DNA of 64,000 nt, from the NCBI GenBank assembly GCA_001770205.1, contig MEQL01000060.1, forward strand, positions 1 through 64,000, read 5' to 3'. A program made the position numbers and the translations under genes. Positions 1-64,000 of this stretch are shown one piece after another (the stretch's first letter is position 1; the number at the start of each line of letters is the position of its first letter). The stretch comes from Bdellovibrionales bacterium RIFOXYD12_FULL_39_22. GTDB lineage: Bacteria > Bdellovibrionota > Bacteriovoracia > Bacteriovoracales > Bacteriovoracaceae. Below the pieces are notes generated by a model. That model made no database searches. It had not been told where the DNA came from and saw only the letters and a list, made by a program, of their open reading frames with translations.

Positions 1-380
1 CTAAAAGAAGAGATCCTTCACCGGCCAACCTCGTATCTGCTTAAGCAAGTTCTTACATAGTTAGTGAAAGTTATTGATACATAAGCTCAGGGTAATGCAA
101 AATTGAGTGCAATAATACAGAAATTCTAGGATGGCAGTAATTCTTTCCGCCGTGTAAAATTTTTTTACAATCAATAATAACGGGTAACTACTCAGGTCCG
201 CACCAGGCGATTTGTGGTCCTCTGGGTAGTTACGATACGTCATAATCGGCCAGAATTTAGACACCGCTGTATTTTGTACAACCAAAATAGAAAAATCTGA
301 TCATAATTATTTCCTTTGCTAAAATCTTTCCTGACAGATGCTTTACCTGCCAAAGGGACATGGGAATTGGATAATTTTTT

Positions 381-1616
381 ATGAAGATAAGTTTAGGCTA
401 CATGATATACATCCTCTTAGCTTTTGTTTCAATTGGCAGCAACGCTGAGACCGGAATCGTAACTAAAAGTTACGAACATCACCTCAACGGCAATCTCTCC
501 GAGTTCTGGGCACAGGAGTATACAGGTGCAGACCTTCTGAGGGATGAATTAGACAATTTTCAGACAAAAAGAATTGATCATTTGGTTGCAGTGGTCGATT
601 CAGCCAAGGGCCATGGAGAGTGGGTGAAAAGCCTAATCTCGAATTCACGCGCTGGAGCAGCATTGAAAGATATCAGTATTACTTCGTTTGGTAATGGCCA
701 CTACGATGATTTACAATCGATTTATGAATCCAACACAAAGTTTCTGTATCTCAATCAATCGTTCCAATGGCGAATGGATGCGACGGACTATGAGTTTTAT
801 GAACTCGCAAAACTTCTATCTGGACGAGGAACCATTATCATCACCTCCGCAGGAAATAACTATCGAAACCAGAAACTTGTTGATGATATGAAGCGGGCAG
901 CAGCAAGGGAATCCTCAGTATTCATAGTTGCGGCCATGGATGAGACAGGAAGCAAAGATGTTGATTCTCAAGTCGCAGACGAAGTACTTGTTTCTGCCCC
1001 TGGTGGACATTTTGTTAGAAGTTATATTAACGATTCACTAAAAAGTGTGGATGGTGCAATGACAAGTGCGGCCACACCACAAGTTACAAGCGCCATGGCC
1101 GCGTTTACAGAAATCACTGGTTACCAACCAACAAAGCGCGAAATTCAATCTATTTTCAAGAAAACTTCTCTAAAATTACGCTATGACGACAATTTTGTTG
1201 GCAAACTAGGTTACGGGCTGTTGAATACCTATAAAATAGGTAGTGTAGCATTAAAAATCAGTGCCTATTGTGATAATAAAGTCAAGGGATGCGCTGGAAT
1301 GGCACTCGCCGATGATGCATTTTTTACTTTTCCTAAAATTAATCTCGAAAGGATATATTCGTCTTGGCCTGAATGTTCACCATTAAAATATTCCCAATCA
1401 AGTCAGTTAAACAAAATAGTTGAACTCAATATTGATGCTAAAGCTGAAAAGATCAGAAAACTTCGAGAATTGAGATCCTCCCTATTACTTAATCCATATC
1501 AATCAGAAGGCTGGATGTTGCTAGCATGTATTTATGAAAGCGAAGGTTTTGAAATAAACGCTCAATATTATAAAAATTTGTCCAATGTATATATTCATGA
1601 GTCTGAACTGGAATGA
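381..1616 (+). CDS. Secreted S8 (subtilisin-like) serine peptidase
   Basis: N-terminal signal peptide; triad-like motifs VAVVDS (Asp), GHGEWV (His), MTSAATP (Ser) and oxyanion SAGN; GYGLLN motif after the catalytic domain. Confidence 0.8.
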   Translation: MKISLGYMIYILLAFVSIGSNAETGIVTKSYEHHLNGNLSEFWAQEYTGADLLRDELDNFQTKRIDHLVAVVDSAKGHGEWVKSLISNSRAGAALKDISITSFGNGHYDDLQSIYESNTKFLYLNQSFQWRMDATDYEFYELAKLLSGRGTIIITSAGNNYRNQKLVDDMKRAAARESSVFIVAAMDETGSKDVDSQVADEVLVSAPGGHFVRSYINDSLKSVDGAMTSAATPQVTSAMAAFTEITGYQPTKREIQSIFKKTSLKLRYDDNFVGKLGYGLLNTYKIGSVALKISAYCDNKVKGCAGMALADDAFFTFPKINLERIYSSWPECSPLKYSQSSQLNKIVELNIDAKAEKIRKLRELRSSLLLNPYQSEGWMLLACIYESEGFEINAQYYKNLSNVYIHESELE

Positions 1617-1661
1617 ATCCCTGGGATTGACCTAATATTAAATTGGGAATAAAAATCCATG

Positions 1662-2525
1662 TTAATAAGACGGAACCGGCCTATTTAGTTTTACGAAAGT
1701 AATATTGCGCAATTCTAAAATAAGTTCCTGTCCCTTAATGGAAAAGGCCTGGGCATCAAAAGTGGTACTAGAGAGACGTTTGACTCGCACATAGATTTCA
1801 TCTACTTCTTTTTTTAAGCGTAAATCTAAAAAGCAATAATCAAGAGAAATAGGAAGTAAAAAACAGTTATCATATTGAATGGAGTATAAGGAACACAATT
1901 GCAAGATACCATCCAGTAAAACTGGATTTAAAATTAAACGATCTAACTTTTCTTCTCCCACATATTGCAGATCTTTATTAAAATCGTACTGCCGGGCCAG
2001 ACCTTCTTTCTCATTAAAACGCATAATCTCAAATCTATTTTGAAAGTGCGGCCCATGCGGAAAAAAATCACGATATAAAATTTCAGAATTTATTATCCTC
2101 TCTGGCCGGTCAGGTATTTCTGAAATACTTATCGGATCTCGAGAAAATCCACGGGCCAACTCCCGAAAAGATAATTCACCCTCGATATGAACTAATTGCA
2201 TTGCCTCATCAGTAATCTGAATCTTAAAACTATCTTGGCGATCTTGCTTTTCTGTCAAAAGTTCTTCGACTTTTATCTTTATAATTTTAGGTCGATCCTT
2301 TCTTAAGGCAATAGGATTTTGAATTTTAAAATCGGAAAAAAGGATTCTGCCAGGAACAGTTTTTAGATCCATACACACCTGACAAAAAAACTCCATTCCC
2401 ATGACAAAGGGAAAATAGGGAATAGTCCCGAAGCGATGGCCATCTAAATATTTATCTGTTTCCACTGAAAGTTTTTTCTCATAGATGTGATATTTTTGAA
2501 ATCCTAAACGCTCTCTGCTCACCAC
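1662..2525 (-). CDS. Stand-alone polyketide synthase-type dehydratase (double hotdog)
   Basis: YLDGHRFGTIPYFP (HxxxGxxxxP), HGPHFQ (YGPxFQ-like) and NPVLLDGILQ (HPALLD-like) motifs; GTG start after AGGA. Confidence 0.8.
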   Translation of the reverse strand: MVSRERLGFQKYHIYEKKLSVETDKYLDGHRFGTIPYFPFVMGMEFFCQVCMDLKTVPGRILFSDFKIQNPIALRKDRPKIIKIKVEELLTEKQDRQDSFKIQITDEAMQLVHIEGELSFRELARGFSRDPISISEIPDRPERIINSEILYRDFFPHGPHFQNRFEIMRFNEKEGLARQYDFNKDLQYVGEEKLDRLILNPVLLDGILQLCSLYSIQYDNCFLLPISLDYCFLDLRLKKEVDEIYVRVKRLSSTTFDAQAFSIKGQELILELRNITFVKLNRPVPSY

Positions 2526-2663
2526 TTCTTCCTTCTTCTTGCTTCTTCTTGCTTAATTTTTCATCTTTCATTACATGACTACTTCTATATCAATTCTTAC
2601 CTATTCTACCATATTTGGCAAATTACCCCTATACTGTATAGCAACAGAGCAAGAGGAACTTTT

Positions 2664-3971
2664 ATGGCCTTCGATAATGAACGAGTGGTTATCACCGGAC
2701 TAGGCGTGGTGGCCCCCAATGCCATTGGGGTAAATGATTTTGCCCAGGCACTATACCAAGGACGCTCCGGCATTTCCGCCATTGCCCTAATGCAAGAACG
2801 AGGATTTCGTTGTCAGGTTGGTGGCAAAGTTGTCATAGATGAAAAATATATTTTGTCAAAAATAAATAAATCCCTCCTTGATAGAATGAGTGAGGCCATG
2901 CTCTATTCTTTACTGGCATCCATTGAGTGTTATCAAGATGCTGGATACGCTTTTGATCCGCTTAATCCCACCACCTCCCTCTCTTCCACTTCCCCTAATT
3001 GGGAGATGGGGGCAATCATTGGCAATACCAACAACGGAATGGAGTATCTCTTTAATACCGTAGTTCCTTCATTTGAAAAAAAGGAAATTAAACGAATGGG
3101 CATCGCCGCTATTGAAAAAACTATGACGAGCGGGGTCAGTGCTAAGGTTGCCGGCATTTTAGGCCTGGGAAACAAAGTATCCACAAACAGCAGTGCTTGT
3201 AGCACCGGCACCGATGCTATTATTGATGGTTTTTTTCATATTAAAAGCGGCCGCGCCACGGCCATGCTCTGCGGAGGAGCTGAAGGTGGTGCTCCATATC
3301 AATGGAGTGGTTTTGATGCTATGAGACTCATCAATAGTAAATTCAATGATGCTCCGACTAAAAGCTCTAGGCCTTTTAGTGAATCCTCCAATACTTTTAT
3401 TCCAGGAGAAGGGGCGGGGATTGTGATGTTAGAATCTTTGGCCTCTGCCAAAAAACGTCAGGCAAAAATTTATGCAGAAATTCTCTCTGGTGTTTCTAAT
3501 TGCGGAGCACAGCGAGAAGGTGGCAGTATGACCGCTCCTAACAGTAATGCCATTGTTCGGGCCATCAAAGAGGCACTAGCTCAGGCCAATATTTCATCTG
3601 AAAAAATTGACTATATAAATGGCCATCTCACCGGCACTTTTGGAGATACTTTAGAGATGGCCAATTGGCAAAAGGCCTTGGGACTTTCTTTTGCTGATTT
3701 CCCCTATATTAACGGCACCAAAGCACTCATTGGCCACGCTCTAAGTGCTGCCGGCGCCATAGAGACCGTGGCCACTATTGTTCAGATGCAACGAGGATTT
3801 ATTCATCCGGCCATCAATAGTGAAGATCTATATCCAGAACTTGCCTCACTGCGCACAAAAATTCCACTAACAACATTGGAGACTAAGATTGAGTATGCTA
3901 TCAAAGCATCCTTTGGTTTTGGTGATGTTAACGCAATTTTACTTTTAAAAAACTGGAGGAAGGATGTGTAA
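2664..3971 (+). CDS. fabF: Beta-ketoacyl-ACP synthase, FabF-like
   Basis: RVVITGLG start, SSACSTG (catalytic Cys), NGHLTGT and KALIGHALSAAG (two His), SFGFG end; GAGG RBS. Confidence 0.9.
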   Translation: MAFDNERVVITGLGVVAPNAIGVNDFAQALYQGRSGISAIALMQERGFRCQVGGKVVIDEKYILSKINKSLLDRMSEAMLYSLLASIECYQDAGYAFDPLNPTTSLSSTSPNWEMGAIIGNTNNGMEYLFNTVVPSFEKKEIKRMGIAAIEKTMTSGVSAKVAGILGLGNKVSTNSSACSTGTDAIIDGFFHIKSGRATAMLCGGAEGGAPYQWSGFDAMRLINSKFNDAPTKSSRPFSESSNTFIPGEGAGIVMLESLASAKKRQAKIYAEILSGVSNCGAQREGGSMTAPNSNAIVRAIKEALAQANISSEKIDYINGHLTGTFGDTLEMANWQKALGLSFADFPYINGTKALIGHALSAAGAIETVATIVQMQRGFIHPAINSEDLYPELASLRTKIPLTTLETKIEYAIKASFGFGDVNAILLLKNWRKDV

Positions 3972-4737
3972 GTTTAAAGTAGTTACAAAAATAGTAATAT
4001 TAATTTTTCTTCCGCTTGTTACACTCAGTGCCATATCTGATAATCTTGACGGAAAGGCCATTGCCACTCGGGCCTATCACGTGGAAGACGGAAAGGATCT
4101 TAAGGCAAAAGTTAGTATGACTATTTTTGAGAATAAAAAAGAGAGCAAGACTCGCAGTTTGGAACTTTTCAGAATTGATGACAATCAAAATGATCGAGTA
4201 CTAATTCGCGTTTGCATGCCTCAGCTTTTAAAGGGGACTACTTTTTTGGCCTGGAATAATCAGAATAAGGCCTCTGATCTTTGGATCTATCTCCCATCAA
4301 AAAAAATGTCCAGAAGAATTGCCGAAAGTGCTAAATATCAAAGTTTCGTGGCAAGCGATTATACCTACGATGATTTAAGCAAAATAAGTCTAACGGAAAA
4401 TAGCTTTCGCCGTCTTCCAGACAGTGGCGGATTCTTTAGTGTAGAAGTAATTCCTAATAAAACTGATTCTTTTAGCAAAAAAATTGCGCTAGTTCGAAAA
4501 GACAACTTCATCGTAGAAAAAATAACTTTCTATGATAAGCAAAATAATCCTTTCAAAATTTACAAAACCTTGGAGTTAAAAAATATTCAAGGAATTTGGA
4601 CTATAGCAAAAAGCTCTTTGAGTGATTTAAAAAACAACTCCGAAACTATATTGGTATTGGAAAAAATTGAATATAACTCCAATCTTAGCAAATCATTTTT
4701 TAACTCCAACAATCTGGAGAGAGCTTGCAGTTTATAA
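3964..4737 (+). CDS. Outer membrane lipoprotein-sorting (LolA-like) protein
   Basis: Signal peptide; GTTFL...WIYLPS..RRI...SFVASDYTYDDL pattern of the LolA-like family; overlaps the ketosynthase stop. Confidence 0.85.
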   Translation: MCKFKVVTKIVILIFLPLVTLSAISDNLDGKAIATRAYHVEDGKDLKAKVSMTIFENKKESKTRSLELFRIDDNQNDRVLIRVCMPQLLKGTTFLAWNNQNKASDLWIYLPSKKMSRRIAESAKYQSFVASDYTYDDLSKISLTENSFRRLPDSGGFFSVEVIPNKTDSFSKKIALVRKDNFIVEKITFYDKQNNPFKIYKTLELKNIQGIWTIAKSSLSDLKNNSETILVLEKIEYNSNLSKSFFNSNNLERACSL

Positions 4738-5942
4738 GAGAGATACTTTTTATAATCGCTCTGATAGTTCTGACGCAGCACCTTTTTGCTGCCGACTTCA
4801 GTGGCAAGTATAGTTTTGACGGCGCGGCCAACAAAGAGCCTATGCTTCAACAAAACCAACTGCAGGCCAATGGAAATTACTCTTTTTCTATGTTTGAATC
4901 AAAGGCCGCACTAAGACTTAAGCATGATTTTATTTTGGCCAATGATACCGAAATGGAATTTTCCATAGAAGAACTTTTCATTGTAATGGCCCCTAATGAA
5001 CTTATAAAAATTACTGCAGGAAAAAAGCTTACTTTCTTTAGTAAGACGGATGAGATAAACCCGCTGGATTTTGCCACTCCTGAAGATTACAGTTATTTTC
5101 TTCACTTCGACAAGGCCCAACGGGCCATGGCAAATAACTTGTTACAAATCGATCTCTTACTGACAGACACTGCGAATCTATCTTTTTTCTATTTCCCAGA
5201 GCATAAAAAAAACAAACTACCTGCGGCAGAGTCACAATGGTCCACCAACACTCAATGGGATCTTTCTCGTTATCAAATCATTCAAGATGAAAACGGACAA
5301 AAAGCTCAAACGGCGGCGATATTATCACTAGTGGATTTTTTTGGCGATTGGTCCGTAGTGGCCTTTTATGGCCAACCGCTGCTTCCTCAATATGAAAAAG
5401 TTTTAGTACTATCACCCACACCATCTATTTATTTTAAAGAATCAACCGAGCGCCATTTTGCATCTGGTTTTTCCTGGGCCCATGCCACTTCCTTTTTTAC
5501 CTTTCGTTTTGAGTATGCTTACCACACTAATAATTCATATATTGCTGATGAGGCTTATCTCAATTTACCAAGGCCATATTATCAAACCGTGGGAGCTATC
5601 GAGTATTTGGCAGAAAGTGGATTTGCCTGTAACCTGCAATATGTTAGAGAAGAAATCATTGATTATGATATAGTAATTTCCCAAAAGCAGATTGTTGATT
5701 TTTTCACTCTACAACTATCTGATTCCCTGGCCATCGATGAACTGCTTTATAAATTTCGCTTTGCTCTCCCGGCAACCAGCAATGAAGGATTTTATGGAAA
5801 ACTACTTTTGGAATATAGCGTAGGTGATCACTACCTTATAAGTGGTGGATACGCTTTTTTTACGGGAGAAGGATTGGACGGACTTTTTTCCCAATATAAA
5901 AATAACAGTTATCTCTTTGCCCATTTAAGCGCTAATTTATAG
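4725..5942 (+). CDS. Putative outer-membrane beta-barrel protein (DUF1302-like partner of LolA-like protein)
   Basis: Signal peptide, amphipathic beta pattern, GKK..F...D.INP.D motif, G.FSQY.NNS near the C-terminus; coupled to the LolA-like gene. Confidence 0.6.
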   Translation: MQFIREILFIIALIVLTQHLFAADFSGKYSFDGAANKEPMLQQNQLQANGNYSFSMFESKAALRLKHDFILANDTEMEFSIEELFIVMAPNELIKITAGKKLTFFSKTDEINPLDFATPEDYSYFLHFDKAQRAMANNLLQIDLLLTDTANLSFFYFPEHKKNKLPAAESQWSTNTQWDLSRYQIIQDENGQKAQTAAILSLVDFFGDWSVVAFYGQPLLPQYEKVLVLSPTPSIYFKESTERHFASGFSWAHATSFFTFRFEYAYHTNNSYIADEAYLNLPRPYYQTVGAIEYLAESGFACNLQYVREEIIDYDIVISQKQIVDFFTLQLSDSLAIDELLYKFRFALPATSNEGFYGKLLLEYSVGDHYLISGGYAFFTGEGLDGLFSQYKNNSYLFAHLSANL

Positions 5943-5949
5943 ACATGAA

Positions 5950-5978
5950 TTGACATTAATCCATCTCCTCGTTAGCAT
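5950..5978 (+). promoter_or_regulatory. Sigma70-type promoter, probably giving a leaderless mRNA
   Basis: TTGACA (5950-5955), 17 bp, TAGCAT (5973-5978), then 6 nt to ATG 5985 with no Shine-Dalgarno. Confidence 0.65.
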
Positions 5979-5984
5979 AAATAA

Positions 5985-6680
5985 ATGCAAAGACTAATTG
6001 TATTTATTTTTCCAATTATCCTACTAATTCAATCTCCTTCTCTGTGGGCGGAAGAAATTGATGAGCTTGAGCAACCAGCAGAATTAACTTCCGCGACAGA
6101 AGAAGAAAATCAACATGTCGAAGAGTTTAATAAAACCATGGATGGAGTACCCATTGAGGCAATTGAAATTTTCCCCAGCTCCACAAATCAAGAGTGTGCT
6201 TTTGGTTTTGTTATCTATCCCTTCTCCCCCTATTATCACGCCCTAGGAATAGATGGCAGCTACAACTATGCCTTCAGCAAAACATGGAGCTGGGAAGTAG
6301 TCTCCGGCTCCTATCTTTTTACGGTGGATAAAAGTCTATCGGCCGAATTGGCCGAAGACTTTGGTGTTAGTCCAAAGCGCATAGATAAACTAAACTCCGT
6401 CATCTCTAGCAATGTACGCTATGTTTCCGCTTTCGGAAAAACAGTCTTTTTAGAAAAATATATTCAATCATATCGCGGCGCCTTTCTTTTAGGTATTGGG
6501 AATGTGACCACCTCTTTGCATAGTAAACTGGCCATTCACTTTGGCCTACATTTTGATTTTTACGTAAACAAGAGATACTCCTGGAAAATGGAGCTAAGCG
6601 ACTATGTTGCTATTCCGGGAGGAAGTATTGATGATTTTAATTTTGTTTCTATAAAGGTATTAACCGGTATTCATTTTTAA
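5985..6680 (+). CDS. Outer-membrane beta-barrel protein, GltA/GltB-like
   Basis: Signal peptide, PFSPYY motif, alternating beta strands, C-terminal Phe; first gene before GltC/GltD-like genes. Confidence 0.65.
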   Translation: MQRLIVFIFPIILLIQSPSLWAEEIDELEQPAELTSATEEENQHVEEFNKTMDGVPIEAIEIFPSSTNQECAFGFVIYPFSPYYHALGIDGSYNYAFSKTWSWEVVSGSYLFTVDKSLSAELAEDFGVSPKRIDKLNSVISSNVRYVSAFGKTVFLEKYIQSYRGAFLLGIGNVTTSLHSKLAIHFGLHFDFYVNKRYSWKMELSDYVAIPGGSIDDFNFVSIKVLTGIHF

Positions 6681-6691
6681 AAAATATTAAA

Positions 6692-8020
6692 ATGACTTTT
6701 TATAAAATTATTTTGACTTTAATCTTTCTCTTAATTTTTAGTAACTTCACATTAGCTGGAGTTCGCTGGGAAGGGAAAATTCCTCCTGCTGGGAAAGATA
6801 GCGCTAAATGGCATCAATTAATTGATGAACTCCTTAAACATCAACTATACTATGGTGCTCTGGCCGCCTCTTATCGCTCTCTAATGTTTTTTGAAGATAT
6901 TATTACCAAAGAAAAGGCCTATAAAACGATTACCATCCTGATCGATCGCGGTTATCCCTTTTCAACTAAAAAGTTATTCGAAACTGGCGATATCGATCCC
7001 CATTTAGATTATGAGCTAGTAAATGCCTACAACCTTTATAAGGCCATCGTTAATCAGGAAAAAAAGATGAATCGGTGGGCACAATTTTTCATGGATAAAA
7101 CTGATAAAGAAAAATATCCCAAATATAAATTCTTTCAAGCGTTAGAAGAGTATGGAAAAAAGAATTTAGATGTGGCCACCAAAATGCTCAGTGAGCTATT
7201 AACCGGACAATTCAAAATGGAGCAAGTTTCTTTTGCTACTAAAATTGCACGGACCCTGGCACGCATCTATTTTGAACAGGAAAAATACGATCGCGCTCTG
7301 GATATTTATGAAACTTTTTTAATAAAGCAAAACCCAGTAGTCCCTACCGATTGGCTCGAGACCGCTTGGTGCCACTACTATTTAAAAAATTATGATAAGG
7401 CCCTGGGTTATCTATATAATCTAGAATCTAAAGTTGCCTCCAATCCAGTGGTATTAGAAAAATATATTTTACGCGCGGCCATCTATATGGATGTCTGCGC
7501 CACCGACAGTGTAGAAAGTTTGATTAAAGAATTTACCACTAACTTTGGTACCGAGATAAATGGAATTATTAAGGGGAAAACACTAACTAATTTAAATACC
7601 TTAAGACAAATTTATCTGCCGAAGCATCAAGAATTTTTTCAGGCCAATATGACAATTGATCGCTTGCGCAAAGAGTTTCCTCTGCTTTCATCGATCGATG
7701 GAACGCTACTGCTCTTGGCCGAATACCTCTACAAATCTGAGTTGGCCATGCAAACCACGGCCATTAAATTTTATGAAGAGGATGCCATAAATGCTGCGGC
7801 AAATGAATTAATCATGCTTTCGGAATCTTTAAAATTTTTAAAATATGGCACTGCCAGAGAAAAATTTAATCCCTCCAACGTTTTTAAAGAAAAAGACTCT
7901 AGGATGCTGGGGGAAGAGATAGAAAATAACGATTTTATCCTGCGCTGGAGTCAAGCAGGAGATTTTTGGCGAGATGAGCGATATAAATATAAAGGAATTT
8001 TTAAATCACAATGCGACTGA
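6692..8020 (+). CDS. gltC: TPR protein, GltC-like (Agl-Glt machinery)
   Basis: Signal peptide; LETAWCHY...YDKALG.L..L.S...LRAAIY..C and C-terminal W...GDFWRDE..KY.....S.C signatures matching the GltC family as I know it. Confidence 0.7.
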   Translation: MTFYKIILTLIFLLIFSNFTLAGVRWEGKIPPAGKDSAKWHQLIDELLKHQLYYGALAASYRSLMFFEDIITKEKAYKTITILIDRGYPFSTKKLFETGDIDPHLDYELVNAYNLYKAIVNQEKKMNRWAQFFMDKTDKEKYPKYKFFQALEEYGKKNLDVATKMLSELLTGQFKMEQVSFATKIARTLARIYFEQEKYDRALDIYETFLIKQNPVVPTDWLETAWCHYYLKNYDKALGYLYNLESKVASNPVVLEKYILRAAIYMDVCATDSVESLIKEFTTNFGTEINGIIKGKTLTNLNTLRQIYLPKHQEFFQANMTIDRLRKEFPLLSSIDGTLLLLAEYLYKSELAMQTTAIKFYEEDAINAAANELIMLSESLKFLKYGTAREKFNPSNVFKEKDSRMLGEEIENNDFILRWSQAGDFWRDERYKYKGIFKSQCD

Positions 8021-11000
8021 TAACTCTTTTTATATTTTCTATTTTAATTACTATCACTATTTCGGCAACCGCCCAAGGAAAAAGTTCTGCCAAATCCACC
8101 AAGAGCGCTGCTGATGCTCAGCAAGAAAGCGATGCTGAATTTAAAAAAAATCTCTCCGAAATGTATCGACGAATAATTCGCTCCATCCAAGCACTTCGAG
8201 AGCAAATTGCCAGCAACCAAAACGTCCCCTTCCTCCCCAATTTATACTACCAACTGGCCGATTTACTCTCGCAAAAGGCCAATGTTGAATACTACATTCA
8301 AAAAGAAAACGAGGGATCGTATGATACCACCACTGCCAACGCAGGCAAACAATATAGTCAGGTAATTGTCTCAAAAAAAGAGGCCATCGATATTTATAAA
8401 AAAATCTTGGACGAATTTCCAAGCTTTGCTCAAAAAGCGGATACCATGTATGGACTAGCACTCACTCAATACTCCATTGATGAGTCTGCGGAATTTATTA
8501 ATAACACTAAAAAGCTAGTTGCCGCCTATCCAGGAAGTGAGCAGGCCATTCGCGGACAACTTCTAATGGGCCAATACTATTTTGATCAACGCATGTATCG
8601 CGAAGCAAGTACCTATCTAACAACTGTCTCTTCCGCCCCTTTTATTTATGAGCGAAATGTTGCTCGCTACCGCCTAGGCCTTTTGGCCTTAATTAATAGT
8701 CAATTCAAAGAATCACTCATGCGCTTTGAACAAGTAGTTACTGACGTAGATCTTAAGGAAAGCGATAGTCCTTTTGAAGTCTCTCTTAAGCAAAAAAGTG
8801 TAAAATCTAGTTTAAAAAGGGAAGCGCTTATTGATTCTATTCGCGCCTATACGGAAGTTTATCAACAGGACGCTACTCCTATTGAATACTACTCTCGCAT
8901 TGCCCCAACGGAGGCAATGTTTCAAGAGGTAATTGAAAAATTGGCCTATCGTTATATCTATTTAAAGCGATACAAATTTGCTATTAAAATTCTCCGCACC
9001 CTCAGCGAAAGAACCATCTTGCCTGAAAAAGTCATTAACGTTTATCAAGAAGTTCTTCTCATGATCCCTCTAGAGGACCGCATTGATCTACCGGTAGAAG
9101 AAATTCGCTATTTACTAGAAGTCTATAACCGTTGGCGATCTTTTTATGAAATCTCCGCTGAATTTCAAAAACAATCGTATAATTTTTTTGAAAAACAGGT
9201 ACGCGATCTTGGAACACGCGCCCACCTCTACATTAAGCAAAATGCCGGCAGTATCGCTGGAAGCAAGGGAAAATTAACGGCCGAAAAAGTTGACTACTAC
9301 ACTGAAAAGTCTATCGATTACTACAAGCTATATCTGAGTTTTTTTGGCAAATCTGAAAACGCAGTTAAAATTGCCACCAACCTTGCTGATGTCTATTTTC
9401 AAAAAAAACAGTATATGCAAAGCGGTGACTACTACCTACGCACCTACTTAGGCGAATTTGGAAAACCAATTGAAGCGAGAAAGTTAATTGAAAATGCGCT
9501 GCTTTGTTTGCAAAAAGATGCCGACTACTCTTTTTATGAATTACTGCGCGTCAAGGGCCTACTTATTCATGCACTGGAATCATATATGGCCATCGATGGA
9601 AGGTTTAAAAATGATCCAAAGCTTAATTTTATTTTAGTGAAAAGTGTCTATGAGCAAGGCCTCTATGAAGAGGCACTGGCCAGTTTTATTGAATTCATGA
9701 AAAGATTTCCTAAAACTAATTATGCGGTAGATGCTGGAGAATTAATCTTAGATTATTTTAATACTAAAAGCGATTATGATGGATTGGTTACTTGGGCATC
9801 CAAAATTTTAGATGCAAAAATTGCCAATAGCAAATTCAACAAGAAAGTAGCGGCCATCCAAAAGCAGGCCAGGTTAAAAAAATTACAATCACATGTTGAA
9901 TCTTCTACTGAATTTGATTCTTTCGCCCAAGGAAAAAGCTACTTGCAAACGGCCATGAATATTGAAGACTCCGCTTTGATGAATATTGCTTTGCAAAAAG
10001 CATTAAGTAACAGCAAAAAAGAAAAAGATATGGATACTTTTTTTGCAACTGCGAAAGTTTTAGCAGAAAAAGAGAGTGACCCCAATAAAAGGGCCGACAT
10101 TTTAATGTCGGTGGCACAAGAAAATTTACGCCTAACTAGATTTTTTGCGGCCTATGAAGCATACAAGGAAATTTACGACACTAGTAAAATACCGCTCAAA
10201 ACACGCACCAACGCTTATCTCCAGGTGGTTAGTATCGCTCTTAATCTTCGCGACTGGCCGCATTTGAATGAATTTCTAGGACACTCACTTAAATCCAAAA
10301 TATCGCGCAATATGCTTGTGGCCATAAGCGAGCAAGTCTCTGACTATCTCGATTCTCCTCATGAAGTCGAGGATACTATTTTAGAAGTTATTGAAAAGAT
10401 CGGCATGACTGATGCAATTTTACTCGGCATGTATAAAGCACAAGATCGACTAGGAAAAAGCGAGGCCAATAATACCATCGAAAAAACGGCCAAAATATGT
10501 AGCAAACGTATCAGTGGGGTACTCTGTGGCTGGAATCATTTGAAAAACCTTGATGAATTTAATCGCAAATTCATCTCTGCCATTTCCACCTCCTCCGCCA
10601 CCTTACCCAATATTGAAAAAAGTGCTGGGGCCTTTACTAAATTAATTGAAGGCCATTCCAAACTAGAACAAGCAAACGATCCTCATCTATCCATTATGGT
10701 TGCTATGCGACTTTCTGGCCTCTTTGCCGCCTTTGGTAATTTTTTAAAAAAGGGCTCGCTACTCAATCAAGAGGCACGACAAATTTTAATTCAAAAAGCA
10801 CAAGAAAGTATCAATACTGCCAATGGATATAAACAAAAATGCGCAAAGATCATAAATGCTACTGGTGCCGTAACTCCCGCGAATAAACTGTGTCTTTCTG
10901 GAAACTTTACGACAACTGATGACGGAAAATTTTGGAACGAATCAGCATTACAAGAAGGGGAAGTAGAAGAGATAAATCCTTCTAAATTTTCTACTCAGGA

Positions 11001-11280
11001 GAAAGATATCTTTGCCACCAACAAAGAAAATATTGCGCCAGTAAGAGAGATGGCCCGAGCATACTATGATAAAAAACATTATAATTATGCGCTGGCAACC
11101 GCCCTTTTTGGCAGTGCTAATTCGGGGGCCGGAGGTGATTTTTCTACCATCATCGGTTGCAGTGCCTTGCACTTAGGATATTACAACGAGGCCAGTTTTC
11201 ACCTGAAAAGAGCAACCGGGTATCCTGACATAAAAAACAGCTGTATGGCCGCCCTTAAGAAAATACAACTAGGAGAATAA
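8011..11280 (+). CDS. Large periplasmic TPR protein, GltD/AgmU-like
   Basis: Signal peptide; repeated YP.S/FP.T TPR turns, AIDIYKKILDEFP, LMGQYYF, LKREALID; 1089 aa; follows the GltC-like gene. Confidence 0.7.
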   Translation: MRLITLFIFSILITITISATAQGKSSAKSTKSAADAQQESDAEFKKNLSEMYRRIIRSIQALREQIASNQNVPFLPNLYYQLADLLSQKANVEYYIQKENEGSYDTTTANAGKQYSQVIVSKKEAIDIYKKILDEFPSFAQKADTMYGLALTQYSIDESAEFINNTKKLVAAYPGSEQAIRGQLLMGQYYFDQRMYREASTYLTTVSSAPFIYERNVARYRLGLLALINSQFKESLMRFEQVVTDVDLKESDSPFEVSLKQKSVKSSLKREALIDSIRAYTEVYQQDATPIEYYSRIAPTEAMFQEVIEKLAYRYIYLKRYKFAIKILRTLSERTILPEKVINVYQEVLLMIPLEDRIDLPVEEIRYLLEVYNRWRSFYEISAEFQKQSYNFFEKQVRDLGTRAHLYIKQNAGSIAGSKGKLTAEKVDYYTEKSIDYYKLYLSFFGKSENAVKIATNLADVYFQKKQYMQSGDYYLRTYLGEFGKPIEARKLIENALLCLQKDADYSFYELLRVKGLLIHALESYMAIDGRFKNDPKLNFILVKSVYEQGLYEEALASFIEFMKRFPKTNYAVDAGELILDYFNTKSDYDGLVTWASKILDAKIANSKFNKKVAAIQKQARLKKLQSHVESSTEFDSFAQGKSYLQTAMNIEDSALMNIALQKALSNSKKEKDMDTFFATAKVLAEKESDPNKRADILMSVAQENLRLTRFFAAYEAYKEIYDTSKIPLKTRTNAYLQVVSIALNLRDWPHLNEFLGHSLKSKISRNMLVAISEQVSDYLDSPHEVEDTILEVIEKIGMTDAILLGMYKAQDRLGKSEANNTIEKTAKICSKRISGVLCGWNHLKNLDEFNRKFISAISTSSATLPNIEKSAGAFTKLIEGHSKLEQANDPHLSIMVAMRLSGLFAAFGNFLKKGSLLNQEARQILIQKAQESINTANGYKQKCAKIINATGAVTPANKLCLSGNFTTTDDGKFWNESALQEGEVEEINPSKFSTQEKDIFATNKENIAPVREMARAYYDKKHYNYALATALFGSANSGAGGDFSTIIGCSALHLGYYNEASFHLKRATGYPDIKNSCMAALKKIQLGE

Positions 11281-11281
11281 G

Positions 11282-11971
11282 TTGTTGAAAAGATTTTTTA
11301 CACAACTATTTATCTTAACAATCACTAGCATCATCTTCATGTCCAACAATGCGAGGGCCCAGTCGGCATTTTTAACTCAATATCCTCATCTGAAAAAATT
11401 TCTTTATCTAGAGCCATCGCCTCACCTATTTTTAGGATTAGGACTAAGTCCGCTGGGCCTAGTTCAAAGTAAAGTTTATTTTTCGGCCAATCTTTTTCAA
11501 CTACACTTTATTGAAAACAACTGGGACTTTGAAATTTTCTCTGCCTCTATTGGAAAAACAAGTGCCCAATCTTCCAGCGCCCAATCTGATCACTTCACCA
11601 TTCGCAGCAGTCCAAAATATAAAATCTATGGGGTGGTAAGTGCTGGGCCAGTGATTGGATTAGAATTTGTTCGCTTCCCCAATCTACAATCACGTCTTTA
11701 TAAAGGGGGATGGACCACTCCACTGGAAACTTTTTCGACTTCTGGAAGCTTCTATGGCCTGGCGATCAGTGAAAACATAGATATTGGAGACCACTATATT
11801 CTAAAGATCTCTCAACTGCTCTACAAACAGGGATACTCCATAAAAAAAACACATAACAACTGGCAATATCTGCTGTTTGATTCTAACAGCTACGAACTAG
11901 AAGACGAAGAAATCGTGGCGGCAATTAGTCCAGACACCGTCTTTATGCTAGAATTTTCAATCCTATTTTAA
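11282..11971 (+). CDS. Secreted, probable outer-membrane beta-barrel protein
   Basis: TTG start after GGAG; signal peptide; beta-rich; ends LEFSILF. Confidence 0.5.
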   Translation: MLKRFFTQLFILTITSIIFMSNNARAQSAFLTQYPHLKKFLYLEPSPHLFLGLGLSPLGLVQSKVYFSANLFQLHFIENNWDFEIFSASIGKTSAQSSSAQSDHFTIRSSPKYKIYGVVSAGPVIGLEFVRFPNLQSRLYKGGWTTPLETFSTSGSFYGLAISENIDIGDHYILKISQLLYKQGYSIKKTHNNWQYLLFDSNSYELEDEEIVAAISPDTVFMLEFSILF

Positions 11972-13642
11972 ATCTGCATCACCAAATTTAACAGTTGCCG
12001 CATCATCGTCTACGCTAACACTCTTACTAGAAGTTCTAAAATACCTCGCATCATCAATAATACTGCTTTTTTCTAACAGATATACTTTAAGTCTATTCGT
12101 CTCTCCTACTGCTGGAATGCCTGTTACCTTTAAATTAAAACATGATTGAAGTCGATTATCACTTGTTTTAGTTAAAAGATATTTTGGCGTCTTAAGATGG
12201 TTGATTCGATCATTGTTAAAATTAGCAGGGGTATTTAATTTTAGCTCATTGTAATTTGAAGTACCGTCAAAATCGGGATCAAGCAAGGCCCCTGAATTTC
12301 CAATACCGGCAGTATATGCAATTCCCCCCAATCTAAACGCCAAGGAATCAGGAATCCAATCATCGTTAGTATCAAAGTCATCGCTACTACTTTCCAATAC
12401 TGCTACTTCTTCACAATTATTAAGTCCATCTCGATCTTGATCAATATACTTATCAGGATCTCCCGGGGCCCAACCAGCTTTTACAAAGCTCAAACAACTA
12501 TTAAATGGGTTTGCCAATGCCGGATGACAAGAAGTATCAGCGCAAGGCCTTCCAGTTGAGGCATACTCCACGCCATCGGAGACACCATTCTCATCACTAT
12601 CTTTTTTCTCCCAATCAGACCCTAGTTTCTCCTCTAATTGGTCACTGACTCCATCGCCATCACGATCTCCCGCAATCGTTCCGGTCTCAATATTCCAAGT
12701 AACATTCTCGTTAACCACAAAAATATCTTTAAGCGAATTTTTTACATTTCTAATAGGTGTAGAAAAACGTTCATAATCAATTAATTGTCCACCTCCAAAT
12801 TCGTAATAATCTCCATTCCCATTATTGGCCATCTCTTGTAACAGCGAACGAGCTGTATCATCTGCGCTATTGCCATAATAATAGGCCGTATTCAAGGCCA
12901 CTGTTTCCGCCCAGCTTTTGTAGTTATTGTTGGTAGCAATGGCGGCAATGGAGGCGGCCTGTAGCTTAAATGGCTCAACATCCACTATCGGGCCTAATTC
13001 ATCATGAGGGGCCCCATCACTTAAGAAAATAACCACGTAGTGCGAAGAGATTATTTCCTCTACCTGTGAATTTTTGGCCTGGTTAACATCGATAATAATA
13101 CGATCATATACTACCTGCAGGGCCGATTCATAATTAGTGAAACCCACATCCGATGAACAATACTGCGGCGTGGCCGGCAGACAGGCCTCTCCCTCTGGTA
13201 TTATGGGATTTAATCTGGTTTTTTGATTTTCAACATTATCAATAAAGCGATCTCTTCCTACGAAAAATTTTCCAGCATCCTCTGCGCTATAGGCAGTAAA
13301 GGCCCGCGCCTCACTAGAAAAGTTTACTAGCGAGTAAAAAACTTGTTCATCACTAATCGAATTATTTAGGTAATTAAGTAGTGCATCGTAACGACGAATT
13401 CCATCATAGTCGGTTGGTTCATCTCGATTACTAGAGGATTTATCGATAACAAAGATAAACTTAAGATTTGATTTTTTTTCGCTGGGAGGAACTGTACAAA
13501 AATTAACTTCAGCATCAACTAAAAATTCTCTGGCATAATGCTCTAATTCTTTTAACTCTTCTTTCGAACATCCAACGAGCACTCCTCCCAAAGTGAGCGC
13601 TATCAATGTCCAAAAAATTATAACCCTTAGTGCTTTCATCAA
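11963..13642 (-). CDS. Lipoprotein with VWA domain and thrombospondin type 3-like Ca-binding repeats (MtsD-like)
   Basis: Lipobox LVGC; MIDAS DKSSS...T(GFTNY)...D(LSDG); repeated DxDxDG motifs; C-terminal CF...I...N...VY..E domain. Confidence 0.8.
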   Translation of the reverse strand: MMKALRVIIFWTLIALTLGGVLVGCSKEELKELEHYAREFLVDAEVNFCTVPPSEKKSNLKFIFVIDKSSSNRDEPTDYDGIRRYDALLNYLNNSISDEQVFYSLVNFSSEARAFTAYSAEDAGKFFVGRDRFIDNVENQKTRLNPIIPEGEACLPATPQYCSSDVGFTNYESALQVVYDRIIIDVNQAKNSQVEEIISSHYVVIFLSDGAPHDELGPIVDVEPFKLQAASIAAIATNNNYKSWAETVALNTAYYYGNSADDTARSLLQEMANNGNGDYYEFGGGQLIDYERFSTPIRNVKNSLKDIFVVNENVTWNIETGTIAGDRDGDGVSDQLEEKLGSDWEKKDSDENGVSDGVEYASTGRPCADTSCHPALANPFNSCLSFVKAGWAPGDPDKYIDQDRDGLNNCEEVAVLESSSDDFDTNDDWIPDSLAFRLGGIAYTAGIGNSGALLDPDFDGTSNYNELKLNTPANFNNDRINHLKTPKYLLTKTSDNRLQSCFNLKVTGIPAVGETNRLKVYLLEKSSIIDDARYFRTSSKSVSVDDDAATVKFGDADLK

Positions 13643-14553
13643 TGCCCTGTCCCTATGAAATAATCAGAAGATTGTAGCCAAGAATAATCATATTCTATGA
13701 CGGACTCATCTTCGACGGTTGGTAGTACGTTAATATCATAAACATGCATATACTTATTAGTTAAATTTATTGCATTACGTTCTATGAAATAGACACGAAT
13801 CAAATTACCACTGGAAGAATCTGCAATTGGAATATTGCTTATGATGTAGTCATAACATTCCGCCGTGGTAATATCCAAGCGTCGGCCATTGTCATACTTT
13901 ACTGCCAATCCAGAAATGCTGTGATCATTTGTTTCATAGAGCGGAGTATTGGCCTTGATTTCTTCAATGTTAGTAAGCCCATCTACATCAGAATCTAAAA
14001 TGGCATCTTGTCCGTCGCTAGTAGAGGGTTCCAATCCATTGCGAACTTCTAAATAATCTATAACACCATCACCATCGCTATCAAAATTATTAGGATCACT
14101 TCCTAAAACTTTCTCTTCACAATCATTTAATCCATCATAATCTGAATCGCGCGAAGGATCAGCACAATTTAACAGATGATTTTGCTGATCTTGCCCTAGG
14201 CCAGAGTAATAAACCAGCAGATCACCATAACCGTCTTCGTTGCTATCTTCTTTATTAATGCCAATATTGAGCACTGTATCATTGTCTCGATAGTTTGGTA
14301 TACCGTCACTGTCTAAATCGATATTGATGCGTTTGTTTTCAATTACTGTAGTTAAATTAATCAGGAAAAAATCACTACGCTTGCGATCTGTGGCCGGACA
14401 ATATTTGGTAAATTTCATCGTAACAGTTTTGGGTTTAACAGTAAGGGCCTTTTCCTCTAATGGTTTTAATTCTTTCTCTTGCTGACACCCACCTAACCAC
14501 GTCAGTCCAAAAAGAAAGTAATAAGCAATTAAAAAAGAAGGCCCTGTTTTCAT
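13639..14553 (-). CDS. Lipoprotein with thrombospondin type 3-like Ca-binding repeats, VWA-less paralog
   Basis: Lipobox LGGC; several DSDxDG repeats; same C-terminal CY...I..I...NLIRVYFIE domain as its neighbours. Confidence 0.75.
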   Translation of the reverse strand: MKTGPSFLIAYYFLFGLTWLGGCQQEKELKPLEEKALTVKPKTVTMKFTKYCPATDRKRSDFFLINLTTVIENKRINIDLDSDGIPNYRDNDTVLNIGINKEDSNEDGYGDLLVYYSGLGQDQQNHLLNCADPSRDSDYDGLNDCEEKVLGSDPNNFDSDGDGVIDYLEVRNGLEPSTSDGQDAILDSDVDGLTNIEEIKANTPLYETNDHSISGLAVKYDNGRRLDITTAECYDYIISNIPIADSSSGNLIRVYFIERNAINLTNKYMHVYDINVLPTVEDESVIEYDYSWLQSSDYFIGTGH

Positions 14554-14574
14554 ATATAAAAATTCTCCCCTAAA

Positions 14575-16353
14575 TTATTGCAGTACCGGACTAACACCAC
14601 CACCACCACCACCGCCCACACCACATGGGCCAACATCCAATACTTGGCAGAAAAATTCACCACGATCTATACTAATAGATCCACTACTGGTGGATGCCAA
14701 ATTATTGCAGCTATAGACTCCTTTAATATCGCGGAACTGAAATTGCTTGTATATTGGTACCGCCTCACCTGGATTAATTAAACATTGTCCGACGCCTTCT
14801 CGCGCAATGATTTCCAACTTAAGTGTACAGGCCCCGGTGGCACCGGTATAAACTACGCTACCGGAACTATCTGGAGAATAACCGGAAGTATAACTAGCAA
14901 GTTGAATAAAGGCATTATCGGTCTCCACCACCACCCCATCATCAATTAGTCCAGACACTTTTAAGCTTAGTCCTTGACTGTGTCCTGGCCAATATTGAAA
15001 AATACCAGAAATGACTAACGAGGAGTTTAATGCAAGATAGCCATCATCCGAAAGCATAGCATAATCACACTTAACTTTTAACTGTTCACTATCCTCCATG
15101 GCACGCATTCTTTGAGTGGCAATGTATTGTACATCTCTCTCCAGTAAAGGAATTGTGACTGGTGGATTATAGGCCGGAAGGCCCACACCATCAATCTCGT
15201 TTTGCACCACACTGTAAGACGTAGCATTCGAAGCGCGAATAAATCCCTGTAAAAAATAATAAGTATCAATCATCCCAGTACCATTGGTGTGATCATAAAC
15301 CCCGGGTGCTGCAGACAAATACCCATCTTCAAAACGCACTCTTTGATTATCAAAATTATAGTAAAAACTTACTTCCTCACTGACTCTATTGGGACAAAAA
15401 CGATCTTTGGCCTTAGCGCGAACAAGGCGATATCCTCGGGACATAACGTAACCTTCCACAACTCCGCCAGTGCCTTGAACCCAATCGGTATCGAATTTTC
15501 CATCACCATCAAAATCCCATTTGAATAAAAATCCATGATCCTCCACATGACTTCCGCTTAAAGAGAAAATTTGGTTTCCATCAAACGAATAGTGATTATA
15601 TTCATTTCGCTCGGTAGCAGTAGAAATTGATGCTTGCAAAGCGGCCAGATCCATTTCCTCATCAATCAAATTCCAATCTGCGGGACAACTAATTCCCACT
15701 TCAAAGCTAATGGCCGTTATTTTACCTGCTACATCCGTCAGCTTCACTGTGGCATAATAGTATCCAGGAGAAGCAAAACTATGATCAAATTGCGCACTAT
15801 TAAAAGTAGAAATAGCTCCAGAAGGATTCTTTATCGAAATAAAATAAGAAGCTATAGTTGAATTATCATCGGTAGAATTGCTCAAATCAAAACTGATGGC
15901 CCCTATATCGAATCCACCTTCTGGCATAGAAACACCACCAATACTTTTAACCTGGCCACTTTTGGCAGACTGAGTGACACGCAAATCAATTTGGGGGCCC
16001 TGATTACTGTCTACATCTCCAGTATTAATGATGCTGATGGAGGCAGAAAGAGCAATGGTCGCTCCATCTTTTAAAATTCCTTTAAAGTAAAAGGTTTTGG
16101 CCCCTGGATTATCAAAAGAGCAAACAATATAAGTCAGTGCTACTTGGCCACAAGTTAGTAACGCACCATCCACATCTCGAACTTCCCATGATCCACTTCG
16201 CACACTTCCATCAGGAATGGAGGCACGTACAGAACTTCCCATCGAAGCACTCTTTGCAATAGAGATGGCAATCGCCCCATCGCCCTCCTCTTTTTCTGTC
16301 TTACAAGAAAAAAACGAGACAACCAACAGAGAAAAAACAATTAAGCGGTACAT
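14575..16353 (-). CDS. Surface lipoprotein with PKD/Ig-like domains and Gly-rich C-terminus
   Basis: Start reassigned to ATG 16353 (AAGGAG RBS); lipobox FFSC; HSFASPGYYYATVKLTD and FKWDFDGDG PKD signatures. Confidence 0.65.
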   Translation of the reverse strand: MYRLIVFSLLVVSFFSCKTEKEEGDGAIAISIAKSASMGSSVRASIPDGSVRSGSWEVRDVDGALLTCGQVALTYIVCSFDNPGAKTFYFKGILKDGATIALSASISIINTGDVDSNQGPQIDLRVTQSAKSGQVKSIGGVSMPEGGFDIGAISFDLSNSTDDNSTIASYFISIKNPSGAISTFNSAQFDHSFASPGYYYATVKLTDVAGKITAISFEVGISCPADWNLIDEEMDLAALQASISTATERNEYNHYSFDGNQIFSLSGSHVEDHGFLFKWDFDGDGKFDTDWVQGTGGVVEGYVMSRGYRLVRAKAKDRFCPNRVSEEVSFYYNFDNQRVRFEDGYLSAAPGVYDHTNGTGMIDTYYFLQGFIRASNATSYSVVQNEIDGVGLPAYNPPVTIPLLERDVQYIATQRMRAMEDSEQLKVKCDYAMLSDDGYLALNSSLVISGIFQYWPGHSQGLSLKVSGLIDDGVVVETDNAFIQLASYTSGYSPDSSGSVVYTGATGACTLKLEIIAREGVGQCLINPGEAVPIYKQFQFRDIKGVYSCNNLASTSSGSISIDRGEFFCQVLDVGPCGVGGGGGGGVSPVLQ

Positions 16354-16381
16354 AAAAACTCCTTTGGTTTCAACGTTTAAA

Positions 16382-18049
16382 TTAGTTGAAATCCTCATCG
16401 TTAAAAACCACCGTGTTCCCGTTACGTACCGCTTTTTCTGACACACGGATGAATTTTTTGTTTCGTATTATAGAAGTCTGTTCAAAAATATATACTCTGA
16501 TTAAACTTTGATCTTGGCCTTCAATAATGTCACCGACATCAAGAGAATAACAAGTTTGTAATGGCCCATCGCTCACTACGGAGATAGAGTAATTCATGGG
16601 AACTAGTCCATAAATATCATGATTATCAAAATTAAGAGGAGTGTTTAACTTAATCTCTTCGTAATTATCAAGTCGATCAAAATCCTGATCTCCTTTGGCC
16701 TCGTCCGTTACATTAGAAATAACCGATAAATTATAACGAAGAGCTATGTCGTCAGGAATCCAATCATTATTAGAATCAAAACTCTGATAGGTAACCACTC
16801 CTCCAAATAAGGCCGTCTGAAGCATATACTCTTCACAGTCATTTAATGTATCACCATCGGCATCATTGGTGGTTAAATGGACACCACAAGATCTACTTCT
16901 ACTCGTGGCACTCACTCCATTAGTCAAACGATACTCCACAAAATCAGAGAGGCCATCTGCGTCGCTATCACCGGTAGCGGATGAAGAACTATGAAGGCCC
17001 TCCCACTGATCAGATAATCCATCACCATCACTATCAGCAAAGATCTCCCCTTTGTCCCAAAGAGTGCTGCGATTTATTACTAAAATATCTTTCAAGCTAT
17101 TTTTTAAGTTTCGTTCTGGAATGGAAAACTTGGTAAAATCTATTTGCTGTCCACTAGCAAACTCTAAAAATTCCCCTGAAGAGCGCGCGGCCATATCCGA
17201 TAAGCGCAACCGAGCATCTGGATCATCTCCCGTAACGGGAAGGCCCGTAACTAAATCTATATAAGGAGAAAAATAATACCCGGTATGAACCTGTACGCTA
17301 TCAATCCATTCTGGATTGGACTCAGTTAATGACTTTAGCGAGTCTATGCTGTATTGGATCTCAGGCAAAGTTTGTTGTATGGTCAACGCCCCGCTAGGAA
17401 TCCAGGGGGCACCATCGGAGACAAAAAATATTACGTAATAAGAGGAGATGATCTCGGCGGCCGTTTTAGCGGCAGTAATATCACTTTGAATCCACGCTTT
17501 AACTGCTGCAACTGCCGCCGTATAATTAGTGGCCCCGGAATCACCAGTAGCAGTATTGCTCCACTGTGTATTGATCAAATCAGCGAAGGCAGCTTTGTTA
17601 TTAGAAAAAGTGGAATAACTCGGATGAGATAACCCCGCACTCACCACGCTAGCGGCAGTACTAAAATCAACCAAACTATAAAAGATTGAATCATCTTCCG
17701 GTATTGATTCTAAAAAACCCACAATGGGAGCATAGCGCCGACTTCCCTCCGGATCTGTGCCAATTACTTCCGCTCCTGAATCAGGAACACCATCACCTGT
17801 TATATCCAAAATTCTTCTTTGATTGCTGCCAGATTTATCCAACACAAAAATAAACTTCAAGTAAGTCTTTACTTGATTAGCTGGGGTAGTACAAAAATTA
17901 ACGTCCACCTTAGTCTTACCATAGTCGTGCACTCGAAGCGGCTCCAACTCTTTTAACTGTTCACTGTTTTTGCAACCAAAAAAGAAAAGTGCCAAAAAAA
18001 ACAATGGCCAAATTGAAATCCTCTTTGTCTGCAATATCACTCCTGGCAT
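16382..18049 (-). CDS. Lipoprotein with VWA domain and thrombospondin type 3-like repeats (MtsD-like), paralog of 11963-13642
   Basis: Start reassigned to ATG 18049 (GGAG RBS); lipobox FFGC; MIDAS DKSGS...T(GATNY)...D(VSDG); DSDGDG repeats. Confidence 0.8.
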   Translation of the reverse strand: MPGVILQTKRISIWPLFFLALFFFGCKNSEQLKELEPLRVHDYGKTKVDVNFCTTPANQVKTYLKFIFVLDKSGSNQRRILDITGDGVPDSGAEVIGTDPEGSRRYAPIVGFLESIPEDDSIFYSLVDFSTAASVVSAGLSHPSYSTFSNNKAAFADLINTQWSNTATGDSGATNYTAAVAAVKAWIQSDITAAKTAAEIISSYYVIFFVSDGAPWIPSGALTIQQTLPEIQYSIDSLKSLTESNPEWIDSVQVHTGYYFSPYIDLVTGLPVTGDDPDARLRLSDMAARSSGEFLEFASGQQIDFTKFSIPERNLKNSLKDILVINRSTLWDKGEIFADSDGDGLSDQWEGLHSSSSATGDSDADGLSDFVEYRLTNGVSATSRSRSCGVHLTTNDADGDTLNDCEEYMLQTALFGGVVTYQSFDSNNDWIPDDIALRYNLSVISNVTDEAKGDQDFDRLDNYEEIKLNTPLNFDNHDIYGLVPMNYSISVVSDGPLQTCYSLDVGDIIEGQDQSLIRVYIFEQTSIIRNKKFIRVSEKAVRNGNTVVFNDEDFN

Positions 18050-18284
18050 TTTCACTCTCCGGTAAACGCAAATCTTATGCTCAATCAACTACGTACTGCG
18101 CATAGGCAATTATAAGATGGCCGGCTCGCCTCTCCTAAGATTATGAAAAAACCTTCTGATTTTATCGGTTAACTTGCGGTAAACATTAAGTAAGTCTTTC
18201 ACTGAGAGCTACTTTAAATTTTGCTTTAGAAATTAAAAAGTGCCCACTTTTTGAGGCATCAATTTCTATCTTATTGAAAAGTGC

Positions 18285-18650
18285 TTAGCGTCCCCAGGCC
18301 CGGGCCATCGCCTCTTTGCATTTTTTGATTTTGTCTTCGCTGTCTATTCCAATGTTAATAGTTCTACAAGACTCTAGCCAATCTCCAAATTCCTTGATGG
18401 TTAATACCCCCTCATCGGCCTCTACGGCCTTGGCGCCATCGTTGCAAGGAGGAAAAGGAATAGAGGTAATAGTTCCACATCTAGCGGTATAAACCTCTAA
18501 CCATCTACCAATCATTTTAACCGTGTCAACTTGCTCCTCTTTAGACATTGCTTCTCGCGCAACAACAGTTCCACTGGATAGCAACAAAAATACCGATAAA
18601 AGAAGAGCTCTGTCTCGCAATATTTCTTGATAGATCCTAATCCGCTTCAT
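18285..18650 (-). CDS. Small secreted protein with four cysteines
   Basis: Start probably ATG 18650; hydrophobic signal segment; two similar G.WLE.. segments. Confidence 0.5.
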   Translation of the reverse strand: MKRIRIYQEILRDRALLLSVFLLLSSGTVVAREAMSKEEQVDTVKMIGRWLEVYTARCGTITSIPFPPCNDGAKAVEADEGVLTIKEFGDWLESCRTINIGIDSEDKIKKCKEAMARAWGR

Positions 18651-19176
18651 CAGTACCACTTCCTTCTTCAACCTCACCTCCCATACTTTGCTTATTAAGG
18701 TCCGCGACAGAAAGGAGCGCCGAATTTATAATGGGTGGAAGCTCATCAAAAAAATCATTTTTCCTAAAAGATAGTTTAGAAAAAGTTCCCTTCTCAGCAA
18801 TTGCTGAAAAAAAAGATTGTAACCTTACAATTGGCCCAGAAACTTTATGTGATAAAAAAACATAAACAATCGTGGAAAAAATTATCGCTAACAAAAGTGC
18901 CACCAAAAGATTGCTGATTATAGTTTCTTCTTGTAGGCGAATAAACTTAAAGTATGCATGGAACTCTCCAAATCCCGCACTCACCCCTAATTCCCGCATA
19001 TGATTAAAAAAACTTATTATTTGAAATACTACAAATGCCAAGCAAGTGGTAATAGTCGCCGCATTAACCACTAGCAACACTAGTTGAAATTTGGGATAGA
19101 TGAGTAATTTTTTTCTCATCTTCTTATTAAGACGATAATTGTTTGTGTTAAAACTGGTTGTCGTATCATCACTCAT
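18637..19176 (-). CDS. Two-TM membrane protein with HAMP-like segment
   Basis: Two TM helices then SHKVSGPIVRL...LSFRKNDFF.EL, a HAMP-like family pattern. Confidence 0.65.
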   Translation of the reverse strand: MSDDTTTSFNTNNYRLNKKMRKKLLIYPKFQLVLLVVNAATITTCLAFVVFQIISFFNHMRELGVSAGFGEFHAYFKFIRLQEETIISNLLVALLLAIIFSTIVYVFLSHKVSGPIVRLQSFFSAIAEKGTFSKLSFRKNDFFDELPPIINSALLSVADLNKQSMGGEVEEGSGTDEAD

Positions 19177-19186
19177 TGCTTATCTC

Positions 19187-21373
19187 CTAATTTGGAGGGT
19201 CTTGATAAGCGCAGGCCTTCTCAATCCCCTCTTGGCAACTATATTTAAAATAGTATTGTGCTCTCTCATTATTTCCATCTTTGGCCTCGGCCAAGGCCAA
19301 ATTATAACAGGCAATGATGAGCTTAAGTTCACAGGCCTTATTGTAATACTCGAGAGATTGTTTTAATTCGCCTTCACTCTCCAGCAAAGCTCCAATATTA
19401 TTGCAACCATTTGCATGTTTGCCCTGACAGGCCAGCAGATAATATTTTTTTGCACTTTCTTTTTGCCCAGACTTTTCCTCCAAATTTCCCATGCTATCAC
19501 ACCCCCCCATAAAACTACCTTCACAGGCCTTGGTGTAATAACGACGCGCTTCTTCTGGCCGGGAGGCCTGTTCTTCAAAGCGGCCCCAATTATCACAGGC
19601 ACCCATATTACCACCAGCGCATCCTTTTTTAAATAATTCAAGTGCCAATTGAGAATTTCCTGACTGTGTTTCTAATAGGCCCAAGTTATCACAGGCCAAC
19701 ATGGAGCCTGCATCACAACTACGCTTGAAAATATCTCGAGCAAATTGTTCATTACCTGCATAATACTCAAACGTAGCAAAGTTATTACAACCATCTAAAT
19801 GGCGTAAGGTACAGGCGCGTTGAAATAGTTCATGGGCATTTTTAAATTTCTCTTTTTCTTTTTCTAAAATACCTTGATTATAACAGCCATCCCCATTTTC
19901 CCCCTCACAGGCCTTTTTAAAAAGATCATAGGCCAAAGCAACATTACCGGCCTTATGCTCAAGACTACCTAAATTATTACATCCTCGAGAATAATTTGCT
20001 TCACAGGCCTGTCGATACAATCTCTGCGCCTCATCTATTTTTTTCTCTCCAGCAAGTACTACTCCTAAATTATAGCATCCACCCATATGCGCAGCATCAC
20101 AGCTTTCTTTAAAATACTTTTTTGCCTCGACTGTTTTTTTATTAGCATTTAAAATGGCACCTACATTATTACAACCTCCAACAAATTTTCCCAGACAGGC
20201 CTGTCGATAGAAAGTTTCGGCCTGTTTGGTATCTCCCGACCCCTCTTCTAAAAGTCCAAGATTGTTACAAGATTTAGCAAAACCCAAGGTGCAATTATTT
20301 TGATATAATTCACGGGCCCTTTTTTTATTTCCAAGCTGCTCTTCCGCTTCACCTAAATTATCGCAAGAACTAAGATGGCCTAACTGACAGCCTTGTTGAA
20401 AATAAGGATAGGCACCGGAGGCATTCCCATGATCCTCTAGTAAATTTCCCAGATTATCACAACCTCGAACAAATCCACCGTCACATGCTTGTTTAAATAA
20501 TTTTTTGGCAAGATCAATATTCCCATTTTTATTTTCTAGCAATCCCCAATTATCACATCCTCCTAATAACCCATCTGTGCATCCTTTTTTAAAAAGCTCC
20601 TTGGCAACTTCTTTGTTATTAGCATAATATTCAAGAACACCTTCATTATTGCATCCTAAAAGCAGGCCCCCCTTACAGGCCATATCAAAAAATCTTTTTG
20701 CATCATCATTTCTCTTATCTTTTTGCATTTCAAGGCCCAGTTGATTGCAGGCCAACATAACTTTTTTATCACATAAGTCACTTAGTATTTTTGAGGCCGA
20801 CTTACTTTCTTCATTTTTTGCCAAACTCAGTGCTTTTGAAAATGCCTGCAAATCTACGAACTCATTAATCCCCATATCAACGGTTATGGGCAGAGAGAAG
20901 TTATCTGTTAATTTACTTAAAATCTCCTTAAAAAGCTGCTGATAGTTTTTAGAGACATTGCTTTCCTTCCCCAGCTGCATTTTGGCCGTTCCAATTTTTT
21001 TTGCCAAAAAAACATCAATAATATTAAACTCCAAAGTGCTAATTTCTTCAAAGACAGAAGGCACCAAGTAAATCACAAAATCACTATAGTGAGTTAGCCC
21101 CCAACTAACATAATCTTGTTCATTTTTGAATTTTTCTGTCTGCAAAGTCTCCATCAGAAAAATGCCGCCGACCGACGAGAGATCTTGATGTAATATTTCA
21201 TATATGGCATGTTCTACTCCTAAAACATTGCCTCCATCTTTTTGCTGCTCGGGCGAAATTAAGGCCACCTTTTTTATCTTGATCTCTTCATTATTATTGC
21301 TCTCTGTGGCAACTGTTAACTTAACAATAAAAAAACAAAACAAGACAATGGAGAGGGAATTTAATAATTTCAT
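19187..21373 (-). CDS. Secreted cysteine-rich Sel1-like repeat protein (HcpA-type repeats)
   Basis: Signal peptide; about 14-15 tandem 36-aa repeats with AC..G...GC.NLG. Confidence 0.9.
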   Translation of the reverse strand: MKLLNSLSIVLFCFFIVKLTVATESNNNEEIKIKKVALISPEQQKDGGNVLGVEHAIYEILHQDLSSVGGIFLMETLQTEKFKNEQDYVSWGLTHYSDFVIYLVPSVFEEISTLEFNIIDVFLAKKIGTAKMQLGKESNVSKNYQQLFKEILSKLTDNFSLPITVDMGINEFVDLQAFSKALSLAKNEESKSASKILSDLCDKKVMLACNQLGLEMQKDKRNDDAKRFFDMACKGGLLLGCNNEGVLEYYANNKEVAKELFKKGCTDGLLGGCDNWGLLENKNGNIDLAKKLFKQACDGGFVRGCDNLGNLLEDHGNASGAYPYFQQGCQLGHLSSCDNLGEAEEQLGNKKRARELYQNNCTLGFAKSCNNLGLLEEGSGDTKQAETFYRQACLGKFVGGCNNVGAILNANKKTVEAKKYFKESCDAAHMGGCYNLGVVLAGEKKIDEAQRLYRQACEANYSRGCNNLGSLEHKAGNVALAYDLFKKACEGENGDGCYNQGILEKEKEKFKNAHELFQRACTLRHLDGCNNFATFEYYAGNEQFARDIFKRSCDAGSMLACDNLGLLETQSGNSQLALELFKKGCAGGNMGACDNWGRFEEQASRPEEARRYYTKACEGSFMGGCDSMGNLEEKSGQKESAKKYYLLACQGKHANGCNNIGALLESEGELKQSLEYYNKACELKLIIACYNLALAEAKDGNNERAQYYFKYSCQEGIEKACAYQDPPN

Positions 21374-23235
21374 TGACGATTTTCCTTTGTCTGGCCCGAT
21401 TTTAAAATTTTAACTTTATGAAGAATATCTTTACTAACTTTAAAATCTATTTTTTGATCATTAAAAAGTGCTACATAATCCCCTTCCGGCAAAGAAAGTT
21501 TATTAAATGGCAACTTAACGATATATAGCTTATCGCTCTCGGCCATTTGAATTCGCAATACTGACTTGGCGGGAAAATCCTTATCCTCACACTCAATAAT
21601 TCCAGAAGATGATTTAGTAAACTTCGGTGCAGGAATCTCAAGCATTTGATCTTTATGTTCTAGCATAACCGGAACAATATAAGGATCTACTCCATCTTTA
21701 ATAAATCTAAAATATACTCTTTCATATACTGGAACTTCTATTTTTTTTAAGCCTGATGCAATTAATTCCTCATTATAAAAAATCTGTACACCTTTGCTAT
21801 TTTGAATGGGCCAAGAAACAAACCCTTTGTGTCCCATTTGCCGAGCATAGATACCAGCAAAAGGAGTTATCATATTCCCTATCCACAAAATTAAAAACAA
21901 AACAGCGAACAATTTAGTAAAAAATTTAACCCGCCGCAAATTTATTGAAGAATCATCTTCATCGGAGGGATCAGAATTAACAACCATCTCCCGCCGTCTC
22001 GGACGATCAAACTTAGTCAAATCAACATCTGCCTCTTTGTTTTTTGACTTACGACTTTTGGCCACTACTGTAGACTCTCCGGTCAATGCTTTGGCCGTTT
22101 TTCTAATAATCTCTTTATAAATTTCTGTATTGATTAATTTCTTTTTAGGCATGGCCTTTTCTGGCAATGCCGGAGAAACATTTTTGATGCCGATATCCTT
22201 GTCGCCTTTGCTTTGCGCGGTTTCTCGTTTGTAATCCTGATAATACTCTTCTACATTTACATCGACATATCCTTTTAAAATCGCCTCATCCTTTTCAATA
22301 TCTTTAGCAAATATTTTCCTCATCCTTTCACGAAAAGACGCTACAGAGAAATTTGCGTCAAAATTGTGTAAAAAAGTTGTTAGCTCTTGGCCAAAATCTT
22401 CCATCGACTGATATCGTTTGTTGGGATTTTTTTGTAATGCCTTAACAATAATGCGTTCCAACTCCAGAGGAAGAGTGGGAATAAAGATGGAAGGTAAAAT
22501 AATTTCGCACTTTTCAATTTTGCTTAAAACCGCAAAGGGATTGTCATCATCTTTTTCAAAATGCGGCCGCATACATAAAATTTCCCAAAGCACTAAACCC
22601 AAGGAAAAAACATCATAGCGAGAATCAATAGGCAGGCCCATAATATATTCTGGCGCAAAATAAGAGAACTTACCTTTGATGGCCCCCGCCTGCGTTCGGC
22701 GAGAATTAGTATCGGCCTTGGCTATACCAAAATCAATAACCTTTACTATTCCATCATAGGAAATCATGATATTTTCTGGAGAAATATCGCGATGAATTAT
22801 ATTGGCGCTTTCCCCGGTAAATTTATTCTTAAATGCGTGGGCGTAGTGAAGTCCTTGACACACCTGTGATATCAAATATACGACATGACTGATTGATAGT
22901 TTTTCTAAAACAAACTGCAATTGATCTAGCAGATCCCGAACACTTCTTCCATCTATGTATTCCATTGCTAAAAAAAGGCGATTATTCAATTTACCATAAT
23001 CAAACGTCTGTGCGATATTAGGATGACTAAGATCAAAAGCTATTTTAATCTCATCCATAAACATAGTGACAAATTCCTCATCATCAGAAATTGCCTCCCG
23101 CATCTGCTTGATTACAACCAACTTACTAGACTGTTCACCGATAAAAAGTGCTCGCGAAATAATGGCCATTCCACCATCTTGAATGTGATCTAAAATTACG
23201 TAGCGGCCAAATCGTTCTAGTTTTTTGTTTGCCAT
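21370..23235 (-). CDS. Membrane-anchored Ser/Thr protein kinase
   Basis: GGMA, VVIK, HRDISPEN, DFGIAK, GKFSYFAPE; single TM followed by a periplasmic beta domain. Confidence 0.95.
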   Translation of the reverse strand: MANKKLERFGRYVILDHIQDGGMAIISRALFIGEQSSKLVVIKQMREAISDDEEFVTMFMDEIKIAFDLSHPNIAQTFDYGKLNNRLFLAMEYIDGRSVRDLLDQLQFVLEKLSISHVVYLISQVCQGLHYAHAFKNKFTGESANIIHRDISPENIMISYDGIVKVIDFGIAKADTNSRRTQAGAIKGKFSYFAPEYIMGLPIDSRYDVFSLGLVLWEILCMRPHFEKDDDNPFAVLSKIEKCEIILPSIFIPTLPLELERIIVKALQKNPNKRYQSMEDFGQELTTFLHNFDANFSVASFRERMRKIFAKDIEKDEAILKGYVDVNVEEYYQDYKRETAQSKGDKDIGIKNVSPALPEKAMPKKKLINTEIYKEIIRKTAKALTGESTVVAKSRKSKNKEADVDLTKFDRPRRREMVVNSDPSDEDDSSINLRRVKFFTKLFAVLFLILWIGNMITPFAGIYARQMGHKGFVSWPIQNSKGVQIFYNEELIASGLKKIEVPVYERVYFRFIKDGVDPYIVPVMLEHKDQMLEIPAPKFTKSSSGIIECEDKDFPAKSVLRIQMAESDKLYIVKLPFNKLSLPEGDYVALFNDQKIDFKVSKDILHKVKILKSGQTKENRQ

Positions 23236-23276
23236 ATTTTGTTATATTACTATTATCCTATTAATTTAAAATAAAT

Positions 23277-24764
23277 CTATATCGACGAAGGAGTAAAATT
23301 AAAGGGGTATTGAACATTAACGGCGCCCCCCTTTGGACTTGGAAAACTTATTTTCCCAATCTCCTGCGAGATACAGTCATACAATTTCTGATTTTTAAGT
23401 TGAGTCTTTACAACTTTAACTCCAGAAACACTTCCTCCAACATTTATGTTCCACCCCATCGTAATCACTCCAGACAAAGTCGAATCATAAAGCAGGGCCT
23501 TCTCGTAGCAATATTGTAATTTTGATAGATGTTTTTTAAGGGCCTTCTCAATTTCTGAATCGGAGAGATTTCCTTTGCCACTTGTCCGCATCCCTCCTCC
23601 GCCCCCACCAAAGGAATCACCAAAGGCCCCGCCCTCTGCCCCATAATCTTGTAATCGCCCAACGGCCACTTGACCTTGTACATTATTTAGAGATTTGCCA
23701 CGAGAATTACCAAACACGGCCCCCTCGGAAATTGCCTCTCCTGTTGCTATTTCTCTGGCACCTCGAGTACGAATAGGCCCAGCAGATCCTGGGCCTGAAG
23801 CGGTAGTTACTAACTTTGAAAGATAGTCTTTTTGTCCACTACCTCCACCGCTTGCCGAGACTCCTTTAGCATAATTTTTTGAACTACTCGGAACTGCCCC
23901 TCCCGCCTGAACGTTAAACTTGCTGGGGGCCGTCGATGACAAAAATCCCAGTGAACTACTAAGACGCGCCTTTGTTGCGGCCGCGGCATTGGCCTTGGCC
24001 GCCCCCATCTTGCCCGCATCTCCCATTCGAACTCCACTTTCACGCGTAAAGGTGTCGGCTTTTCTCACTCCTCCAATTTTTTCTGGCCCCTTTTTGACCA
24101 CTAGCCGCTTAGGATCCTCTTTCGTAGGAGGAGGTGGTTTTTTAGTTTCTGCCAACATACTATTTGGTGCCAATTTTTTTGTCTTCTTTTTTTCCTCTTT
24201 AGGTGGAGGGCCGGGTGGTTTCTTCTCCTCCACAACGACCTTGGGGGCCTCTTTAACTTCCGGTACCGGAGTCGCAACCACCAGCGGTTTAATTATCTCT
24301 TCCATCTTTTTTTTATTAATTTTTGCTACCAACTCATTAATGCGTTTCTGATCAATCGAAATCCGCAACTGATGCCTTATCTCAGGCGCAAAAAAAGTAT
24401 ATAGCGCTCCCATGGCCAAAATAAAAAGATGAAGGAATGTTGAATGTTTTATAAATTTAGTAAAGCGAATATTATCTTTAACGATAAAATCTTTGGCCAA
24501 TTGAAAAACATAGGTGCGTTCTTCGCATTTGATTTGAATAGGACGGTCTGCTGCCAACGAATATTCTCGCTTTGTCGGAACATAAGCATTGACCACTACC
24601 TCCCAGTCTTTGTGGTTAAGCCCAATACTAATTTTAAATTTATTTCCATCAAGATTGAGTTCTATTTTTTTTTCAATGAAATCAATTTCTACTGGATCAT
24701 AGGTCGAGGCCCCACCGGGCCCTTGCGATGATATTTGGATGATGGGATTTTTAATTTTTTTCAT
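23277..24764 (-). CDS. TonB-like energy transducer, GltG/AgmX/PglI C-terminal domain protein
   Basis: Single TM with S..LH motif, Pro/Lys-rich then Gly-rich linker, C-terminal LQYCYE.AL...L.G...W.I...G.V...CI...I..I.FP.PKGG...V.YPF.F. Confidence 0.85.
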   Translation of the reverse strand: MKKIKNPIIQISSQGPGGASTYDPVEIDFIEKKIELNLDGNKFKISIGLNHKDWEVVVNAYVPTKREYSLAADRPIQIKCEERTYVFQLAKDFIVKDNIRFTKFIKHSTFLHLFILAMGALYTFFAPEIRHQLRISIDQKRINELVAKINKKKMEEIIKPLVVATPVPEVKEAPKVVVEEKKPPGPPPKEEKKKTKKLAPNSMLAETKKPPPPTKEDPKRLVVKKGPEKIGGVRKADTFTRESGVRMGDAGKMGAAKANAAAATKARLSSSLGFLSSTAPSKFNVQAGGAVPSSSKNYAKGVSASGGGSGQKDYLSKLVTTASGPGSAGPIRTRGAREIATGEAISEGAVFGNSRGKSLNNVQGQVAVGRLQDYGAEGGAFGDSFGGGGGGMRTSGKGNLSDSEIEKALKKHLSKLQYCYEKALLYDSTLSGVITMGWNINVGGSVSGVKVVKTQLKNQKLYDCISQEIGKISFPSPKGGAVNVQYPFNFTPSSI

Positions 24765-24766
24765 CG

Positions 24767-25033
24767 TCAGTATTGTGTCCTCAGAATTTCTTCGCGATAA
24801 TCCACTCTCATCTTGATAAACTTTATCTTATCTTTTTTTGAGCTAATCGTTAAAATCATGGAAAGATTTCTAGTCTGTCCACGAACCTCTAATGGTTTAC
24901 TCATATTCTGCGTATTATTATTGTAATTACCACCACCACTGGCCGCTTTCCCTTTTTCTGCGGCCTTCAGCGAAAAAACCATCATTCCCAGCAATATAAT
25001 TAAAATCAGAATATAAATTCTACTTACAGTCAT
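24767..25033 (-). CDS. Small periplasmic protein, GltF/CglF-like
   Basis: Signal peptide; LEVRGQ...FIKMRVDYREEIL resembles the GltF I.G...IK.R..F..EI pattern; located immediately before the GltG-like gene. Confidence 0.55.
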   Translation of the reverse strand: MTVSRIYILILIILLGMMVFSLKAAEKGKAASGGGNYNNNTQNMSKPLEVRGQTRNLSMILTISSKKDKIKFIKMRVDYREEILRTQY

Positions 25034-25036
25034 AGT

Positions 25037-25531
25037 TTATATATCCTGTCGCATAGAGACAAAATTTATAGCTGTTATACCTACTCCGGCCGCAGTCAAA
25101 ACCACACTATCGATCATTTTATATGGTACATCTTTATCGGCCAAAATCATTAATTCAATGGCCTTACCATCCTTTTCATATTCCTGCTTAATTCGCTCCA
25201 GTCCCTGCGCCGCTCGTTTCATTACTTCCTCTCGTTGTGACGCAAAGGAATTAAAAGCAATGGTCTCTCCCTTATCAAACGCCCAGCGATCTTTTCCAAC
25301 AATAAGCGTAATTCCAGTTATCGCCTTACCTACACTTTTTATCTGAACTTTCGGTAGAATAATATAATCCGGTAACGGAACCTCTTCCACTACATCGGAG
25401 TAATTGACCAATAAAAAGATCAAAATGATAGTTAAAATATCCATAAGCGACGTTATATTTAATCGCTCTGGTTTTTTGGGGGCCAAACTACCAAAACTAA
25501 CTTTTTTCGAGCTCATTGTTTTCCTCATCAC
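25037..25531 (-). CDS. exbD: ExbD/TolR family protein (AglS-like)
   Basis: LNITSLMDILTIILIFLL TM with conserved Asp; ILADKDVPY..I..V...A..G periplasmic motif. Confidence 0.9.
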   Translation of the reverse strand: MMRKTMSSKKVSFGSLAPKKPERLNITSLMDILTIILIFLLVNYSDVVEEVPLPDYIILPKVQIKSVGKAITGITLIVGKDRWAFDKGETIAFNSFASQREEVMKRAAQGLERIKQEYEKDGKAIELMILADKDVPYKMIDSVVLTAAGVGITAINFVSMRQDI

Positions 25532-26030
25532 CTTTTGGCATTAACACTAATAAAAGTTCTTCTGTAATCAGCGCGGCACTATCAGGTTTTTTACACTGTT
25601 CAAGTATCTTTACCATACGCTCATAAGTGACATTGGGTTCTACGGAAACTAACATCGAGTTTAGTTTTTTATGTGCTGTTCTAAATTCAATAACCTTGCG
25701 CCAAATTGTCTCTGCCGCCGACTCGTTATTGGCCGCCGTCTCCTTTTGTAAGCTCTCTCCGCTATCTTCATCAATCAACTCTAAATCAAGCGATGCCTCG
25801 GAGATAGTAAGTTGCAACACATAGCTTTTTTCCTTATCCGGCTTAACTGCCTCTTCCGGTTTTTCCTCGCTCTTGCTTAGTCCAGGAATATTAACCGACA
25901 ACGCTTTAAAATGATAAAACGCAACATTGGTAATCAATACCGGAATAATAATAAGCAGCAAACTCATAAAAGGCAGCATCAAGTCGCCTTCATCTTGATC
26001 CGGTTTTTGAAACTTAACTCTCTTTTTCAT
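25497..26030 (-). CDS. exbD: ExbD/TolR family protein (AglQ position), TM Asp replaced by Ser
   Basis: TM LMLPFMSLLLIIIPVLI; periplasmic VEPNVTYERMVKILE motif; located between ExbB-like and second ExbD-like genes. Confidence 0.8.
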   Translation of the reverse strand: MKKRVKFQKPDQDEGDLMLPFMSLLLIIIPVLITNVAFYHFKALSVNIPGLSKSEEKPEEAVKPDKEKSYVLQLTISEASLDLELIDEDSGESLQKETAANNESAAETIWRKVIEFRTAHKKLNSMLVSVEPNVTYERMVKILEQCKKPDSAALITEELLLVLMPKGDEENNELEKS

Positions 26031-26076
26031 TTAAATCCTTTTATCTTTGATTATCTTTTTAAATCTCAGGCAATAA

Positions 26077-26718
26077 CTAGGCCGCCTTACTGCGAGAGCT
26101 ACTCCTATCTGCGTGCTCATGCTCAATAATGTGCAATATCTCATTAATCGTTTCATCATATTTTTGCAAAATAGATGATTCTTTATTGGCCAACATGGCG
26201 TATGCAACAATACAAGGGATAGCAACAATCAGACCAAATGCAGTTGTATTCATGGCGGTAGAAATACCATTTGCTAAAATTTCTGCTTTGGTGGCGGCAT
26301 CTGCACCACTCAAAGAACTAAAAGAGGTAATCAAACCTTGGATCGTTCCTAACAAACCAAAGAGCATAGAGATATTACCTGTAACCTGAATCAAATATGT
26401 TCGCTTCTGAATCTTGGGAATTAACTTTTGAATGCATAATCCACTGGCCGATTCAATAGTCTCCATGGACTGATCATAGTTACGTAAAATTTCTGAAATA
26501 ACAGCAGCAAGCGGATGCCCCGTGGATCTACACATCTTGGCCGCACCACTAATATTGCGCTCTCTAACACTTTTAACCACTTTACCAAAAAAGTTGCGTC
26601 TAAATGGGTAACTAAACGTTAGCGCAAAATATTTTTCTAAAACCATGGCAAATGCCAAGATTGATAGCAACGCAATAACGTACATGAATGGCCCACCATC
26701 GATAAAAAACTTAATCAT
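26077..26718 (-). CDS. exbB: MotA/TolQ/ExbB proton channel protein (AglR-like)
   Basis: GGPFMY start; GLLGTIQGLI.SF and GISTAMNTTAFGLIVAIP motifs. Confidence 0.95.
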   Translation of the reverse strand: MIKFFIDGGPFMYVIALLSILAFAMVLEKYFALTFSYPFRRNFFGKVVKSVRERNISGAAKMCRSTGHPLAAVISEILRNYDQSMETIESASGLCIQKLIPKIQKRTYLIQVTGNISMLFGLLGTIQGLITSFSSLSGADAATKAEILANGISTAMNTTAFGLIVAIPCIVAYAMLANKESSILQKYDETINEILHIIEHEHADRSSSRSKAA

Positions 26719-27011
26719 TTTCCCGCTCCTTTTTCATGGATACAAAACCCTGACCTCATTAACTACTCGGAAAAATCAAAAAGATTGTTTAATTAATTTA
26801 TCTAATTTTTTAGCGATAAATTATTGCAAAAAATTTTTACTCTATCACTCAGCAGTATTACTTTTAATTTATGATAAATTTAATAATTAACAGCTTTCCC
26901 GGAGTTTTTTTGTCAACCATTTAACTCGGGTTATAATCGAGGTACGGCCATCGCCAATAATCCAGAATTGCAACAGGCAATTGCAAAGTGTCTGCTGAGC
27001 ACGGAATGATT

Positions 27012-27131
27012 ATCTTCCAAAATCATTACTCCAGGAAGAGGGCCAAAGCGCATTACTTTTTCTATGGAGAAATCATCCGCAAGTTCACAACTGCACAATG
27101 TGAACATCTGTCTAGTGGTGGCCCTGCATGC
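27012..27131 (-). pseudogene. Fragment of an AAA+ ATPase (AAA_14/DUF4143-like)
   Basis: Translation ACRATTRQMFTLCSCELADDFSIEKVMRFGPLPGV resembles the family's AGRA....L.PL...EL...F.....L..G.LP; Walker motifs and C-terminus are absent. Confidence 0.45.
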
Positions 27132-27205
27132 TTGCTTTTTTATGGTGCTATCGTAAATTTTACCGTCAATTTTACGATAGCGCAAAAGCCTAAAATGCAT
27201 TCCCA

Positions 27206-27237
27206 AATAAAAAGGCCTGTTTTTTTACCAGGCCTTT
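27206..27237 (-). terminator. Intrinsic terminator of the 27272-27706 gene
   Basis: AAAGGCCTG/CAGGCCTTT stem followed by T-run on the - strand. Confidence 0.7.
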
Positions 27238-27271
27238 AATATGAAATTTAAAAACATTGGCAATTAAGCGA

Positions 27272-27706
27272 TCAATTGCCAATTATCCACCATGTTGCGT
27301 CACGAAACTCACACAAAAATCTAGCATGTCTTCCACGATCATATAATCTATCTAGTTTTGAGATATCCGAAACAATTTCCGAGTAACTCTGACTCATAAG
27401 TTGATCCTGAATAACATCAAGGCCACCAACATTTTCATAGGCACCACGCAGCTTATGATTCCAGGCATTCAGTTGCTCAACAATCAAATCAACAACCACT
27501 TCCTTATTGTCTTCATCATATTGGCCTATATTTAACTTTATGTTACTCATTATTTCAGGATACCAATAAGCAGCTTCTGAGTCATTGCAATAACCTTTTT
27601 TTAAATGAGGAACGAAAAATCCAAGACCAAAATTGGATTCAAGAGCAAAGCTTAAATTCGTGAAAGCAAATCCTAATACCAAAAAAACAACCATTAACTT
27701 TTTCAT
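27272..27706 (-). CDS. Secreted hypothetical protein, probable TetR target
   Basis: Clear signal peptide (MKK...SFA), AGGAG RBS, divergent from TetR gene. Confidence 0.7.
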   Translation of the reverse strand: MKKLMVVFLVLGFAFTNLSFALESNFGLGFFVPHLKKGYCNDSEAAYWYPEIMSNIKLNIGQYDEDNKEVVVDLIVEQLNAWNHKLRGAYENVGGLDVIQDQLMSQSYSEIVSDISKLDRLYDRGRHARFLCEFRDATWWIIGN

Positions 27707-27744
27707 AATCTCCTCTCCTTATTTAGTTATCAGAACCGTTCTTT

Positions 27745-27824
27745 ATGAACGCGTTCATTTTCATATAAACGCTTATAGGTCAAATCAGAGCAGGAGTCAA
27801 TAACTATTTTTAGAACGTGTTCAT
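27745..27824. promoter_or_regulatory. Candidate TetR operator palindromes
   Basis: Perfect 14-bp palindrome ATGAACGCGTTCAT (27745-27758) and near copy TAGAACGTGTTCAT (27811-27824) between divergent genes. Confidence 0.65.
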
Positions 27825-27898
27825 TTTTTGCACACTTGTTAAAAACCATGTATTTATATATAGTTAATACTAAATATTCCCATTAATCGGAGGTTCTT

Positions 27899-28534
27899 AT
27901 GGGACTTAGAGAGCAAAATAAATTAAAAACCAAAAAGAAAATATTAGCAGTCAGCACCGCCCTCTTCGTGAAAAACGGTTTTGAAAATGTTGGTATCAGA
28001 GATATCGTTAGCAAAAGCAGCATCAGCATTGGAACATACTATAATTATTTTACCACCAAAGAAGACATTGTCTTTGCTCTAATCGATGAAATCGTCCCTG
28101 ATCTTTTCAACAAATGGTCCAGCGAAAATATGGAAAAACAGGCCAGTGATGTAACCGGCATTATCACCTTGGTGTTCAAGCTTCACTTTGATATTTTTTC
28201 TAAAAAAATATTTATCGTTAAGGAATTTTTTAATATTGTAACCAATCCCAATCTAGTTATGAAAAACTCTCTCTACAAGGACAAAATATCAGAATACAAG
28301 ACCATTTTTTGGAATTTCGTTCTTGAGGTGTTGATAAAAAACAATATCAATCCAAATCCTCATAACTATGAAAATTTAAAATCCTTCTTTTGGGCCATCT
28401 ACATCACCAGTGTTTATTACTGGATACAAGACACCTCCCCGAAAAAGCAAAATACATTCGCTTACCTTAAAACCACTCTCGATACCTTTCTTTACGGAGT
28501 AACTGATTCATGCATCTCTTTAAACAGAAACTAA
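27899..28534 (+). CDS. TetR/AcrR family transcriptional regulator
   Basis: MGLREQNK..TK..IL...LF...GF....IRDI....IS.GT.YNYF.TKE HTH signature. Confidence 0.95.
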   Translation: MGLREQNKLKTKKKILAVSTALFVKNGFENVGIRDIVSKSSISIGTYYNYFTTKEDIVFALIDEIVPDLFNKWSSENMEKQASDVTGIITLVFKLHFDIFSKKIFIVKEFFNIVTNPNLVMKNSLYKDKISEYKTIFWNFVLEVLIKNNINPNPHNYENLKSFFWAIYITSVYYWIQDTSPKKQNTFAYLKTTLDTFLYGVTDSCISLNRN

Positions 28535-28644
28535 ACTCTTTTTACAACAACGCCACGTAACCATTTGGCGCATACAGTTCCCATTTTTATGCTGAGTTCA
28601 AGTATAATGAAATTCTAAAAAATTTACTGCTGTATAAATACTTA

Positions 28645-30276
28645 CTAATAAATTGTTGTAAACAGCAAGCTAAACGGCCGCAAAGCGTTAGTCAGCTTCA
28701 TGGTATACATCAACTCATATATATTAGCGTTAGTAGCATCCGGCAAAAAGCCCCCAAAAGTTACGGCATCTGGCCGCCAAGTGCGTGGCCGTCCGTAGGT
28801 ATAATTCCAGGCCCACTCTCTCCGCTTCGTTCCCGGGCCTTCGGGAGTTACCCACTGGCCAACTCCTCTTATATCGAATCCACCCCGAGCACTCATCATA
28901 TCAATATCGTCAAAGGTGGTAGGAAAGTATTTTTGTAAACTCTCCTGATATTTAAAGGCGGCACGTACGTTGATGCTAATCTTCTTTCCGGTAACATCAC
29001 TGGCCAAGATAACCGCTTCGCCATTTTTACTCTCTCGATATAAACGGGCCCGCTCCGATAATTCATTAAATTTTACTTTATGGTTTAAAAGCAATTGATT
29101 CGGATCTAACAAAAAATATTTTCCTTTTACGACAAAGTGCTCCTCTTCTTGGAAGCCAATTCTAACAAATTCCTGAGACACATCCCGCTCCAACATGTCT
29201 CTCTCTAAATCTTTACAGTTGTAGTCTGCAGGAATTTCCTCACCTTGTATGATCATTTCCGGATATTTGATACTGCAAACATAGCCCTCCAGATCACTTT
29301 GAGCGGCCAGCGCAAAATGGTCAAAAGATTTTTGTAATTTTTGATTGGCCGTACTCTCATCGTAGCGGGCCTTAAGCAACGTTGGAAATTTTCTCAACTG
29401 TTCATAAATCTCTTTCCTGGTAATTACTTGCGGCAGGCCACGGCCTTTACCTAAAGTAAGAAAGCGATTCGTCATATTGTTTATCGCCGAAAATTTTAAA
29501 ACTTCATTCATTGCGGCCGGAGTATCATCCAAATTATAACAATCCAAGTAGTAGATTGTTCCCACCATTCTCGCTAGTCCAGAAATAATGTAGCTCATAT
29601 ATGGCCGAATAAAAGTCTTCTTGGCATCATCGGGATCTAGAAAGCGTCGATCCTTATCCTCTCCTACCCAAATAGATTTATCAAACTCAAACTGAAAAAG
29701 TTCTGGTTTGGCGGCCATCATATCCCGAGCAACAAAGAGCATCATTTCCATTCCTGGAAGAACTTCTTTGGCCAAAAAATTTTGCACCTCTGAAATCTTT
29801 TTAAACATTGTCTTGGCCGGATCCTTCGGCGGATCAGTCAAGTAATGAAAGAGAACTTCCACATGCGGGCCATAGATATAGCGGTTTTCATAGATTTGTC
29901 TTAAGCGATATAAAATTGCCAAGTGAGTTAAGTCAGTATCTTCTACAATCCCACGTAACCGCCATAAAATTCCTTCAAATAAAGGTAGCGGTTCTACAAA
30001 CATCTTAAATATTTGCACTCCTAAGAAGTTCGGATTTGCTTTGGCCAATTCAATAATTTCTTGGCGCACTTTTAAAAGATCTGCCTTGGAATTGATCAGC
30101 ATGATCTTATTGCGAATATCGTCAATAACCGGCTGTTGATCACTACTTTCCATGGCCACACTCCGCTCTGGAGTTGGTTTAGAAAGCGACACATAGTTCA
30201 CTTTGTAGTAAAGGTGAAAACTTAAAATTCCAGCAAAGAATCCTAAAATGGCAAAAACTGTCTTGATGTCACGCAT
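28645..30276 (-). CDS. Hypothetical membrane-anchored/exported protein
   Basis: Start reassigned to ATG 30276 (AAGGAG RBS); N-terminal TM; long ORF with no recognised domain. Confidence 0.6.
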   Translation of the reverse strand: MRDIKTVFAILGFFAGILSFHLYYKVNYVSLSKPTPERSVAMESSDQQPVIDDIRNKIMLINSKADLLKVRQEIIELAKANPNFLGVQIFKMFVEPLPLFEGILWRLRGIVEDTDLTHLAILYRLRQIYENRYIYGPHVEVLFHYLTDPPKDPAKTMFKKISEVQNFLAKEVLPGMEMMLFVARDMMAAKPELFQFEFDKSIWVGEDKDRRFLDPDDAKKTFIRPYMSYIISGLARMVGTIYYLDCYNLDDTPAAMNEVLKFSAINNMTNRFLTLGKGRGLPQVITRKEIYEQLRKFPTLLKARYDESTANQKLQKSFDHFALAAQSDLEGYVCSIKYPEMIIQGEEIPADYNCKDLERDMLERDVSQEFVRIGFQEEEHFVVKGKYFLLDPNQLLLNHKVKFNELSERARLYRESKNGEAVILASDVTGKKISINVRAAFKYQESLQKYFPTTFDDIDMMSARGGFDIRGVGQWVTPEGPGTKRREWAWNYTYGRPRTWRPDAVTFGGFLPDATNANIYELMYTMKLTNALRPFSLLFTTIY

Positions 30277-30418
30277 AAAAATCTCCTTGGCGTAAAAACG
30301 CAACACCACTATATCGACACTTTCCTTTTAAATTTTATTCCCTCCACTATTTTATTTGTACCGGGCAACAATAACCCACTATTTGCAAAAGAACATTTAC
30401 AGCATTGAATATATAGAT

Positions 30419-31363
30419 ATGAAAATATTCCCACTACTAACTAACGAAATTGCTCCAACTCTTTTTTTAATTGTTAATCTTCTTGTTTTCTTCACTTTGC
30501 TATTTTGGATCTTAGGCCTTATTTTTCCACAAAAAAATTTTGATGACCTAAAAACCAAAACTTACGCCTGGTGGATAATCTTTTTTTGCTATGTTTTCAT
30601 GACACTTATCTCCTTTAAGATTTTTATTATTTCAATGGCCGCTCTTTCCTTCATTGCTTTTCGCGAACTAATTTCAAAGCTAGATATTTCCTTTCAATCA
30701 CGTCGAATAATTTTTTGGGCATACTTGGCCATTCCTGTCCAATATTATCTTATCTATAAAGGGCTAATGTTTGCCTACTTAATTTTCATTCCCGTTGGGA
30801 TGTTTTACTTTATACCCTTGCGCGCAATTTTATCGGGTATTACTAAAGATAGCGTTAAAGTTTTTTCTACCATCTACTGGGGATTAATGCTCACCGTTTT
30901 TGGCCTTGGCCATCTGGCATTCTACTTCTCACTCCCACAAGTGGCCGGATCTGGGGCCGGGCCATCCGGAATCATTCTATTTCTTGTGTTTATGACAGAG
31001 ATGAATGACATCTTTCAATTTATCTGTGGAAAACTTTTTGGCCGTCACAAAATCTCTCCCCAAATCAGTCCCAATAAAACCGTAGAAGGATTCATTGGTG
31101 GGTTGTTTTTTACTACTTTGGCAGGATATTTTCTACGTAACTTACTACCCTTTAACTCCACTCAAACAATCATTGCCTCGGCGCTGATTGCCATCAGTGG
31201 TTTTTTTGGTGACCTAAATATGTCGGCCATAAAAAGAGATCTACAGATAAAAGATATGGGGAATTTTATTCCTGGCCATGGTGGACTTTTAGATAGAATC
31301 GACTCGCTACTATTTTCGGCAGTTATGTTCTTCTATCTCTATTACTATTGGATTTATACCTAG
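30419..31363 (+). CDS. cdsA: Phosphatidate cytidylyltransferase (CdsA/YnbB family)
   Basis: Polytopic membrane protein; ND..Q...GK.FG.H...P.ISPNKT.EG and KRD..IKD.G..IPGHGG.LDRIDS motifs. Confidence 0.9.
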   Translation: MKIFPLLTNEIAPTLFLIVNLLVFFTLLFWILGLIFPQKNFDDLKTKTYAWWIIFFCYVFMTLISFKIFIISMAALSFIAFRELISKLDISFQSRRIIFWAYLAIPVQYYLIYKGLMFAYLIFIPVGMFYFIPLRAILSGITKDSVKVFSTIYWGLMLTVFGLGHLAFYFSLPQVAGSGAGPSGIILFLVFMTEMNDIFQFICGKLFGRHKISPQISPNKTVEGFIGGLFFTTLAGYFLRNLLPFNSTQTIIASALIAISGFFGDLNMSAIKRDLQIKDMGNFIPGHGGLLDRIDSLLFSAVMFFYLYYYWIYT

Positions 31364-31620
31364 CCCAAGTTATTCATGATAATTGATTGCCATTTTTTGC
31401 CGCAATGAATTTCTATAAGCATAACTTTGCCTATAATCCTTGGATTGCACGACCAACCAAATGGCCAAACATAATACGAGGGCAAGTTTAATTTCTTTCA
31501 TAGATACTACACCAAGGATAATATCGGACTATTCATTGAAGAACTTAAATTATGGCCTTATAATATTGTTTGCAATTAAAACTTTTACCCTACACTCAAA
31601 CACTATTTAGAGGGCCTATT

Positions 31621-32565
31621 ATGCGTAATTTATTTTTTTCTCTTCCTTGTTTTTTTTGTTGTCTAATGCTCTCTTCTTGCTCTGACATAAAAAAACTCAA
31701 AGAAGAAAATAAAACTCTTTCGGAAAAAGTTACGGCCTACGAACAAAATATTGCGGAACTGAGCGCAAAACTGGCCACCACGGAAAGCTCTTTGTTGGCC
31801 GCTACCGCCGAGCTGGCACAAGTAAAAGGCGAGCGCGATCAATTCAAAACAGACAGCGATAAACTACAAACAGTCGAATCAGAGCTGGCCTCACTCCGAG
31901 AAAGTGATCGTGGTTTTTATGATAAGACTCTCTCTTTGCACAATAAATCACAGGAGAGTCTCGCCTTAGCGGATTTAACCGAGGCCCAAACATCCTGGGA
32001 GACCTTTTTACAAAAATATCCTAATTCAGATCTTGTCACCAAAGCACAAGAATATTTAAAAGAGACAAAAAAACAGGCCTTGATTGCTGGCCCTATTGCT
32101 GAAGGCGAAAGAAAAATTGATGAAGCACTAAAAAAATATGAATTCAACAATGCCTACTATGAATTAAATAAGATCAAAAATGATCTTCCGAAAGATCGCT
32201 TTAATAAAAATCGCAAAAAAATTGAAGAGGCCATCAAACGGCCTATTATCTTTGCCAATTATGATGAATTTTATGATAACTCAGTGGCCGGACTTTGGCT
32301 GGATGCTCGTTACAAGGTCTATGCCAAAATTGATAGTAAAGGCGTTCGTTTTTGCAATCCAACTTTGCCCGACTGCTCTTTTGAACATTCCGTTAAAGTT
32401 CGAAAACAGTTAAGCAAAAAGAAGGAAGGGGAATTAAAAAAGATTTTTGGCAAGGCATCTTGCTTTGATATTTTTATGAAAAACAAATGGATCTATATAC
32501 GCGACTTCAAAGAACAAGAGTGTCCGGCCGCAACCTCTCCGGAAGAGGAAGCAACTGACTTATAA
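31621..32565 (+). CDS. Coiled-coil lipoprotein of unknown function
   Basis: Start ATG 31621; lipobox LSSC; heptad coiled coil; FLQKYPNS TPR-like turn; Cys-containing C-terminal domain. Confidence 0.6.
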   Translation: MRNLFFSLPCFFCCLMLSSCSDIKKLKEENKTLSEKVTAYEQNIAELSAKLATTESSLLAATAELAQVKGERDQFKTDSDKLQTVESELASLRESDRGFYDKTLSLHNKSQESLALADLTEAQTSWETFLQKYPNSDLVTKAQEYLKETKKQALIAGPIAEGERKIDEALKKYEFNNAYYELNKIKNDLPKDRFNKNRKKIEEAIKRPIIFANYDEFYDNSVAGLWLDARYKVYAKIDSKGVRFCNPTLPDCSFEHSVKVRKQLSKKKEGELKKIFGKASCFDIFMKNKWIYIRDFKEQECPAATSPEEEATDL

Positions 32566-32649
32566 GCATGATGATGCTTTTCATTGTTAAAACTTGCTTG
32601 ACGATGCTTTAATTTACCCGGAATTCCTCAATCAATTAGAAAACCTTCA

Positions 32650-33447
32650 CTAGAAAAATTGAGAAGGCAGCACTCCACCAAAGAGATCTTCAAAAACTGT
32701 TCGCGTGGGACGACGTGGATATTTTTTCCTTTCAAGCTCTCGCATCTTTATTTTTAGTCCGGCCTTTTGCACTGGTGTTACTTCCACAAACTTAACACCT
32801 AAAGCATTAATGGAACTACCTGGCAGCGTAGTTTTATGAACAATCTCTCCTTTGATACAAAAATGATCTTCCAAGATTATTGTCCTAATTTCAATTTTTT
32901 GGCCAATATCAAAATCAGAAATATGTCTAAGCAACATCCCTCCCTCCGAAATATTTACTGACTCAGTATTAAAAAAATGATCGTAGCTATACTTGCTAAT
33001 GTTACAATTGCAAGCAATCGTATAGCGGGGAGCTCCCTCCCACCAGCGAAGTTTGGGGTTGTAATAACTGTGTTTAATTGTAGAAAAAATAAAATACAAG
33101 ACAATTGCAATATTAATAATAGTGAAAATTACCACCGAAAAAAACATTAGATATTGGCCATTTTCATAAAGTGCAAATAAAGAGCGTCCATTGGCCCAAA
33201 TAATCCAGGCCTCAACCAAAAGAAATAAAAAATAACTCCATCTTCGCACCAGTAAAATTAAAAGGCCGGCAATTGGAAAAAGGGCCACTTCTTCAATAAA
33301 AGTAAGTAGAGAAGAATGAGACAATTCAAAGAGAAAAAGATCAACTGCCGAAACATGTTCTAAAAATCCGTGCAGGAGTAACTTGAATGGAGGTAGTAAA
33401 ATGTAGAACATGGCCAACAGAACTAATATAAATGGTTTTCTTGCCAA
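32650..33447 (-). CDS. Membrane protein with C-terminal PilZ domain
   Basis: Four TM segments then NPKLRWWE..PRY and NISEGG, GVKF PilZ motifs. Confidence 0.8.
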   Translation of the reverse strand: MARKPFILVLLAMFYILLPPFKLLLHGFLEHVSAVDLFLFELSHSSLLTFIEEVALFPIAGLLILLVRRWSYFLFLLVEAWIIWANGRSLFALYENGQYLMFFSVVIFTIINIAIVLYFIFSTIKHSYYNPKLRWWEGAPRYTIACNCNISKYSYDHFFNTESVNISEGGMLLRHISDFDIGQKIEIRTIILEDHFCIKGEIVHKTTLPGSSINALGVKFVEVTPVQKAGLKIKMRELERKKYPRRPTRTVFEDLFGGVLPSQFF

Positions 33448-33538
33448 AAGAGACTCCTTCTCAACTTATGTGCTATAAGCAAAGTATAGTTCATATGGCC
33501 AAAAATCAGCAACTGCTTTTAAAATTCACTAATTTTGC

Positions 33539-34720
33539 CTATCCAACTATGCGCACATTATCCAAATAAGAATTATCATCCCTGATCTGCTTCAAGGCCA
33601 AAAGTGAAAAAATAATTGAAATTATATATGGTACAAAGAAAGAAATTAATATCGCTTTAGTAGTAATATAAATGGGAATTTTTCTATCCATAAAAATGGC
33701 CGGCATTATTTCTGGCCCATATTTGTCAAGTAACCATAAGCTAATTAGTCCTGTTCCTACTCCTAAAAAAATGGTTATAAAGCTTAGATTAAAAAGAAAA
33801 ATAGTGGTAACAGAATCAATTTGTTTTTTTGATGCTCCCAAAATCCAAAAACTGGTTAAATCACTTTTTATCTTATTAAAGAAAATAAAAAGTCCAGACG
33901 TTATACATAGCGAAACTAAAAAAGACATGGCCACAAAAAGAAAAATCATAACTGAGGACTCTAATTGCAAGGCCCAAACTAACGCACTATTTTCTCGCTC
34001 CCATGACTTAATTGATAGTATTTGTTGGCCAAATTTTTTCTGTAAATCTTTCTCCAATTTTAACAAATCTTTTGCCCAAAAAATCCTAACTCTATTAATG
34101 GCCGGTAGTTTTACTAAATTTTGCACAAAAGGCAAACGAACCCAGACATTGAATTCATCGGCCTCTGGTACGGAAGTATCAATTATCTTATCCACAAAGG
34201 TAGAACTAACTCGAGGAATGTCTCCAAAAAAAGAATCAACATGCGCTGGGGAGACAAATTGAATCTCATCTCCAACATCTAAGTTTAACTTTAAGGCCAA
34301 ATATGTCGGAATAATAACGTTATCAATTTTGTCTGACTGCAAAAACTTTGGAAGTTTCACATCTTGAGCAATCCCATGCAAAATGGCCGGAGAGGTGTAG
34401 TTCATATGTCGCATCATTACCTCTACTTCGTACTCTAAAGAATATTTGACATTGGCATTATTTAAATAATTTCGCCAATCATCAAGAAGATCTTCTTCGA
34501 CATAATCCGCCGTCTGCTCCTTGAGATAAACTACGGCAATACCTTGTACACTTTTCGAGCGTTCCATCAACTTATGTTGCAATCCGCTCATGGTACTTTG
34601 TACGAAAATAAGCGCAAAAGAAGAGATGAAAAGTCCCAAGAGTGCAAGAAAAAGCAAACGCTGCTTGGTCTTTGAAAAAAATATATATCCTGTAAAATAT
34701 TTTAAGAAATGGATAATCAC
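33539..34720 (-). CDS. ABC transporter permease, LolC/E (FtsX/MacB) family
   Basis: TM1, large periplasmic domain, SWEREN..L..AL.LE, three C-terminal TMs, ILGAS. Confidence 0.85.
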   Translation of the reverse strand: MIIHFLKYFTGYIFFSKTKQRLLFLALLGLFISSFALIFVQSTMSGLQHKLMERSKSVQGIAVVYLKEQTADYVEEDLLDDWRNYLNNANVKYSLEYEVEVMMRHMNYTSPAILHGIAQDVKLPKFLQSDKIDNVIIPTYLALKLNLDVGDEIQFVSPAHVDSFFGDIPRVSSTFVDKIIDTSVPEADEFNVWVRLPFVQNLVKLPAINRVRIFWAKDLLKLEKDLQKKFGQQILSIKSWERENSALVWALQLESSVMIFLFVAMSFLVSLCITSGLFIFFNKIKSDLTSFWILGASKKQIDSVTTIFLFNLSFITIFLGVGTGLISLWLLDKYGPEIMPAIFMDRKIPIYITTKAILISFFVPYIISIIFSLLALKQIRDDNSYLDNVRIVG

Positions 34721-34729
34721 AAAGGTCCC

Positions 34730-36877
34730 TTAAACATCATAAAAACGTTGCTGCTTTTCCACCAAGTCTCGTAAATATTTACACGTTTGATATCTATCAA
34801 CGCTAACTTCACTAGCATATTTATCCATTTTTTCTACGATAGAGGCAATGCCCTCACTGTCTGCATATTTGAGTAATCCACCTCTAAAGGGAGGAAGGCC
34901 AATTCCCATAATTAATCCTAAATCTACGTCCCCGGCCGTTCCAACAATACCTTCATCTAAAATAATTGCCGCCTCATTTATCATTGGAAGTAATAATCGC
35001 CATTGAATATCTTGCTCGGCCATATTTTTAAATTTACTAGGCCCATTTTCCACTACAAAATTATTCATCCCGCAACTTTTTCCATCTTCATCATAACGAT
35101 AAAATCCCAAATTACTTTTTTTACCGAGAGCACCACTTTCAAAAACTTTAAAAACAAAAGGACTCGGCCGCATCCGCTCACCCAAAGCATGATGTAATAT
35201 TTTTCCGACTTTAACTCCCACGTCAATTCCCACTTCATCCATCAATCTAAACGGCCCCATCGGCATACCAAAAGCAAGCGCGGCATTATCAATATCGGCA
35301 ACACTAACACCTTCCTCATAGAGATAAGATGCTTCATTTAAATAAGGGGCCAAAATTCTATTAACTAAAAAACCCGGCCCATCTTTGACAATAATCGGAG
35401 TCTTTTTAATTTTATTGCACCACTGATGAACCGTTTTAACCACCAACGGACTAACCTTGTCATGAGTAATAATTTCCACCAGCGGCATTCGATGTACCGG
35501 ATTAAAAAAATGCAACCCTAAAAAGCGTGATGAATCCTTAAATGCCGCGGCCATCTCTGTCACACTGAGAGAAGAGGTGTTACTGGCAATGATGCAATCA
35601 CTGGTGACAAATTCTTCTACTTCCGCAAAAACTTTCTTTTTAAGATCCATGTTTTCAACAACCGCTTCTACAATCAAGTGTGCCTTCTTAAATCCGTCAT
35701 ACCCTAGCTGTGTTGAAATTGAACGTTGTTTTTTTTCGAAATCGTCATAGCTCATTTTTTTCTTTTTTACCGAACGCCAAAAATTAGCAGATGATTGTTT
35801 TAGGCCCAACTCTAAAGCATCAATGGTGATATCTTTCATCACTGGCCGCATTCCATGATCGGCCATCAACCAAGCAATACCTCCACCCATCGTTCCTGCC
35901 CCTAAAACTACTCCCCTCGAAAGTGGTAAGGGATCACGCATCTCTATTGGCCCCAAATATTTTTTTGACTTATCTATTAAGAAAAAAATCTCCCTCAGTC
36001 GCTTGCTCTGTTCTGACATTGCCAACTTAGCGAAGGCCTCCGCTTCTGCATTGAGGGCATACTGTCTCTTTTTTCCAGCAGTATTCTCTAATAATTCCAA
36101 AATTTTCATTGGCGCTTGATAAAATCCTTTTGTTTCTTTAAGCGTTGCTTCCCGCGCTTTTTGAAAAATTAATTTGCGCGCAATAAAATTATCTATTGCT
36201 AAATTTTCAATTGATTTTAAAACAGAGTTATTGGCCTTCTTTTTAGTTAAAAACTTCAAGGCCATATCCAGCAGACGCTCTTTAGGAAAAACCTCTACAA
36301 CAAGTCCTAGCGATTTTGCTTTAAAGGCATTTACTTTTTTTCCAGTTAAAATTAAATCCAAGGCATTTGGAATGCCAATACGCAAAGGCAGTCGATATGT
36401 TCCACCAAACCCTGGTAAAATTCCCAATTGCACTTCTGGTAATCCCAGCGAAGTACTTGGTGAATTGGAGGCCAATATTTTTTTGCAGGCCAAGGCCAAC
36501 TCTAATCCTCCTCCCAAGCAAATACCATCAATACAAGCAATTGTTGGTAGCGGAAGATCTTCTATTAAATTAAATATCTCTTGGCCTTTACTTGAACCGG
36601 CCTTACACTCTTCTTCACTTTTTAAACTATCAATCAAATTGATGTCCGCTCCGGCCAAAAAAACACCATCTTTATGAGAAAAAAAGATTACTCCTGAAAT
36701 AGCATCATCTTCCCGAAAATTTTTTATTTTCTCTATACATTTTTTTAACTCGAACAAGGTTTTTTCATCTAGTACGGGCATGGCCTTTTGTTTATTTTTA
36801 CCAAAGCCAATGTAGGCAATATTCTCTATCACCTCATAACTAATATTCTCGTAATTATTATCCATTTCTCTATCCAT
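34730..36877 (-). CDS. fadJ: Fatty acid oxidation complex alpha subunit (enoyl-CoA hydratase/3-hydroxyacyl-CoA dehydrogenase)
   Basis: GGGLELALAC, GLPEVQLG, GAGTMGGG, ASNTSSL, HFFNPV, PGFLVNR. Confidence 0.93.
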   Translation of the reverse strand: MDREMDNNYENISYEVIENIAYIGFGKNKQKAMPVLDEKTLFELKKCIEKIKNFREDDAISGVIFFSHKDGVFLAGADINLIDSLKSEEECKAGSSKGQEIFNLIEDLPLPTIACIDGICLGGGLELALACKKILASNSPSTSLGLPEVQLGILPGFGGTYRLPLRIGIPNALDLILTGKKVNAFKAKSLGLVVEVFPKERLLDMALKFLTKKKANNSVLKSIENLAIDNFIARKLIFQKAREATLKETKGFYQAPMKILELLENTAGKKRQYALNAEAEAFAKLAMSEQSKRLREIFFLIDKSKKYLGPIEMRDPLPLSRGVVLGAGTMGGGIAWLMADHGMRPVMKDITIDALELGLKQSSANFWRSVKKKKMSYDDFEKKQRSISTQLGYDGFKKAHLIVEAVVENMDLKKKVFAEVEEFVTSDCIIASNTSSLSVTEMAAAFKDSSRFLGLHFFNPVHRMPLVEIITHDKVSPLVVKTVHQWCNKIKKTPIIVKDGPGFLVNRILAPYLNEASYLYEEGVSVADIDNAALAFGMPMGPFRLMDEVGIDVGVKVGKILHHALGERMRPSPFVFKVFESGALGKKSNLGFYRYDEDGKSCGMNNFVVENGPSKFKNMAEQDIQWRLLLPMINEAAIILDEGIVGTAGDVDLGLIMGIGLPPFRGGLLKYADSEGIASIVEKMDKYASEVSVDRYQTCKYLRDLVEKQQRFYDV

Positions 36878-36906
36878 CGCTATCTCCTTAGCTTTTGGCC
36901 TGATCC

Positions 36907-38193
36907 TTAAAGTAAATTTTCAATCAATACTGCTCCACCTTGCCCACCGCCAATACAAAGCGATGCTACTCCATATTTTCCACGTCTTCGCCGCAACTCA
37001 TGGGCCAGAGAACAAATCAAACGACTACCTGTTGATCCCACTGGATGCCCCAATGCGATGGCACCACCATTGACATTGAGTTTCTCATAAGGAATTTCTC
37101 CCCATACTCGATTAATTCCAAAACGAGAGGCAACTTTGCCATCTTTCATCCCTCGCAACACGGCCAATACTTGTGCCGCAAATGCCTCGTTGATTTCAAA
37201 AAGATCGACATCTTCTATTTTTTTTGCCGTTCGTTCAAGCAATCCATTCATCGCAATTAGAGGTCCCATCCCCATACGCTCGGGGGCCAATCCACCAAAA
37301 AAGTAATCAATCACTTTTGCCATCGGGCGCAGATTATATTTCTTCACACTTTCTTCATTGGCCAGAAGAAGCATTGAGCCTCCATCGGTGATAGGACAGC
37401 TATTACCCACAGTAACTGTGCCAGATTTTTTATCAAAGTAGGGTTTCATTTTTGCCAATCCCTCCACCGAAGAATTGGAACGATAACCAATATCTTTTGT
37501 TATCAGCTTTTCTAATTTGCTGCCCGCAATGATAGGAACAACCTCATCAGCAATTCGGTTACTCTCCCAAGCAATCGTGGCCTTTTTATGTGATTCATTA
37601 GCAAAAATATCTTGCTCTTCTCTTGTTATGTTCAATTCACGGGCCAATAACTCCGCCGTCTGGCCCATGTTTAGTCCACTAAAAGGATCAGTAAGTCCCT
37701 GTTCAATAGCGATAACTGGCGATAGATAATATGGACGAAATGCCGCCAATGCTTTTATGCGATCCGGTAATGTTTTTGCGCTCATAAGTTTGGAAAAAAG
37801 CTCAGTCATATCCCGATTAAAAATAAGTGGCATCTGAGACATTGACTCCACTCCTCCGGCCAATACCACAGAGGCCCGCCCAGTTTTTATTTTCAAAAAC
37901 CCCTGGGAGACCGCCTCCATCCCCGAAGCGCAGTTACGATTTACAGTATAGGCGGAAGTCTTTTCGTGAAGGCCGGCATCAAGGGCAATTACTCGCGAAA
38001 TGTTGGGATACTTGGCCGGTGTACCGATATTTCCGATTATTACCTCATCTATTCCATCGTCTGGTATTTCCACCTTATCCATAATATGGCGCAAAAGAGG
38101 TATTCCTAAAAATGGGGCGGCCACATTTTTAAAATCTAATCCGGCCTTGGCCTGAGGAGTTCGATTAGCATCAACAATAAAAACATCGTTCAT
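36907..38193 (-). CDS. fadI: Acetyl-CoA acyltransferase (thiolase)
   Basis: NRNCASG, NEAFA, GHPVGSTG, CIGGGQG; adjacent to fadJ. Confidence 0.93.
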   Translation of the reverse strand: MNDVFIVDANRTPQAKAGLDFKNVAAPFLGIPLLRHIMDKVEIPDDGIDEVIIGNIGTPAKYPNISRVIALDAGLHEKTSAYTVNRNCASGMEAVSQGFLKIKTGRASVVLAGGVESMSQMPLIFNRDMTELFSKLMSAKTLPDRIKALAAFRPYYLSPVIAIEQGLTDPFSGLNMGQTAELLARELNITREEQDIFANESHKKATIAWESNRIADEVVPIIAGSKLEKLITKDIGYRSNSSVEGLAKMKPYFDKKSGTVTVGNSCPITDGGSMLLLANEESVKKYNLRPMAKVIDYFFGGLAPERMGMGPLIAMNGLLERTAKKIEDVDLFEINEAFAAQVLAVLRGMKDGKVASRFGINRVWGEIPYEKLNVNGGAIALGHPVGSTGSRLICSLAHELRRRRGKYGVASLCIGGGQGGAVLIENLL

Positions 38194-38304
38194 AGATAGT
38201 CATCCTTGATTACTTTTTGATAAAAGTTGAACAAAAAAATTGGACAATAAAATGATAGTGCAAAATTTACTGTTGATAAAGGAGAAGATTTTTTGAGTTC
38301 TAAC

Positions 38305-38343
38305 AAAAAAGCAGTCGGGAACAACCAATATGCTATTCCCGAC
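38305..38343 (-). terminator. Probable intrinsic terminator of the 38372 gene
   Basis: GTCGGGAA/TTCCCGAC stem followed by T-run on the - strand. Confidence 0.55.
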
Positions 38344-38371
38344 CGTTATGATTCAATTGTGCTATTCACAA

Positions 38372-39493
38372 TTAAAAAGTAACTAACAAACCGCCGCTAA
38401 TTGTCATAAAACCGGCATCCTCAATCTCACGTCCTAGTTGATTTAGGCGCTGCTGATCAAAGTTTTGATCCACTGCTGTCGATTCATAGTCAAAACCTTG
38501 GGCCAAACCTTTAGCATAGCTAACATCTAAGTTTAGGCCAATGCTATTGGAAAATTTAATTTCTGATCCTAAAGAACCACGAGCTGAAACATAGCTGGAA
38601 GTAAATTGCTCGTTACCATATCTAATACCATACTGATCATAGTATGGACGCTTATCAGAAAAAGAGAGACTGGTTCTATTGTATGCCAAAGCAGCTCCCA
38701 GATATGGACGAATTTTTCCGCTATTTATTATAAAGACCTTTGAGTTCATATCCACAGCAAAGTGGTTATAATTTAGTTGTCGTCCATTATCGCCGTAAAT
38801 GTCATAGTAACCATAGTTATCGTATACGTAGCTCTCGTAGTTATTATTATCGTCGCTTATATCAAGTGTTGAATAGGTCAATCCCACCCCTAAAGATAGT
38901 CTAGAATTAACCATAGACTCAGCCGAGAGCGAAATATTTATCTTCGATTCATAATTTACTTGATCACCTTTTATATTAAGCACTCCAAAAGCAGGAATGA
39001 TTTTGAATTGAGTCTCTGTGTTTTCATCTTCAATTACCGCTTTTTTTAGTGGAGATTCTGTTACCACCAGCGCTGGTGCTATGGTCTCTATTGGGGCAAC
39101 AGGTGTTACTGCTGCCTGGCGAACACTTACTTGATCAGAGGAGATGGCCGAACCATCGCCGGCCGAACCGCTACCAAAAACATTAGAGATTTTTTCTTGT
39201 AAATTTTTCTTTTCAGAATCTTTAATTTCTCTAACTTGCTCTCGTGGAATTTGGAGGTTTTCAATCTGCTTGGCCAACATTTTTACATTTTTCTTTTCGC
39301 TTTTCTTGCGCGCTTCTTCAATCAATTCGGTATTTGAAAGCTCGTCTTCTTCTGCCGCCGACCATTGGCCATCAACATCAATTTGATCTGAGTTTAAAAT
39401 TGAGTCGGCCTCTTTTAATACATCTTCTTGTGCAAAGGCCTGTATGCCGTATGCTGAAAGGATTAGCAAACTAACGAGACTTAAATATTTCAT
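38372..39493 (-). CDS. Outer-membrane beta-barrel (OmpW/OmpA-like) protein with N-terminal coiled region
   Basis: Start ATG 39493 (AGGAG RBS); signal peptide; RPYLGAALAY strand; C-terminal GLLVTF. Confidence 0.75.
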   Translation of the reverse strand: MKYLSLVSLLILSAYGIQAFAQEDVLKEADSILNSDQIDVDGQWSAAEEDELSNTELIEEARKKSEKKNVKMLAKQIENLQIPREQVREIKDSEKKNLQEKISNVFGSGSAGDGSAISSDQVSVRQAAVTPVAPIETIAPALVVTESPLKKAVIEDENTETQFKIIPAFGVLNIKGDQVNYESKINISLSAESMVNSRLSLGVGLTYSTLDISDDNNNYESYVYDNYGYYDIYGDNGRQLNYNHFAVDMNSKVFIINSGKIRPYLGAALAYNRTSLSFSDKRPYYDQYGIRYGNEQFTSSYVSARGSLGSEIKFSNSIGLNLDVSYAKGLAQGFDYESTAVDQNFDQQRLNQLGREIEDAGFMTISGGLLVTF

Positions 39494-39707
39494 AGAAAAC
39501 TCCTTTAAAAAACAACCCAAAACATCGTATGTAAATTTCCCATCACCTTTTAGCATATTTTCAAACAACGCGGTGAAATATAATTTTGATCATGTATTTT
39601 TTACCAACATAAAAAACAAATTCTCGATAGGCAAAAATCTCTAAATTTTAGTTCCTTTTTGCAATTCTACTAATGAATTCTATTATTTATCCGATATACT
39701 AAAACGA

Positions 39708-40406
39708 ATGAATAACTTATCTTTCCTCTATAATGCCAGCACTTCAAATAAGAGCATAGGCCTTTGGACATTGCTCCTACTGCTTTTATTTTGTATTTCC
39801 TGTTCTTCATCATCTACAACTCCTCCGGCCAAAGAAGAAAATAGCATTCAAAGTGAAAATGCTAATGACGATGGCCTCTCGCTGACTGAACTTGAGGCCG
39901 ACTTTGAAAATGATGCTACTACCGCCAGTGATGCCAGCGCTTCCCCTGAAACATCTATCGAAACGGTGAACGACGAAGCGGTCGAGGAAACAGCGCCTGC
40001 CCCTTCTACAGAGCAGATAGCACCTCTTTCAATCGACAATCCACCTGCGGCAGAAATCACTATAAAGGAAGAAGAGGCCTCAACCGAAGTAGTGCCTACC
40101 AACAAATATGGTAAATACTTTAACGTATCAGAGCACTCTCTTCTTTTTGCGGCCAAGAGGGGCTCTATCGAAACACTTAAATACTTGCTCGGACTAGGTA
40201 TTGATGTGAATTTTCAAAACGCCAAAGGCGAAACGGCACTAATGGCCGCTGCTAGAAATGGCAGATTAGAAAACGTAATCTTTCTTTTAGAAAATGGTGC
40301 TAATACTAACCTGAAAAACAAATCTGGTAAAACGGCCATCCAACTGATTGGAAAAAAGAACTCTTCACAGATAAAAAATATTTTAAAAGATCACGCCTCT
40401 CCATAG
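39708..40406 (+). CDS. Ankyrin-repeat lipoprotein
   Basis: Lipobox CISC; acidic linker; GETALMAAARNG, GANTN, GKTAIQ ankyrin motifs. Confidence 0.85.
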   Translation: MNNLSFLYNASTSNKSIGLWTLLLLLLFCISCSSSSTTPPAKEENSIQSENANDDGLSLTELEADFENDATTASDASASPETSIETVNDEAVEETAPAPSTEQIAPLSIDNPPAAEITIKEEEASTEVVPTNKYGKYFNVSEHSLLFAAKRGSIETLKYLLGLGIDVNFQNAKGETALMAAARNGRLENVIFLLENGANTNLKNKSGKTAIQLIGKKNSSQIKNILKDHASP

Positions 40407-40416
40407 CATGAATGTG

Positions 40417-40656
40417 CTAGCGAGGAATGTTGTAGTAAATCAATCTATCCTCACTGGCCGCGAACATAAAAAGTCCTGTAATTTTACACATGGCCAGTTC
40501 GGGATTAGACTGACATTTGGCCGGATCAACTTTGAGATATTGATATAATTTCCCAGAAATAGAAATAATTAGTATGGCCGCCACCGAAATCATCATCGCA
40601 TATTCAACTGAAGTTTGACCTTTTGAAAACCAACCGCGGCCTTTTTTTGTTTTCAT
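40417..40656 (-). CDS. Flp/TadE-type pilin-like protein (class III signal peptide)
   Basis: Basic leader, G|QTSVEY followed by a hydrophobic helix. Confidence 0.7.
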   Translation of the reverse strand: MKTKKGRGWFSKGQTSVEYAMMISVAAILIISISGKLYQYLKVDPAKCQSNPELAMCKITGLFMFAASEDRLIYYNIPR

Positions 40657-40667
40657 CTTATCTCTGC

Positions 40668-42056
40668 TTATAAATGTTTAATCGCCATTAATTCCGATAA
40701 AAGTCCTACCGCCCGATTATTATATGGCCCGACATATTTTATATTTACTAACGGGCCTGCGAGTGCGTTGTTTCCAATATCTAAAACCGATACCTCTGAA
40801 CGTTGGCCATCATCTAGCGATCTATCTTCATATATCGCATTCAAGATTACTTCGGGCCCAAAAGAGTAATCCAATTCCTCAACATCCTGTTCTGAAAAAG
40901 CAATCAAATTTGCTAAATCCCTATATATTTGTTTGAGAATAAAATTTTTAATAAAAGCTTCTTTCAAGCAATCTCTACCTTTGAAAAAAACTTTCCCTTC
41001 AATCCGGCCATATTCGAATTTAATATCCCAATAGGGAATTGTTGCCCCAATCATTTGTGGGCCAGAGAAAATAAAACGCTCACCGACTAAATCTGTAAAA
41101 GCATCACTAGATTTTAATTTTATATTCAGCTCAAAACAACGATATACTTCTGATTTAATATTTACATCAAATAGAGAATCTCCTGGCGCCCCACCTACAA
41201 TTAAAATATCCTTGGGCCGAACAATTCCCTCATAACTCTCCAGCTCTACCGCCCACGGCCCTTTTTTATGAAAGATCCACTCTTTCACTCTAGTCTTTTT
41301 AAACAATCCACCTCTTGCTAAAAATAATTTTTGCAATCTATCCGTCAATTTTTTATCATCAACTTGATAATGAGGAAGAAGAAGTGAGAGGAAGATATGA
41401 AAGAGTTGATAATCCCCCATCGCAAGGGATATTCTGTTATGAAAAATTGCTCCTAACATTGAGAGTATCGAAGAGATTTCTGTTTTCTCTTGGGCCAATT
41501 CTGAACTAACGACTCTTTTAAACTCATCAAAAAATGGTCTTATTTGCGAAGGACAGATACTATACAACTGTTTAAATCCTACCGTCCCCGTATCTGCGCC
41601 ATCAAAGAGAAGTTTTGCAACTTGTAGGCCATAGGAATTACACAGTTGGTTAAACCAATGATTAGCATCATCATGCTGGCCCATAATACTGGCATAAAGA
41701 TCAGCGGTTTTAGGAGAAATTAACCAATGAGGAAATTTACGAACAATTTCTCGCAAATTACTAACCGGTCTAGTTCCCAGCAACAATCGACGATTTCCTG
41801 CAACAATGGTGGCCGGACGATTAGTTGTAAATTTATCAATATCCTTAAGTGGCCCAATATCATAAACCTCTCCATAAAGATGTAGTAGGTTTTGCTCAAG
41901 GGAGCTAATCCAATCTAGATAGACCTCTCCAAGATTTATTCGATCATCATCTACGAGCAACACTTTTTCGCCGGCCACCAGTCTGCGCAATAATAAAATA
42001 TAAGCGATATAGTTTTCGCCTACCGCAAATGTATCTATTTTTTTATTAAATAGCAT
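40668..42056 (-). CDS. Hypothetical protein with degenerate FAD-binding Rossmann-like N-terminus
   Basis: Start ATG 42056 (AAGGAG RBS); FAVGENYIAY...KVLLVDD beta-alpha-beta pattern lacking canonical GxGxxG. Confidence 0.5.
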   Translation of the reverse strand: MLFNKKIDTFAVGENYIAYILLLRRLVAGEKVLLVDDDRINLGEVYLDWISSLEQNLLHLYGEVYDIGPLKDIDKFTTNRPATIVAGNRRLLLGTRPVSNLREIVRKFPHWLISPKTADLYASIMGQHDDANHWFNQLCNSYGLQVAKLLFDGADTGTVGFKQLYSICPSQIRPFFDEFKRVVSSELAQEKTEISSILSMLGAIFHNRISLAMGDYQLFHIFLSLLLPHYQVDDKKLTDRLQKLFLARGGLFKKTRVKEWIFHKKGPWAVELESYEGIVRPKDILIVGGAPGDSLFDVNIKSEVYRCFELNIKLKSSDAFTDLVGERFIFSGPQMIGATIPYWDIKFEYGRIEGKVFFKGRDCLKEAFIKNFILKQIYRDLANLIAFSEQDVEELDYSFGPEVILNAIYEDRSLDDGQRSEVSVLDIGNNALAGPLVNIKYVGPYNNRAVGLLSELMAIKHL

Positions 42057-43461
42057 CGCGCTCCTTGAGAATATGATTAATAACCTCACCGGCCACATCA
42101 TTCATCTTATTACCAATTTCCCATCTGTGGCCCATCTCAGCCTTTAGTTTAAATTCACTATTTAACTGCTTTGCCAATATTGTCTGCAATGAGTTTAAAA
42201 ATTCTTCCGAATGCTCTACAACTTTAACATAGCTCTCTGAATATTGCTTGATAAAATCATACTCTTTTGAGGCAAAGGTTTTTGGCCCGCAATAAATATA
42301 CGGCGTCATCCAATACGGTTCTAAAAGCGAATGAATGCTCCGATTAAATCCTCCCCCCACATAGGCCATTTCAAAATAGCTATACATCTCACACAAAATT
42401 CCCGGAATAAGATTTATCACTATTCCAGGGGCCTTGGAAATATCGGCAAATATCTTTGCATACTCTTGCTCTTGTAAATTTCTCGGTAATTCGTAAATGG
42501 GGAGTGTTGTATGGTGTTTAGCAAAAATAGAATCTAGTTTTTGCCGAATAGATGCCACATTATCTGGAGATAATTTATGAGGCGCGAGCATAATCAAAAG
42601 TTTTCTCTCCTTTATTGCCGCCATCACAAAAGAAGAATCTAATAAAAACAAATCTTCCAAATAACAGCTTCCCATCAGCAGTCGCTCTGGCCGATTATAA
42701 TTAGGTAAAAAATCCTTCCATGGTTTGTAAAATAAGAATGCAGAAAGTTTTTTATCTAAATTCTCAATTCGCTCCAAAATGCGCATAATGCGAAAATCTC
42801 CAATATAAATGTGACACTTTTTATTCAGCGTTTGAAAATAGTTTTTATCTGCCTCCGTCAAAGTAACCATTAGATAAAACGAGCGAAAAATATTTTCATA
42901 AAACCACTTTAATGCCGACCACTTCTTTGATAATAAAAAATTTTCTTTATTTTTTATAGTCGCAGCAAAAAGTACAAACTTAATTTCCTTCTGTGCCCCA
43001 ATAAGCAGAAGTTCTGGAAAAAAATCATAGCGGCAAAGAATCAGCGTCTTGGCAGAAATTAGATCAGATAACTTCTGCCCGCCCCAAAATGGCAATAGGG
43101 AATAAGAAAGGGCCGGAAAGCGATAAATCCGCAGTAAAGGATTGGCCATGGCCAGTGCTTGACAATCTTTTTCTACACTTGCAGAAAAAAAAATCAACTC
43201 AACAATTCGTCCGGCCTTTAGAAAAAAATCCAATATCGGGCGAATCTGCTCTAACTCTCCTTGGCTGGATACTTCAAAGGCAAGATCTGCAATAGGAAGA
43301 CTCTTTTTATTCTTAAAAGTTGCTGGCAGATTTTTTGCCTCAAAAAGTAGTCTCTCGGAAATAGCCCCAGAGAGTGGGGCCAGAATAAATTTTACAAAAG
43401 GAAATAGTGCCGTGCGAATAAGATTAACTAACCACAACAGCGTAATTAAATATCTAGACAT
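42046..43461 (-). CDS. waaA: 3-deoxy-D-manno-octulosonic acid (Kdo) transferase
   Basis: SSQGELEQ, RYDFFPEL, GDFR, APH, AYVGGGF..SIHSLLEP motifs. Confidence 0.8.
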   Translation of the reverse strand: MSRYLITLLWLVNLIRTALFPFVKFILAPLSGAISERLLFEAKNLPATFKNKKSLPIADLAFEVSSQGELEQIRPILDFFLKAGRIVELIFFSASVEKDCQALAMANPLLRIYRFPALSYSLLPFWGGQKLSDLISAKTLILCRYDFFPELLLIGAQKEIKFVLFAATIKNKENFLLSKKWSALKWFYENIFRSFYLMVTLTEADKNYFQTLNKKCHIYIGDFRIMRILERIENLDKKLSAFLFYKPWKDFLPNYNRPERLLMGSCYLEDLFLLDSSFVMAAIKERKLLIMLAPHKLSPDNVASIRQKLDSIFAKHHTTLPIYELPRNLQEQEYAKIFADISKAPGIVINLIPGILCEMYSYFEMAYVGGGFNRSIHSLLEPYWMTPYIYCGPKTFASKEYDFIKQYSESYVKVVEHSEEFLNSLQTILAKQLNSEFKLKAEMGHRWEIGNKMNDVAGEVINHILKERDAI

Positions 43462-43650
43462 TTCTTTTTAAGAATCTATGAAACTATCAAAAATGTCACT
43501 TAATAATTGAGGAGATAGCTAATTCATGCTGCCTTTGGCAGGTGATTGTTTTGTCTATTATTTGTATTATTTGTATTATTTACGCTTTCCTTATTATTTT
43601 ACTAAAGTATTTATAACTTGAATTTAGTCCTGATGAAATTAAAATAGCAC

Positions 43651-43676
43651 AAAAAAGGGGCCTCGAATGAGGCCCC
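43651..43676 (-). terminator. Intrinsic terminator of the 939-aa lipoprotein gene
   Basis: GGGGCCTC-gaat-GAGGCCCC hairpin followed by T6 on the - strand. Confidence 0.85.
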
Positions 43677-43741
43677 AGAAATTCAATTAATCATTTTAGA
43701 AAATTGGGTGCAAAGAATAAAATTATTTGCACCTCAACCTA

Positions 43742-46561
43742 CTATCTTACATCATCAATACGAGTCATTCTCATGAACGGTGGAGGTCCACCCATTCCTT
43801 TATTTTCACCCTCTTGAAGTGTGCCATCTGGAGCAGCACATTGAGAAGATTCGCTCATTGAGAATTCTAGCATCATGTTATCAACAACATTTGAAGCATA
43901 AACTAAATCAGATGTTTTAATACCCATCATACTCTTGCTGGTGCAAAGATATGGCACAGAAGTACATTCTTTTCCTCCATTTTTGCTGCAAGTATATTCC
44001 CAGTTAGAGTAAGACTCTGTTCTGAATTCAAACATCTCATATATCTCATCTGATAGCTTCGCAAAAGTTAGCAAGGTGCCTCGGTTTTGGGGATTAGCAT
44101 CCTCACAACCACCAAGTTCTGCGTTGAAATCGTCACAAAATGCCTTGGCAACACAAGTGTAGTTACCCATTCCACCACCATTATCGCTATCCGTTCCTGT
44201 ATTGGAAGAGGAAGCATTGGCCGTACAAGCTTGCTCTACCCGAATGGATGGAAGACAGCTGTTGTCCAAGATATTGATAAAAGTTGTTGTGTAATTTGAA
44301 TAATCACCAACGTCTCCGCCATAGGCAACGGTCAATCCTGTGCCCATCGGGCCACCCTCATTCACTTTTAGGCCTTCAAGTACAGAAACAAAGATGCGTG
44401 CAGCATCCCACTGTCCCCAACTATTTTGGAAAGCAAGACGAACAGCATCGGGATCAGCAGTTCCATCTTTTATGTCAGCTGCGGCCACCCCACTTCCCAT
44501 TCCGGTCGTTGGATCCCAAAACCAGAAAGTACCATCGATATTGGTTGCTTGGAACTCTTCGCGAACTCCACTACCTGCCGGGCCATCATCTGATCGAAGA
44601 AGTTCAAAAATCGCTCCAAACTTCTTACCTTCATCACCTTTCTGATTCGTATACCGTCGAGTCAACTCCGCAGATATATCGTCATTGCTCATGAAGCGAG
44701 GATATTGACGATATTCCGTAGAAGTGTTGGCCGGCGTAGCTGTCTCATAAAAATCTGCCTTACAAAGTTTGTCGTAAACTGAGCGCAGCCATGTGCCCTC
44801 AAGCTTTCCATATTCTACAAGATTGTAATTTGCTGCGGCCAAATCTCCCACTCTTAAATTTTGCAAACGTCCGCTGCTGTTTGCGACTAGACTCAAGCGC
44901 ATGTAGCGATTAGGCCCACAAAGCTCCTCAACTTCTTCAATACATCCGGCCTCTCCCCACTGACGACATTCAACAATTTTTCCACCTTTGGGAATAACCG
45001 GATTTTCAGTATTAGAAGACCAGAAGGTATTCCAGCTGAAGCATGCTTCAATATACTGATTTTCATAAACAGTCTTTCCTACCGTTGAAACGTATGTGAC
45101 CATACCGCTGGCATCCTTGCGAAGCTCATATGACGCAAAGCCAGATACTTCTGCTTCAGAGAATAGACAAGGTGCGGCCTCCTGGCCCCAAGATCCATCT
45201 GTTTCCGTCCAGACAGTACATGCATCTGCGGCCTCGTAAACGGTTCCGTATGCATCTGAGCTAATTTGGCCAAACGAGTTTAACCAGAAGTTTTCTGGCC
45301 ACTGCTTAACATATTTACATTCAAGAGTATCAACTGTTCTGGCCGCATCTAGCGGTTTGCTAAGAGCATCTAGCACTGGAAACCACTGATCGATGACCCC
45401 TTGCAACCCAGATGAACCGTCTGATCCAACTGCCAAATTATTCATCATTTCTTGATTAGTTGTTGCATCGGCCAAGAAATCAAGGGCAACGGTGTCTGTC
45501 CCATCGGAATATTGCCAAGTAAAATCTTTCTCTACACTGCCGCAAGTTTCGTAAGCGGTTTTACTGTTCCAAGCACCCATGTGTGCGTAGTCAGTACCGT
45601 TAATAGCATTCGTTGGGTGAAAATACATAGACATTCCAGATTTTCCACTCTTCCCGCCCATTTCTGTACATGCAAACAGATATCCAATTTCATCTTTAAT
45701 TGCCAATCTGGCCGCTGTAGTTCCGGCCCCATCCATTGCGGCCTTTAGTGCTAAATATGTTGCACCAGCAAAAAGTTCACTATTGTTAGCGGCAAACCAA
45801 GGATCCTTATCTTGCTGCCAGCAATAGTTCATTTCCGGATTATCCTCGCCTGGATGTGCTGCTGCATAAGCTGCCGCCTCATCCGATTCTAGACAGGCCT
45901 TTCCATCAATTGCCATATCAGCAAATTTTTCCAACCAGCGCTTTTGATTTAGCATCAACTTTGAAGAAATCGTGCTGAAAGCAGGACAAGAAAATTCATA
46001 TGTTCCAGTAAATTGAGCAGCGGCGGTAGCACTTGGTGCCAAGTCTTCTGCTGTCTCAACAACTGGAGCTACGTATTCATAGGTTGCCACAACGTCACCG
46101 GTTGAGGCGTCAATTACTAAGCTAACTGAAGCATTTTCTTCTCCATTAAGCTTGGACTCCCCATTTCCTTCTCCCGAAGTCTCGATAAAAACGATGGGTT
46201 GATAGAAAGAAAAGTCGGCCTTATAAATGAAACAGCCGTAATATTTTCCCTTAAATCCATCACAGGTTAATTCAAATGCTCCATCGGCGGCAACATCTTC
46301 AGTACAAGCAGATGGGGCAATTTCTAATGTAACGCAAGAAATGCTAAAATCACTGGTTGTAGAACCTTCTAGAGCTCTAACCCCACCGTGCCAACTTTGG
46401 GCACGTTTAGCGCCCGCATTCATTAAACTTAAACTTCCTGAGATGGTAACCGATGTATCCACTGTTGGATCATCTCCCTCCGGTGTGTCTTTGGCCGCAT
46501 CACTACTACATGAGAAAAGTAGTAACAGCGGCAACATTGATAATAAAGCTATTAACTTCAT
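43742..46561 (-). CDS. Large cysteine-rich acidic surface lipoprotein of unknown function
   Basis: GGAGG RBS; lipobox LFSC; 939 aa with many Cys; own terminator. Confidence 0.75.
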   Translation of the reverse strand: MKLIALLSMLPLLLLFSCSSDAAKDTPEGDDPTVDTSVTISGSLSLMNAGAKRAQSWHGGVRALEGSTTSDFSISCVTLEIAPSACTEDVAADGAFELTCDGFKGKYYGCFIYKADFSFYQPIVFIETSGEGNGESKLNGEENASVSLVIDASTGDVVATYEYVAPVVETAEDLAPSATAAAQFTGTYEFSCPAFSTISSKLMLNQKRWLEKFADMAIDGKACLESDEAAAYAAAHPGEDNPEMNYCWQQDKDPWFAANNSELFAGATYLALKAAMDGAGTTAARLAIKDEIGYLFACTEMGGKSGKSGMSMYFHPTNAINGTDYAHMGAWNSKTAYETCGSVEKDFTWQYSDGTDTVALDFLADATTNQEMMNNLAVGSDGSSGLQGVIDQWFPVLDALSKPLDAARTVDTLECKYVKQWPENFWLNSFGQISSDAYGTVYEAADACTVWTETDGSWGQEAAPCLFSEAEVSGFASYELRKDASGMVTYVSTVGKTVYENQYIEACFSWNTFWSSNTENPVIPKGGKIVECRQWGEAGCIEEVEELCGPNRYMRLSLVANSSGRLQNLRVGDLAAANYNLVEYGKLEGTWLRSVYDKLCKADFYETATPANTSTEYRQYPRFMSNDDISAELTRRYTNQKGDEGKKFGAIFELLRSDDGPAGSGVREEFQATNIDGTFWFWDPTTGMGSGVAAADIKDGTADPDAVRLAFQNSWGQWDAARIFVSVLEGLKVNEGGPMGTGLTVAYGGDVGDYSNYTTTFINILDNSCLPSIRVEQACTANASSSNTGTDSDNGGGMGNYTCVAKAFCDDFNAELGGCEDANPQNRGTLLTFAKLSDEIYEMFEFRTESYSNWEYTCSKNGGKECTSVPYLCTSKSMMGIKTSDLVYASNVVDNMMLEFSMSESSQCAAPDGTLQEGENKGMGGPPPFMRMTRIDDVR

Positions 46562-46949
46562 ACAATAAACCTCCTGTCGATTAATAATAAAAGTGCATCT
46601 TGAATATTCTTTTCCAAATCGTTGTTCATGACAACCAAGAAATCGAAAAAAAATACTTACACCTTAAAGCAAAACTGTCAGGAAACTAATTTTAAAATGG
46701 TCGCCAAATGATTATCAAATCTTGACCTACGTAATAACGCAAATAAATATCCCGACGATTATACTCAACATGTAAAAACTCTCCACTCCCTAGCGTTGCC
46801 CTTCCTTTCTCCTCCTTTTTTATGTTAGAGCGTCAAAGTCTTTGGCAAAGCATTACCCTTGTTGCTAGGCTTCTATGGTTAAAAATTTTTATATTTTTTA
46901 TCAACTATCATTTTATTATTATATTTATGGCAAAAAACTAAGGAGCAAG

Positions 46950-48407
46950 ATGATGATCAACCTGACGGTTAACAAAAAGGCACAAGAAGAGAACGCTAAA
47001 TATTGTCGCCAACACAATATTACTATTCCAACTTTTAAAATGATGAAAGACCCAACACTCGTTCCTCAAAAAATTAAAGAGCGCCTAAAAAACATTGGCC
47101 TTTGGGAAGTTGATCCGGCCAACCTTTATCGCGTAACTTGGAAAAATGAACCCAAAGAAAAAGGTGGCGGACTTGGAACTGTTAATCATATTGTTCTGCC
47201 TCCAGAACTTACCGGGTGCAAGGCCAGCATTATAGTGCTTACCGGAAAATATTTTCCGACTGGAGCACACAAAGTAGGGGCAACCTTTGGTTGTTTAATA
47301 CCCAAACTAATAACTGGGCAATTCAATCCCGCGACAGATTTTGCGGTATGGCCTTCTACTGGAAATTTTTGTCGCGGTGGTGCCTATATCAGCGCACTTC
47401 TTTCATGCAAATCAATTGCAATCCTTCCACAAAATATGTCCAAAGAACGCTTTGAGTGGCTCTCCAAAGTGGCCGGAGAGATTATTGCCACTCCCGGTTG
47501 CGAGAGCAACGTAAAAGAAATCTTTGATAAGTGTTGGGAGCTAAAAAAGACGCGCAAAAATGTAAATATCTTTAACCAATTTGAAGAACTAGGAAATCCT
47601 ACCTGGCACTACAACGTAACTGGCCCGGCCATCGAAGAAGTTCTTCGAACTCTTCTGGGCAAAGAGGGCCGTTTTGCCGGAGGAATTTTCTCCTCGGGCT
47701 CCGGTGGAACACTAGGTGCCGGCTACTACTTAAAATCCAAATACCCAAATGCCAAGGTAGCGGCCGCCGAAGCGCTGGAGTGTCCGACTCTTTTAAATAA
47801 TGGCTTTGGCGATCATCGCATTGAAGGAATTGGCGATAAACATGTTCCGTGGATTCACGATATGAAAAATACGGACATGGCCATTGCAGTAGATGACGAG
47901 CGGCCGATACGTCTGCTGCGTCTATTTAATGAAAAAATTGGCCGAGATCTTCTAAAGAAAAATAAAGTTAATCCAGAATTAGTGGAGAAGTTGGATCTTC
48001 TGGGAATCTCGGGAATTGCCAACGTGCTCGCGGCCATCAAATTTGCCAAATTCTACGAACTTGATGGCCACGATTATGTGGCCACCGTGGCCACTGATTC
48101 CATGCAGCTTTATGCCTCTCGTCTACAAGAACTCTCCTCTGAACGTGGAGCATATAACGAGGCGCAGGCCAATATGGACTTAGAACTTTTACGCGGAACC
48201 ACTACCGATAATGTACTTGAACTAGGATACTACGAACGCAAACGCATCCATAATCTAAAATATTTTACCTGGATTGAGCAACAACAACGCGATGTCGCGG
48301 AACTAAATGCACAGTGGTACGATCGAAACTATTGGACTGGGCACTTTAACCAAGCTGCGGAGATTGACCATTTAATTGAAGAATTCAACCAAATGATTCA
48401 AGGATAA
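46950..48407 (+). CDS. Fold-type II PLP-dependent enzyme (cysteine synthase/Trp synthase beta superfamily)
   Basis: Start likely 46950 (AGGAG RBS); TGAHKVG (PLP Lys), PSTGNF, SGSGGT, HRIEGIG. Confidence 0.85.
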   Translation: MMINLTVNKKAQEENAKYCRQHNITIPTFKMMKDPTLVPQKIKERLKNIGLWEVDPANLYRVTWKNEPKEKGGGLGTVNHIVLPPELTGCKASIIVLTGKYFPTGAHKVGATFGCLIPKLITGQFNPATDFAVWPSTGNFCRGGAYISALLSCKSIAILPQNMSKERFEWLSKVAGEIIATPGCESNVKEIFDKCWELKKTRKNVNIFNQFEELGNPTWHYNVTGPAIEEVLRTLLGKEGRFAGGIFSSGSGGTLGAGYYLKSKYPNAKVAAAEALECPTLLNNGFGDHRIEGIGDKHVPWIHDMKNTDMAIAVDDERPIRLLRLFNEKIGRDLLKKNKVNPELVEKLDLLGISGIANVLAAIKFAKFYELDGHDYVATVATDSMQLYASRLQELSSERGAYNEAQANMDLELLRGTTTDNVLELGYYERKRIHNLKYFTWIEQQQRDVAELNAQWYDRNYWTGHFNQAAEIDHLIEEFNQMIQG

Positions 48408-48410
48408 ACT

Positions 48411-50924
48411 ATGCCGGTACGTCAGGATATTTTAGAAAATGCTATGAAAAATTACAATGAAGAACAGGCCTTGCAGGAGGCCTCGCGTTGTCTGCTCTGT
48501 GAAGATGCTCCATGCATGCATGGTTGCCCAACGCATACTCCAGTAAAAGAATTCATTCGCAATATACGTTTTAAAAATTATAAAGCGGCATATCATCTTA
48601 TCAAATCGGCAAATATTCTTGGCGCTAGCTGTGCGCGTCTTTGTAATGCCGATCAAACTTGTAAGCAAAAATGTACTTCCCATAAATTATTGCGCCCTAT
48701 CGAGATTAATAAACTGCAACAGTTTGTCTGTGATCAATTCATCGGCCAAGAACCAATTGTAATCCCCATGCCCAAAACAGGAAAAAAGGTAGCAGTCGTT
48801 GGTGCCGGCCCAGCAGGAATTTCGGTGGCCTTTGAATTAGCGCGCAACGGCGTTGAAGTCACCGTCTTTGAGCGAGAAAATTATCTGGGAGGATTACTCT
48901 ACGATGGTATCCCAGACTATCGCTTGCCTCATAACATCATTGAAAAAGAGAGTCGCTGGGTGGAAGAGTGGGGAGTAAAATTTATAAAAGGAGAGTCGGC
49001 TCCTTCGATTGAACAACTGACGACAAAATTTAACGCTACTGTCATTGCCTGCGGCCTAAAAAAATCAAACACACTAAATATACCTGGCATGGAACTAGCG
49101 GGCGTTATTTTTTCCAAGGAACTGCTTAAAGCACACAAACTAAAAACTCCAATCTCTCTGGGTAAAAATGTAGTTATTATTGGTGGCGGTAACTCTGCTC
49201 TTGATTCTGCGCAGGCCGCACATGCTCTGGGCGCAGAAAGTATTTCCGTTATCTATCGCCGATCAGAAAGAGAGATGCCTGCTTGGGAAAAAGAAAAAAG
49301 TGTAGCAAATAAACTAGGAATTTCCTTTTACTACTTGGCCTCTCCAGTAGAGCTACATGGTAAAAGCAAAGTTACGGCAGTTGAATGCCAATTGATGAAA
49401 CTCTCTAGTAAAGTTGGGCCCGATGGCCGACGTGCCGTTTTTCCTATGGAAAACACTCTATTTACCATTCCTGCAGACAGTGTGGTTATTGCGGCCGGAG
49501 AGAGTGTTGATGAGAATTTTTTTAAAGAGAGCAAAATAGTTTTGCAACGCGGAGTTCATGCAACTAATCTACCTTCCGTTTTTGCTACTGGTGACATAGT
49601 AACGGCCAACCAATCTGTCGTTCATTCCGTGGCAGATGGCCGGGCCTGCGCCAAAGAAATTCTGCAAACATTACATCTCCCCTATCAAAATCTCACTCGC
49701 AGCAGCTATTATCGCCACGAAGATGTCGATATCTCCACTACCTTCTGTGGAATACGTTTTGAAAACCCTTTTATTCTGGCCGCTGCACCTCCATCAGACA
49801 ATTTGGAGATGGTAAAAGAGGCCTTTCGTGCTGGCTGGGCCGGCGCGGTACTTAAAACCACCAGCATCGAATCAAACGAAGTCCCTCTCAAGTATCCCAT
49901 GATGGCCGGTACCAAATTTGATAATAAAAATTTGATGGGCCTAGGTAACATTGACCTTATCAGTGAACACCACGTTGATATAATTGAAAAGCGCATTAAA
50001 GAACTTAAACACGAGTTTCCACACAAAGTGGTTATCGCCTCTATCATGGGTGAAAAGAAAGAAGATTGGCAAACCCTGGTACGCCGACTTGAGTCGGCGG
50101 GCGCTGATATGATTGAGTGTAGTTTTTCCTGTCCCCAGGGAACTTTAGGTTCTAAACCTGGTTTTATGCTTGGACAAGATCCTCGATTAGTAGAAGAAGT
50201 GGCCGGCTGGATTAAAGCAGCGGCCAGTAAAATTCCAGTGGTAATTAAAATTACTCCGCAAGTAACAGACATCGTAGAAATTGCCAATGCGGTTAAGCGC
50301 TCGGGGGCCGATGCTATCTGCGCCAGCAATTCGATTCCTTCACTAATGGGAATAAATTTAAAAACTTTTATTCCTTATCCTGAGGTAGGCGGAAAATCTA
50401 CCTATAGCGGATATACCGGCCCGGCCATTTTACCGATTACCTTACGCAACATCGCCGAAATTTCTCGCAACGTGGATATTCCTATTACCGGAACTGGCGG
50501 CCCAGTTACTTGGGAAGATGCCATAGCATTAATGGCCGTGGGTGCTTCTAATGTGCAGTTTTGCACTGGAGTTATGCATTACGGTTTTGATATTATCAAT
50601 GACCTCTGTAGCGGACTGACCTACTTTATGCAAAAGCACAACATAAAGGCAGTAAGTGAAATTATTGGCCGCTCGCTCCCATTTATAACTACTCATGATC
50701 AACTACACCAGGCCAGCAAAATAGTTTCACACGTAAATGAGGAAAAATGTATTAATTGCGGAGCATGCTATACGGCCTGCCAAGATGGTGGACACCAAGC
50801 AATTATCTACAATCCCAACAATCGTATTTTTAAAACCGACGAACAAAAATGTGTTGGCTGTGCTTTCTGTCTAGGGGTTTGCCCGGTGGAAAACTGCTTA
50901 ACTTTAAAATCACTTGATTCATGA
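48411..50924 (+). CDS. preA: Fused PreT-PreA dihydropyrimidine dehydrogenase-like flavoprotein
   Basis: EASRCLLCEDAPC..GCP, GAGPAG, GGGNSALD (PreT/GltD part); NPFILAA.P, SCP, KITP FMN barrel and two CxxCxxC ferredoxin motifs (PreA part) in one ORF. Confidence 0.88.
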   Translation: MPVRQDILENAMKNYNEEQALQEASRCLLCEDAPCMHGCPTHTPVKEFIRNIRFKNYKAAYHLIKSANILGASCARLCNADQTCKQKCTSHKLLRPIEINKLQQFVCDQFIGQEPIVIPMPKTGKKVAVVGAGPAGISVAFELARNGVEVTVFERENYLGGLLYDGIPDYRLPHNIIEKESRWVEEWGVKFIKGESAPSIEQLTTKFNATVIACGLKKSNTLNIPGMELAGVIFSKELLKAHKLKTPISLGKNVVIIGGGNSALDSAQAAHALGAESISVIYRRSEREMPAWEKEKSVANKLGISFYYLASPVELHGKSKVTAVECQLMKLSSKVGPDGRRAVFPMENTLFTIPADSVVIAAGESVDENFFKESKIVLQRGVHATNLPSVFATGDIVTANQSVVHSVADGRACAKEILQTLHLPYQNLTRSSYYRHEDVDISTTFCGIRFENPFILAAAPPSDNLEMVKEAFRAGWAGAVLKTTSIESNEVPLKYPMMAGTKFDNKNLMGLGNIDLISEHHVDIIEKRIKELKHEFPHKVVIASIMGEKKEDWQTLVRRLESAGADMIECSFSCPQGTLGSKPGFMLGQDPRLVEEVAGWIKAAASKIPVVIKITPQVTDIVEIANAVKRSGADAICASNSIPSLMGINLKTFIPYPEVGGKSTYSGYTGPAILPITLRNIAEISRNVDIPITGTGGPVTWEDAIALMAVGASNVQFCTGVMHYGFDIINDLCSGLTYFMQKHNIKAVSEIIGRSLPFITTHDQLHQASKIVSHVNEEKCINCGACYTACQDGGHQAIIYNPNNRIFKTDEQKCVGCAFCLGVCPVENCLTLKSLDS

Positions 50925-50948
50925 AATTATAAATTTACTATGCCCGTT

Positions 50949-52154
50949 TTAAAAAACTAACGCTACGATTTTTTCGCAAAACTCTTTGGTGTACTCTGTC
51001 GGTATCAAGCAGGAAAAATGGCCTTGCCCCTCTAGTAGCTTAACCGGCCGCACTGCCAATTTTTGCATTATCTCTTGAACTTCTAAGTTGCTGTTGAAAA
51101 ATGGTTGGGCCTGCTGTCCTATTAACGAAAATAGCTCCATCCCGTCAGGAACTAGCGAAACAAAATTTTTAAAATTTTTGTGCAAATCTTTTTGGTTGAT
51201 AAGAGAAATACCAATGAATGGCTTGGCCACCAATTCATTCTCACTACTACTTTTTCCAATCCAAGTCCCACCCAGCTCTGGATTTAAACTTGAGCCAACA
51301 AATAGCGGAATATTTTTGCGTAAAATAGGATCAATAGTGTCTGGAAATAAAATTTTTGCTCCCAATCTGGCCATTAAAGAGCAGTCCGCATAACTCATCT
51401 TAGAAAGATAATGGTTATTGGGAACAATTTTGGGATCTATGATGGCCACTCCAGGAGTATCTGTCCAAATTTGCAACAGCTCAGCATCAATTGCTTCCGC
51501 CAAAAGTGCTCCGGAAAAATCAGAGCCCTCTCGTCCCAAGGTAGTCGTTTTTCCATCCTCTGTCGCACCAATAAATCCCTGCGTTACAATCAAGGTATCT
51601 TTATCACGCAGGCCCTCACTCAAAAGTTCCCAAACATTACTTCTAATCTTATCGATAAGCGGACGGGCCCGATTAAAGTTATCATCGGTGGTAATTAATT
51701 TTCTAGCATCAACATGCAATACTCGATGATTGGGATATTTACTGTGCAGTAGATGCGAAAATAAAACAGTAGAAAGACGCTCACCTAACGCATAAATTTC
51801 ATCCATAATTTCTGGCGTTAGTTTTTGTGCTTGCGAAATAAGGCGAATCGCACTGCCTCCTACCTCAATTATTTGATCCACCTCTGCAACTAACCGCTTA
51901 TATTCTGTCACTTCTAAATTTTTGGCAATAGTAAGATGTTTGGCGCGCAAGGTGAAAAGTTTTGAATTAGCTTCTAAGAGCGATTTAAGCGCACTGGTGG
52001 CCACCTCTTCTAATTCATTAGTTGTATTGTACGTAGCACTTAGAATCACCACTTTCATCTGTTCAGAAGCTTTGACAATGTTCATGCAACGTCTCATTGC
52101 CGCCGCATCACGAACGCTACTTCCTCCAAATTTGGCAACAATCCCACTTCCCAT
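50949..52154 (-). CDS. lysC: Aspartate kinase
   Basis: VAKFGGSSV, GERLS, TQGFIG, TTTLGREGSDFS, IWTD; reduced C-terminal ACT region. Confidence 0.92.
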   Translation of the reverse strand: MGSGIVAKFGGSSVRDAAAMRRCMNIVKASEQMKVVILSATYNTTNELEEVATSALKSLLEANSKLFTLRAKHLTIAKNLEVTEYKRLVAEVDQIIEVGGSAIRLISQAQKLTPEIMDEIYALGERLSTVLFSHLLHSKYPNHRVLHVDARKLITTDDNFNRARPLIDKIRSNVWELLSEGLRDKDTLIVTQGFIGATEDGKTTTLGREGSDFSGALLAEAIDAELLQIWTDTPGVAIIDPKIVPNNHYLSKMSYADCSLMARLGAKILFPDTIDPILRKNIPLFVGSSLNPELGGTWIGKSSSENELVAKPFIGISLINQKDLHKNFKNFVSLVPDGMELFSLIGQQAQPFFNSNLEVQEIMQKLAVRPVKLLEGQGHFSCLIPTEYTKEFCEKIVALVF

Positions 52155-52165
52155 TGTTTTGCACC

Positions 52166-53842
52166 CTAAACCCTTTTTAATTTTTTATAAGTAACTCGCT
52201 TAGGAATAAGTGCATTTTCACCCAAACGCCGTTTTTTATCTTCTTCATAATCCGAAAAATTTCCATCAAACCAAACCACCTGACTCTCTCCCTCAAAGGC
52301 CAAAATATGTGTGGCAATACGATCTAGAAAATATCTATCGTGGGAGATAACCACCGCACAACCAGGATAATCAATCAAGGCCTCTTCTAACGCACGCAAA
52401 GTGTGAACATCCAGATCATTGGTTGGCTCATCCAACAAAAGAACATTTCCTTCCTCTCGCAACATTCTGGCCAAATGAACCCGATTGCGCTCTCCTCCCG
52501 ATAATTCGCTTACTCGTTTTTTATGGTCATCCCCAGAGAAATTAAATTTAGCGATATAGGCCCTGGCATTAACTTCTTGGTGGCCCAATTTAATAATATC
52601 ACCACCATCAGCAATAACATCGTGAACAGTTTTATTACCATCCATCGAACGATCTTGATTTACATAAGAAAGCTTAACGGTATCGCCAACCTTAAAAGTT
52701 CCTCCATCTGGCCTTTCTCCTCCCGTCATCATACGAAAAAGTGTAGTCTTACCAGCTCCATTAGGCCCAATTACCCCCACAATCCCTCCCGGAGGCAGTT
52801 TAAAAGTTAAATTTTCGTAAAGAAGTTTATCTCCATAGGCCTTAGAGATACCATTGGCCTCGATAACCAACTTACCTAGTCGAGGCCCGGGTGGTATATA
52901 GATTTGGGTAGTCTCATTACGCTTATCTTTTTCCTCATTCATCCGCCGTTCATATTCCGCAATACGGGCCTTACTCTTGGCCTGCCGGGCCTTCGGTGAA
53001 CTTCGAATCCACTCCAACTCTTCCTTTAAGGCCTTTTGCTTTTTGCTTTCTTGCTTTTCCTCTATGGCCAAACGCTTGGCCTTTTGATCTAGCCAACTAG
53101 AGTAATTCCCTTTGAAGGGAATTCCTTGGCCACGATCCAACTCCAAAATCCAACCGGCCACATTGTCTAGAAAATAGCGATCATGGGTTACGGCGATAAT
53201 GGTTCCCTTGTATTCTTGTAGGTGTTTTTCTAACCATAAAATGGTCTCCGCATCCAAATGGTTGGTAGGCTCATCTAGCAACAAAATATCTGGACTTTGC
53301 AAAAGTAGACGACACAAGGCCACTCGTCGACGCTCTCCTCCCGACAAAGTCCCTATCAGTTGCTCACTAGGTGGACAACGGAGCGCTTCCATGGCCAAAT
53401 CAAGACGACTATCTAGTTCCCATGCATTAGCAGCATCCAATTGATCTTGTAGTTTTGCCTGTTTTTCTAAAAGTTTATTCATCTCCTCATCGCTCATAGG
53501 TTCGGCAAACTGATTGTTGATTTCATCAAATTTATTCAACATATCCACAATTGGTTGCACTCCCTCCCGAACAATATCTCTGACCGTCTTGCTTTCATCC
53601 AATTTAGGCTCTTGCTCTAAATAACCAACCACATACCCCTTGGCCAACGAGGTCTCACCCAAATGGTTGTCATCGATGCCGGCCAAAATACGCAACAGGG
53701 TACTTTTTCCTGAGCCATTTAACCCCAACACCCCAATTTTTGCCCCGTAATAGTAGGAAAGTGATATATCTTTTAAAACCTGTTTAACCCCATGTACCTT
53801 GCCTACTTTCGACATAGTATAGATAATTTGCTTGTCGCTCAT
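52166..53842 (-). CDS. ettA: Energy-dependent translational throttle protein (ABC-F)
   Basis: Two ABC cassettes, GAKIGVLGLNGSGKS, ELEWIR..PKARQAKSKAR, IPPGPRLG. Confidence 0.95.
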   Translation of the reverse strand: MSDKQIIYTMSKVGKVHGVKQVLKDISLSYYYGAKIGVLGLNGSGKSTLLRILAGIDDNHLGETSLAKGYVVGYLEQEPKLDESKTVRDIVREGVQPIVDMLNKFDEINNQFAEPMSDEEMNKLLEKQAKLQDQLDAANAWELDSRLDLAMEALRCPPSEQLIGTLSGGERRRVALCRLLLQSPDILLLDEPTNHLDAETILWLEKHLQEYKGTIIAVTHDRYFLDNVAGWILELDRGQGIPFKGNYSSWLDQKAKRLAIEEKQESKKQKALKEELEWIRSSPKARQAKSKARIAEYERRMNEEKDKRNETTQIYIPPGPRLGKLVIEANGISKAYGDKLLYENLTFKLPPGGIVGVIGPNGAGKTTLFRMMTGGERPDGGTFKVGDTVKLSYVNQDRSMDGNKTVHDVIADGGDIIKLGHQEVNARAYIAKFNFSGDDHKKRVSELSGGERNRVHLARMLREEGNVLLLDEPTNDLDVHTLRALEEALIDYPGCAVVISHDRYFLDRIATHILAFEGESQVVWFDGNFSDYEEDKKRRLGENALIPKRVTYKKLKRV

Positions 53843-53906
53843 CGATTTGTCCCTTTGCTATGATAGATATTAATTTTGAAGGACAAATCTAATACACCCT
53901 GTGGAA

Positions 53907-54884
53907 TTATTCAATTAAAAAGGCACTGAAAAGATTGGCCAAGTAAAAGAAGTACGTGGAGAGATAGAAAAGAACTACCACTAAAAACTTTATAATATTT
54001 AACTTTTTTAAAAACTGAATGCTCTCTTGTCCAACATTAAACCATAGCTCTTCTTGAATTTCTGCCAACTCCGTCCCAATCGGCTGGCCCGAGCGCTGCC
54101 AGTTAAAAATTAAACTTTCCAAGCGTAAAACCAAATAACTTAAAAATTTACGTTGCCTTTGATCTTCCGTTAAAGCGGAACTCTCCGCATGATGAATAAT
54201 TTCTTTCTGGGAAAGGCCGACTCCTATCAAACTTTGAAAAATAAAAATCGTATTAAAAAATTTCCAAAAAGGAGCAAAAGTTAACTGTTGCAACCGCTGG
54301 TAAAATAGCGCAAAAAAGAGCGCTCCACTCAACTGCATGGCCAACATGAATATTTTTGAGAGCATTGATAATTTTACCTCGACGCTTTGGCCAACCATAT
54401 ATACAAAAAACCAGGTAATAAGTGAGATGAAAAAAAATTGCAAATAGGCTCCCTCTACCTCCTTTCGCAGGGCCCGCTCAAATTGTATATCCTTGATTAC
54501 CCCTTTTTTGAGTTGGGATAACGACTCCTTGAAATTACCACCATACAATTTAGCGTAGTAAATCAATTTTTTTAGGATATCAGTGTAAAATTTATACTGA
54601 GGAATATCTCCACCACCATTTCCCGGAATTAATGAATAATCACCACCGATAGAAAAAGTTATTTGGTTGATGATCACAACAAAACTATCCCCGCAGGCCA
54701 CCACCGACTGGCCCATCCTTTGGCGCCAAAAATAAAATAGCTTTGCTTTAATTTTCTCATACAAACTAAAGCAAAAATCTCCATGTCGCTTTCCCACAAA
54801 AAGGCCGGCCAAAACAATCAAAAAATAAAAACCTATCGCCATTTGATATTTCATAACAAAATTGCCAAGCAACATTGATGCCAT
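53907..54884 (-). CDS. TadB/TadC (GspF-like) membrane protein
   Basis: Two repeats of helical segment plus TM pair (GG...E.L..L; G.PI..EL..I). Confidence 0.5.
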   Translation of the reverse strand: MASMLLGNFVMKYQMAIGFYFLIVLAGLFVGKRHGDFCFSLYEKIKAKLFYFWRQRMGQSVVACGDSFVVIINQITFSIGGDYSLIPGNGGGDIPQYKFYTDILKKLIYYAKLYGGNFKESLSQLKKGVIKDIQFERALRKEVEGAYLQFFFISLITWFFVYMVGQSVEVKLSMLSKIFMLAMQLSGALFFALFYQRLQQLTFAPFWKFFNTIFIFQSLIGVGLSQKEIIHHAESSALTEDQRQRKFLSYLVLRLESLIFNWQRSGQPIGTELAEIQEELWFNVGQESIQFLKKLNIIKFLVVVLFYLSTYFFYLANLFSAFLIE

Positions 54885-54933
54885 ATAAAAAATTGACGAA
54901 ATAATCTAATTGTGTGATAGAATCAATCTTATT

Positions 54934-55248
54934 ATGACAACACTTAAACATCTCGGTTTTGACAATCATCAACTGCCTCCTTATGTAAATATTGCTGGCA
55001 ACTTACCAACGGACATAAAGATTCCTCTTCTTAAACGAAAGGTCTCCTTTTTAAACTCCATCTGCAATGAACTTAATCCCTACCTTCCTATTCCTGAGCA
55101 CATCAAAAAAAAGTTGCAAATGGTGCGCATTGATAATTTTTCAGATCCCTTTGAAATTACCAACCGCTTGGTAGTAATTTTGGAAGATTCAGTAGAAGAG
55201 TTACAAGCACTACAAGCGCAAGAAAAGCAAGGCCAGATAGTTCACTGA
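54934..55248 (+). CDS. Hypothetical protein
   Basis: ORF with plausible ATG at 54934, DPF.ITN..V..LED motif; no recognised domain. Confidence 0.55.
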   Translation: MTTLKHLGFDNHQLPPYVNIAGNLPTDIKIPLLKRKVSFLNSICNELNPYLPIPEHIKKKLQMVRIDNFSDPFEITNRLVVILEDSVEELQALQAQEKQGQIVH

Positions 55249-56252
55249 TTGATAAATTTGCTGCATCGCCGCAAATAGCTCCCTTGCATATATTCAAAAG
55301 TTCGCTGCTTGCTAAATTGCTCAGAAATCGAAGCAGGTTCTCGCATTTTGCCAATATCACTATCAACGCTTTTTTGCATCACACCTAAGCGTTGAAAATC
55401 ATTTTCACAGGCACGCTGCATAATAGAGCGATACTCTAAAAAAGCGGCCTCGGGATAGGGGCGATCATAGGCCGAAGAGATAAACATAGGTGCTTCCTCG
55501 GATAAATGAATAAAGGCCGCTGCTTCTACTCCATAATCTTTCAACTGCCCCTTAAACTCTGAAAATTGCTGGCCAATTTTATAAAAAGCGACAATCCCTT
55601 TTTTCTTTGAAAATTTATTGGAATTTGTATCCACAATTTTCTCACAATTAGAGTGCTGAGCGGCCTCTTGAGGAAAAAGATCATAGAGAACACCACACTC
55701 TGCAATATACGCCTCCACTTCTCCTCCTTTGCCTTCGATTGTGGATTGAATAAATTCTTTTAGCGTAAAATTGAGTTTGTATGGATTAAAAGGGGTTTTA
55801 TAAATGTAATGAGTCAGCTCATGGGCCAAATCTACGATTGCATTAATCACACTCAGATTACGATCTAGATAAACAATTGATTCACTTTCATAAACAACTT
55901 GGTCGGGATTACTTTTAGAAAATCTACGCACCAGCGTAGTATCACAAATAGAAGTTTTTCCAGGGCGCACTACATCCAATAAAGTTTTGCCATGTTGCCC
56001 GGCCTTGGCCTTGGCCTGCTTTGCAATCTCTCGCCCAATTTTAGACTTTTGCAAGGTGGAAAAAAGTAGACGAATGGCCTCTTGTGGATCTTTATGAATC
56101 AAAATCCAGCGCGTTTTGCTATTTAAATTACTTTCAGTATGCAAAACTCGCTCACTACGATTAAAAGGGGTGGCATTCCCGATTTGCCAAAAAAAGAGGG
56201 CAAAGACAAAAAAGCAAAAAAGAATTATTGGCCGAGATGAAATTCTCATCAA
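55242..56252 (-). CDS. Exported putative zinc metallopeptidase-like protein
   Basis: Signal/TM; HExxH (AHELTH) with downstream E (GEVEAY). Confidence 0.55.
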   Translation of the reverse strand: MMRISSRPIILFCFFVFALFFWQIGNATPFNRSERVLHTESNLNSKTRWILIHKDPQEAIRLLFSTLQKSKIGREIAKQAKAKAGQHGKTLLDVVRPGKTSICDTTLVRRFSKSNPDQVVYESESIVYLDRNLSVINAIVDLAHELTHYIYKTPFNPYKLNFTLKEFIQSTIEGKGGEVEAYIAECGVLYDLFPQEAAQHSNCEKIVDTNSNKFSKKKGIVAFYKIGQQFSEFKGQLKDYGVEAAAFIHLSEEAPMFISSAYDRPYPEAAFLEYRSIMQRACENDFQRLGVMQKSVDSDIGKMREPASISEQFSKQRTFEYMQGSYLRRCSKFINQ

Positions 56253-56406
56253 CTATAAGTCGGAGCAATTGAGAATAAAATTTAGAAGTTAAGTTGGCCT
56301 ATCTGGATATGGCGAGAATGTACTGGCAAACGACAAAACTAATGCTTTTTTATCCAGTATTATTTTTTACATTGACTCTTCTTGCTCTTTCGCTGACCAT
56401 TTATTT

Positions 56407-57714
56407 ATGAGCTTAAAAACTATTTTTATTTCCGCAGTCTACCTACTCATCGTTTCTTGTAACAGAGGCCCTGACAATGCTGGTAACGACGCTACTCCCA
56501 CCCCGGCCAGCTCACCAACCCCCACTGCGGCCACCACTGCTGCCTGTGGCATGGCCGATGGTATCTGTCCTGCTGCTTGCACTTTTTATGACGATAACGA
56601 CTGCGTAAAATGTAACTCTGTCGTAGGACTGACAGCACCAGTAGAAAGCTGCTCTGCAGAATGGCCTTGCACAAATCTTCTTCCAACCTATCCAGCACAA
56701 GGCATTTATGAAATTTCGACCGGTAGCGATATTCCCAGTTGCCAGACACAATTCCCCACGGCCGCCACCATCGTCGGGTGTGTGCGAGGAGGCCGGGGCG
56801 CTTTTAATGATGGCCCACCCAAAAACTGGATCGATGAAGATGGAATAAGTCGTTACTGGTGTGAGTATAGGCCAAGCGGAACTGCCAGTAATTCCAAGCG
56901 GCCGCTGCTTATATATATTCCCGGTTCTGGCTCTAATGCAGACGCCATATATGACTTTACGCTATTGCGGGCCAAGGCAATAGACTATGATAATTTAAGC
57001 GGCGATAGTTCTCGCAAAGGTATCATTTTAGTATCCACGCAAGGACGCAATTTGCACTGGCCGACGGCCTCTACCGAAGAAGGCAGCAAGCATGACTCTT
57101 ATCATCGAAACCTCGCAACTAACCGCGATGTTGCCTTTGTCGATCACATTATAGACACTCTCGTGGCCGAAGGAGTTGTTGACCCTAATCGCATCTACCT
57201 GACTGGATGGTCAAATGGTGCAAGATTTGCCACTTTCTACGGCATATCTCGCCATCAAACTGCCACCGCCGGGGGAAATAAAGTGGCCGCAGTAGCAGTT
57301 TATAGTGGCGGAGATCCCTATGAAAATATTGCTACCGAACAATCACCATCGTGCAAACAAAATCCCTATCCTCAAACCCAACTTCCTTTTCTCGTGATTA
57401 CCAGAAACTGTGACGCCATTACTTGTAACCAAGAACACTTTGATACTTTTTCTGCGGAAGGATGGATCATTACCCCTGGAAATCAAGTTGAAGCATGGTT
57501 TAGTACACTACAAAACACTATGAATAACTCTCATGCACAGTGGCTAAAAATTAATTACTACGGTGCCGATACTGCCTCCTGTTTGGCATTACCAATTTGT
57601 ACTCGTCAAACTGCCACTCGTAATCACTTTTGTTGGCCAGATGGTATTAGCGATGGCGGCGGAGTCGATAGAGAGATTGATCTTTTGGAATTTTTAAAAT
57701 CTAATCCTCGATGA
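56407..57714 (+). CDS. Lipoprotein alpha/beta-hydrolase (LpqC/PHB depolymerase-like esterase)
   Basis: Lipobox IVSC; Pro/Thr linker; Cys-rich N-domain; DV.F...ID......VDP.RIY.TGWSNGA nucleophile elbow. Confidence 0.8.
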   Translation: MSLKTIFISAVYLLIVSCNRGPDNAGNDATPTPASSPTPTAATTAACGMADGICPAACTFYDDNDCVKCNSVVGLTAPVESCSAEWPCTNLLPTYPAQGIYEISTGSDIPSCQTQFPTAATIVGCVRGGRGAFNDGPPKNWIDEDGISRYWCEYRPSGTASNSKRPLLIYIPGSGSNADAIYDFTLLRAKAIDYDNLSGDSSRKGIILVSTQGRNLHWPTASTEEGSKHDSYHRNLATNRDVAFVDHIIDTLVAEGVVDPNRIYLTGWSNGARFATFYGISRHQTATAGGNKVAAVAVYSGGDPYENIATEQSPSCKQNPYPQTQLPFLVITRNCDAITCNQEHFDTFSAEGWIITPGNQVEAWFSTLQNTMNNSHAQWLKINYYGADTASCLALPICTRQTATRNHFCWPDGISDGGGVDREIDLLEFLKSNPR

Positions 57715-57727
57715 AAGCACCTTGGGC

Positions 57728-58843
57728 CTACCAATCGTAAGTAATGGCAATTTTCCCAATTTTAGTCAAACCATCATTACTTCCCTTGTCTTGACTAAAG
57801 CCCTGGGCATATAGGAAATCAAAATTGGCAGAACCAAATTTAAATGTTCCTCCAATATTAGGCCCGTTGGTAGTATTAGACTTCGTAACAGCATCTCCAA
57901 CCTTAGTGTATCCGTAAAGATTGTAGACCGCACCAGTTCGTAGAGTAAACCATGGTGTTATGGTATATTCGAGGCCAGTGTTTAGGGGAACAAAAATTCC
58001 CGATACCGAGGCCGTACCATACTTCCCTGTTATATAACGAACTCCCGCTCCATAAATAATCTTATAACCAATTTTACTATCTTCGGTAGTTGTTCCTAGG
58101 CCGATATTAAAATCCCAATGTGCATTTTTTGTAACTACATTGTCGGTACCAACTACGGCAGTTTGCTCCCAACTACGTCGACTTAAAACTAGATATTGAT
58201 TAAATACTCCCACTTTGCGCTGCGCCCCCAGATCAAAACTAAATTTATCCTCATATTTTGATTGTGCAGCATCTCCAGGATCTTCCATTTTATTGATCAA
58301 TCGATAAGAAAACCAAGTATCTGCCAGCGCAAACTTGGCCCCCAAATTAACTTTAACTCCGGAGATTTTTTCTTGAGTAGTGCCATCGGCCACAGAGACA
58401 TCTACAAAGGTCAACCCTGCCCCCACTTCCACTCCTCGTAACGTAGTGGCCAATTGCAAATCAAGTGGTTTGACCGTAACGGCCGTTTCAAAATTAGCGG
58501 TGGCCGAGGAGTCCAAAAACATTTGATCAGTACGGCCATAGTTAACACCATATTTTATCCCACGCTCTGGAAGCGAAGCAATAAATCCGCCGGATCCTTC
58601 TTCATAGTTGGCCTGATTTTTAGGAATATTATTCAAATAAACAGGATTATAAAAAATATTAGAATCATCAACATAGTGATAGGCCCCCGTACTCACAACC
58701 GTATGATAACAACAAGTGGTTCCTGAAAGTGTCGTAGGAACTCCAATCGCTCCAAGTGTCGCCACTCGCACACTGCTTGCAAACAGTGATCCACTAAGTA
58801 CACAAAAAGATAACAGTAAAACGATAAAAAAAAGTTTTCTCAT
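57728..58843 (-). CDS. Outer-membrane beta-barrel protein (porin-like)
   Basis: Start ATG 58843 (GGAGG RBS); signal peptide; NIFYNPVYL; C-terminal ITYDW. Confidence 0.7.
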   Translation of the reverse strand: MRKLFFIVLLLSFCVLSGSLFASSVRVATLGAIGVPTTLSGTTCCYHTVVSTGAYHYVDDSNIFYNPVYLNNIPKNQANYEEGSGGFIASLPERGIKYGVNYGRTDQMFLDSSATANFETAVTVKPLDLQLATTLRGVEVGAGLTFVDVSVADGTTQEKISGVKVNLGAKFALADTWFSYRLINKMEDPGDAAQSKYEDKFSFDLGAQRKVGVFNQYLVLSRRSWEQTAVVGTDNVVTKNAHWDFNIGLGTTTEDSKIGYKIIYGAGVRYITGKYGTASVSGIFVPLNTGLEYTITPWFTLRTGAVYNLYGYTKVGDAVTKSNTTNGPNIGGTFKFGSANFDFLYAQGFSQDKGSNDGLTKIGKIAITYDW

Positions 58844-58889
58844 TTCAATCCTCCTTCGGTAAATCGCCAAGACAATATTATATTCTAAA

Positions 58890-59459
58890 TTAAAATAGCA
58901 CCTTAACTGCTAATCCCAATAAAATAATTCCGGCCAGCCCCGAGGCCCACCTTCCCATTAAGTGCCCAGCGCGATTGCCGATAAACGCACCTACAACAGT
59001 CATGGCCAGTGTTACTAGACCTATCACAATAACTGGAAGGCCAATTGATGTCCCATTTATCGCAAAGACCACTCCAATCATCATCGCATCAATACTAGTG
59101 GCAACCGCCAAACTAAGCAAGCAGCGCCAACTGGTGCAAAAACAACGAGTGGTGTCACACATCTGCCCATGAGGAGAAATAGCATCACGCAATGTTTTTA
59201 TGGCCAGTACCAAAAAAACAGCAAACGTTATCCAAAGAGAGATCGGTTCCACCACTGCGCGAACAAATGTTCCAGCATACCAGCCCAACAGTGGCATTCC
59301 TGCTTGAAATAGGCCAAAAGTAGCGGCAATTTTAAAATATTTTGATAAAAAAACATCTCTTAACTTTATTCCACAGCTAATAGAAACAGCAAAGGCATCC
59401 ATTGAAAGTGCTAAGGCCACCATAAAAACCATCTGCAAATCCATCTGACCTTGCTCCAT
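58890..59459 (-). CDS. mntP: Manganese efflux pump
   Basis: ALSMDAFAVS and ATSIDA motifs, FQAGMPLLGW. Confidence 0.93.
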   Translation of the reverse strand: MEQGQMDLQMVFMVALALSMDAFAVSISCGIKLRDVFLSKYFKIAATFGLFQAGMPLLGWYAGTFVRAVVEPISLWITFAVFLVLAIKTLRDAISPHGQMCDTTRCFCTSWRCLLSLAVATSIDAMMIGVVFAINGTSIGLPVIVIGLVTLAMTVVGAFIGNRAGHLMGRWASGLAGIILLGLAVKVLF

Positions 59460-59576
59460 TTTTTTTCGGCTGACATAGGAAACTATACTAAAATTATATT
59501 TTGGCGGTAGTATTGTCTGGTAAAATTAAAAAGATTACAACAAAATTATATGGCCGTTCACAGCAAGAAAGTAGCT

Positions 59577-59612
59577 ATAGACAAATTCAATCCAGCAATA
59601 GGAACGATCGAT
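59577..59612. promoter_or_regulatory. OxyR-like binding site upstream of ahpC
   Basis: ATAG-N7-CAAT-N6-ATAG-N7-CGAT, close to the ATAG-N7-CTAT-N7-ATAG-N7-CTAT consensus. Confidence 0.5.
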
Positions 59613-59697
59613 TTAATTTATCGGCGAAAAAGTTAGATAATGTTGGCAAGTAAGCTAACAAACAGCATTAATGCTAACAACTAACAAGGAGAAAAAA

Positions 59698-60285
59698 ATG
59701 AGCTTAATTAACAAACCAGCACCAGAATTTAAGGCACAGGCGGTAATGGGTGACAACTCTTTTCGCGAAATAAAACTATCCGACTATAAAAATAAATATG
59801 TCGTACTTTTTTTCTATCCACTAGATTTTACCTTTGTTTGTCCATCTGAAATTCTAGCATTTAACCGCAAACTTAACGAATTTAAGGAGCGCAATGTAGA
59901 AGTCATTGCGGTATCGGTAGACTCTCACTTCTCTCATTTGGCCTGGAAAAATACTCCTGTTGAAAAAGGTGGTATTGGCAATATTCAATTTCCCATTGTC
60001 TCAGATTTAAGTAAAAGTATCTCTCGCGACTACGACGTTCTTTTCAACGATACAGTTGCACTCCGCGGACTATTTTTAATTGATAAAAGTGGTATTGTTA
60101 AACATTCCGTAGTGAACGATTTGGGTATTGGAAGAAATATTGACGAAGCACTACGAACCGTAGATGCTCTACAGTACACTGAAAAGCACGGAGAGGTTTG
60201 CCCGGCCGATTGGAAACAAGGAGATGAGGCGATGAAACCGACGGCCAGTGGAGTTGCAACCTATCTTGCTAAACACAATAAATAA
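59698..60285 (+). CDS. ahpC: 2-Cys peroxiredoxin (AhpC/TSA)
   Basis: Start ATG 59698 (AAGGAG RBS); FYPLDFTFVCPSE and GEVCPA. Confidence 0.95.
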   Translation: MSLINKPAPEFKAQAVMGDNSFREIKLSDYKNKYVVLFFYPLDFTFVCPSEILAFNRKLNEFKERNVEVIAVSVDSHFSHLAWKNTPVEKGGIGNIQFPIVSDLSKSISRDYDVLFNDTVALRGLFLIDKSGIVKHSVVNDLGIGRNIDEALRTVDALQYTEKHGEVCPADWKQGDEAMKPTASGVATYLAKHNK

Positions 60286-60300
60286 TAACAGGAGGTATAT

Positions 60301-60687
60301 ATGTTAAAAATTAGTCGTTACCAAGACATTAGTTTAATCGAAAATGAGGCCAAAAAAGATTATGTGGATCGCCACTCTCCTTTTGTTCACTGTAAAACCA
60401 GTGCTAAGGCCGGTGAGAAATTTGAAATTAAAGTGAGAATGGGAAAAGATTATGAACATCCTGATGATTTCGATCACTACATCAGCAACATTTCCATTTT
60501 TGATAAAGACAAAAAGCTTGCAGAAGCAACTTTTTATGCGGGGGCCCTGGGTGGACAAGGAAAAAAAGGACATCAAGAAGTAACTTTTTATGTATTGCTA
60601 GAAAAAGATGCGACCATTACCGCCCAAAGCTACTGCACCAAGCATGGCCTCTGGGAGAGTGATCCAATTAAGGTTTCCGTCTCTTAA
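60301..60687 (+). CDS. Superoxide reductase-like (neelaredoxin/desulfoferrodoxin ferrous domain)
   Basis: DRHSP, HPDDFDHYI and YCTKHGLWE provide the 4His-1Cys iron site. Confidence 0.88.
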   Translation: MLKISRYQDISLIENEAKKDYVDRHSPFVHCKTSAKAGEKFEIKVRMGKDYEHPDDFDHYISNISIFDKDKKLAEATFYAGALGGQGKKGHQEVTFYVLLEKDATITAQSYCTKHGLWESDPIKVSVS

Positions 60688-60743
60688 ATTTTATCGATCA
60701 CCACACACATAAAACGCTCTAAAACAGAGATGCCTTCTTGTTT

Positions 60744-60902
60744 TTAAGGAACGGATGGCATCTCTGTGGCCGGAGCACGATCAGATGATTGCTCTAGTTT
60801 GCTTGCGACATCGGTTCCTCCATTCCAGGAGTGGTAAGCAAAAAACATCACTGCCATCAGCGGAATAAAAACAAAAGCAAAAGCGTAAATTAATTTTTTC
60901 AT
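60744..60902 (-). CDS. Small (52 aa) membrane-anchored/secreted protein not in the ORF track
   Basis: AAGGAG RBS; MKKLIYAFAFVFIPLMAVMFFAYHSWNGGTDVASKLEQSSDRAPATEMPSVP*. Confidence 0.65.
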   Translation of the reverse strand: MKKLIYAFAFVFIPLMAVMFFAYHSWNGGTDVASKLEQSSDRAPATEMPSVP

Positions 60903-60923
60903 ATATTACTCCTTAAGGTAAAA

Positions 60924-60951
60924 GTTTGGCCGACCAAATTATCGGCCAAAC
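60924..60951. terminator. Perfect 10-bp hairpin downstream of the 61026 gene
   Basis: GTTTGGCCGA / TCGGCCAAAC stem, with TTTT following on the - strand. Confidence 0.5.
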
Positions 60952-61025
60952 GCATATAAATAAATTATACGATCTTTGCTAAGATAGTGCCTATCGTGAG
61001 AAATTTTTGCCTAGATTGTCTCTTT

Positions 61026-62375
61026 CTAGAAGACGATAGCGAGATTAGAGTAGATCAAATCATTGGATCTAAAAGAACTCCAATAGGATTCATCCTGTGG
61101 TGAACGCAATAGTTCTGCCCCTAAGGCCAGTTGTAAATGTTTTGCGGGACGATAAATTATCTCATTTTTTAAAATAGTATCTTCCGTTTTTAGATCATAT
61201 TTAAGATTTAATGAGGCCTTAAACTTATCATTTGCCTTATAACCCAGAAGCAGGCCCACCCCGCGTTTCCATTTGATAGCATCTCCAGCAAACAACTCTC
61301 CGGGGCCTTCATCGCTACTTTGAGAATATATGCCAAATAAATTAGTGGAGAATCTATCCCCGTTGTAACCGCTTTTAAGGTGAAAATAGCGGCGCTGTTT
61401 GTATTTTGGAACGATTTGAAAATAATCTGATTCAAAAGTGGGATGCACAGTGGCCAAACTTTCACCAAACACAGGAAATTCCTCTTTAAAATCCCCGTTA
61501 GGATCAACAATTTTATATCCGATTTCCACATCTATTTTAGAAATCTTCTGTGCGATATCTATGCCATAAATCATGTGATGGTTTACGGTGGGAGTAACCG
61601 TAACCTCCACCTGGTCTAGTTCTCTTGCCATATGGCCAACAACATGTTGTCGCCAAAAAGATTCTGGCTTATAGAGGGCGAATCCCGAAATCTCTCCGCT
61701 TTTCCAGCGATAAGAGGGCCGAATACCCAGTCCATTTTGATAGATGACTTCAGAGACTGCCGGGGTCTCCAATCTGTAATAAATTGGCACTTGCGTATCG
61801 TAGTAAGTCATTTGCTTATCTGGTAGAGGCACCCAGCTCTGAGAAGAAGTTATCTTACCTTTTTTAAAAATATATCCCGGGTTTAAGGAGGGTAGATGCA
61901 TTTTGGAAATATAAAGCTGAAGTCCGATATTTTTGCCCCAGTTTTTACTAAAAAATATTCCAAATTTTCCCTCTTGCCGATTATCCGTAGGGCCAAACTC
62001 ACGCAAACCATTTACATCATTTAGCAGCCAAAATTGCTCTGTACTTTCATTCCAAGGAAGAATCCTTCTTCCAATTTCCAAAGAATAAGTTTTTCCGTAA
62101 TGGCCAATATTGATTTCGGCAACTGAAAAAATTTCTCCCTGAGGTTCATATAAATGGCGAATATCACCAACCAAATTACTTCCAAATCGCCCCCAGCGGC
62201 CTTCCACGTCGAGTGAAAGTCCGTAGGCATCTGTCTTAATTTCTCCATTCCCAACTTTGGAATTAACATTCTGATTGGCCTGATAGTAGATATTGCTATC
62301 ACTCTCCGCCTCTGCCCAAAGAGCAAAAGATAAAAGCACTGAGCTTGCTACTGTAACAACGAGTAATTGGAACAT
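61026..62375 (-). CDS. Probable outer-membrane beta-barrel protein
   Basis: Signal peptide, GRRILPW motif, amphipathic strands, ends LAIVF. Confidence 0.6.
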   Translation of the reverse strand: MFQLLVVTVASSVLLSFALWAEAESDSNIYYQANQNVNSKVGNGEIKTDAYGLSLDVEGRWGRFGSNLVGDIRHLYEPQGEIFSVAEINIGHYGKTYSLEIGRRILPWNESTEQFWLLNDVNGLREFGPTDNRQEGKFGIFFSKNWGKNIGLQLYISKMHLPSLNPGYIFKKGKITSSQSWVPLPDKQMTYYDTQVPIYYRLETPAVSEVIYQNGLGIRPSYRWKSGEISGFALYKPESFWRQHVVGHMARELDQVEVTVTPTVNHHMIYGIDIAQKISKIDVEIGYKIVDPNGDFKEEFPVFGESLATVHPTFESDYFQIVPKYKQRRYFHLKSGYNGDRFSTNLFGIYSQSSDEGPGELFAGDAIKWKRGVGLLLGYKANDKFKASLNLKYDLKTEDTILKNEIIYRPAKHLQLALGAELLRSPQDESYWSSFRSNDLIYSNLAIVF

Positions 62376-62596
62376 ATCACCTCAAAATAAAACAACAAGT
62401 TCGACCTAACCTATCTATCAGAAAATAAAAGAACAAGATGTTAGTTTCGTCAATGTAAAATATATATGGGCGCGGAATAATAAACTTACAAAGGGCGATG
62501 TGACAACAATTCTTTGGCCGTCCCGTCAAGTATTGTCTTTTCTTCCACTATAAATTTAAAAGTTGCAATATTCATTGATTCTGGTATTTTAGAAAA

Positions 62597-64000
62597 ATGC
62601 GCCAATTCCAGCTTTATATAGTTACTATCTCATTATTGCTATTGATCTTAAGTAGTTGTGGTGATGATCCCAAAGACAATGCTAGTGCCAGTTTCGTTAA
62701 AGTTGACTGTACTCTTGATCCAGATGTTCTCGCTAAGATCCTAAAGGTTGACGCTAAGGCCCAACTAAAATGTTTAGAGAAAAATTTCAGCGCCTTTGAA
62801 CGCTATGTTGAACGCGAAAATGATGATTACATCTCGCAAGATCAGCTAGGAAATTTTATCTTTAAATTTTTCCAAAAAAACAGCGCCAAAATCTTTTCTG
62901 CGATGAAGCTCTTCTTTAAGATCAATATGCTGGTGCTAAACGATCAATCAAATCGCATTTCTACCGAAAACATTCGAAAAATGACGGCCTTGCTAATAAC
63001 TTCGAATCAAGAAGCGATAAAGCTTAGTAGTATTTTAAAAAATATCAATAACGCAAATTTTGATAAATCTCGCAATGAACTAAAAGAATCACTTCATCGC
63101 TTCACTCGCCTAACTCTTGATGTTATCGATGCCGGAAATAGTGGCCGGGGTGCCGACAGCAACCTCAATATTAAAGACTTCTTAAAAGAACTCAACAGCA
63201 TTGAGGGAGTCGACTTAGATTTGGAAACTATTAATGCTTTTCTCTTTTTGAAAAAATTGCTCGTAGGGGGCGATTCCGATGTCGTAACCGGCCAAGAGTT
63301 AAAATCATTTATCCGCAAACTTCCCGACGTTGCTACTTTAGTTTTTGATATTTACTTTACCTCAATAAGGCCATTCCGCAACGATGCCGATTTATTCAAA
63401 TTCTACGCTAACAAAATATCTGATTTGCAACATTTAATTTTTACTGGCAACCGGAACGATGTCTTATTCAATGTTGACGATTTGATAGTTATTTTACAAA
63501 AAATTCCCAATAACACTACCGAAATGGCCAAATTTAGAAACTCTCTGATGGTTTTTAAAAGCAAGTTTGTAGGAGGAGATCCTGCCGACTACACCTTCGA
63601 TGACTTCATCTTCATAATCTCCGATATAAAAGATCTATTTAAGATGGTCTACTTCAACTATATCACCTATTCCAATGCTGAAATTTCAACCATCATGGAT
63701 TTAGATGCTCCAATTCTCTCTCTTCCGCATCTTAATTTAGAAGAATATAGCTTTTTTACTCCGGGTGAAGTTAGAGCTTTACAGGAAAATTTTCTGACAG
63801 TAGCGCAAAAAACGCGACTATTTAGAACGACCGAAGGATTGCAGTTTTTTACTCAAAATTACCATCGAACCAAGTATGGTTTCAATGAAGCATCTATCAT
63901 TCGTTGGTTTGTCGGACGCCTACACAGCAGTTACGGAGAGCGTGGTGCTACTTCCCGAAATACCTACTACATCTCTCTACCAATCCTGCACAAATTTTTT
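62597..64000 (+). CDS. Large lipoprotein, partial (runs off window end)
   Basis: ATG 62597 gives MRQFQLYIVTISLLLLILSSC (lipobox); absent from the ORF track, consistent with an open frame with no stop before the window end. Confidence 0.75.
   Translation, partial: MRQFQLYIVTISLLLLILSSCGDDPKDNASASFVKVDCTLDPDVLAKILKVDAKAQLKCLEKNFSAFERYVERENDDYISQDQLGNFIFKFFQKNSAKIFSAMKLFFKINMLVLNDQSNRISTENIRKMTALLITSNQEAIKLSSILKNINNANFDKSRNELKESLHRFTRLTLDVIDAGNSGRGADSNLNIKDFLKELNSIEGVDLDLETINAFLFLKKLLVGGDSDVVTGQELKSFIRKLPDVATLVFDIYFTSIRPFRNDADLFKFYANKISDLQHLIFTGNRNDVLFNVDDLIVILQKIPNNTTEMAKFRNSLMVFKSKFVGGDPADYTFDDFIFIISDIKDLFKMVYFNYITYSNAEISTIMDLDAPILSLPHLNLEEYSFFTPGEVRALQENFLTVAQKTRLFRTTEGLQFFTQNYHRTKYGFNEASIIRWFVGRLHSSYGERGATSRNTYYISLPILHKFF

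Follow-up and report, generated by a model that had tools for sequence, protein, structure and literature searches.

Several described systems resemble the locus analyzed here. For the Agl-Glt machine of Myxococcus, the force path and the docking of CglB on outer-membrane barrels have been published, and CglD is known to combine TSP-type calcium repeats with a VWA domain. Agl-Glt systems have been proposed to diversify by cargo, and Bdellovibrio carries four to five differentially expressed clusters that have been proposed as alternative engines; among these organisms' clusters, Bd1474-1481 lies near the MIDAS lipoprotein Bd1483. Myxococcus xanthus also carries an orphan cluster, G5 (MXAN_1327-1331), which encodes GltD (1089 aa), GltC, a barrel, GltG, and GltF but no GltE, and the function of this paralogue has been open since 2011. 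The original prediction for our locus treated Mts as a separate locus in Myxococcus, which is incorrect because mtsC (MXAN_1334) follows the last G5 gene at a distance of three locus tags. A polar MXAN_1327 mutant has no appreciable motility defect, whereas mts is important for social motility according to the title of its report; this counts against the explanation that we favor below.

We analyzed a window of 64,000 nucleotides from an uncultured relative of predatory Bdellovibrio. All 17 open reading frames proposed between positions 5985 and 26718 are real and correctly placed. The plus-strand operon opens with barrel A (5985 to 6680), a GltA/B-family outer-membrane beta-barrel for which we built an 18-row alignment (TIGR04565, E value of 1.5e-12, 47.8 bits against a cutoff of 60). 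It is followed by a GltC-like periplasmic TPR protein (6692 to 8020; NF033756, E value of 3.4e-9, under the cutoff), a GltD-like TPR scaffold of 1089 aa (8011 to 11280), and barrel B (11282 to 11971), whose Atlas model has the 8-stranded outer-membrane protein fold and matches OMP_b-brl. GltD was identified by hhalign against context-defined GltDs flanked by GltE (probability of 99.9 over 901 columns) and by phylogenetic trees, and in every type-A locus the GltC-like gene has barrel A and GltD as its neighbors. Homology between the two barrels is weak (hhalign probability of 76). Barrel B was found only together with the window GltD type, in the same 12 of 251 genomes, with a profile built partly from those genomes. 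All window matches to Glt and Mts families lie under the curated cutoffs, except for the GltG tail.

The motor genes lie at the far end of the minus-strand run. A stator of the AglR/Q/S type was recovered with Pfam and NCBIfam: an ExbB/TolQ/AglR-like proton-channel subunit (26077 to 26718; PF01618, E value of 3.8e-24) and two ExbD/TolR subunits, one in the AglQ position (25497 to 26030; PF02472, E value of 6e-4) and one in the AglS position (25037 to 25531; PF02472, E value of 8e-15). The latter has the transmembrane Asp. The former carries Ser in the column of this conserved residue, with the AglQ position assigned by gene order and the alignment containing no AglQ sequence. Across several lineages the first ExbD has Ser, Gly, or Asn in place of the Asp, and the second retains the Asp in every cluster row of the ExbD alignment. 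Loss of the AglQ-position Asp (D28N) paralyzes the Myxococcus motor, and an AglQ-position subunit without this residue counts against a proton-driven interpretation of the locus. Next come a putative GltF-like small periplasmic protein (24767 to 25033), which matches no family and is assigned by its size, its position, and a C-terminal motif conserved among homologues in linked loci, and a GltG-like transducer (23277 to 24764; GltG E value of 1.9e-14). The transducer has a transmembrane segment, a Pro/Lys-rich linker, and a TonB-C-like tail by profile and alignment (myxo_SS_tail, 88.7 bits against a cutoff of 40), and an FHA domain is absent from it and from 11 of 11 same-type relatives.

Profile, structure, and alignment searches bear out the predicted Agl-Glt-type motor and linker core, comprising ExbB, two ExbDs, GltF, GltG, GltD, GltC, and two 8-stranded barrels. 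The proposed absences also stand. GltE is missing from the locus and from every Mts-linked neighborhood, as judged with a two-sequence profile that did recover GltE in three other genomes (G236, G083, and G230). No GltI or GltJ gene is linked to the cluster, and NCBIfam gave no match to GltH, GltI, GltJ, GltK, or CglB in or near it, apart from the tail shared by GltG and GltJ.

Four minus-strand genes encode lipobox proteins. Two are MIDAS-VWA/TSP3 proteins, namely, the MtsD-like VWA1 (11963 to 13642; NF047639, E value of 1.1e-12, 47 against 800 bits) and its paralogue VWA2 (16382 to 18049), found by profile search, tblastn, and alignment and about 34 to 39% identical to VWA1. The third (13639 to 14553; TSP3_bac, 25 bits; MtsD, E value of 1.7e-13; CglD, E value of 3.7e-6) is a TSP3-repeat paralogue of the VWA proteins without a VWA domain; it matches both VWA genes by tblastn, and the three paralogues have one stalk domain in common. 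The MtsD-like features of a lipobox, a MIDAS-VWA domain, TSP3-type repeats, and a common C-terminal domain are all present. Scores of the window proteins against MtsD (NF047639) are 47 to 50 bits, under the curated 800-bit cutoff, which is exceeded in none of the 251 genomes. VWA1 is predicted to carry TSP3-type calcium-binding repeats and a beta stalk into which the MIDAS-VWA domain is inserted, a layout like that of the pilus tip adhesins Mfa5 and SpaC. Its MIDAS is intact (D67, S69, S71, T169, and D209 are conserved in the alignment), and its AlphaFold model (pLDDT of 87.7) matches the VWA fold over 181 residues (Z score of 19.0; root mean square deviation [rmsd] of 2.6). A sequence search with the VWA alignment found no solved structure.

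The fourth lipoprotein (14575 to 16353) is a stalked protein with Ig/PKD domains, a predicted beta head, and a conserved C-terminal Cys-Gly(n)-x-x-Pro tail, which is disordered in the model (pLDDT of 73.6). At least five Gly residues occur in the last 25 positions of 120 of 129 short top matches. By sequence, only the PKD domains matched solved structures. The head domain gave one middling fold match, to an LpqH orthologue (Z score of 8.4; rmsd of 2.5; 104 residues), and its Atlas matches were all under 0.9. A complex prediction for barrel A, barrel B, and VWA1 scored 0.20 (mark, 0.32) and is evidence neither way.

The remaining minus-strand genes are accessory and were found in only two other genera: a small secreted Cys protein (18285 to 18650; no family match), a two-transmembrane protein with a HAMP-like tail (18637 to 19176), a secreted Cys-rich Sel1-repeat protein (19187 to 21373; Sel1, 38.2 bits), and a membrane Ser/Thr kinase (21370 to 23235; Pkinase, E value of 5e-39; transmembrane segment at residues 442 to 460). 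The kinase had been proposed as the phospho-regulator of a dedicated system, but it is not a conserved part, being linked only in G255 and G024. We rejected it as a core regulator; its only full-length match is in G255, and the GltG type lacks FHA. Linked homologues of the small Cys protein and of the HAMP-like protein likewise occur only in these two genomes, and the Sel1 protein is linked only in G255. Pfam did not confirm the HAMP label, and the HAMP-like protein has five paralogues elsewhere in the same genome. The proposed pair of convergent operons holds for the strands as described, but the minus-strand run is probably two units, because it is interrupted by a 235-base gap with a weak terminator-like hairpin (18258 to 18241; 1 found, 0.3 ± 0.5 expected) and because the motor block of G255 sits on the other side. 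Three of the lipoprotein or small-protein frames probably start later than the longest open reading frame (at 16353, 18049, and 18650), as suggested by RBS-like motifs and by records in databases with lengths of 592 and 555 aa. The LolA-like and ketosynthase genes upstream did not appear in related loci and were excluded as members of this one. A single-protein scan of the genome contigs pointed to one locus only, and no relative was found on the viral contigs searched.

Across 251 genomes of the same phylum, the lipoproteins co-occur with the window Glt type far above background, as the original prediction implied. The window GltD was matched at 690 bits or more in 12 of the 251 genomes, with the next score at 134. 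MtsD-profile matches are present in all 12 of these genomes, compared with 16 of the 239 others; the 12 span six families, and the kin among them are not independent. Glt and MtsD-like genes are adjacent in 9 of the 12, in several different gene orders, and also in G024 and L029. The same neighborhood recurs around a second subtype and in metagenome loci. On a contig of 65% GC (L170), a gene for MtsC, a MYXO-CTERM TSP3 protein (504.7 against a cutoff of 350), forms one row with a barrel, an FHA-GltG, and three MtsD-like genes. The MtsC profile that recovers this gene has 0 matches in the window genome, which is 94.6% complete, in a search where no positive control gave a signal. The Glt cluster and VWA genes are unlinked in four genomes (G123, G185, G001, and G005), and a trio of TSP3, VWA, and glycine-tail genes occurs without Glt neighbors in four others (G040, G236, G144, and G204), each with a second-subtype Glt cluster elsewhere in the genome. 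These separations count against the explanation favored below.

The Mts-linked GltDs form one clade, both in a FastTree phylogeny (39 of 60 rows; support of 100) and in an IQ-TREE phylogeny (15 of 26 rows; support of 100/98), in trees that carry long-branch and composition warnings and include no M. xanthus sequence. The window GltD falls outside the sampled clusters of the HD100 type. HD100 was represented by stand-in clusters (G083, G230, G236, and G065), which were chosen by gene order and size and branch outside the window clade.

We consider it reasonably probable that the GltE-less Agl-Glt set and the four adhesin-like lipoproteins form a proton-driven machine that displays, moves, or pulls adhesins, probably for attachment or cohesion and not as the main gliding engine. 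Co-occurrence, the absence of GltE, and the separate GltD clade bear out parts of the original prediction; the kinase role and the contrast with Mts do not survive, and four related genomes carry the adhesins unlinked. Gene content, folds, co-occurrence, and the clade are established, whereas physical coupling of lipoproteins and motor is inferred. On the Myxococcus model, protons would be taken up by an ExbB5-ExbD-ExbD' stator, GltG would pass force across the wall to GltD, and GltF would join GltG and GltD to GltC, which would hold barrels A and B; the lipoproteins would lie at these barrels on the outer face. MIDAS sites may then attach to an acidic ligand, whether of a surface, of prey, or of a sister cell, with the TSP3 repeats binding calcium.

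One alternative is a further gliding engine, specific to one stage, that would use the VWA/TSP3 lipoproteins for traction in the manner of CglB and CglD. The full force path is present, the Bdellovibrio clusters have been proposed as such engines, CglD too combines repeats of this type with a VWA domain, and the window has a weak CglD match. We nevertheless regard this as unlikely: the window genome has other clusters bearing GltE and FHA, the type is patchy (12/251), gliding is intact after G5 disruption, and no cytoplasmic track link is evident because GltG lacks FHA and neither GltI nor GltJ is linked. It is very doubtful that the locus is instead an export or assembly device whose motor pulls lipoproteins through or off the barrels, for release or into a calcium-stabilized fiber. 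The shared stalk domain of the three paralogues, the pilus-tip-like layout, and an invariant glycine tail ending in Pro-x-x-x, which resembles a tag for docking or sorting, would suit such a device, and gliding proteins have been raised in print as transporters. Against this, CglB reaches the surface independently of GltABH, and adhesin trios occur without same-type barrels. Eight-stranded barrels are also too narrow for the passage of folded cargo.

The separations described above, together with the Asp substitutions that several lineages show in the first ExbD, could also mean that the adhesin operon and Glt cluster are co-regulated, noninteracting neighbors or that a one-aspartate stator is a passive scaffold. 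Strict co-occurrence, an adjacency that returns in different families although the gene order is shuffled, and the Asp retained in the second ExbD make this highly improbable. A broader version of the motor-adhesin machine is a rather speculative proposal: Agl-Glt/Nfs machines would include a third functional class, spread over several phyla, whose asymmetric stator with a single proton-binding Asp assembles and tugs a calcium-stabilized multisubunit adhesin fiber docked via the glycine-tail lipoprotein. If true, it would account for G5 and mts, the two orphan loci of Myxococcus. Many bacteria show the motor-adhesin pairing, and the conserved GltD clade, through its tie to Mts-type adhesins, points to a candidate cargo for G5; existing M. 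xanthus mutants make the question testable. How 5:2 motors use two aspartates could in turn be probed with a natural stator in which one plug subunit lacks the Asp.

Compared with the M. xanthus Agl-Glt machine and CglB/CglD, the locus shares the stator, the GltG-GltD-GltF-GltC path, paired barrels, and a MIDAS-VWA lipoprotein. It differs in its adhesin architecture, in a GltG without FHA, in the absent AglQ-position Asp, and in that GltE, -H, -I, -J, and -K were not found. The Agl-Nfs spore-coat machine is likewise a paralogous Glt set with surface cargo, but it has NfsE, borrows AglRQS, and carries polysaccharide. The B. bacteriovorus HD100 clusters (Bd1474-1481, Bd2369-2377, Bd0413-0420, and Bd0828-0838) have their own motor, as the window does, and three are listed without GltE. 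Short VWA-type lipoproteins neighbor clusters of HD100-like size in G083, G230, and G065; at 340 to 422 aa and without a TSP3 match, they are unlike the window lipoproteins. The original suggestion of an undescribed system is not supported on one point: Bdellovibrio-type clusters already include GltE-less Glt sets that have a motor of their own and a VWA lipoprotein nearby. Our literature searches, which left out most subscription papers, turned up no report of a link between Glt and Mts.

The nearest counterpart is G5 with mts, where GltD, GltC, a barrel, GltG, and GltF without GltE are likewise adjoined by MtsD-like VWA/TSP3 lipoproteins. G5 lacks a linked motor and its GltG carries FHA, whereas the window encodes a stator of its own, another barrel besides the first, and a glycine-tail lipoprotein, with no MtsC found; the likeness to G5 is one of gene lists, and MtsD similarity is about 48 against 800 bits. 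Given the proximity of G5 and mts in Myxococcus and the GC-rich contig with a true MtsC, GltG, and barrel, the locus is likely the Bdellovibrionota counterpart of G5 and the adjacent mts, a form of an unnamed subfamily that could be called "G5-Mts."

All 17 of the open reading frames that the original prediction placed between positions 5985 and 26718 are present. Family scans matched ExbB (26077 to 26718), two ExbD proteins (25497 to 26030 and 25037 to 25531), a kinase (21370 to 23235), Sel1 repeats (19187 to 21373), and TPRs, with weak PKD, TSP3, and VWA matches. The naming of homologues places the locus among Bdellovibrionota. The TIGR04565, GltC, GltG/GltJ tail, and MtsD profiles also match at the locus, and among these Glt and Mts profile matches only the GltG/GltJ tail exceeds its cut-off. 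Four proteins carry a lipobox, with three to five DxDxDG-type motifs in the three Mts-like ones. The source genome is 94.6% complete and holds further Agl-Glt pieces on contigs C39, C47, C52, and C8, two of them accompanied by a GltE-like gene; its VWA/TSP3 genes are confined to the studied locus. Directly upstream of barrel A (5985 to 6680, plus strand) lie a PKS-type dehydratase, a FabF-like ketosynthase, a LolA-like protein, and an unassigned 405-aa secreted protein (1662 to 5942), none of which was seen in related loci. Elsewhere in the window, several ORFs at 38372, 40668, 43742, 53907, 55242, 56407, 57728, and 61026 (325 to 939 aa) have no Pfam match at E 1e-6.

The predicted association of the lipoproteins with motor/Glt genes holds in other genomes. 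Among 251 same-phylum genomes, an MtsD profile matched in 28, never over its cut-off, and the window GltD (8011 to 11280) matched in 20 (E 1e-30), comprising 12 type-A genomes at ≥690 bits, the source genome included, and 8 type-B genomes at 110 to 134 bits. MtsD-profile matches occur in 12/12 type-A genomes versus 16/239 others, a comparison in which the two queries are mutually independent and kinship of the genomes still inflates any test. Flanks were taken for 21 of the 27 other MtsD-matching genomes, plus G040. In 9 of the 12 type-A genomes adhesin and Glt genes are neighbours, and in the fragmented assembly G182 adhesins adjoin motor and GltG; the two sets are unlinked in G123 and G185. 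Beyond this sample, they are linked in genome G024 and at locus L029 and unlinked in G001 and G005. With profiles built partly from the genomes counted, barrel B (11282 to 11971) matched in exactly the 12 genomes that have type-A GltD, and the glycine-tail protein (14575 to 16353) had strong matches in 12 genomes, 8 of them type A. MtsD matches were found in five of the eight type-B genomes, and G230 also has a VWA-like neighbour. The type-B adhesin operon of G265 includes a subtilase lipoprotein gene (L092:17302-18792). A metagenome scan by VWA alignment kept 74 loci out of 273 confirmed matches; VWA adjacency is built into this search, and its actual result is the presence of Glt genes on many longer loci, most shorter loci being too short to show any.

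Inclusion of the kinase in one dedicated system fared worse, as a full-length ortholog occurs only in G255 and the G024 kinase scores no higher than in-genome paralogues. The Sel1 gene is linked in G255 only, and the HAMP-like (18637 to 19176) and small secreted (18285 to 18650) genes in G255 and G024. The two-TM HAMP-like family has five paralogues in the source genome, one of which (C39:315260-315889) lies ~1.7 kb from another ExbB-ExbD-ExbD set.

Window-type GltDs align with GltE-flanked GltDs across 901 columns. Mts-type GltDs form one clade with FastTree (35 of 49 rows in one run, 39 of 60 in another), as do 15 among 26 chosen rows with IQ-TREE (support 100/98), separate from Bacteriovorax-type GltDs and from clusters matching HD100 ones in order and size; these midpoint-rooted trees carry long-branch and composition warnings and were built from sequences other than those of M. 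xanthus and HD100. Adhesins lie in the fetched flank for 14 of the 19 type-A rows.

The VWA1 model (11963 to 13642) is confident (pLDDT 87.7), with a predicted VWA domain (residues 58 to 296, Z 19.0) inserted in a beta domain formed by both ends and a repeat region between; five MIDAS residues are ≥90% conserved in a 52-row alignment. The glycine-tail protein is modelled as an Ig/PKD domain chain plus a beta head, and its tail is disordered. Among the best 150 library matches, 129 are <700 aa, 120 of these have a glycine-rich end, and Pro stands four residues from the end in 105 of the 120. The Cys-Gly(n)-x-x-Pro-x-x-x C terminus (14575 to 14620) is conserved in a lipoprotein family of >100 clusters, whose head matches no Pfam family. 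The model of barrel B, an 8-stranded barrel, has low confidence (pLDDT 0.54).

At the conserved transmembrane Asp column of the first ExbD (AglQ position), Ser occurs in the window, in G024, G255, G123, G185, and G001, and in L122, L124, L125, L129, and L158; Gly occurs in G152, G230, and G265 and Asn in L171 and L182. Asp is kept in the remaining clusters and, in the second ExbD (AglS position), throughout. This alignment suggests repeated Asp loss at the AglQ position across Mts-linked lineages. In Myxococcus, the D28N substitution in AglQ paralyses the motor (Wartel 2013), and AglQ-AglS has been modelled as a heterodimeric plug (PMC11761067, PMC9389320); either a single Asp suffices in the window-type stator or the stator is weakened. 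The same system, Asp-to-Ser change included, occurs at L124:8470-21076 and L125:9626-22233, on contigs at 27 to 28% GC that may represent another lineage or a transfer. FHA has no match in the window GltG (23277 to 24764) or in 11/11 same-type relatives and matches all three other GltGs of the source genome.

In the published model the force path is AglR-GltG-GltD-GltF-GltC-GltA/B and the adhesin sits at the outer face; GltE has no clear role in it (PMC11761067). Because each link of this path has a counterpart at the locus (for GltC, the GltC-like gene at 6692 to 8020), the reading that fits best is a machine that displays Mts-like adhesins and uses motor power to move or load them, and the locus probably encodes one. 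Stator force would pass via GltG-GltD-GltF-GltC to the barrels, with the Mts-like adhesins on the outer face. An alternative gliding engine is doubtful; the polar MXAN_1327 mutant described for Myxococcus was not appreciably impaired in motility (Luciano 2011). An export or fibre-assembly device seems more improbable still, CglB being described as retained by barrels and not secreted through them (Islam 2023), and the least credence goes to a passive stator or to adhesin and Glt genes that are only co-regulated. The gene set is real and conserved, and apparently without a name in the searchable literature (further cited sources: PMC13689555, PMC12546842, PMC10196010, PMC11980579, and bioRxiv 2023.10.19.562135).

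On the GC-rich contig L170, consecutive genes encode MtsC (over cut-off), three MtsD-like proteins, an FHA-GltG, and a barrel, and L161 carries GltG, barrel, GltC, GltD, one MtsC-like, and one MtsD-like gene; Mts beside a GltE-less Glt set is therefore an ancient arrangement, not peculiar to the window. L149, L171, L182, L143, L161, L174, and L185 form a third subtype, in which GltG-barrel-GltC-GltD is followed by an unknown lipoprotein, MtsC-like, MtsD-like, and a 770-aa lipoprotein. The original prediction treated Myxococcus Mts as a separate locus, a view at odds with these direct links and with the Myxococcus gene numbers. In M. xanthus, mtsA-F occupy MXAN_1332-1337. The G5 set, MXAN_1327-1331, comprises homologues of GltD, GltC, a barrel, GltG, and GltF, is described without GltE, and is assigned no function by Luciano 2011; MtsC is MXAN_1334 (PMC12475490). 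HD100-type clusters, like the window locus, have VWA-type lipoprotein neighbours, but short ones; deletion of Bd1483, a described MIDAS lipoprotein, left predation without defect in the experiments reported by Tyson 2024. The locus is built from known parts and is foreshadowed by G5-mts and by the VWA neighbours of Bdellovibrio clusters.
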